A stretch of DNA of 30,231 nucleotides from a virus. Taxonomy: Duplodnaviria; Caudoviricetes. The number at the start of each line of letters is the position of its first letter. The first letter of the stretch is position 1. Below the pieces are notes generated by a model. It ran no database searches, was not told the DNA's origin, and saw only the letters and a list, made by a program, of their open reading frames with translations. Below are positions 1 through 30,231 of this stretch, in pieces. The position numbers and the translations under genes were made by a program. The stretch spans positions 1 to 30,231 of the IMG/VR virus record IMGVR_UViG_3300037325_000089, one strand, 5' to 3'.

Positions 1-9
1 GGGAACCTA

Positions 10-72
10 TCGAAGCCTGATCCGCTCCGGCCTGCGCCTACCCCATAGACGCAGCGCGGAACTGATCCACTA
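10..72 (+). repeat. 63-nt structured element, copy 1 (putative cis-regulatory RNA/DNA stem-loop)
   Basis: TCGAAGCCTGATCCGCTCCGGCCTGCG-N13-CGCAGCGCGGAACTGATCCACTA. The 27-nt and 23-nt blocks are identical to 2779-2841. Stems TCCGC/GCGGA and CTGCG/CGCAG. Lies directly upstream of RBS AGGAG and ATG 88. Confidence 0.85.
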
Positions 73-87
73 TCTAGGAGCCACGCC

Positions 88-312
88 ATGACCGACCTTG
101 AAGCCGCGCTCGACGCCGCGCGCGACGCATACAATACAGCGTTCTTCAATGAGCGCGACACACACAATGAAGTCATAGCGGCGGACGCTCGCGCCGTAGC
201 CGCAAGGGAAGCCGTCCGCTTGGCTATCGTCCGCCTCAGCGACACGCGCACCGCCTACAACCTCGCAAGCGACGCCGTCCGCGAGGAACGCGACGCCTGC
301 GATAGCGAGTGA
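88..312 (+). CDS. hypothetical early protein (74 aa, Ala-rich helical)
   Basis: ORF with AGGAG RBS at 76-80; ends just before the first cassette junction. Confidence 0.75.
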   Translation: MTDLEAALDAARDAYNTAFFNERDTHNEVIAADARAVAAREAVRLAIVRLSDTRTAYNLASDAVREERDACDSE

Positions 313-317
313 AACAA

Positions 318-349
318 AATCCCCCCTAGAGGGTAATCAGGAGACTATG
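318..349 (+). repeat. cassette junction repeat 1 (palindrome + RBS + ATG)
   Basis: AATCCCCCCTAGAGGGTAATCAGGAGA (27 bp, identical in 5 copies) followed by CTATG. Confidence 0.95.
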
Positions 350-1009
350 ACCATGGAAATGATGCACGAAGAGACCCATAGCGGCGTGAGCATCCGGGTT
401 TACTTGGACCCCGAGGGCGTGAGCATCTGCGACGTGGAACCGGAAGCGCCGGTCCGCATCATGCGCACTTATGATAGAAGCATCTGCGATAACCTGACTA
501 ACCCGGATTTATGCCTTGGCATGAGCGCGAGACACTTAGTAATCCTTGAGACGAGCGGCTGGCGCGCTTTAGTAATGCACGCGCACGGGGACACGGGCGA
601 GACGCCTTCCGGGCGCAAGTGGTGCGCTGCTTACACTGGCACTGTGTACGGCAGAACGTGGCGCGGTGTTTACGCTGCGCTGGAAGGGAGAAACGTGCGC
701 AAGCTGGCTCGCATCAGAACCTCCGTAATATACAACGAGCCGCGCGGCAGAGCTGTTTTCTATGCGGCGTGGGACCAAGCCGAGCTGGACGCATATGCAG
801 GCTGCAAAAACGCGCAGCCCGCGATCAAGAGTATGCGGCAGGCGCTTGAGGGCGAAGTCTTTGGCTTCATAGTGGACGAGGACGGCCCAGACGAAGACAG
901 CTGCTGGGGCTTTCTCGGCGAGATGGGGGCGTGCTTGATAGAGGCGCAAGCCTCGGCAGACACGATAGCTGCTAAGCGGACCGCCTCCGCTCTCATACTG
1001 AACGCATAA
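347..1009 (+). CDS. hypothetical phage early protein (220 aa)
   Basis: RBS supplied by the repeat and stop TAA supplied by the next repeat. The C-terminal FGFIV..DSCWGFLG motif is of a type I recall from other uncharacterised phage proteins. Confidence 0.85.
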   Translation: MTMEMMHEETHSGVSIRVYLDPEGVSICDVEPEAPVRIMRTYDRSICDNLTNPDLCLGMSARHLVILETSGWRALVMHAHGDTGETPSGRKWCAAYTGTVYGRTWRGVYAALEGRNVRKLARIRTSVIYNEPRGRAVFYAAWDQAELDAYAGCKNAQPAIKSMRQALEGEVFGFIVDEDGPDEDSCWGFLGEMGACLIEAQASADTIAAKRTASALILNA

Positions 1010-1044
1010 TCCCCCCTAGAGGGTAATCAGGAGAAGAGACCATG
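1007..1044 (+). repeat. cassette junction repeat 2
   Basis: TAATCCCCCCTAGAGGGTAATCAGGAGAAGAGACCATG. Confidence 0.95.
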
Positions 1045-1275
1045 ACCACTCTTATATCAACAAAGCTGCGTGGAGACGCCGAGGAAGTAGAGTTTCACGG
1101 AGACGCCCGCACCGCATGGACAATGCGGCAGGCTGCAATTGCAATAGAGCGGATGAGCGAAGCGCTCAGCGCGTGCGCTTACTACTTTGAGAACGCGCCT
1201 TGTGGCACGCCTGAGTTGCCTCTCGGGACGCGCGCCAGTTATGCGCTTCTCTGCCGAAAGGCTGACGTTTCGTGA
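1042..1275 (+). CDS. hypothetical early protein (77 aa)
   Basis: Start codon and RBS lie within repeat 2. Confidence 0.75.
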   Translation: MTTLISTKLRGDAEEVEFHGDARTAWTMRQAAIAIERMSEALSACAYYFENAPCGTPELPLGTRASYALLCRKADVS

Positions 1276-1319
1276 GCGTATATAGCGCCTGTTTCGCTGC
1301 CTCTGCCTGCTTCAGAGCC

Positions 1320-1363
1320 GCCCACTAATCCCCCCTAGAGGGTAATCAGGAGAAGAGACCATG
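1320..1363 (+). repeat. cassette junction repeat 3
   Basis: GCCCACTAATCCCCCCTAGAGGGTAATCAGGAGAAGAGACCATG. Confidence 0.95.
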
Positions 1364-1798
1364 ACCAGCAATGTAAGCAAGGGCGAGCTCAACCGGGCAA
1401 TGACCAAGCTCAACCGCCGCACGGGCAGGCCGGTATCGCCTGCCAAGGGCGACGAGCCTTGCGTGGGCCACCTGTTGCTTGATAATTCCAATTCAGGGAT
1501 GCGTATGTGGCAGATTATGAACGGTCAGGGGTTCGAGGTCGTTGCGCTAGACGGCCCGCACCGCACGAGCCGCGAAATGTTCGACCTTATCAGCGCCATG
1601 ATTGTCGCGCTCGACCTCGCGGCTTCCCCCCCGAAGGCGCACGTTCTTGATGATAGCCCGGCGCAGGTTGAGCGGGTCGCTCGCGCCCTGCACGGCAGAG
1701 CCAACAAGAGCCAGAAAAGTGCGGCGTGGGATACTGCGCCGCCCGCCTCAAGAGACGCTTGGCGCAAGCTGGCCGTTGTCGCAATAGCAGCCCACTAA
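1361..1798 (+). CDS. hypothetical early protein (145 aa)
   Basis: Starts in repeat 3 and stops at the TAA of repeat 4. The C-terminal VERVARALH..W..R..A.AI segment is typical of small phage proteins. Confidence 0.85.
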   Translation: MTSNVSKGELNRAMTKLNRRTGRPVSPAKGDEPCVGHLLLDNSNSGMRMWQIMNGQGFEVVALDGPHRTSREMFDLISAMIVALDLAASPPKAHVLDDSPAQVERVARALHGRANKSQKSAAWDTAPPASRDAWRKLAVVAIAAH

Positions 1799-1833
1799 TC
1801 CCCCCTAGAGGGTAATCAGGAGAAGAGACTATG
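1790..1833 (+). repeat. cassette junction repeat 4
   Basis: GCCCACTAATCCCCCCTAGAGGGTAATCAGGAGAAGAGACTATG. Confidence 0.95.
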
Positions 1834-2157
1834 ACGATAACCCTCAATCAGATCAGAGATCAGCTCGCAGCCGAAATGCGCAAGAACGCATGGGACCACG
1901 CCATCAAAGTGGTGGACATTATCGAAGCGGACGCCGAGGCAGACTTGCACTATAGAGGGGTGGTGCAATACTGGCTCGACGGGCACGGAAGCACTATCTG
2001 GCTGCGTGATGAGGTGATGGAGCCACTGCGCCACCGCTCTGCTATTATCGAAATCGGGCAGCACTTTAACCCCACTACTGAGTGGGACAATACTTGGATG
2101 CCGCTCGACACGGCAGCGCATAGGGCACGGTACAAACTGGACCCCGAAGAAAGATAA
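1831..2157 (+). CDS. hypothetical early protein (108 aa)
   Basis: Starts in repeat 4 and stops immediately before repeat 5. Confidence 0.85.
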   Translation: MTITLNQIRDQLAAEMRKNAWDHAIKVVDIIEADAEADLHYRGVVQYWLDGHGSTIWLRDEVMEPLRHRSAIIEIGQHFNPTTEWDNTWMPLDTAAHRARYKLDPEER

Positions 2158-2201
2158 GCCCACTAATCCCCCCTAGAGGGTAATCAGGAGAAGAAACCAT
2201 G
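2158..2201 (+). repeat. cassette junction repeat 5
   Basis: GCCCACTAATCCCCCCTAGAGGGTAATCAGGAGAAGAAACCATG. Confidence 0.95.
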
Positions 2202-2768
2202 ACCAGCACCAACACTCGCCAGACCGTCGAGGTTTACGGGGACATTACTGCGTTTGTACGGGGAGCGACGCGCCACCTGCCCGCCATCGTCGCCCGTTCG
2301 ACCGGCGACCTGCCTTACACGACGCGATCCCTTGATAGGTACATAGTGCAAGCTGTCGGCCTTGTGCTCAAGGAAGCAACCAGCCCTGCGTACAGAGCGG
2401 CGCAAGGGTTCGCCAGAGAAGCCGGGTTCACGACCGGCAGGGAGAACGCCTCTGACCTTTTGTCGAACGCCACCGACGATGACAATAACGACCTGCTCAG
2501 GTTCTCGGTGCAGTCTGTCCTGCTTAGCATGGTGTCGCTGCAAATGCAGCGGGGCGCGTTTATTCTGGAGGACGACCTGCAAACCATGCTCCGTCCTCTG
2601 CCTCTTTGGGTTCCATTCCACACACGAGTTACTGACGCTGCGATAATCAAAGCGTCTCGGGTGGCCCGGAAGATTACCGGCGAGCTGGCGGACGTTGTGG
2701 ACATTAGCGCCGGGCTGCACAACAGCATAGTCGAGATGCACAACGTGGAGGCTACTTCCCCTCTGTAG
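2199..2768 (+). CDS. hypothetical early protein (189 aa)
   Basis: Starts in repeat 5; its stop TAG lies inside the palindrome at 2755-2774. Confidence 0.8.
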   Translation: MTSTNTRQTVEVYGDITAFVRGATRHLPAIVARSTGDLPYTTRSLDRYIVQAVGLVLKEATSPAYRAAQGFAREAGFTTGRENASDLLSNATDDDNNDLLRFSVQSVLLSMVSLQMQRGAFILEDDLQTMLRPLPLWVPFHTRVTDAAIIKASRVARKITGELADVVDISAGLHNSIVEMHNVEATSPL

Positions 2769-2778
2769 GGGAAACACG

Positions 2779-2841
2779 TCGAAGCCTGATCCGCTCCGGC
2801 CTGCGTCTCTAGCTGAGGCGCAGCGCGGAACTGATCCACTA
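2779..2841 (+). repeat. 63-nt structured element, copy 2
   Basis: Same conserved blocks as 10-72 with a different but still pairing 13-nt apical part. Sandwiched between palindromes at 2755 and 2841. Confidence 0.85.
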
Positions 2842-2869
2842 ATACCCTATAGAGGGGAAAGGATAGACC

Positions 2870-3268
2870 ATGGATTACTTCTCTATCATAGACGGGGCAA
2901 AGGCGGTCATAGTGACCGCTGGCGTCTACCGCCAAGTGGATGTGTTTGAACGCGCTGGCTACCTGTACGCTGCGCGGGGCAATGGCTTTATTCGTCTGCT
3001 GGCAAGCGGCAAGACTTCGGACCCGCGTACCTTGTGGCGCGAGTGCGACGTTGACGGAGGACACTTGGTTCAGTCTGGGTCTTACATTGTGCGCGGCGGC
3101 GTAGTGCCTGACGCCCTGCCCGGTGTAGCTTCCCCTGTGGAGGGGATAACGAAGGACGTTGGAAGGTTCGCCCACGACCAGCGGCGGTTGGAGGCGGTCG
3201 CTAAGGTGACGGAAGCCAGAAACAAGAGACGGGCCGACGCGAAGTCAGCAAGAGAGGGAATGAAATGA
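2870..3268 (+). CDS. hypothetical phage protein (132 aa)
   Basis: AAGGA RBS upstream; beta-rich N-terminal half GVYRQV..R..LYA..G.GFIRL; ATGA overlap with the next gene. Confidence 0.8.
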   Translation: MDYFSIIDGAKAVIVTAGVYRQVDVFERAGYLYAARGNGFIRLLASGKTSDPRTLWRECDVDGGHLVQSGSYIVRGGVVPDALPGVASPVEGITKDVGRFAHDQRRLEAVAKVTEARNKRRADAKSAREGMK

Positions 3269-3465
3269 CTCCGACAAAGCAGACGGGCGGGGCGTACATG
3301 CCCCGCAGCGATATGTACGAGCTGACCTCAGCGCAGACAAAGCAGGCTATGCGCAACTTTATGTTGGCTCTCGGCTCTGACTTGCGCGGCGAGATTACCG
3401 TCAACTTCATGCGCGACGCGAACGGGAAAGCCTTCGCTATCGTCATTAACCGGGAGATCGTGTGA
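3265..3465 (+). CDS. hypothetical protein (66 aa)
   Basis: Coupled by 4-nt overlaps to both neighbours; GAGGG RBS. Confidence 0.7.
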   Translation: MTPTKQTGGAYMPRSDMYELTSAQTKQAMRNFMLALGSDLRGEITVNFMRDANGKAFAIVINREIV

Positions 3466-4037
3466 CTATGACCAATAGAATAGACGCCGCTGTAAATTCG
3501 CTCTATGTGAAAAACCATCGCGCGGAGTGGTCGAGGATGGGCTTTGCCCCCATGACCGTCTCGGTGCATGATAGCGACAAAGAGCACGCCAAGGCGCTGA
3601 TCGAGCTGCTGCGCTTTGAGCGGCTTATGCGTAGCATCGAGGCTGGCGATGCGGAGGTTATCGACTTCGTGGCTGGCCGCAACATGCAGCGCCTCCCCTC
3701 CAACGAGGTGCTGCGGTTGCGGCGCGAGGCTGTCCTTTATGCCATGCTGCCCAAGCCCACAGAAAATAAGATAGTGGCCCTGCTTGATGTGGCTACTACC
3801 TTAATGACCGACTGCATGGGCTGGCGCAGGATGATGCACGACGACCCGGCCAACGACACGGTTCGGGCAAAGTGCGTGTGCGCCAATAACTTGGCGGTCG
3901 CTCACGCCTTGCTCGCGTCCGCGCTCATGTCTGTGCATTGTGTGACGCCCGGCAAAGCACAATCCCCCGCAGGGGGTAATGCTCCCGAGCCGATGCAGGC
4001 GGTGGTTGCTAACCCTAAAAGGTTCGGCAAGCAATGA
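3462..4037 (+). CDS. putative DNA-binding protein with N-terminal ribbon-helix-helix-like segment
   Basis: NHRAEWSRMGFAPMTVSVHDSDKEHAKALIELLR fits a helix-G-beta(alternating)-helix pattern like RHH/MazE-like DUF3018 proteins. The ORF is solid; the function is inferred. Confidence 0.5.
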   Translation: MTMTNRIDAAVNSLYVKNHRAEWSRMGFAPMTVSVHDSDKEHAKALIELLRFERLMRSIEAGDAEVIDFVAGRNMQRLPSNEVLRLRREAVLYAMLPKPTENKIVALLDVATTLMTDCMGWRRMMHDDPANDTVRAKCVCANNLAVAHALLASALMSVHCVTPGKAQSPAGGNAPEPMQAVVANPKRFGKQ

Positions 4038-5377
4038 TCCGCCCAACGCTCATGCGCATCCAAGACGAAGATGCAGATAGGTTGATACAGGGGGACATAC
4101 CCAACCATAGCCTAGCGGGGACAGGTAAAACCCTGTCTACGCTGGAGGCTGTGAAGCGGGCGGGCCATGATCGGGGACTTGTTTTGGGGCCGCTAATTTC
4201 AATGGAGATGTGGAAGGAGCAGACAGAAATGTGGCTAGGCGCTAAGGCGCAAATCCTGCGCTCTGGCGCTGATAAGATCAAGCCCGACACTGATTTTGTT
4301 TTGTGCCCGTATGACCTTGCCGCAGGTAGCCAGCGGGCCAGACTGCGCGCGCACTTTAACAAGGGCGCGTTGATACTGGACGAGGCGCACTATCTGCGCG
4401 GCTATGGTTCCAAGCGGTCGCAGGCGGTGTTCGGCGCAGAGTATGACGGAGACAGGGGGTTTATGGAGCTGTTCGACCATGTGTGGTCTCTGACAGGAAA
4501 CCCGGTGTGGTCGCATAGCAACGATATGTGGACGCAGCTAGTCGCCTTGTTCCCTAAAGTGTTCTCGCAGTACGGGGTGACTGAGTACCAGAATTTTGTG
4601 CGTAGCTTCTGCGTTATTAAATGGATAACCGTCCATAAAAAGCTACCACAAAAACCAAAAATTGTGGCGAGCACGTCCTCTAGGCTGCTAAACCGCATAG
4701 TGTACCATGACATAGGCGCAATCAGGAGAGAGGAAGCGCTGGACCTGCCGCCGCTGACGTTTGCCTCGCTGACGGTGAAGCCAGACCGACTACCGAAGCA
4801 CTATGCCGCCATGCTGTCCAAGATGACTGACCGAGAAATAGAGGTTGCTCTAAAGTTTAGCAAGGCAGGGCCAGACGACGAAGACACCGGGCTGCAAGGC
4901 GTTTGGCAAGCGCTGGCCCTGTCGGTGGTGGGTCCGGTTGTGGAGCACATAGAGAACATATCCCGCAATAGCCCGGTGCTGGTGGGCGTGTACCATACCG
5001 CCGTAGGCGATGCGTACGTTGCAGAGCTTGAGAAGCGCGGGCTGTCTGTCGGCGTGGTGCGGGGTGGCGTGACGGTGAAGAAGCGCGAAGAGATAAGGAG
5101 TGCGTTTAACCAAGGAAACCTTGACGTTATCGTCGGCCAAATGACCGCGATGGGGGTCAGCTGGAACCTACAGGCTATGTGTCACAGGGTAGTGATAGCG
5201 CAGGACTGCCCGAGCGCGTCCACCATAGAGCAGTTTTACAAGCGGGTGCAGCGCACTGGCCAGACGCAGCCTGTCATCGTGGATACAGTGATGCCGACGC
5301 ATCCTCTTAGCTTGGCTATCGCTCGCATGAGGCGTGCCAAAGGCGCAGAGCAGCGGATCGTACGTACCGGAGAATAA
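4034..5377 (+). CDS. SF2 (SNF2-like) DNA helicase
   Basis: Walker A GTGKT, Walker B ILDEAH, motif III LTGNP, motif V MGVSWNL, motif VI QFYKRVQRTGQ. Confidence 0.92.
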   Translation: MIRPTLMRIQDEDADRLIQGDIPNHSLAGTGKTLSTLEAVKRAGHDRGLVLGPLISMEMWKEQTEMWLGAKAQILRSGADKIKPDTDFVLCPYDLAAGSQRARLRAHFNKGALILDEAHYLRGYGSKRSQAVFGAEYDGDRGFMELFDHVWSLTGNPVWSHSNDMWTQLVALFPKVFSQYGVTEYQNFVRSFCVIKWITVHKKLPQKPKIVASTSSRLLNRIVYHDIGAIRREEALDLPPLTFASLTVKPDRLPKHYAAMLSKMTDREIEVALKFSKAGPDDEDTGLQGVWQALALSVVGPVVEHIENISRNSPVLVGVYHTAVGDAYVAELEKRGLSVGVVRGGVTVKKREEIRSAFNQGNLDVIVGQMTAMGVSWNLQAMCHRVVIAQDCPSASTIEQFYKRVQRTGQTQPVIVDTVMPTHPLSLAIARMRRAKGAEQRIVRTGE

Positions 5378-5411
5378 TCCCCCTTGCAGGGTAAACAGGA
5401 GAAGCGATATG
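5375..5411 (+). promoter_or_regulatory. variant cassette junction (stop + palindrome + RBS)
   Basis: TAATCCCCCTTGCAGGGTAAACAGGAGAAGCGATATG. It supplies the helicase stop and the RBS/ATG of the next gene. Confidence 0.85.
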
Positions 5412-5723
5412 TCTTGCCTCACCACACAGACGGCGCAAATGCGCTACGAAGCTATAACTGAAAAGCATTTGACGGCTATGCTTAACGAGCTCGGAGCGGA
5501 GGGTATCTGCCCCGAGTGCGCGCTCAATAGCTTGCTGGGTAACATGCTGCTTACACAGTTTGTTGAGTGCGGCCAGCCCCTTACCACCGATTTGGCGCGC
5601 CAGTTTGCGCGGGCGATGGGCGAGAAAGCGCTGCTGTGCGCTTTGGCCGTGCTACGTGGAGCCGTTCAACACATCGAAGTGCGGGTGGGTATGGCCGATC
5701 CGACGAAGAAGTGCGCGCCATGA
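5409..5723 (+). CDS. hypothetical protein (104 aa, CxxC)
   Basis: Start re-assigned to ATG 5409 after the CAGGAG RBS; contains CPEC. Confidence 0.75.
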   Translation: MSCLTTQTAQMRYEAITEKHLTAMLNELGAEGICPECALNSLLGNMLLTQFVECGQPLTTDLARQFARAMGEKALLCALAVLRGAVQHIEVRVGMADPTKKCAP

Positions 5724-5854
5724 CGCGGCACCGCTCCCCCAGCAGAGGGACGCTGCGCCGCCACCGTGGTAGTGTTGTCGCCTTGGCGGTGCTGTCAATG
5801 TTGACAGTGTTAGCAGCGCTGGTTGGCGTTGCTGTGGCGATGATTTTGTACTAA
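5720..5854 (+). CDS. small single-pass membrane protein (44 aa)
   Basis: ATGA overlap with the upstream stop. MTRHRSPSRGTLRRHRGS is followed by a ~26-aa hydrophobic stretch. Confidence 0.6.
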   Translation: MTRHRSPSRGTLRRHRGSVVALAVLSMLTVLAALVGVAVAMILY

Positions 5855-5863
5855 TGGCAACAC

Positions 5864-5892
5864 TTGACAACGCCTTGCGTTCTTGCTATAGT
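5864..5892 (+). promoter_or_regulatory. sigma70-type promoter for the replication module
   Basis: TTGACA (5864-5869), 17-bp spacer, TATAGT (5887-5892) with an extended -10 TG. Intergenic, upstream of 5955. Confidence 0.85.
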
Positions 5893-5954
5893 AAGGCGTT
5901 GTCATCCAGCGGTTGCCCCGCCGGTAATCACTGTCAACCAATGGGGACTATCAA

Positions 5955-6833
5955 ATGTTCGACGCTAAAACTCTGGCGCAACCTACCAACGTGCTGCGTA
6001 GGGCACTGGACGCCAACATCCGCAAAGAGACGCGCATGTGGCCAGTGTTCGGCGGCGGGCACTTGATGCGCAAGTCCTATGTCTCATCTTCTGAAGTTGG
6101 CAAGTGTCTGCGTATGGCGTTCTTCAACAAGCGCTACGATGACTTGGGCTGCTTCATCGAGGCTGACGACTTGGAGCGTTCCCCTCTGGGGGGGAATATG
6201 GACACTCTTCCCAAAGGGTTTATCACGGGGGCAATGCCCGGTAACTGGGGGTACGCAGAGCGGGGCAACGCTCAAGAAGAATGGCTGGTAACTAAGCTAC
6301 GGGGTGGCGTGCCGGGGACCAGCTTCATGTTTCTCGGCTCCAACCAAGTTAGCTTTGTGGACGGCAACAGAAGCGGCACGCCAGACGGGCTGGCGGTACG
6401 GCCCAAGGGCGACTTCACCCTTGAGTTCAAGAGCTACGACCCTCGCAAGAAAATGTCTGGTATGCCTGTCCCCGCTCACATAGCGCAGGTGATCCAGAAC
6501 ACCGACCTCATGCAGATCGCCATGCCAGAGCGAAACCTCGTTGGCGGGCTGCTGACCTACACAGAGGCGTCTGACTACAACAAGGGTCCAGAGTTTTGGA
6601 TTGACACAAAAGCCGCCCCTGCGAAAGAGTACCTTGCAGACCTCAAGGTGCGCGCTGACACCGTGTTTACTGCCTCGGCACCCGACGAATTGCCCGCCGA
6701 AGGCATCCACAACGGAGACTGCCAGTACTGCCCGCACACTGCGAGATGCTCAGCGGCGGGTACCATGATTAAACAGGAGAAAGAAAACCGTGACCGAGCA
6801 ATCGACATCGCCCGCACCATCTTCTCTCGATAA
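5955..6833 (+). CDS. Cas4-like PD-(D/E)xK exonuclease with Fe-S cysteines
   Basis: SSEVGKCLR, SGTPDGL, LEFKS, AQV, and C-terminal CQYCPHTARC (1+3 Cys arrangement). Confidence 0.85.
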   Translation: MFDAKTLAQPTNVLRRALDANIRKETRMWPVFGGGHLMRKSYVSSSEVGKCLRMAFFNKRYDDLGCFIEADDLERSPLGGNMDTLPKGFITGAMPGNWGYAERGNAQEEWLVTKLRGGVPGTSFMFLGSNQVSFVDGNRSGTPDGLAVRPKGDFTLEFKSYDPRKKMSGMPVPAHIAQVIQNTDLMQIAMPERNLVGGLLTYTEASDYNKGPEFWIDTKAAPAKEYLADLKVRADTVFTASAPDELPAEGIHNGDCQYCPHTARCSAAGTMIKQEKENRDRAIDIARTIFSR

Positions 6834-7122
6834 CGTCAAGCCCTATCTGGCCGAGATGTTGGAGCTGCGCGCCGCCAAGGCAAAGATTGACGCCCGCCTC
6901 AAGGAGCTCGACCCCATAGTGCGCCCGGCGATCATCGGAGCGGGCTCTTTGCAGCACGCGGGCTACATCTTCAAGTGCTCCATGAAGAAGGGCGCGGTCA
7001 GCCTCGACAAAGCGCTCATCACTGCGTATCTGGAAAAGCGCGGCAAGAAGTACGAAGACTTCACCAAGACCGGAGCGCCGTCGTCAGTGATGACGGTGAT
7101 CGAAATTCCCAAGGAAGCGTGA
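6790..7122 (+). CDS. hypothetical protein (110 aa, basic)
   Basis: CAGGAG upstream of a GTG start; phage-like codon usage; overlaps the end of the nuclease. Confidence 0.75.
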   Translation: MTEQSTSPAPSSLDNVKPYLAEMLELRAAKAKIDARLKELDPIVRPAIIGAGSLQHAGYIFKCSMKKGAVSLDKALITAYLEKRGKKYEDFTKTGAPSSVMTVIEIPKEA

Positions 7123-7284
7123 CGATCATGGTCCCCAGCCGGTAGCTCTGGGGGGTAACTAGGGCGCTTCGTGTCTCCCCAGCGCGACGGTCCACGAGCC
7201 ATAAATCTTCCCCTCTACGGGGGAACCTACCGGAAGCTGACACCGGCACTTGTTAGCCACAGACCAACGAAGGCGAAATGACAA

Positions 7285-8157
7285 ATGGCAAATGAAATCA
7301 CGAACCCGTTCGGCGGAGCGGTCAAGCCCCTCGACACCAAGGCGATGGCCGCACGAGCGAAGGAGAGCGCCAACGAGGCGCCGCAGCGCGGAGGCGAGAG
7401 CGAGTTTCTTAACTTCTCTGGTAAGAAAGGCGTGTACAGCGCTTTTCAGGACGGTAAGACCGTCACCCCTGATGAGCCTTTCTTGCTGAACGTCGCGTCT
7501 TTCATGGACGGTTGGATCGCGTGGAAGGGCGGCAAGCCGGTCGCCAAGCTCTGGTACAACATCTTCACTGAGCAGCGCATCCCTGAGCCCGACCATGACC
7601 TTCATGGTCCGTACAACACCGCCAAAGGCGAGGGCTGGCAGTCACAGCGCGGCTGGCAGGCGAAGTCCTTGGACAATGACCGTCAGATCGAATTTTCGAA
7701 TAGCTCTGTGTCTGGCAAAGCAGAGATGGGCGACATGCTCAAGGAGGTCTCCCGGCGCATGGCCTCTGGTGAGCCGTGCTGGCCCGTGTTCATTCACGAC
7801 CTCGAAGAGTTTGAGGCGCAGGGCTTCAAAAACTACAAGCCCATCTTTGCGGTGATCGGCTGGTTGGATGACGCAGCGCTGCCGGAGCTGTCGGGCGACG
7901 GAGGCTACGACCTTGACGAGCTGTTTGCTGATAGCGTCAAGCGTACGGGTTCGGCTGCGGTCACTGGCGCACCGGAGGCCGACGAGCCCTCGGAGAGCGA
8001 GAACCCCGGCGCTGGGCTCGACGATGACGACACCGAAGACGCAGAGGTTGTGCCTGACAAGCCTGAGCCCCGTCGCCGTCGCACCAGCGAGGCCCCAGTT
8101 CCCACGGCGAAAGCCGAGGCAGCAGCTACCACTTCACGACGCCGTCGCGCGACGTAA
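7285..8157 (+). CDS. putative ssDNA-binding/annealing protein
   Basis: Aromatic-rich core (FLNFSGKKG, GWIAWKGG, GEGWQ, YKPIF), long acidic low-complexity tail, and position between exonuclease and polymerase. Confidence 0.65.
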   Translation: MANEITNPFGGAVKPLDTKAMAARAKESANEAPQRGGESEFLNFSGKKGVYSAFQDGKTVTPDEPFLLNVASFMDGWIAWKGGKPVAKLWYNIFTEQRIPEPDHDLHGPYNTAKGEGWQSQRGWQAKSLDNDRQIEFSNSSVSGKAEMGDMLKEVSRRMASGEPCWPVFIHDLEEFEAQGFKNYKPIFAVIGWLDDAALPELSGDGGYDLDELFADSVKRTGSAAVTGAPEADEPSESENPGAGLDDDDTEDAEVVPDKPEPRRRRTSEAPVPTAKAEAAATTSRRRRAT

Positions 8158-8169
8158 AGTGGTTGGAGC

Positions 8170-8251
8170 GCAGGGCTCGCAATCCTGTCTCGACCCTGCC
8201 TAGCAGGTGTTTGGGGTCGCCGCCGCAGTTTCCCCAGACTGCGGCGGCGGT
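8170..8251 (+). terminator. tandem GC-rich hairpins downstream of the SSB-like gene (possible terminator/processing site)
   Basis: GCAGGG..CCCTGC (8170-8199) and CGCCGCCGCAGT..ACTGCGGCGGCG (8218-8249). No strong U-tract. Confidence 0.45.
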
Positions 8252-8293
8252 GCTACTTTAGGGATTACCCTACACAGGGGAAAGGGCCACCGG

Positions 8294-8545
8294 ATGAAGA
8301 ACCCATACAACGCCGCCATGTCAGCCCTTGGCTCGCTTGACCGAGCGTGCGCCGAGCTACAGACAGCCCAGCAGCTGCTGGTCAACGGCAATCTGGTTGT
8401 CGTCGGGCCGGTAGTGCCCATCATAGACAGCGCCTACAACATCGCCAACAACGCCAATGTTACGCTGCGGGGCGCTCTGCGTGGCTACCTAAACGAGATC
8501 GCTACACAAGCAGAAGCCGTGCAGCAAGGGGATGATGAGGCATGA
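8294..8545 (+). CDS. hypothetical protein (83 aa)
   Basis: Start re-assigned to ATG 8294 downstream of palindrome 8264; ATGA overlap with the polymerase. Confidence 0.7.
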   Translation: MKNPYNAAMSALGSLDRACAELQTAQQLLVNGNLVVVGPVVPIIDSAYNIANNANVTLRGALRGYLNEIATQAEAVQQGDDEA

Positions 8546-10422
8546 TTACCCAAGCTGCGTCCTACGAGAACACAGAGGCGCTGCTGGCTAAGTCTAGCGC
8601 CTCCTGTGTAATGGCTACCAGAGAGCAGGCCATGGCATGGCTGGCTACCATGGTAGACTTTGCTTTGGACTTCGAGACCACCTCGCTGGACCCTCGGGTC
8701 GGGCGGGTGCGGCTCACTTCTATCTGCAATGACGACCATCACTTCATCATTGACCACGATATGTGTGGGCCGCTGTCCGACTACATTCCCCTGCTGAGGG
8801 GAAAGACTACTGGTGCCAAGGTCGTCTGGGTGTACAACTCAAAGTTTGAGACAACGTGGATCGATCACAACGACCCTCTGTCTTTTGATAGCAGCAAGTG
8901 GATCAGGACGCGCGACGTTGATTTTCTAGCCAAGGCGCACATTGGCGGGCACCCGTCTAGCCTCGCCAAGATGGTCAAGCGCGACCTCAAGGCGATCATC
9001 GACAAGCAAGAGCAGAATAGTAACTGGGGCGATCCGTACTTGTCTCCCTCGCAGCTGGACTACGCAGGGTTCGACAGCTACTTGACGTGGCAGCTCAAGC
9101 AGCACTGGTTCGCCAAGCTGGAGCAGAGCCAGATCGACGCCGCAGAGTTTGTCTTTGACTACTCCGTGCGCGGCACTACCGAGTGCGAGCGCACAGGCAT
9201 AGAGCTAGATGCTGACTACCACTCGGGCACGGTTAGCCTGTGGGAGATGAAGCACGCCACGTTCTTGCGGTACATACGTAAACTTACCCCCGAGGGGGTA
9301 ATAAAGAACCTCAATAGCGACATGCAGATAGGCAAGTATCTTGCCACCATCCTACCGCAAGAAGTCATAGACCACTGGCCGCGCACTGAGAAGAAGAAGC
9401 AGATGCAGTTCGAGGGCAAGTACCTTCGGTCTATATCCAGAAACTTCGGGTACCCGTTCTCTCGGTGGCTGGCTGCGCTGGCTGGCTACAAGTATTACAG
9501 CAAGTACCTGTCCACCTACGGCGACACTCTGCTGAACAAACAAGCGCTGAGCGGCGTAGTGACTGCGCGCTACAATATCGCGCAGGCAGCTACAGGGCGC
9601 TATTCGTCCGCTAATGTCAACAAGCAGAACATACCGCGTAAGCAGGTGGTGCGTAAAGCCTTCTATGTTTCGGACCCGACACTAGAGCTCTTGTGTCTCG
9701 CGGACTACAAAGGCGTAGAGATTAGGGCGCTGGGGGAGATTTCTGGCGACAAGCAGCTGTTGTATGACGCCACGTACTCAGACGTTCACGCGGCGTCTTG
9801 CGCGGCGATTTACGACTACGCTTTGGACTGGGTGCTACAAGTGCTGGACAGCATGGGCAAGGGAGAGCTGGGAGCCAAGTACATGCTGTTGAAAGAGCAG
9901 CGCTCTAAGGCTAAGGGGTTTACCTTCCAGCTTATTTACGGTGCGGCGGCTGCTGCCCTGTCTGACGTGTTGAAGTGCTCTGTCTCCGAAGCAGAGGGCG
10001 CTCTGGACGCTTGGGTTGCTCGATACCCGAAGGCGTACAACTACCGTAACACTATCTATTCGCATATGCAAGTGACCCACGGCTTCATACCTATTGCCGA
10101 TGGCCGCTCGGTCTACGTGCATCGTGACGACAGGACTATGCCCATCGCCGCTAACTACGGCGTGCAAGGCATCGCCGCTTCGGTGATGTACCGGGCAGTA
10201 GGTAGGACGCACCGCTTGTTTGTGGAGAGAGATATACCGGCCAAGCTGGCTGCTACTGTACACGATGAGCTCATATCGCGCTCAGAAACATCCGCCGCAG
10301 AAGAGGCGATGGCCGCACAGATCGAGGGCATGACGCAAGCGTGGCTTGACGTGTTCCCCGGCTCCGACACTGCCAACCTGATCGACTGGAAGATCGGAAC
10401 TACGTGGGCAGATAAACCGTAA
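8542..10422 (+). CDS. polA: family A DNA polymerase with 3'-5' exonuclease domain
   Basis: ExoI DFETT, ExoII YNSKFE, ExoIII YAGFD, TGRYSS, motif A ADYKGVEIR, motif B RSKAKGFTFQLIYG, motif C TVHDEL. Confidence 0.96.
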   Translation: MITQAASYENTEALLAKSSASCVMATREQAMAWLATMVDFALDFETTSLDPRVGRVRLTSICNDDHHFIIDHDMCGPLSDYIPLLRGKTTGAKVVWVYNSKFETTWIDHNDPLSFDSSKWIRTRDVDFLAKAHIGGHPSSLAKMVKRDLKAIIDKQEQNSNWGDPYLSPSQLDYAGFDSYLTWQLKQHWFAKLEQSQIDAAEFVFDYSVRGTTECERTGIELDADYHSGTVSLWEMKHATFLRYIRKLTPEGVIKNLNSDMQIGKYLATILPQEVIDHWPRTEKKKQMQFEGKYLRSISRNFGYPFSRWLAALAGYKYYSKYLSTYGDTLLNKQALSGVVTARYNIAQAATGRYSSANVNKQNIPRKQVVRKAFYVSDPTLELLCLADYKGVEIRALGEISGDKQLLYDATYSDVHAASCAAIYDYALDWVLQVLDSMGKGELGAKYMLLKEQRSKAKGFTFQLIYGAAAAALSDVLKCSVSEAEGALDAWVARYPKAYNYRNTIYSHMQVTHGFIPIADGRSVYVHRDDRTMPIAANYGVQGIAASVMYRAVGRTHRLFVERDIPAKLAATVHDELISRSETSAAEEAMAAQIEGMTQAWLDVFPGSDTANLIDWKIGTTWADKP

Positions 10423-10456
10423 TCCCCTCCAGAGGGTAAACAGGAGACTTACTATG
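10420..10456 (+). promoter_or_regulatory. variant cassette junction (stop + palindrome + RBS)
   Basis: TAATCCCCTCCAGAGGGTAAACAGGAGACTTACTATG. Confidence 0.85.
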
Positions 10457-10482
10457 GTCAAGCTAGTGCCGCTGATCCGCAC

Positions 10483-11028
10483 ATGAGCAATGAGCTTGGC
10501 GGGCGTGTCTTCGGGATGACTGTGCTCTCGCGCAGTATTCCAAAAGGGCGCGCCCGCGTCTCAAAGTCCGGGCATATGTACACTCCAGAGCGAACGCGCT
10601 TGTTTGAGAAGTACATAGCGAACCTAGCAGCCATGTCGCTGGTCTACAGCACGGCGGAGTATCCCCTCAGCATACGGGTCGTTGCCGAACAGGTGCCTCC
10701 CAAGAGCTGGCCTAAATGGCATAAAGCAGCGGCGGCTGCTGGCCTAGTGTTCCCCTCTGGGGGGGATACTGACAACCGCTTGAAGGCGATAAAAGATGCT
10801 CTTAACACCATCGTTTACGCCGACGACAAGCAGATACCAGACATTGCCATGTCTGTTCGCTATGGGGTGCGGGACGTTATCCGCATAGATTTGTACCGGG
10901 TCGGCGTCACGCTTGAAGAAGCCAAGGCGCTATACGCGGCGGGGAGACTTAGCTATGACGAAGTTAATCGACGCGGCGTTGTCTTGGGCGGGCATGGGAG
11001 TGCCGGTGTTCCCATGCGGGACGGATAA
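10483..11028 (+). CDS. rusA: RusA-family Holliday junction resolvase
   Basis: PKGRARV..GHMYTP..T and the catalytic pattern DTDNRLKAIKDALN.IVYADDKQI. Confidence 0.9.
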   Translation: MSNELGGRVFGMTVLSRSIPKGRARVSKSGHMYTPERTRLFEKYIANLAAMSLVYSTAEYPLSIRVVAEQVPPKSWPKWHKAAAAAGLVFPSGGDTDNRLKAIKDALNTIVYADDKQIPDIAMSVRYGVRDVIRIDLYRVGVTLEEAKALYAAGRLSYDEVNRRGVVLGGHGSAGVPMRDG

Positions 11029-12961
11029 GGCTCCGCTGGTAGCCACGGGGTTTCACGCTGCGTCCACCGACCCGGATGCTGTACGCTCGCTGTTCGCTGG
11101 TCACGGGGAAAACATATTCATAGGCGGCGCTATGGGCGGCGCCGCTGGCCTGTTCGCCTGTGATTTCGATACCTACAAGTCGGGGGCGGCTGGCGCGTCG
11201 GCTGCTGCTTTTATGGCAGAGCTGGAAGCGCTAGATATGCTGCCGCCTACGCAGCGCCACCGGACAAAGAGCGGCGGGCTGCACCTTATCTACGAGAGCC
11301 ACAACGGCTATCCTAACTGCAAGCCCGTGCCGGGCGTAGAGATCAAGGGGGAAGGCGGGTACATCATCCTGCCCCCCAGTGCTGGCTATACCATAGAGGA
11401 CAATGGCGGTTTCTCTGTAGCCCCCAAGGCTCTGGTCGAGCGGCTGATCCACCAGAAGAAGCAGCACACTGCTAAGACTGTCAGTCAGCATGAAGACGCT
11501 ATCATGCGCGCGGTTGACTTTCACGATAGCATAGCGTCGATGGTCGCAAAGCTGTTCAGACAAGGACAGCCCGCCAGCGCCGTTATGGCGCGCGTGCTCG
11601 CTGCTCTCGGCTCGTCTGTCGCAGCGTCGCCGCAGCACCCGCGACACGCTAGGTGGCTTGCCCTCATGCAAGACGACAGCGGCGAGCTGGCGCGCATGGT
11701 CGGCTCTGGCCGCGACAAGTTTGACCTTAACGCTGCGACGCAGGATGCCGCTGACAGCGTGGACCCTGCCATCGCCGAACGCCTAAAGCGTGCCGCTGCC
11801 GCTGCTGGCTTTTACGCCAGCAGCGACGCTGACTATTCCCCTGCGGAGGGTATTGCTCCGCCGCCCAAAGATTACGGGGACGCTTGGCCGTTTGCAGACG
11901 ATGGGTACTTTGCCCACGAAGACATAGACGTTGCTAACCAGAAGTTTACCATCTACCCGGTCTACTGCGAGAACGAAAGCGTTGTCATAGCAGCGGACCC
12001 GAAGGCAGGCAAGACAGCGATCAGCCTCAAGCTGGCGTTTGCTCTTGCTTTAGGCAAGTCGATGGGGCCGTTCAGAATTACCGAGCCGCGCGGGGTTTTG
12101 TACTTCTCGCTGGAGGGTACGAGAGCGGTTAAGCTGCGCCTAGAAGCAGAGAAGCGCTTTCGAAGAGACGCTGGCGAGACGTTGCCGGATAAAATCCCGT
12201 TCTTCGTCATAGAGAAGTCTGCTAATTTTATCACGCAGCAAGACGAGCTGATCGGCAAGATAGTGGCTGCGGACAAGTGGTACACCAAGGACACGGGGCA
12301 ACAGCTCGGGCTTATCGTAGTGGACACGCTGACTAAAGCCATGCCCGGCGCAGACCAGAATAGCGTGGACGATACGTCAAAGCTGTTTGAGCTAACGTCT
12401 AAGCTGCGCGACCATGGGGTCACTGCAACGGTGGTCTACATCCACCATACAGGAAAAGATGGCAGGACAAGAGGCTCATCTAACATCGAGGCGGAAGTCG
12501 ATGTCGTTCTGAAAGTACACAAGCAGGAAGACGGCTCATCGCTGCTGTCTATCTTCATGGCCCGCAGCATTGACGACGTAGGCATGTACAGGTTCGAGCT
12601 GCAAAGCTACGATCTGGGAGAGACCACGCAAGGTATCAAGCAGACAGCGCCCGTCGCTGTGCTGACAGAGACCAAGGAGGCGCAGGGTGAGGTCACAGAG
12701 GACGCTAGGCGTGCCCACGTCATCCGCCCGTGGCTCAAGATGCTGGTTAGCGCTGGTCCCGGCAGGTATGACATGGGCAAGCTGCTAGTGCTTGCCAAGA
12801 CTGCTCGCCTAATGGCTGGCAGACAACGGCGTGCTGACATGCTCAAAGTGCTGGATACGATATTTAACAGGGAGACTTCGGTGGTCCACGCTGGGCATGT
12901 TATGTCTGTAGAAACGGACGGCGACAGCTACGTAGCCGTCACCGTCCAGTCGATAGGTTGA
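10955..12961 (+). CDS. bifunctional primase-polymerase / AAA (RepA-like) helicase
   Basis: Start re-assigned to ATG 10955 (GGGGAG RBS). Prim-Pol motifs VFPC..K.P, CDFD, TKSGGLHL, EIKGEGGYIILPPS. Walker A ADPKAGKT, Walker B LIVVDT, IHHTGKD..RGSS. Confidence 0.92.
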   Translation: MTKLIDAALSWAGMGVPVFPCGTDKAPLVATGFHAASTDPDAVRSLFAGHGENIFIGGAMGGAAGLFACDFDTYKSGAAGASAAAFMAELEALDMLPPTQRHRTKSGGLHLIYESHNGYPNCKPVPGVEIKGEGGYIILPPSAGYTIEDNGGFSVAPKALVERLIHQKKQHTAKTVSQHEDAIMRAVDFHDSIASMVAKLFRQGQPASAVMARVLAALGSSVAASPQHPRHARWLALMQDDSGELARMVGSGRDKFDLNAATQDAADSVDPAIAERLKRAAAAAGFYASSDADYSPAEGIAPPPKDYGDAWPFADDGYFAHEDIDVANQKFTIYPVYCENESVVIAADPKAGKTAISLKLAFALALGKSMGPFRITEPRGVLYFSLEGTRAVKLRLEAEKRFRRDAGETLPDKIPFFVIEKSANFITQQDELIGKIVAADKWYTKDTGQQLGLIVVDTLTKAMPGADQNSVDDTSKLFELTSKLRDHGVTATVVYIHHTGKDGRTRGSSNIEAEVDVVLKVHKQEDGSSLLSIFMARSIDDVGMYRFELQSYDLGETTQGIKQTAPVAVLTETKEAQGEVTEDARRAHVIRPWLKMLVSAGPGRYDMGKLLVLAKTARLMAGRQRRADMLKVLDTIFNRETSVVHAGHVMSVETDGDSYVAVTVQSIG

Positions 12962-15286
12962 TTATTCCCCTTGCGGGGGGATATTCTGCCCGAAGTTCAT
13001 CTGGTCCAGCAGCATGGCCTCAGACGGTCCGACCATAGAGCCCATGTAGGCTGCAAGGGGGCTGCTCCCTCCTGCGATACCGGGCCTCATGTTTGGCGCT
13101 TGGCTGGCGTTTGTCAGCGACACATTCATCTTCTCCACAGCCTCGTCGGCTGGCGAGCTTAGAAGGGTGGCACGGTTGGCGTCCACTCCAGCCAGCCCTT
13201 TGACCGACGCTCGCGGCAGCTGTCTACGGAACGCGCCAGCAGCGATTGCGTTTGACATAGCGCCAACGCTACCTGCGGCGATCATAACGCCGTCGCTGAG
13301 CGCTCCCCAAGGGTTCCACGGCCTAGATGGAGCCGCAGCGGTGGGCTTGTACATATCGGCCACCTCGGCCTGTCGAGAGTAATCGCGCAATGCTTTCTGC
13401 ATAGAGCGCACCATCTTCGGCTCAAACACCTCGTTGAGCCTGCCCAAACTGGCAGACTCATCGGAAAACATAGCCGCCAGCTGAGCAGGGCTCTTGTTTC
13501 TGGTCGCGTCGTACAGCGCTGACTTGACCCCTTCTTGAAACGCGGCGTGCTCCGATGCACTCTTGCTGGTTGACTTGACAAAGATGTCAAAGGGCAAGCT
13601 ATCCGTGTCCGCTTTGAGGTATGCGTCGCGCCCTGCCTGATAAGCGTTCTGAGACATAGCGATACCGCCGAACGAGGCGTCAAGCTCTTTCAGTTCGGGG
13701 GCTACCTCATGCAGCCGGTCGTTAAGGCGGGCGCGCAGTGGCAGCAGCATAGTCACCACCTCGGCCTTTTCTTGCGAGCTCATGTTTGAAAACGCGCTGC
13801 CGTCGCGGGCGCTGCCCGTCATCAGGGCATCCAGCTGCTTGCGCAAGTCGAGCAAGTCAGACGGCGCATAAGTGCGCTCTACGCCCTTTCTGGGCTTTGC
13901 TGCCTTACCCGCTTGCTTGTACGGCTTCGGCGAGGTGAGGGCGGCACCTAGTAGATTTTTCTTCAACTCTTCGTACATTGCTTCGGCGCGTGGCGTCTTT
14001 GGCTTATCTCCGCCAGCGTTCCTAAAGCCCCTATCTAACATCCTGTGCAGGGCCACAACAGGGGTTATGTTCGTTCTGTTAATCCTGAGTGCCTGATCGT
14101 ATTGCGGGGTAAGCTCTTCAAACTTCGCTCGGCTGGCCGCGTGCATAGATATGGGGCTCTGCACTGTGGAGGAGCCAAACACCTCTACCATAGTTCTACG
14201 CGGACCTTCTTGCGCCGACTCATAGCGGTTGCGCAGCATAGTGCGCAAAGGCTCTACGGCGTCGATCCTTTTGGTATCAGTCTGCGCCATAAGGTCGTCT
14301 ATCTGCCCCTTAACGCGGTGCGGCATAAGGTCTGCCAGCACTGCGCCGGGGGGCAGGTCTAGCAGCTTGGCAGTTTCGGCTATCGCTTCTGCGTTGATAC
14401 CAAGAACACCGCTCGGCAAGACCTCCATAAAGGCATCACCATCGTTTTGCCGAATACTGTCGCGCACGGCAATAGCCGCTGTGTTGTCAGGGTCGCGCAG
14501 CCCCGCTTTGCGAGTTACGTACTTGACGCCGTGGTCAAACACCGCCTCAGCTGCAAGCGTACCTACAGCGCCCGCGCCAAAGCCATAGAGGGCTGCGACG
14601 TGTGGATTTCCCTGCTGCGTGGCAACCGAATAGGCGGCGCTTTCCACGGCCCCGACAGCGCCCATACCCAGCGCCCGCGTGACCATGTTATTTTTGAACA
14701 GGCCAGCGCCGTATTGCGTCAGGGCGTTTATGCCTTTCACCCCTGCTATGCCCAACCGAGCGGGAATACTGCCGGGGGTCAGCGCTCCTGCTAGTTCCCC
14801 GACCAGATTTGACGAGTCGTTCAGCCCTTCATTGACCGCTGACATCCGCTTTCCCGGAGGCCCTGCGAAGGGGTCGAGGGCAATGGACGCAAGGCCCAGC
14901 ACAGGGTTGATGATCCCGCCAGTAAACCCTTGCGCTACGCCAACGGCTGTATCCAGTGCTATTCCTCCGTCAGAGTCGTCGGGGCCTCTGCGGGCAAAGT
15001 AATCAGCAGTCGCACCAAGCGCTCCCACGCTGGTTCGGCTCATCATGTCGGTCCATGCCTTTGCCAGCTTTCCCCTCTTGGGGGTATTCTCGTAGACCCT
15101 ATCCTCGTCGCGCTTCTTGTCGTAGGCAAGGTCTTCGCCCCGCTCAAGAGCTTTGAAGAAGGCGGCTTGGCCTGCAAGCCGCTGCATATCTTGCTCAGCG
15201 GCTTGCGGGACCAGCGCAGGAAACGGCTGAGACTTGGGCGAGGGTGCAGGCGCAGTGGCGGGCGTTGGCTGGGGAGGGCCGGGCAT
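12962..15286 (-). CDS. putative internal virion / DNA ejection protein (774 aa)
   Basis: Long Ala/Gly-rich helical ORF at the end of the virion operon, with hydrophobic Gly-rich segments; called from synteny. Confidence 0.7.
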   Translation of the reverse strand: MPGPPQPTPATAPAPSPKSQPFPALVPQAAEQDMQRLAGQAAFFKALERGEDLAYDKKRDEDRVYENTPKRGKLAKAWTDMMSRTSVGALGATADYFARRGPDDSDGGIALDTAVGVAQGFTGGIINPVLGLASIALDPFAGPPGKRMSAVNEGLNDSSNLVGELAGALTPGSIPARLGIAGVKGINALTQYGAGLFKNNMVTRALGMGAVGAVESAAYSVATQQGNPHVAALYGFGAGAVGTLAAEAVFDHGVKYVTRKAGLRDPDNTAAIAVRDSIRQNDGDAFMEVLPSGVLGINAEAIAETAKLLDLPPGAVLADLMPHRVKGQIDDLMAQTDTKRIDAVEPLRTMLRNRYESAQEGPRRTMVEVFGSSTVQSPISMHAASRAKFEELTPQYDQALRINRTNITPVVALHRMLDRGFRNAGGDKPKTPRAEAMYEELKKNLLGAALTSPKPYKQAGKAAKPRKGVERTYAPSDLLDLRKQLDALMTGSARDGSAFSNMSSQEKAEVVTMLLPLRARLNDRLHEVAPELKELDASFGGIAMSQNAYQAGRDAYLKADTDSLPFDIFVKSTSKSASEHAAFQEGVKSALYDATRNKSPAQLAAMFSDESASLGRLNEVFEPKMVRSMQKALRDYSRQAEVADMYKPTAAAPSRPWNPWGALSDGVMIAAGSVGAMSNAIAAGAFRRQLPRASVKGLAGVDANRATLLSSPADEAVEKMNVSLTNASQAPNMRPGIAGGSSPLAAYMGSMVGPSEAMLLDQMNFGQNIPPQGE

Positions 15287-18200
15287 CAGTTAGCCTCTCT
15301 GTTGATGGAGCGAAGGCGGTCGTCAAGTTTCTTGGCTGTCTGGTAGGTAATAGTGCCGTTGTTGCTGACAACCTTGATAAGCGTTGTATCGGTTATGTTT
15401 CCGCTGGCACGGTCAGCAGTGTACTTATCGTATAGAGCGCGGCTCTTGGTCGGGTCTCCAACAGTCCCAGCACCGTCGAACGTCGGGATGAGGTCAGGTG
15501 CTGTCTCATGGATTGCGTTGCTGATAAAGTCACTCATGCGCTTCGGATCAGACAACAGCGTCGGATCATTTTCGTAGAGCATCATGTACTCTTGCTTTGC
15601 GTCGATAGCAATGCCTTCGATGATAGACATCCGAACAATACGCTGAGCAAGCGCGTGCTGAGTGGTGACAGTATTCGTAGTTGAGGGCATAGGCTGCAAG
15701 TACTTTGCGCCTTCCCAGTCAGACTGCGCGCCGACGCCGATAGTGCGCATAGCGCTGATAAACTGACCTTCGGCGGCGTCCACCATAGCAAGGTAGATGC
15801 GGGACGGTTCCGTGAGAATAGAGTCCGCAGCGCCTTTACCAAGCACGTCGTTGGCAAAAGACGACAGCGGCGCTAGTACTGCCGCAGTGAACGGGCCAGA
15901 AGAAAACTCTCCCTCTGCGGCCATAGTGGCGAGACCGTCCATAGCCGTAACCATGAGCGAACGGTTATCGTGCGTCTCACGCTGCGCCACAAGGCCGTCG
16001 GCCAGCCCTTTCCGCAGGGTCGTGGCGATCTCTAGGCCAAACCCGCCCGGAAGCGCAGACATTTCCTTGGCGATGCGGAACACGTCGTCGTCCTTGACAT
16101 ACCGCTCAAGAGTCTTGATAGCCGTCGGAGTGCCGTACTCGTCATTGACGCCTCGCAGCGCGATCTTAAATTCTTCTGCCGTCTCCGTGGCCTGCAACGC
16201 CTCACGCACTGCGTCCCGCTTATCCGCCGGAAACAACATACTCATTCGGTCGCCCATCTGGAACATGCGCTCCTTCTCAGCGGCTTTATCGTCAGCCGCA
16301 ATCTTCGCCTTTCTACTTGCTGCGAAGTCTGTTCTGTCAAACTGTACAGTAGCGGCTTCAGTATCAGCGACAACACGGCGCTCTTGCGATGCGGCATTGT
16401 TAGCATTGGCAAGTTCCGCAGCCTCAATCTGCGCAGCAAAGCCATTTGCTTGCAAAGCGCTGGCCGTGCCAAACCCAAGCTCAGAGTCTCGGATAGCGGC
16501 AGCGTCGGCGAGCTCAGCAGCTTGCGCCTGTCGTGCCTCGTTTGTCGCAAGCGTAGAGGCGCGCGACCGCGCATCCGTTAAATTGATCCTGTTTTCTGCG
16601 TTCTTATTGTCAAGGTACGCCTGCTCGGTCCGCGCGATTGCTGCGGCGGCAGCAGCCGCGTCGCCACGCGCCTTGTCTATTCTGATCTGGTTTTGGGCGT
16701 TGCGCTCTGCGTTGACCGCCTCAGAGGTCATGCTGAGTTCCGAGTCCAAGCGCAGGCGTGCCTCAGTGGTCTTGAGCTCTGACGCCTCGCGTTGCGCAGC
16801 GGTAAGTATGGCGAGTTTAGTGGCGCTCTGGTCCGCAGCATAAGCGCGCTTTGCATCCGACACTCTATCCTCAGCTGCTTGTGTGAGGATACGCGCCTCG
16901 TTTACCTTGATTTGGGCTGCGGTGTTAATACCAGAAGTCTCCGCAGCAGCGATACGGGCGGTTTCTGCGGCTCGCTTAGCAGCTTCCTCGTCGCGCGCAG
17001 CTTGGCTAACGGCGGCAGCATCGGTGCCTTCACGCCCAGCGATAGTGGCAATGGTTTCGTTCATTCGGATAGGGTTGCCAGAGTTTATGGCTTCCTTTTC
17101 CGACGGCGTAGCCATCCTCAGAGCAGCGGCAATCATCCCCTCCGTAGGGGAACTTGTGTTCACAGCGGGCAGATTTGTATCTTGCAGTGCTTCGCGCAAA
17201 GATTTAGCGGCTTCCGGCGACGGGTTGGCGGTTGCTGCGCTTATGAGCGCGGCAACCGCTGGGTTAGCCCCCTGCTCTGCCAGTGACAGGGCACTGAACC
17301 ATTCAGAAATAGCGCTAACCTCGTTGCGGTTAGCCCGGTTCTCGGTAGCGGCAGCGCGGTACGCCATCACAATGCCATCGGCCTCGTTGGGACGGGTAAG
17401 CTGATCTGCCAGCTCTTCTTGTGTAGCGTCGGGCATAGCTGCGCGCAGCGCTTCTTTAGCCGCTTGCTCACTGGTTGCCATGCTGACGGGGCGGTTAGGC
17501 TGCTCTTTTGCCAGCTCGTCTGTGCGTGCTTTGGCAGCGGCGTAGGCGGTTGGGTCTGCGGCGGGGCCAGCTCGCAGAGTGGCTGCGTCTGTGGAGCGCC
17601 CCATGCGATCAAGGATTGCAGACCACTCAATGTCGGAACCGCGCTGGTCTATGGCGCTAAGCCCGGTCGCCACTTGCTCGCCAAAGCGACTAAAAATAGA
17701 AGCGTAGCTGTTGGGGTCTTTGTCCAAACTATCGGCAGCGCGAAGCATAGAAGCACTGACGACAGGGCCGTACAAGGGGGCAGCCGCGAGCAAGTCTTGG
17801 GCAAAGCCGGGGGCTGCGGCAATGTTCTGATCTCGCGCCAGAGAAGCGCTGGCTGCGCTGTCGCCACCAGCTTGCGGCTTAGAAGCGTCTCTGTATATCT
17901 CGCCCGCCAGCTCAGTGTTGTCATTGAGGGAAAGATTGGCGAGGTCGATACGCCCCATGGCGGTGTACATATCCGCAGTCGATTGATTTTGCGCTACTCT
18001 GGCGCGCTGCTTAGCCGCTGCCAGCTTCTCTTCGAGCTCGTACTTGCGTTCGGTGTCTGCCCGAGACAAGTTGTTGCCAAACTGGTCTTTCATGTACTGG
18101 CTGGCAACACTCATGGCGGCGCTAGAACCCTCGTCACCACCAAAAGTCACCATAGCCGCTAGGGCGGGCTTCCCAGCTTTCTTGAAGTGCTCGGCCAGCG

Positions 18201-19071
18201 CTGCGCGCTGCTTCACTTTCTGCGCCTGCGCGGCTTCTTCGTCGGCTTTGTTCTGCGCGGCTGCGCGGCGCTCACGCTGAGCACCGATAACGCCGCCCAC
18301 GTTGACAGGCTGATTGGAGCCCATCTGACCGAGGCCAACAGACAAGATTTCAAGCATGTCAGCCGCCATCAGGCGGCGCTTGGTGGTCTTTGGGTCGGTC
18401 TGATCTTTCGGGGCCTGTGACGCCTGCGCCATTTCCTGCATGGTGCTGAACCCGTCAGACGGGTCGAGGCCGTGCTTATCAGCAAGAAAGCTGCTTGCCT
18501 CGCCGACAGCGCTATTCAGGATTGCAGACGCAGGAGTGCCATCTTCGCCCGCAGGAAGCGTGCGGTTGATCTGCTCGTCAGTAGCGCCGCCAACCGTGCG
18601 CACAATCCCCTCGACAGGGGAAGTTGGCACATGCTCAGCGCCGGTCATCGCAGCGTAAACCTGCCCGCCGTAATCAGCGCGCTGCGGGATGTGTTTCGCT
18701 GCGGGGCGCGCGTAATTCTGGGCAACGTCTAGCGCTGCGGTACGCGGGTCATCAGCGTTCTTAAACGTGTCGTACGCTCTGGACTCGGTGCCACCAAACT
18801 CATGGACCATAAAGCGGGCCTGCCTCATCAGGTCGTCAGCGCTTGCACCTTCTTGCTCCGCAAACGATCGCAAATCGTCCGCGCGAGAGCCGCGCCACTG
18901 GCCAATTCCAACCGCCCCCTCAGCCTCATTGAACGCAAGAGGGTCGCCGTTGCTTTCGGCAAGCACGTTGCCCAGAAGGCCAGAAGCGCCTGCGGGGGAC
19001 ATGCCCACGCCTGCGCTAGTGAAGTACTTGTACAGCTCGTCAAAGTTGTTCCGGTTAGGAAGTTTTGCCAT
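15286..19071 (-). CDS. internal virion protein with N-terminal phage tail lysozyme domain (1261 aa)
   Basis: GASGLLGNVLAESNGDP..GAVGIGQWRGSR..Q..F..HE matches the phage tail lysozyme pattern; the remainder is Ala-rich coiled coil. Confidence 0.85.
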   Translation of the reverse strand: MAKLPNRNNFDELYKYFTSAGVGMSPAGASGLLGNVLAESNGDPLAFNEAEGAVGIGQWRGSRADDLRSFAEQEGASADDLMRQARFMVHEFGGTESRAYDTFKNADDPRTAALDVAQNYARPAAKHIPQRADYGGQVYAAMTGAEHVPTSPVEGIVRTVGGATDEQINRTLPAGEDGTPASAILNSAVGEASSFLADKHGLDPSDGFSTMQEMAQASQAPKDQTDPKTTKRRLMAADMLEILSVGLGQMGSNQPVNVGGVIGAQRERRAAAQNKADEEAAQAQKVKQRAALAEHFKKAGKPALAAMVTFGGDEGSSAAMSVASQYMKDQFGNNLSRADTERKYELEEKLAAAKQRARVAQNQSTADMYTAMGRIDLANLSLNDNTELAGEIYRDASKPQAGGDSAASASLARDQNIAAAPGFAQDLLAAAPLYGPVVSASMLRAADSLDKDPNSYASIFSRFGEQVATGLSAIDQRGSDIEWSAILDRMGRSTDAATLRAGPAADPTAYAAAKARTDELAKEQPNRPVSMATSEQAAKEALRAAMPDATQEELADQLTRPNEADGIVMAYRAAATENRANRNEVSAISEWFSALSLAEQGANPAVAALISAATANPSPEAAKSLREALQDTNLPAVNTSSPTEGMIAAALRMATPSEKEAINSGNPIRMNETIATIAGREGTDAAAVSQAARDEEAAKRAAETARIAAAETSGINTAAQIKVNEARILTQAAEDRVSDAKRAYAADQSATKLAILTAAQREASELKTTEARLRLDSELSMTSEAVNAERNAQNQIRIDKARGDAAAAAAAIARTEQAYLDNKNAENRINLTDARSRASTLATNEARQAQAAELADAAAIRDSELGFGTASALQANGFAAQIEAAELANANNAASQERRVVADTEAATVQFDRTDFAASRKAKIAADDKAAEKERMFQMGDRMSMLFPADKRDAVREALQATETAEEFKIALRGVNDEYGTPTAIKTLERYVKDDDVFRIAKEMSALPGGFGLEIATTLRKGLADGLVAQRETHDNRSLMVTAMDGLATMAAEGEFSSGPFTAAVLAPLSSFANDVLGKGAADSILTEPSRIYLAMVDAAEGQFISAMRTIGVGAQSDWEGAKYLQPMPSTTNTVTTQHALAQRIVRMSIIEGIAIDAKQEYMMLYENDPTLLSDPKRMSDFISNAIHETAPDLIPTFDGAGTVGDPTKSRALYDKYTADRASGNITDTTLIKVVSNNGTITYQTAKKLDDRLRSINREAN

Positions 19072-19075
19072 GACG

Positions 19076-19768
19076 TTACTTGCCTCCCACTGCCGCAGAC
19101 CCGAGCCCAGTTGCTAGGCTCAAGTAATCAAACATACCCGGCTGACTCGTCGAGGTCTTTGTCACGTTTTCGTTCAGAGGGCTACCGCCAAGCCCAGCCA
19201 TAATCAGGTCGAGCATCTGCTGCGGTCGCGCGGCAACCTGCTGGTACTGAATGTCGCCTGCGTCAAGGATGCCCTGCGCTGACTGCTGCTGCTGTGCGCC
19301 AAACGCAGCCTGCCCACCAGCGATGTTTTGGCCCAAGCCAAAGCCCTGCATACCTGCGCCTTGCAGCCCACCCAGACTGGCCAGCCGTTGCTGGCCGTCA
19401 GCCTGCGCCATGTTCCCTGCGGTCTGGAAGCCTTGCTGATACAGGTTAGCAGAAGTCTCAGCGGTTGTGCGACCGTAGGCGTCCATAACCTGCGACTCTA
19501 CCAAGCCGTGCCGCGACCCTCCGAAAGCGCCTGCCTGCGCAGCCTGCCCGCGAACATTGTTGAGGTCCATCCCACGCTGCTCGTCTATCCTGCCAAGCGC
19601 CTTGTTAAGCACTTGCTCTTGGTAGGGAGACGCATAGGAGTTCATGCTGCGGCGGAAAGCTCCGGGCGCAGCCATACCAGAAAACCCCTGACCAGCACCT
19701 TGCAGCGCACGGCTGCTTGCCCCGTAAATGTTCCCCCCTTGAGGGGAATAGCCTGCTCCACCGCCCAT
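19076..19768 (-). CDS. putative DNA transfer/pilot protein
   Basis: Gly/Gln/Ala-rich; SPYQEQV and AGAFGGSR motifs typical of podovirus ejection proteins. Confidence 0.75.
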   Translation of the reverse strand: MGGGAGYSPQGGNIYGASSRALQGAGQGFSGMAAPGAFRRSMNSYASPYQEQVLNKALGRIDEQRGMDLNNVRGQAAQAGAFGGSRHGLVESQVMDAYGRTTAETSANLYQQGFQTAGNMAQADGQQRLASLGGLQGAGMQGFGLGQNIAGGQAAFGAQQQQSAQGILDAGDIQYQQVAARPQQMLDLIMAGLGGSPLNENVTKTSTSQPGMFDYLSLATGLGSAAVGGK

Positions 19769-19779
19769 TATAATGTCCT

Positions 19780-20415
19780 TTACTTTGAGCCAGACCCGCC
19801 ACCGGAGCCACCACCGTAATCGTCTTGGCCGAGACTACCAGAGCGGCTGCTCGAAGTAGACGCAGAGCCGTAGCCAGCAGTGTCGCCGATAGTGCCGCCA
19901 CCGCCGTAGTTGCCGTTGTCGCTGCCACCGCTGTTCATGCTGCCGCCGCTCTGTTGCCCCGTGCGCGGAGGAGGTTGCTCTTCATTCATACCTTTGCCGC
20001 CGCCGTAAACAGGCTGATACAACGGCGACTGCTCATCGTAGTACTGGCCGGTTGCGGGGTCTGCGTAAAGCAAGTCAAGAGACCGGCGCATTCCCGGCGA
20101 CATAGACTCATCCATGTTTCGATCAAACACACCAGCTGGCGAGTAACCAAGAAACCCGGCGGAGTCACGCTGAGGGGCGGGCATGTAGCCTTCAGATGAA
20201 GAAGCCTGCATACCCAACGCCGAAGCAGCGCTTTGGTTGTTGTTGCGCGCGTCGATCTGCCCCGGAGCCTCCGCCGCGAACACAGTGCCTCGGTTGGGCA
20301 TGTACGGCAAACGTGCGGCAAGCGCCCCGTAGTCTAGGGCGTCCACACTGGCCTCGGTGAGCCGGGGGTCAATTTTGGTTTCAGCAGTGTCTTTGCCAGC
20401 TTTGCTCGACCCCAT
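19780..20415 (-). CDS. putative virion protein (Gly/Ser-rich tail)
   Basis: AGGAG RBS; MGSSK start; position in the ejection-protein cluster. Confidence 0.7.
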   Translation of the reverse strand: MGSSKAGKDTAETKIDPRLTEASVDALDYGALAARLPYMPNRGTVFAAEAPGQIDARNNNQSAASALGMQASSSEGYMPAPQRDSAGFLGYSPAGVFDRNMDESMSPGMRRSLDLLYADPATGQYYDEQSPLYQPVYGGGKGMNEEQPPPRTGQQSGGSMNSGGSDNGNYGGGGTIGDTAGYGSASTSSSRSGSLGQDDYGGGSGGGSGSK

Positions 20416-20416
20416 G

Positions 20417-21028
20417 TTACAGCTCCTTATACATTGTAGACATGACGTGCTCCCAGCCGCGCGGCTTGAGCTCCCGAGCCCACCCAGTCCGACCAGAGAT
20501 AGTCATATGCTTACAGCCCATAGAGCGGGCCTGCTGCGCTATGTACTCTTCGGCGTCTTTTATGGTCTGCATGTCCCCAGCAGCGATGAAGCAGTGATAA
20601 GTAGAGTACTGGGGGAACACGCAGTACTGCATCAGAACGACTGCCTCGTCGTATTCGTAGACGTGTATCTGACGGGCAGCAACCTTGGCCACAACGTCGT
20701 CAAAGACGTACTGGCCTTTTGCGTGGTGCAGGGCCTCGTCAATCTGCTCCTTCCACTTGAGCAGCACAGCCATGATGACAGTGACGTACGCAGCGGCGTT
20801 GTCGCGGTTGTGATCTATGGGCTTCAACATACCCTCTAGGGGGGAAGGTGCCGCCTGAGCTCTGGTTGCTATGTCGATGCGGCGCTTGGCAGCGTCGTCC
20901 ATAGGTGCCGCGTCTTCGCGTGAGCTGCGGACTCGATCTGACCAGCGATGCTGCGTGGTCATATCATTCTTGGTCGGAAGCCTGTTCTGCATACTGAACA
21001 GATAGTCAGTTTGTGGCGCGCCGCTCAT
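20417..21028 (-). CDS. putative GNAT-fold acetyltransferase-like virion-module protein
   Basis: HCFIAAGD..ARSMGCKHMTISGRTGWAREL motif. The start position is uncertain. Confidence 0.65.
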   Translation of the reverse strand: MSGAPQTDYLFSMQNRLPTKNDMTTQHRWSDRVRSSREDAAPMDDAAKRRIDIATRAQAAPSPLEGMLKPIDHNRDNAAAYVTVIMAVLLKWKEQIDEALHHAKGQYVFDDVVAKVAARQIHVYEYDEAVVLMQYCVFPQYSTYHCFIAAGDMQTIKDAEEYIAQQARSMGCKHMTISGRTGWARELKPRGWEHVMSTMYKEL

Positions 21029-21735
21029 TGTGTAACTCCTGTTAGGCGCACGGTCAGCGCGCTTAGTTTGCTCTCTACGCCTGTGATTGTCGTTGGGGCG
21101 CCAAAGAACGAGGCCCCAGTCACAGACGCCATAAGAGCATAAGTACCACCGTCAGCTGGTACTTCCAACGTGCCGGATACTGGCACATGGATTTGCGATT
21201 GCCCAGCCTTGCATAGCATCTGACCCATACCACGACCAACCGGAGTTGTCAACGCTGACGCTTCTGCGATGTAAGACGCAGCGGTCACTGCGTCTCCTGA
21301 CGACACGTACAAGGTAAAGTATCCTTCAAGCAGGTACATTCCCCCTAAGAGGGTAATCTCGTAGGTGCTGGCGTTAAACGATCCCCACACAGGGTTATCA
21401 CTGAGCGACGTAGGTAGCGGCACGCGGTTCGCGCCCACAGAAGCGGCGAACGTGGTTGAGGCAGTGTTGGTTACAAACAGCCCTGCGCTGACAGTCTCTT
21501 GATTGGGGATTACCCAAGACGCTCCGTCAGAGTGTACTGGCACACCCACTGCCGGGTCGTACAACAGCACCCCGGCTATTGACGCACGCTCAATAAGGTC
21601 CGTCATGCGCCAGCGAAGCAGAGGTGACACAGGCCGCAGGGTCTCCTCTGCGTACCCTCCCCCGGCCACGTCTGCCTCGTAGACGGCGCGCGCCCACGCA
21701 TCAATGGACATCAGCCGGGGGTTTGGGATGCTCAT
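21025..21735 (-). CDS. putative tail/fibre-associated protein
   Basis: Coupled overlaps on both sides; beta-rich C-terminal domain. Confidence 0.65.
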   Translation of the reverse strand: MSIPNPRLMSIDAWARAVYEADVAGGGYAEETLRPVSPLLRWRMTDLIERASIAGVLLYDPAVGVPVHSDGASWVIPNQETVSAGLFVTNTASTTFAASVGANRVPLPTSLSDNPVWGSFNASTYEITLLGGMYLLEGYFTLYVSSGDAVTAASYIAEASALTTPVGRGMGQMLCKAGQSQIHVPVSGTLEVPADGGTYALMASVTGASFFGAPTTITGVESKLSALTVRLTGVTQ

Positions 21736-23249
21736 CGCCCAGCTCCGGGAGTGACTACGAGGCGCATAGTGCCTACTCTGGCAGAGCTAGACAACAGGTC
21801 CATGCGCAGCCTGATCTGTCTTCCAGAAGCGCGTACGCTGGTGGGGTTGGCATAGGCATAGGGGCCGTAGGCGTACTCCGTGGCCGTTGGCATGTCTCTG
21901 CCGTAGAGAGTCATAGACACGTCCCCAACGTCAGCTGTGTCGGGCAGGACAGAGCCCACGCACAGCACACGCTCGCCGGAACCAATCTCCATCGGACCAG
22001 TGGCGCAAAACACTGTGCCGTCGGGCATTACCCCGTTGACCTCGTGGTTGTATATTACCCCGTCTGGGGTAATCATCAGCGGACTAGCTACAGGGTCAGC
22101 GTCCATGGCAGCAGTACGTCTCAGCGATCCAGTCATCCAGACGTTCTGGACATAATTCCACGAAACGTACTTGTCGATGCTGTCGCCGCTAACGCTTTGG
22201 TACAGCCACCAGATTTCACTTGAGGCGTGGATGGATGTGCCAACAACCGTGCTAAGCTGCGACTTGTCCATGTCTTCGATCAGGTAGTCCAGCACCTCAC
22301 ACGGCAGCGGTTGCAGTGTCCCATCGTACACCCAAAATGTCTCTTTGCCAAGCCACACAGCAAAAGTGTCCGTAGCAACCACAGCGTCAGCAGCCACAGT
22401 ACCGCATTGCGTGCCCACTTGTGACGTACGATAGACGTAAGGAGGGCCGATGTAGGTCGCCAGTACAGCGTCAGACGCTCCTACGATCAGCACGCCAGCC
22501 GCTATCTGCACAGCGGTCAGCAGCTTACCGTCACCAGCCAGAGTTCTTGACCCTGCCTGATTGGCTCGGGCGGGTGCCCAGACAGTCCTGTTTTCTACCT
22601 CAGAAAACGCAATGGCACGGGGCTCTCCGTTCACCCCGATAGCAAAGACTTGGCGCTCTTGGGTGACAATAATGTCTTGGGTGTGCTCAGGAGCGTTTGT
22701 CACAGCAGCGAGCTCCAGAGTGTCTAGGTCGAGCTCGTAGATAAGGCCAGTGCCTTCCGTATCGTTACGCTGCACAGCGAGCAGCAGCTCCCCGAAAGTA
22801 GCGAACGCCCACCGCAAGGGCGGGATAGGGTCTACTCCGGCCAGATTGTTAGACACTCCGTACGCACCTAGCCCGTATGGACTACCGCCGTACCCTACGT
22901 TAGTGACGGGGCTTTTGGCAGACGTTGATCCCCCTGCTGGGGTAATGTCAGTAATAGCGCCAGCTTGACTCATGTGGTACAGCTTCAGGTTGCTGCCGAA
23001 CACCACATTTAGCGCGCCGTCTAGCGCTCGCCAGCCGAACACATCGCGGACAGCTTCCGCAGCACTGTCAGAGAACAGCGCGGGTATGTCTACACCAAAC
23101 GTGTCTTGTCTGCGCAGCCAGCCGCCAATAGGGCGCACAGTAGCGTCCCTCCAGCGGATTAGGTTCCCATCGGTCCATCTGCCGGGGCTGCTGTACGGCG
23201 TGTCATTACGTTGCAGGCCCGGAGGTAGCTTGAGAGGGATCGGCTTCAT
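21732..23249 (-). CDS. tail nozzle / stabilisation protein (P22 gp10 / T7 gp12-like)
   Basis: PGL..GRW.D..LIRW..RPIGGW N-terminus, beta-propeller-like repeats, and C-terminal VRASGRQIRLR..G.MRL...AGR. Confidence 0.8.
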   Translation of the reverse strand: MKPIPLKLPPGLQRNDTPYSSPGRWTDGNLIRWRDATVRPIGGWLRRQDTFGVDIPALFSDSAAEAVRDVFGWRALDGALNVVFGSNLKLYHMSQAGAITDITPAGGSTSAKSPVTNVGYGGSPYGLGAYGVSNNLAGVDPIPPLRWAFATFGELLLAVQRNDTEGTGLIYELDLDTLELAAVTNAPEHTQDIIVTQERQVFAIGVNGEPRAIAFSEVENRTVWAPARANQAGSRTLAGDGKLLTAVQIAAGVLIVGASDAVLATYIGPPYVYRTSQVGTQCGTVAADAVVATDTFAVWLGKETFWVYDGTLQPLPCEVLDYLIEDMDKSQLSTVVGTSIHASSEIWWLYQSVSGDSIDKYVSWNYVQNVWMTGSLRRTAAMDADPVASPLMITPDGVIYNHEVNGVMPDGTVFCATGPMEIGSGERVLCVGSVLPDTADVGDVSMTLYGRDMPTATEYAYGPYAYANPTSVRASGRQIRLRMDLLSSSARVGTMRLVVTPGAGR

Positions 23250-23281
23250 GGTTTACCCTCCAAGGGGGAACATGGAATAGG

Positions 23282-24364
23282 TTAGGCAAGTCTCTCAATT
23301 TCGAGGTGGGCGTAGAGTTCGCGCTCGCCAGTGTCACCAGAGTCACCAAATCCACGATCTGAGAATGTGGTTTCGCAGTCGTGCTGAAGTTCAATCACAG
23401 TTGTTGCGCCGAGCGTGAAAATGCCAACTACCGCGCTCTCAACGTAACCGTTGTCGGAAGAATACGCATAGTTTGAGCTACCGATTAAGAGCGTAGCTGA
23501 CGCAGTGATGCTGTATAGGCGCGCTGCATTGCTGTTCACTCTAAAAGCAAACGCGCCGCCACGAACGCGATAAGTCCCCGCTGGCAGGGTTACTCTTTTG
23601 CTGGCAAGGGAGGCGCCAGAGATGCTGTTATGCTGGACGGTGTTCAAGTCTCGCGTGCGCCATGCGCCCGATGTAAACGTGCCGCCATCTGTGCCGCTGG
23701 CCTGCGTTTCCTGCACGATAAAGTGACCAAGGTAGCTGGCAGTAATAGCCTGCTCAGTTCGCAGGGGCGTCATAGCTACAGTGTTGGAGGTGCCAGCCAG
23801 CGCCTCGGCTTCGCTGGCAGCGACCATTTTGTTGACGCCAGTAAGAGCTGCGCCGCTCCCTGTGAACGTGGTAGCCGCAACATCGCCGCCAAAAGTCACG
23901 TCGCTTGCGTAGTTGTCATAGAGCATGGCTTGCCATGCACCGGCAACGCGCGCCTCAAATTCAGTGAGATCAGTGTTGCCGTGCCCTGCAAACCGCAGCT
24001 TGCCATTACCTGTACCTTGCAGGTAGGCGTACGGGGTATCCACACGAAACTGCGCGATGTCTGCGCCGGACGCGCCGTCAGTGTCTTGCACTGAAATAGA
24101 TACCGTACCTGCGGCGCTGATGATGGCACCAGCGACAGAAAGCGAGGTGGCAGTGAGTACCGTAAAACTACCCGTAGACGGGGTGACGGCACCAACAGTG
24201 GTATCTTCAATAACGCTGCCAGTGACATCGAGCCCGGTCAACGTAGTATCGCCAGACAGCAAGCTATCCAGCGCCGTGAAATTATCGTTAAGCAAGGCTC
24301 CCCATGTGTTGAGGTTTCCGCCTACCGTCGGCAAGTTAAAACTGTAGTCTGTGGTGACGGCCAT
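23282..24364 (-). CDS. tail fibre protein
   Basis: N-terminal anchor LPTVGG..TWG..LN.NF..LD, fibre repeat ASEAEALAGTSNTVAMTPLR, and C-terminal beta-sandwich TLPAGTYRV. Confidence 0.8.
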   Translation of the reverse strand: MAVTTDYSFNLPTVGGNLNTWGALLNDNFTALDSLLSGDTTLTGLDVTGSVIEDTTVGAVTPSTGSFTVLTATSLSVAGAIISAAGTVSISVQDTDGASGADIAQFRVDTPYAYLQGTGNGKLRFAGHGNTDLTEFEARVAGAWQAMLYDNYASDVTFGGDVAATTFTGSGAALTGVNKMVAASEAEALAGTSNTVAMTPLRTEQAITASYLGHFIVQETQASGTDGGTFTSGAWRTRDLNTVQHNSISGASLASKRVTLPAGTYRVRGGAFAFRVNSNAARLYSITASATLLIGSSNYAYSSDNGYVESAVVGIFTLGATTVIELQHDCETTFSDRGFGDSGDTGERELYAHLEIERLA

Positions 24365-24416
24365 TGTGCTGCCCTTTCAAAAGCAAATAATCCCCTTGGC
24401 AGGGGATTGTCTGCGG

Positions 24417-25085
24417 CTACCAGCGGCGACGGATTGGGTGACGGTGTACTGGTGTGACGTGCAGAGGAGAGCCGCCGTACTCGACTTCCCACAGTGACTC
24501 ATCGTTTGCGCTGGTGAGGGCTGCTTTGTAAAGGCTCTGCCACAGGCCGACGCGCTCGTCTTCGCGCAGAAACGGGGCAGTGTGCATAAGCACGCCGTAC
24601 AAGTAGACATCAAAGTACTCGTCGGCCACCCAGCTGGTATCAGCGTCAGCAAAATTAGGGATGCCCTTGCGGTAGGTGATAGCCATGTCGGCGGGCAAGT
24701 CCGCAGAGATGTTGCCTGCGAACAAGATAGTGTCCTTGTTCAGCATGGCGTAGGTGTCGTATATCCCCCCCGACAGGGGAATGATCTGTTTGCTGCGCAC
24801 GGTGGCAACAGTGGCAGCACTCATAGGGTTGCGCCCAATAATCCGTGTTGGGTCGTTAAGCACAATAGACTTTATGGTGCGCAAAGGTGAGGTGAGCGCT
24901 GACGTGAGGAAGGTAGTACTAGAGACAGAAACAACCTCGCTCACATTGCGGTGAGAAAGGCGCAGCTCTCGCTCTAAATCAGCGTTAGCCAGCAGGATCA
25001 AGTTGTCGAGGTTGTCAATCAGCACACTGTCATTCTGCTTCCACAGAAAGGTACTGATGAACGTCTTAAACCCTGCATAGTTCAT
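24417..25085 (-). CDS. head-to-tail adaptor protein
   Basis: MNY..K..I..L, I.LA.A.L.R.LR and D.YLYG.L...APFL..DER...W pattern of podovirus adaptors. Confidence 0.8.
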   Translation of the reverse strand: MNYAGFKTFISTFLWKQNDSVLIDNLDNLILLANADLERELRLSHRNVSEVVSVSSTTFLTSALTSPLRTIKSIVLNDPTRIIGRNPMSAATVATVRSKQIIPLSGGIYDTYAMLNKDTILFAGNISADLPADMAITYRKGIPNFADADTSWVADEYFDVYLYGVLMHTAPFLREDERVGLWQSLYKAALTSANDESLWEVEYGGSPLHVTPVHRHPIRRRW

Positions 25086-25087
25086 CG

Positions 25088-25507
25088 CTAACCTCCGATC
25101 TTGAAGACGCGGTAAGCGCCGTCATCCTTGATCCGCTTCGCGGCCCGCTTGCCAAACTCGGCAGACCCAACAGCGCATCTCCACTCTTTGGACCAGTTGG
25201 CGGCGGTGATAGGGTCAATCGACCCCACCAACCGCGCTCCGGCTACTTTGTCGTTGCGCTTCTTGCCCAGCATCTCAGAGTACGCTTTGACGGCAGCAAT
25301 AACTGGGTCTACAGTATTACTGCGCTTGATAGACACGTTGCCGTACTCGTCGCACGACACGACCTCTTTTGGCTTTGAGTGCAGCCGCCGAGAGCACTCG
25401 GCAGACAGCTCTTCCTCAGCCACAGACAGCGGGAGCCCAAGCGCCCACTTGCGCTTAATAGGCTCCAGCGCTGCTCTCAAATAGGCTGCTTGCCTACTCG
25501 GCGTCAT
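25088..25507 (-). CDS. hypothetical virion-module protein (139 aa)
   Basis: Start re-assigned to ATG 25507 (GGAG RBS). The upstream extension in the ORF track overlaps two other genes. Confidence 0.7.
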   Translation of the reverse strand: MTPSRQAAYLRAALEPIKRKWALGLPLSVAEEELSAECSRRLHSKPKEVVSCDEYGNVSIKRSNTVDPVIAAVKAYSEMLGKKRNDKVAGARLVGSIDPITAANWSKEWRCAVGSAEFGKRAAKRIKDDGAYRVFKIGG

Positions 25508-25781
25508 CTTCTCCAACGTCCTCAGAGGCGTAAGGATCGGTTTTGCCGCCACCCGAGTTTGCATAAAGGGTCTCCAAATCCATCTTGACGTAGCCGAGAG
25601 AGTGGAACGAGGCAGCGTGCGCCTTGTTGAGCATGGCGGTCTCTCCGGGGTCGCAGTACACGCCGCGAGAGTCACAGACCCGCGTGCGGGTGACTTCAAA
25701 CGGGCGGAGCTCTTCCGGGGTTTTCTTGGCCGCTTGAGCGTCAGCATAGGCAGCGGATCGGGCAGCGCGACGAGTGACCAT
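25494..25781 (-). CDS. hypothetical protein (95 aa)
   Basis: GAGGT RBS; follows the major capsid gene. Confidence 0.7.
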   Translation of the reverse strand: MVTRRAARSAAYADAQAAKKTPEELRPFEVTRTRVCDSRGVYCDPGETAMLNKAHAASFHSLGYVKMDLETLYANSGGGKTDPYASEDVGEDDAE

Positions 25782-25811
25782 AGGGTGTACCTCTGTTTAC
25801 GGTGTAGTGAC

Positions 25812-25831
25812 ATTCCCCCTAGCGGGGGAAT
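25812..25831. promoter_or_regulatory. perfect palindrome copy downstream of the capsid gene (possible terminator role)
   Basis: ATTCCCCC-TAGC-GGGGGAAT, extended by AC/GT on each side. Intergenic, 17 bp after the capsid stop. Confidence 0.6.
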
Positions 25832-25848
25832 GTTTGTCGGTGTGCCGG

Positions 25849-26856
25849 TTACGAAGGAGCGTTTGTGGTGTCGCGGCGGATACCCATGGCCTTCTCGTTG
25901 TCCACCTGCAAGCCGTACTCGCACCACACAAGCACGCTGTCGGCGTGGCCAGTCTTGGCGAGCGGCTTCTGCTGCACAGTTTCGAGGTAGGCAACAGCAA
26001 TGTACTCAGGGTCCATCACGAAGACGTTGTAGCTGTCGTTGTCGCCAGCAGGGTTGTTGGTCGGCTGCAAGCGATTTGGAACAACCGTAAGCTGCCCAAA
26101 GTCGCTGTCGTAGATGTCGATAGCGTTGACGATGCTGCGATCCACGGTGTCCTTGTACCGCGTCGCGTTGCCGGTGAACGCCTGCGACACGCGCCGCTTG
26201 TTGCCGCTGTTCACCATGATGATGGAGGGGTTGCCACCTTCGTTCCAGATGTCTTCGATCAAAGAGTTGAGATCGGCTTCCGCAAAGAGGACTGCCGTAG
26301 TGCCCGGCGTGGCAATGGCGTTCGGGTAGCCCTCAGTGGTGCCAGAGAGGGTGGGGTTTGCGCCACCAGACTCAAACACGACGTTGGTACGCAAGAACGC
26401 AGGGAGACCAGCGGTAACGCGCGCGGTGCCCGACGACCCAGCGGCTGCGGCGACGTTCGACAAAAGCATCGTCTCTTTGTCGCGCTTCATCTCACGCATT
26501 TTGAGCGTGATCTGCGTTGCAAGCCGCTGAATGTTCTGCGCTGCGGCGGTGACAGCATCAGAAGTATGCGACACGCTGACGACTTTATCAGAAATCTGCG
26601 TGAAGTTTGACAGACGCAGCGCAAGGTTGCCGGTGTTGAGTGCAGGAGCGGCCTCGCCCTCAATCACACGGTTGCCAGCATCGACTGCGGCCAGTTCGAC
26701 CACGGGCCACTCGAACAGCACGTTGTCAGCGGTGTCTGACCGGATGACTTGTTGAAACGGGGTCTCCTCGGGAGAGATCATCACGTACGCCTCTTGCAAG
26801 TCCTCGCGGATCACAGAGTTGTCGTAAGTCTCGACAGTGTTGGCGAGCACGGCCAT
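25849..26856 (-). CDS. major capsid protein (DUF5309/SU10-like)
   Basis: REDL..ISPEETPF, FEW, N.TQI..K.VSVS, KRD.E, Y.SDFG.L.VVPNR, LAKTG..EYGL.V.NEKA.G. Confidence 0.92.
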   Translation of the reverse strand: MAVLANTVETYDNSVIREDLQEAYVMISPEETPFQQVIRSDTADNVLFEWPVVELAAVDAGNRVIEGEAAPALNTGNLALRLSNFTQISDKVVSVSHTSDAVTAAAQNIQRLATQITLKMREMKRDKETMLLSNVAAAAGSSGTARVTAGLPAFLRTNVVFESGGANPTLSGTTEGYPNAIATPGTTAVLFAEADLNSLIEDIWNEGGNPSIIMVNSGNKRRVSQAFTGNATRYKDTVDRSIVNAIDIYDSDFGQLTVVPNRLQPTNNPAGDNDSYNVFVMDPEYIAVAYLETVQQKPLAKTGHADSVLVWCEYGLQVDNEKAMGIRRDTTNAPS

Positions 26857-26858
26857 GG

Positions 26859-27902
26859 TTATTTCCTTTGGGTGATGAGCGTTGCGGCAATGTCTGAGAC
26901 TTTGCCGCCCCTCGTTCTGGCGCGGATCGTAGCTTCCGTTGTTGCGGCAGCAGCAGCCTTGGCGGCGGTAGCACGGGCAGCGGGTCCGGCGCTAAGGCGA
27001 CGGACGGTGCGCTGCTCGACAGCCTCAACCAGACTTGCAGCGGCGGAAGTCTTTGCGGCCAAACGGGCAGCGTGGACTTGCGCCAAATCGTTCATCATCC
27101 GATACATGCGGTGATCCTGAGCAGCAGAGATTTCAGCAGGGGAGTAGCCATAAATCTCAATGGCGACTCTCCGCATCATAGCCAGCCGTGCTTTCCCCTT
27201 CGCAGGGTCTTTTAGCACGGGCAGCGCTTGTACGACCAATGCGGCCTGCTCTCTGGTGTAGCGATCACGGAGGACAAGCATACCCGCCGCATGGTCAGTG
27301 ACCAATTTCTGCACAGCAGCCCGACCATTGCTGACGCGGTTAGCGTCGGCAGTGTAGGCGTCCAGCGCCTCGATGTAGGCGGCAGGGTCGCTGCGCAGAG
27401 AGTCTGCTGGCATAGCAACAAGAGGCGTGTACAGCACCGTCTCAAGGTCGCCCAGCAAACCGATCATACCCGTACTTGCGGCGTCGAACTCAGCAAGCAG
27501 CCGGGTGTGGTCTGCTTGATAGGCGTTCTTGGCTTCGGCGGCTGCTTTGAGCCGGTTTTCGATGCCACCTTCGCCGGACAACGCTTGCTTTGCTTCACGG
27601 AGACTGCGATACACCACCACGCCGTCAATTTTGACTTCGATCAGATCGTCGTCGCTGACGGAGAGGACAGCGCCAGATGCGTCATCTTCCGGGGTAGTAA
27701 GGTCACTCGACAGGGGTGCTGAAAGCAGAGCATCCCCAGCAGACGTGCCCAGTGTGGCAGGAGCGGGTGCCTCGGCAGGGTTGAGAGACAGCTCGACTGC
27801 TTCGAGCGGCGCGGCCACAAGAGCGGCGTCAACATTCCCCTCAGCAGGGGAAATTTGAGCAAGCAGTGCGGCAGCGACCTTCTCTTTGTTTGACTCAACC
27901 AT
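26859..27902 (-). CDS. capsid scaffolding protein
   Basis: Acidic N-terminus, VKIDG..V.L.E motif and helical body; lies between portal and capsid. Confidence 0.8.
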   Translation of the reverse strand: MVESNKEKVAAALLAQISPAEGNVDAALVAAPLEAVELSLNPAEAPAPATLGTSAGDALLSAPLSSDLTTPEDDASGAVLSVSDDDLIEVKIDGVVVYRSLREAKQALSGEGGIENRLKAAAEAKNAYQADHTRLLAEFDAASTGMIGLLGDLETVLYTPLVAMPADSLRSDPAAYIEALDAYTADANRVSNGRAAVQKLVTDHAAGMLVLRDRYTREQAALVVQALPVLKDPAKGKARLAMMRRVAIEIYGYSPAEISAAQDHRMYRMMNDLAQVHAARLAAKTSAAASLVEAVEQRTVRRLSAGPAARATAAKAAAAATTEATIRARTRGGKVSDIAATLITQRK

Positions 27903-28104
27903 TGGCCTTGACCTTCCTCATAAGCGCATCTGCCAGCTTGTGGCGTCGATACGCAACCTCTCGCCCGGCTACATCATCGTCGGATGTGGCCATTAAGTCC
28001 TTGATACATTCTTGCTTTTCGTTTGTCAAGAAGATTTCAAAGTCAGGATTTCTTGCTAGACGCCTCGCTGCGTCCTGCACTCGCTGTTGGTTCAGACTGG
28101 TCAT
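27895..28104 (-). CDS. small conserved head-module protein (69 aa)
   Basis: Probable start ATG 28104 (AGGA RBS); A.RL..NP.F..REVAY pattern; sits between portal and scaffold. Confidence 0.65.
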   Translation of the reverse strand: MTSLNQQRVQDAARRLARNPDFEIFLTNEKQECIKDLMATSDDDVAGREVAYRRHKLADALMRKVKANG

Positions 28105-30196
28105 TGTTCTTGTCCTGTGCTGCGGCAATTTTAGCGGCTAGAGTGTCCGCTTTGAGCTGATTGGCTGCAATCATCGCCTCTTGCACCAGCTTGTCGCGGG
28201 CGATGTCTTGAGTGCCTGCGGCGATGCGCGCTTTGAGAACGCGCTCCTTGGCAGCGTTTTGAGCGTCTGCGGTAATCTTGAGCTGCGATACCTGCGCGTC
28301 CATGCCCTTCATCTGCAAGAGCGCCTGCGAAGGGTCCATAGGAGTATTCTGTTTGCCAGACTCAGCAGCCGCAGCTTCGTCCTGCGCTTGGCCGTCCTTG
28401 ATGGCCTTCTCGACTTCGGGAGTAACCACCTTGAAGTACCTGCCGGGGTTAGTCAGCCCAAACAGCATAGTCAAGTCTTCGATGGTGTTGTAAATCTGTT
28501 CCAGAGACGTGAACGGGTTGTCCAGCCCCATGGTTGCCATGATGGACTCTTGCTTCTCCAGAACAAATTGCAGGCCAGCAAGCCTCTGCTCCGGGCTAGT
28601 AGTCCCCAGCCCGACGTTAGGAACAGCAGCAAGATCGCAGCTGAACCCGGTCAGGTTGACCGGCAGCACTACGCCCTTCGTCTGGATAACCTGAATAGGG
28701 TCAAGGTGCGATATGCTGAGGCGCAGCATCTTCTTAAAGATGCCGATAATTGCTGTTTGCACGATGTTGCGCACCATCAGCTCTGCTTGGCCTTTTGCCA
28801 TGGCGATAGTGTTCTGCACCGCTTGCGCATCCGTAGACTGCATCGCATTAGCGTCAAGACCAGTTGACGCCTTTGTAAAGCCGGTGCGCTGTTCCGTGTC
28901 CTGCTCGATGTGCAGGACAAGCGGAAGCAGGCCAGCAGCAGTAAACGGGATGTCTACCACCTGAACAGGCCCGCGACTTTTGATCGGAGCGCCAAGCGCG
29001 GGGTTCATAAGGTCGGCAAAGTCAATCAGTGAGGGGTCGCCAGCAAGCCGAGGGTTGTTTGAGGCGTGTGCGTTGTCCAGCATTGCCCTAAGCAGCGACG
29101 TTTCAATGTCTTGCTTGTCTTCTGTTATGTCGCTAATAGACCTGCCGATAGCGGAGAACGGGATGGGGTCGTGCTGTAGCAAGTCAATTTCATAGTCGTC
29201 AATTTCTTCGTGGTGCAAATACTCGTAAGCATTGCCCCCGAAGTAGAACAGATAAAGCTGAGGGTAGCCCAGTTTTTTGATGTCGAACCAGCAGTAAGTC
29301 TCAGTCAGCATAATATCGACAGCAGTAATATCTTTGCTGTCTGCCATGTCCTGCGTGGGTTGATAACCCCGACGGGTACGAGCAACGTCAGAGTAGTCTC
29401 CGGTCTCTTTGCTAGTAGCTGTAAGAGAACGCCAGTCATCGTGGTCAAGCCCCATCTCGATTGCCTTAGCAACCGTGACTGTCCGCTGCAAGCCGTGTAC
29501 CTTGGCGTCCTCGATCTTTGTGGCTTCGCTGTTGATGAAGAAGGCGTAGATCGGAAACGCTTCAGTGACAATCGAGCCATGAGGAAACGTCTGCGTCGCA
29601 AACACGTTGTACAATGGCGGAACGTCCATATCCCCCTCCACGGGGGATTGTTCCGGCTCAAAATACGTGATTTCGTTGATGTCCACGTTGGGGAGCTCTT
29701 CGATGTCTGAGACTTGAGACGCAGTGACCCCGTACATAGTGAGCTGTCGTGGGGTCGGGCTCTCGACCCAAGTGGTCCTGATTGGACCAGCTTTCAGGCG
29801 AAGAGACTCTTGGATAGCGTTCTGCAACACAAAGTAGCCGCCACTGGCGGCAAAGCGCTGCTGCACAAACAGCTCTTGCTGCTCAATAACGGCAGCGTGG
29901 CTGATATTTGTGGGTATGTAATTCACAGGGCGGTTGGAGTGCATAAGCGTGCGCATGATTGACGGCAGCGCAGTCCTTATGGTGTCGGCGACAACAGTTT
30001 TGACCGCTGTTGACCTGCCCGCAGCCGTGGGAACAGAAGACCCGCCATTTATGTAGTCCTCGGCCACCGCCCAATCAACGCTGAACTCTGATAGCATGAA
30101 CGCCACCGCCGTCTCGGTGTTGGCTTTGGCCTCTAAAGTGGCGGCTTCCAGCGTGATGCCGATTTTCTGCTTTGCCATGACGAGACCGCACTCCAA
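28043..30196 (-). CDS. portal protein
   Basis: GRS..V...V.DTI....PS.MR, P.PFS..GRSI.D...D.Q...T.L.R..LDN....NNPR, E.RTG. The start may be ATG 30178. Confidence 0.9.
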   Translation of the reverse strand: MECGLVMAKQKIGITLEAATLEAKANTETAVAFMLSEFSVDWAVAEDYINGGSSVPTAAGRSTAVKTVVADTIRTALPSIMRTLMHSNRPVNYIPTNISHAAVIEQQELFVQQRFAASGGYFVLQNAIQESLRLKAGPIRTTWVESPTPRQLTMYGVTASQVSDIEELPNVDINEITYFEPEQSPVEGDMDVPPLYNVFATQTFPHGSIVTEAFPIYAFFINSEATKIEDAKVHGLQRTVTVAKAIEMGLDHDDWRSLTATSKETGDYSDVARTRRGYQPTQDMADSKDITAVDIMLTETYCWFDIKKLGYPQLYLFYFGGNAYEYLHHEEIDDYEIDLLQHDPIPFSAIGRSISDITEDKQDIETSLLRAMLDNAHASNNPRLAGDPSLIDFADLMNPALGAPIKSRGPVQVVDIPFTAAGLLPLVLHIEQDTEQRTGFTKASTGLDANAMQSTDAQAVQNTIAMAKGQAELMVRNIVQTAIIGIFKKMLRLSISHLDPIQVIQTKGVVLPVNLTGFSCDLAAVPNVGLGTTSPEQRLAGLQFVLEKQESIMATMGLDNPFTSLEQIYNTIEDLTMLFGLTNPGRYFKVVTPEVEKAIKDGQAQDEAAAAESGKQNTPMDPSQALLQMKGMDAQVSQLKITADAQNAAKERVLKARIAAGTQDIARDKLVQEAMIAANQLKADTLAAKIAAAQDKNNDQSEPTASAGRSEASSKKS

Positions 30197-30231
30197 TTAG
30201 TAGCAATAGTTTCCCCTCTCAGGGGGAAGTT

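Follow-up and report, generated by a model that had tools for sequence, protein, structure and literature searches.

A genome-wide array of evenly spaced palindromic sites in a podophage and a candidate protein that may read it

Results and discussion

Gene content and lifestyle context of the window

The DNA analysed here—the window, 30,231 nucleotides of IMG/VR record IMGVR_UViG_3300037325_000089—is part of the genome of an uncultured podophage whose head is of the phiM5/LUZ24 type (Table 1). Terminase and lysis genes were not found among the 37 window ORFs scanned, and complete relatives measure 42-43 kb, leaving ~12 kb of this genome missing; reader proteins other than the one proposed below are therefore possible. 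Scans of the complete relative G001 found neither an integrase nor a partition gene, and no prophage of the clade was recognised in GTDB, where two matches were obtained, neither shown with host flanks. The HTH family was absent from the 37 ORFs of the (partial) window and from 31 ORFs of G001, while one ORF of the related contig L110 gave a weak Cro match (E 0.027). ParB, TetR, and MatP families had no match among the ORFs scanned, CsoR/RcnR was not recovered in Pfam scans of the window or G001, and a small CxxC protein had no PDB match. Promoters were scanned with the sigma-70 consensus only.

Table 1. Positions of the palindromic sites and selected features in the window
Feature	Position	Strand	Context
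Site 1	319..336		between stop codon and ribosome-binding site (RBS) of early gene 347
Site 2	1009..1026		early-cassette boundary; identical site + AATCAGGAGA repeat
Site 3	1328..1345		early-cassette boundary
Site 4	1798..1815		early-cassette boundary
Site 5	2166..2183		early-cassette boundary
Site 6	2756..2773		overlaps 3' end of gene 2199-2768
Site 7	2842..2859		12 nt 5' of gene 2870
Site 8	3130..3147		coding, SPVEGI
orf189, candidate reader	3468..4037	+	predicted ribbon-helix-helix (RHH)-type homodimer
Site 9	3962..3979		orf189 3' end, 55 nt 5' of helicase start; same column in L110
SNF2-type helicase	4034..5377	+	
Site 10	5377..5394		helicase stop / RBS of gene 5409
One-mismatch site	5735..5750		coding
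Strong sigma-70-like promoter match, 11/12	5864..5892	+	sole one; no site overlaps
Site 11	6179..6196		coding, Cas4/RecE-like exonuclease
Site 12	7208..7225		intergenic, 61 nt 5' of gene 7285
Site 13	8265..8282		13 nt 5' of gene 8294
Site 14	8786..8803		coding, DNA polymerase A, IPLLRGK
Site 15	9284..9301		coding, DNA polymerase A, LTPEGVI
Site 16	10422..10439		polymerase stop / RBS
Site 17	10750..10767		coding, RusA, FPSGGD; alignment column shared in 6/6 array genomes
Site 18	11836..11853		coding, primase-polymerase
Site 19	12965..12982		final codons of gene 12962-15286, at convergent junction
Site 20	15070..15087		coding
Site 21	17135..17152		coding, 1261-aa protein with tail-lysozyme domain
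Site 22	18605..18622		coding, same 1261-aa protein gene
Site 23	19731..19748		coding, codon 8
Site 24	20829..20846		coding
Site 25	21339..21356		coding
Site 26	22055..22072		coding, virion structural protein
Site 27	22928..22945		coding; sole site missing from strain G003
Site 28	23253..23270		tail-fibre stop to following start
Site 29	24390..24407		intergenic, 5' of tail-fibre gene
One-mismatch site	24765..24780		coding; exact in G003
Site 30	25813..25830		directly past major capsid gene stop
One-mismatch site	27194..27209		coding, scaffold
Site 31	27835..27852		coding, scaffold codon 18; same column in G001
One-mismatch site	29632..29647		coding, portal
Site 32	30211..30228		upstream of portal gene

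A palindromic word repeated about once per kilobase

A motif scan of the whole window recovered 32 exact copies of the palindrome WTMCCCY-N4-RGGGKAW between positions 320 and 30227, where 100 dinucleotide shuffles of the window gave an expectation of 0.01 and a maximum of 1. The original prediction, made from the letters alone, had listed the same 32 exact copies and two with one mismatch; four of the latter are present, bringing the total with at most one mismatch to 36 (0.41 expected). Its estimate of about one site per 0.9 kb agrees with the mean gap of 964 bp, and its ceiling of ~2.1 kb on gaps stands with near copies included (largest gap 2105 bp) but is exceeded among exact copies alone (2376 bp). 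It had further placed ~20 copies within genes, reading the peptides SPVEGI, IPLLRGK, LTPEGVI, and FPSGGD across four of them, all of which are present; 17 of the 32 exact copies, or 21 of 36 with near copies added, are wholly coding, and they occupy both strands and all three frames. Synonymous-codon shuffles yielded 0.32 coding copies (maximum 3 in 1000) against the 17 observed, supporting the earlier claim that selection acts on DNA, not protein.

The word has the form expected of a dyad: it reads the same on both strands, the strand-symmetrised matrix shows the same symmetry, and the A/T-rich flanks already remarked upon prove to be A or T on each side of the 16-bp core in 32/32 sites, extending the motif to 18 bp. 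The arms were described earlier as conserved and the central four bases as free. Comparison with strain G003, which is 94% identical to the window and retains 28 of 29 aligned sites, upholds the first part, with 2/232 fixed motif positions changed against 5.7% genome-wide (P = 1.4e-4) and 11/116 central positions changed; the second does not fully hold, as C occupies central base 1 in 38/64 and T base 2 in 32/64 strand-symmetrised sites. Because arms are perfect in just 10/32 sites and mismatches include C.T (12), A.G (4), and C.A (8), sites for a dimeric protein fit better than a hairpin, as had been proposed. The array very probably consists of sites for a binding protein.

Related phages carry arrays with words of their own

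Conservation in related phages, put forward earlier as a check, is borne out: four relatives (43-53% GC) bear their own TMCC-N7/8-GGKA arrays, with 50 sites in 42.7 kb (G001), 15 in 20.5 kb (L110), 25 of an N7 form in 29.2 kb (G008), and 27 in 42.2 kb (G009). The window's full consensus occurs at 0/49, 0/14, and 0/27 sites of G001, L110, and G009, respectively. Site spacing exceeds uniform evenness in four of the five lineages, and with boundary sites held fixed the coding sites still even out the gaps (CV P = 0.011 in the window, <1e-4 in G001, 0.002 in L110, 0.0025 in G008, and 0.08 in G009)—a test based on crude ORF calls, in which G009 falls short of significance. G008 and G009 were detected through the DNA motif alone; among the 54 loci fished in this way, a clear array was seen in three (from two genomes), all three with an orf189 homologue, three more with weaker enrichment were structural-region fragments of the clade, one held a local cluster, and 47 had neither an array nor an orf189 homologue.

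A sister clade instead repeats the hexamer AGTCAG 124-162 times per genome; 86-105 of the copies are in genes, where synonymous shuffles give 19-29. In L136 (polymerase identity 38%) a sparser dyad of like geometry is present, ACTGCAC-N6-GTGCAGT (three exact copies and seven with at most three substitutions in 20.7 kb), and phiM5 has TGTCAG 178 times; an orf189 homologue was detected in neither L136 nor phiM5.

Orf189 as candidate reader

All five array lineages encode an unnamed protein of ~180 aa (Orf189, 189 residues in the window), with close homologues throughout (E 3e-47 to 4e-38). Its gene lies upstream of the SNF2-type helicase in 9/9 genomes examined, and 4/4 sister-clade genomes have a divergent homologue in that position (profile match probability 84%, E 8e-6). 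In an all-against-all comparison, Orf189 and RusA were the only window clusters found in 5/5 array lineages and unlinked to seven other genomes, while a 110-aa protein (6790-7122) had an Orf189-like presence pattern by tblastn. The link between gene and array is weak against shared ancestry, because it rests on two clades. At 50% identity the family falls into at least 70 clusters, and it conserves Y13, R18, and W21; a weak MazE-like match (PF11455; best E 2.4e-4) was found in 4/61 members, and none in Orf189 itself.

The AF2 model of Orf189 (pLDDT 89) predicts an N-terminal helix (2-23), a ribbon (26-34) within an extended stretch (24-34), a helix (35-58), and a C-terminal helical bundle. The predicted homodimer scored 0.58 against 0.00 for the best control, a mark attained by 20/30 solved homodimers and 1/23 single chains; across the dimer runs contact agreement was at least 88% and partner pLDDT at least 68, and one run of three scored 0.04. 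Pairing is antiparallel (contacts 26-34, 28-32, and 30-30), so that the prediction shows the two-stranded antiparallel ribbon followed by helices of an RHH homodimer. The dimer score may stem from likeness to solved RHH dimers. RHH was not returned by any structure search; the one with VIA yielded generic helix bundles only, over residues 66-162, and hardly probed the N-terminus. In the TCCC clade the ribbon residues are atypical for DNA reading (P28, T30, and S32 in the window). On balance, Orf189 is probably the reader of the array, a view we hold with some reserve.

Comparison with known systems

The original prediction called the system undescribed, which does not stand: the closest published precedent, as far as the accessible text of that source goes, is the 17-bp dyad TGTTCGG-N3-CCGAACA of Cluster O mycobacteriophages such as Corndog, with 34 copies and invariant arms (PMC4351075). 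There, too, more than 30 dyads lie both between and within genes (32 in the window, 17 wholly coding; 50 in G001), without orientation to transcription and mostly off promoters (by sigma-70 scan in the window), in phages that are not evidently temperate, with indels arising by recombination between copies as also seen here; reader and function are left unexplained in that text. The window word is unrelated and its arms degenerate (TMCCCY-N4-RGGGKA), the head is of podovirus type rather than that of a prolate siphovirus, and here a candidate RHH-type reader co-occurs in five lineages, the word is lineage-specific, and spacing has been tested.

The L5 stoperators, offered earlier as an analogue, do not fit in symmetry or orientation and appear not to fit in lifestyle. 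Cluster A stoperators (L5, TipsytheTRex) resemble the window in that a single phage protein (a candidate here) has over 20 sites scattered across the genome, many in short intergenic spaces. In the available text, however, each is an asymmetric 13-mer that follows the direction of transcription and is recognised by an HTH immunity repressor acting as a monomer (PMC9283540). The window word is a dyad with over half its sites in genes and a predicted RHH-type dimer as candidate reader, the complete relative has no recognised integrase, and the 16 sites asymmetric at positions 2/15 fall 11 to 5 on the sense strand, five of the 11 being a single duplicated cassette repeat. The 21-nt repeats of the virulent T1-like phage TLS are likewise unexplained and often upstream of starts, but they are direct, non-palindromic, and transcription-oriented, 18/21 being intergenic and ~76 nt upstream of starts (PMC11447400).

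Proposed role of the array

Bacterial chromosomes offer another model: matS/MatP, SBS/SlmA, NBS/Noc, and parS/ParB are palindromes dispersed through genes that serve a structural, non-transcriptional job, although with other words and regional distributions. We favour the view that the window array may work like these. Of the five functions left open earlier (silencing, shielding, ejection, compaction, or packaging), the evidence points most to one that depends on coverage while the DNA replicates, and it now singles out a candidate protein. Specifically, Orf189 would be an early product of the replication operon, in which its gene precedes that of the helicase; its dimer would place the two-fold axis over the variable centre, the two N-terminal helices (Y13, R18, W21) would recognise the invariant outer TMCC half-sites, which lie roughly one turn of the helix from each other, and lineage-specific ribbon residues would tune the inner bases. 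Dimers bound about every kilobase would then leave no long stretch of the replicating chromosome uncoated, such that the selected property would be coverage, a self-mark organising phage DNA and limiting the run of processive DNA enzymes, of host or phage, rather than repressing particular promoters. If Orf189 is the reader, such a coverage role is reasonably likely; the whole proposal, in which Orf189 coats the lytic chromosome in place of stoperator-like silencing, is possible but falls somewhat short of probable. More speculative, and on the unlikely side, is a general scheme in which an RHH-type family barcodes phage chromosomes with an evenly spaced mark that shields or organises DNA in lytic growth, using two reading modes: in one clade the N-terminal helices would recognise a 15-20-bp dyad per ~1 kb, and in its sister the ribbon would recognise a 6-bp word per ~0.3 kb.

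Genome-wide words in non-temperate phages (Cluster O, T1-like) have been published, unexplained and with no proven reader named in the accessible texts; new here are a family of candidate readers, the statistic on gap filling, and the switch from dyad to hexamer. The barcoding scheme, if true, would supply the first identified reader for recurring lytic-phage dyad arrays and a phage counterpart of matS/SBS/NBS-type marking. Should even coverage be under selection, phages would be marking their chromosomes much as bacteria do, with bearing on how phage and host DNA are discriminated and on the recoding of phage genomes. The candidate is small and soluble and several natural protein/word pairs exist (window, G001, L110, G008, G009, and the AGTCAG clade), and the reader is therefore testable with synthetic genes and oligonucleotides without phage culture; Orf189 homologues could also yield orthogonal DNA-binding pairs.

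Alternative explanations

Orf189 might instead serve transcription, as an orientation-independent roadblock at many sites that shuts early genes and times the cycle, or that maintains a non-integrated carrier state immune to like phages, much as stoperators do. RHH proteins are commonly repressors, at many early genes a site fits tightly between a stop codon and the ribosome-binding site, density peaks in the early region (eight sites in the first 3.46 kb), 19/32 sites have a gene end within 60 nt, G008 and G009 have sites a little upstream of their orf189 homologue, and the lineage-specific words look like immunity groups. We nonetheless consider this rather unlikely, given that the late structural half holds 14/32 sites, coding sites fill the spacing gaps, the lone strong sigma-70 match is free of sites, and neither integrase nor partition gene was found in G001; in a ~95% coding genome, boundaries are also the cheapest location for sites. 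Less likely still is binding by another phage protein—the 110-aa protein, present in 5/5 array lineages, the small terminase, a virion protein ejected for stepwise DNA entry, or a long first-early protein encoded outside the window. This last is present in 3/3 array genomes covering that end and absent from the sister clade, and L136 has a dyad array without detected Orf189; yet the first-early protein, highly acidic at net charges of -39 and -26, has a sub-threshold DUF3102 lead only (0.84), the small-terminase candidate also occurs in the sister clade, which lacks the dyad, ejection proteins are scarcely conserved, and a DNA-binding dimer fold is predicted for none of these.

It is quite improbable that the sites act as decoys for, or dock, a CsoR/RcnR-family repressor or other dimer of the host. 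Operators of this family share the C-tract/G-tract dyad and A/T flanks, with TAC-N9-GTA in CsoR type 2 (PMC3902906) and TCC-N9-GGA for Mesorhizobium NreA (PMC12724321) in the text available, and a host protein, SrpA, is reported to bind a phage palindrome (PMC5945682). The 15-bp form of G008 has the same outer spacing, with TCC-N9-GGA 26 times. However, these are described as few promoter operators of host metal sensors, and the window is one base longer (TAC and TCC forms 5 and 18 with N10, 2 and 3 with N9), as are three other lineages (TCC-N10-GGA 58/19/37 against 3/4/4 with N9); only G008 has the operator spacing. Moreover, a dispersed array was seen in 0 unrelated phages among the 54 motif-fished loci, and decoys need no even spacing. 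It is very improbable, finally, that the sites form hairpins in RNA or single strands, signal nicking, or are left behind by recombination that shuffles gene cassettes: arms are mismatched in 22/32 sites by non-wobble pairs, and lone conserved sites lie deep in essential genes and are therefore not cassette ends. Some sites do score as weak terminator-like stems, and whole early cassettes differ between strains, bounded by a site and RBS repeat, with contig joints at 316-1326, 1041-1831, and 1827-2196.

A selected array of palindromic sites

The word TMCCCY-N4-RGGGKA occurs in 32 exact copies in the window against 0.01 expected, and in 36 copies with one mismatch allowed (0.41 expected). An A or T flanks the word at both ends in 32 of 32 sites, and the window site is therefore one of 18 bp. 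Seventeen of the 32 lie entirely within genes, in every reading frame and on either strand, whereas shuffling synonymous codons with the proteins held fixed gave 0.32 in-gene copies (maximum 3 in 1000 shuffles) and shuffling codon order gave 0.012; these genome-wide and in-gene expectations rule out chance or codon effects as the source of the array. The arms vary independently—they are perfectly complementary in 10 of 32 sites, and positions 2 and 15 pair C with T in 12 sites and A with G in 4—so that what is conserved is not a hairpin, a reading that the arm mismatches rule out. A terminator reading was likewise rejected, with 13 terminator-like elements against 10.5 in shuffles (window 1-13500).

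Comparison with the close strain G003 (28,845 aligned bases, 5.7% different) revealed changes at 2 of 232 fixed motif positions (P=1.4e-4), which fall together in a single lost site, as against 7 of 116 degenerate positions and 11 of 116 positions in the centre. Three window sites did not align; 28 of the 29 that did were retained, and one near-site of the window, with a single mismatch, is exact in G003. The array is real, under selection, and clade-wide.

Arrays in related phages

Related phages carry arrays of an altered word: 50 TMCC-N8-GGKA sites in G001 (mostly TCCCYR-N4-YRGGGA), 14 copies of TCCCCY-N4-RGGGGA in 20.5 kb of L110, 27 N8 sites in G009, 25 sites of a 15-bp N7 form in G008, and nine distinct sites across 17 kb of structural genes in another contig. 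The full consensus of the window is matched by no site of G001, L110, or G009. A site within RusA falls at one alignment column in all six sequences, and one within the helicase falls at a column shared by four lineages, the window not among them; most other aligned positions are lineage-specific. The alignments thus indicate that some site positions, namely the RusA and helicase columns, are old.

In four of the five array lineages the sites are spaced more evenly than a uniform distribution would give (CV 0.41-0.60), the fifth being G009 (0.80, not significant). When boundary sites were fixed and coding sites randomly redrawn, a test that rests on crude ORF calls, the observed CV remained low, with P values of 0.011 for the window, <1e-4 for G001, 0.002 for L110, 0.0025 for G008, and 0.08 for G009. 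Individual sites are gained and lost while coverage persists.

In G001, a cluster of off-spacing variants sits beside an exact copy ahead of the terminase, between the small- and large-terminase candidates. A second word, ACCGCC/ACCGCT, is enriched in G001 (46 versus 8 expected), G008 (48 versus 14), and G009 (64 versus 27), and is possibly Chi-like.

Orf189 as a candidate reader

When 635 ORFs from 12 genomes were compared all against all, two clusters from the window, those of Orf189 (a gene upstream of the SNF2-type helicase) and RusA, had members in every one of the five array lineages and no link to the seven remaining genomes; a 110-aa gene showed the same five-lineage pattern by tblastn. 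A word-indexed search with Orf189 returned only the self match, and an exhaustive search of 1.84 billion proteins with a three-row profile then gave 70 clusters. The 20 of these that were looked up had longest contigs of 0.9-42 kb, mostly short Logan contigs. With short fragments and the self match left out, the family alignment comprises Orf189 and 60 clusters (61 rows), in which R18, W21, G25, R71, N72, and A134 are nearly invariant; the tree of these rows, a quick version with few supported branches, underlies none of the claims made here. A weak match to the Pfam MazE-like family was found in 4 of 61 rows (best E 2.4e-4).

The AF2 model of Orf189 (pLDDT 89) has a helix at residues 2-23, an extended segment at 24-34, a helix at 35-58, and then a helical bundle. 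The predicted homodimer scored 0.58 against 0.00 for the best control (runs of 0.58, 0.04, and 0.70; 88% or better agreement, pLDDT no lower than 68). Among solved homodimers 20 of 30 attain the mark, as does 1 of 23 single chains; the pass of Orf189 may be a product of likeness to solved dimers. In the predicted dimer, residues 26-34 pair antiparallel around residue 30, as is typical of ribbon-helix-helix proteins. None of the structure searches with Orf189 named that fold: Foldseek gave no match at E<=0.001 in PDB or BFVD, the VIA search gave generic helix bundles only, and the ESM Atlas gave no match at >=0.9. A phage collection held no significant match to either of two family members, and viral-contig scans with a subfamily alignment or P0037 recovered no new locus. 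We also rejected a 104-aa CxxC protein, CsoR-like by eye, which was not detected in every array lineage, has no PDB match, and is unrelated to Orf189.

Association of the gene with the array

Two scans based on the DNA motif only yielded 54 distinct loci. A clear array was present in three (G008 twice, and G009), all with an Orf189-family gene; three with weaker enrichment were structural fragments of the same clade ending short of the gene, one was a local cluster, and 47 had neither array nor gene. G007 has neither the replication module nor the Orf189-family gene, and no array was found in it.

Four complete genomes of a sister clade (capsid 61-63%) have 0-1 TMCC-N8-GGKA sites, and all four encode a divergent Orf189 homologue upstream of the helicase (profile probability 84%), missed by a two-row profile and detected by a deeper one. 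In this homologue the Y..R..W helix pattern is missing and the ribbon is Q-V-R; its single-sequence structure model (pLDDT 42) was unusable. AGTCAG occurs 124-162 times in each of the four, well above synonymous shuffles, as opposed to 5-25 times in the dyad clade. Within this one protein family there is an apparent switch of word, with a long dyad in one clade and a hexamer in the other. The hexamer is asymmetric, lies on both strands at 2.7-4.9 per kb, and is the top hexamer in each genome; its origin may be host Chi-like or methylation-related.

The evidence for a gene-array link amounts to two clades, not nine independent cases. Two distant relatives have repeated words and no detectable Orf189 homologue: phiM5 (MF074189.1), with 178 copies of TGTCAG, and L136, with a sparse TGCAC dyad, where none of seven ORFs compared matched the Orf189 profile above shuffles. 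A profile of the three long early proteins did not find the 350-aa protein of L136, whose homology to them is therefore only putative. In phiM5, CTGTCA/CTGACA occur 186 and 178 times against 32 expected, and TGTCAA/TGACAA are enriched too, giving a YTGWCAR-like word; the L136 dyad spans 20 bp, equal to the AST-CCC...GGG-AST form. As a finding, the array is limited by phylogenetic dependence and these two exceptions, and on the comparisons above Orf189 is a candidate reader.

Comparison with known systems

The array is comparable to the matS, SBS, NBS, and parS systems. A full-text search of open-access articles, which is weak evidence of absence, found no description of the window word or the Orf189 family.

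The array belongs to the same descriptive class as the dyads of Cluster O mycobacteriophages, which number 34 copies, are partly intragenic and unoriented, show indels between copies, and have an unexplained reader and role (PMC4351075). Beyond this precedent, the present case offers a specific testable candidate reader, a spacing statistic, and the apparent dyad-to-hexamer switch. The array is not a stoperator system; stoperators lack dyad symmetry, have a set orientation, and are the targets of a monomeric HTH repressor (PMC9283540). T1-like 21-nt repeats differ in being oriented and intergenic (PMC11447400).

Proposed mechanism and rival explanations

The best explanation, which we hold tentatively and at rather less than an even chance, combines Orf189 as reader with a coverage role, whereby sites are kept so that no long stretch of chromosome is left bare. 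Orf189 dimers would be produced from the replication operon and would occupy the phage chromosome about every kilobase, marking the DNA as self; the coat would organise the chromosome and restrict the run of processive DNA enzymes. From the geometry, the helices would read TMCC and the ribbon would lie over the site centre, since the outer half-sites and outer helices are invariant and the centre or spacer and the ribbon are variable. Coverage is favoured because coding sites fill gaps, 14 of 32 window sites lie in the late half, sites show no orientation, the one strong sigma-70 match is not overlapped by a site, and the scans of G001 ORFs and of GTDB gave no sign of lysogeny.

The main rival is a transcriptional roadblock by Orf189 itself, given that many sites separate a stop codon from a ribosome-binding site and that site density peaks in the early region; we nonetheless consider it unlikely. 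Binding by another phage protein is less probable again, the long first-early protein that would be the rival reader being strongly acidic. Binding by a host CsoR/RcnR-type protein seems improbable: the operators of CsoR (PMC3902906) and NreA (PMC12724321) resemble the window word but are N9-spaced, a spacing shared by G008 alone among array lineages. Least credible, and given very little weight, is the idea that the sites are structural or a by-product.

Genome, relatives, and minor features

The window, a linear virus record, measures 30.2 kb. The complete genomes of G001 and G009 have direct terminal repeats and a length of 42-43 kb, which leaves the window short by about 12 kb. The capsid of G001 is 71% identical, and GC is 43% in G001 and 45% in L110. 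The nearest cultured capsid is that of Sinorhizobium phage phiM5 (42%) and the best cultured polymerase match is 26%; neither search found a close cultured relative. No integrase or HTH repressor was detected among 31 G001 ORFs scanned, the remainder being homologues of window genes, and a GTDB scan with a polymerase profile returned two contigs, with host flanks shown for neither. Close strains of the window occur in runs labelled as salt-lake and freshwater metagenomes, none of them listed as an RNA run.

Features and their coordinates
Feature	Sequence	Position	Strand	Remark
Small early genes, helicase, Cas4/RecE-like exonuclease, DNA polymerase A, RusA, primase-polymerase	window		+	
SU10-type portal, capsid, adaptor, tail proteins, large proteins	window		-	one large protein with tail-lysozyme domain
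Orf189	window	3468-4037	+	
104-aa CxxC protein	window	5409-5723		
110-aa gene	window	6790		
Major capsid gene	window	25849-26856		
Early gene cassettes	window	318-2200		each headed by identical site + AATCAGGAGA repeat
Joints of whole cassettes omitted by strains	window	316-1326, 1041-1831, 1827-2196		
~70-bp element	window	10-81, 2776-2841		each directly ahead of a gene start
Strain difference	window	10440-10485		after site 16
Dyad ACTGCACAA-NN-TTGTGCAGT	L136	1770, 4563, 4895, 10544, 13612, 17568		
Off-spacing site variants (N7, N9)	L080 (G001)	13040-13160		
Two short early-region ORFs	L110	1790-2303		(Ser-Gly/Trp/Arg) low-complexity repeats
AGTCAG clade	G004, G005, G006, G012 (L111-L116, L119-L121, L134-L135)			~20 shorter loci as well, e.g. 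L005-L014, L090-L104

Gain and loss of cassettes between identical early repeats is real and accounts for only those five or six sites. The ~70-bp element, which has an internal inverted repeat between CTGATCC direct repeats, is possibly an early promoter or processing signal. After site 16, the window retains only a remnant of about 10 codons at the position where ~395 other bases, an extra gene among them, are present in G003 and run X5. The major capsid gene is without a site in all four array genomes that include it, and a site follows its stop codon in both the window and G001. In L073, a distant capsid relative, 15 kb contains 35 copies of GAGCTC where 6 would be expected.
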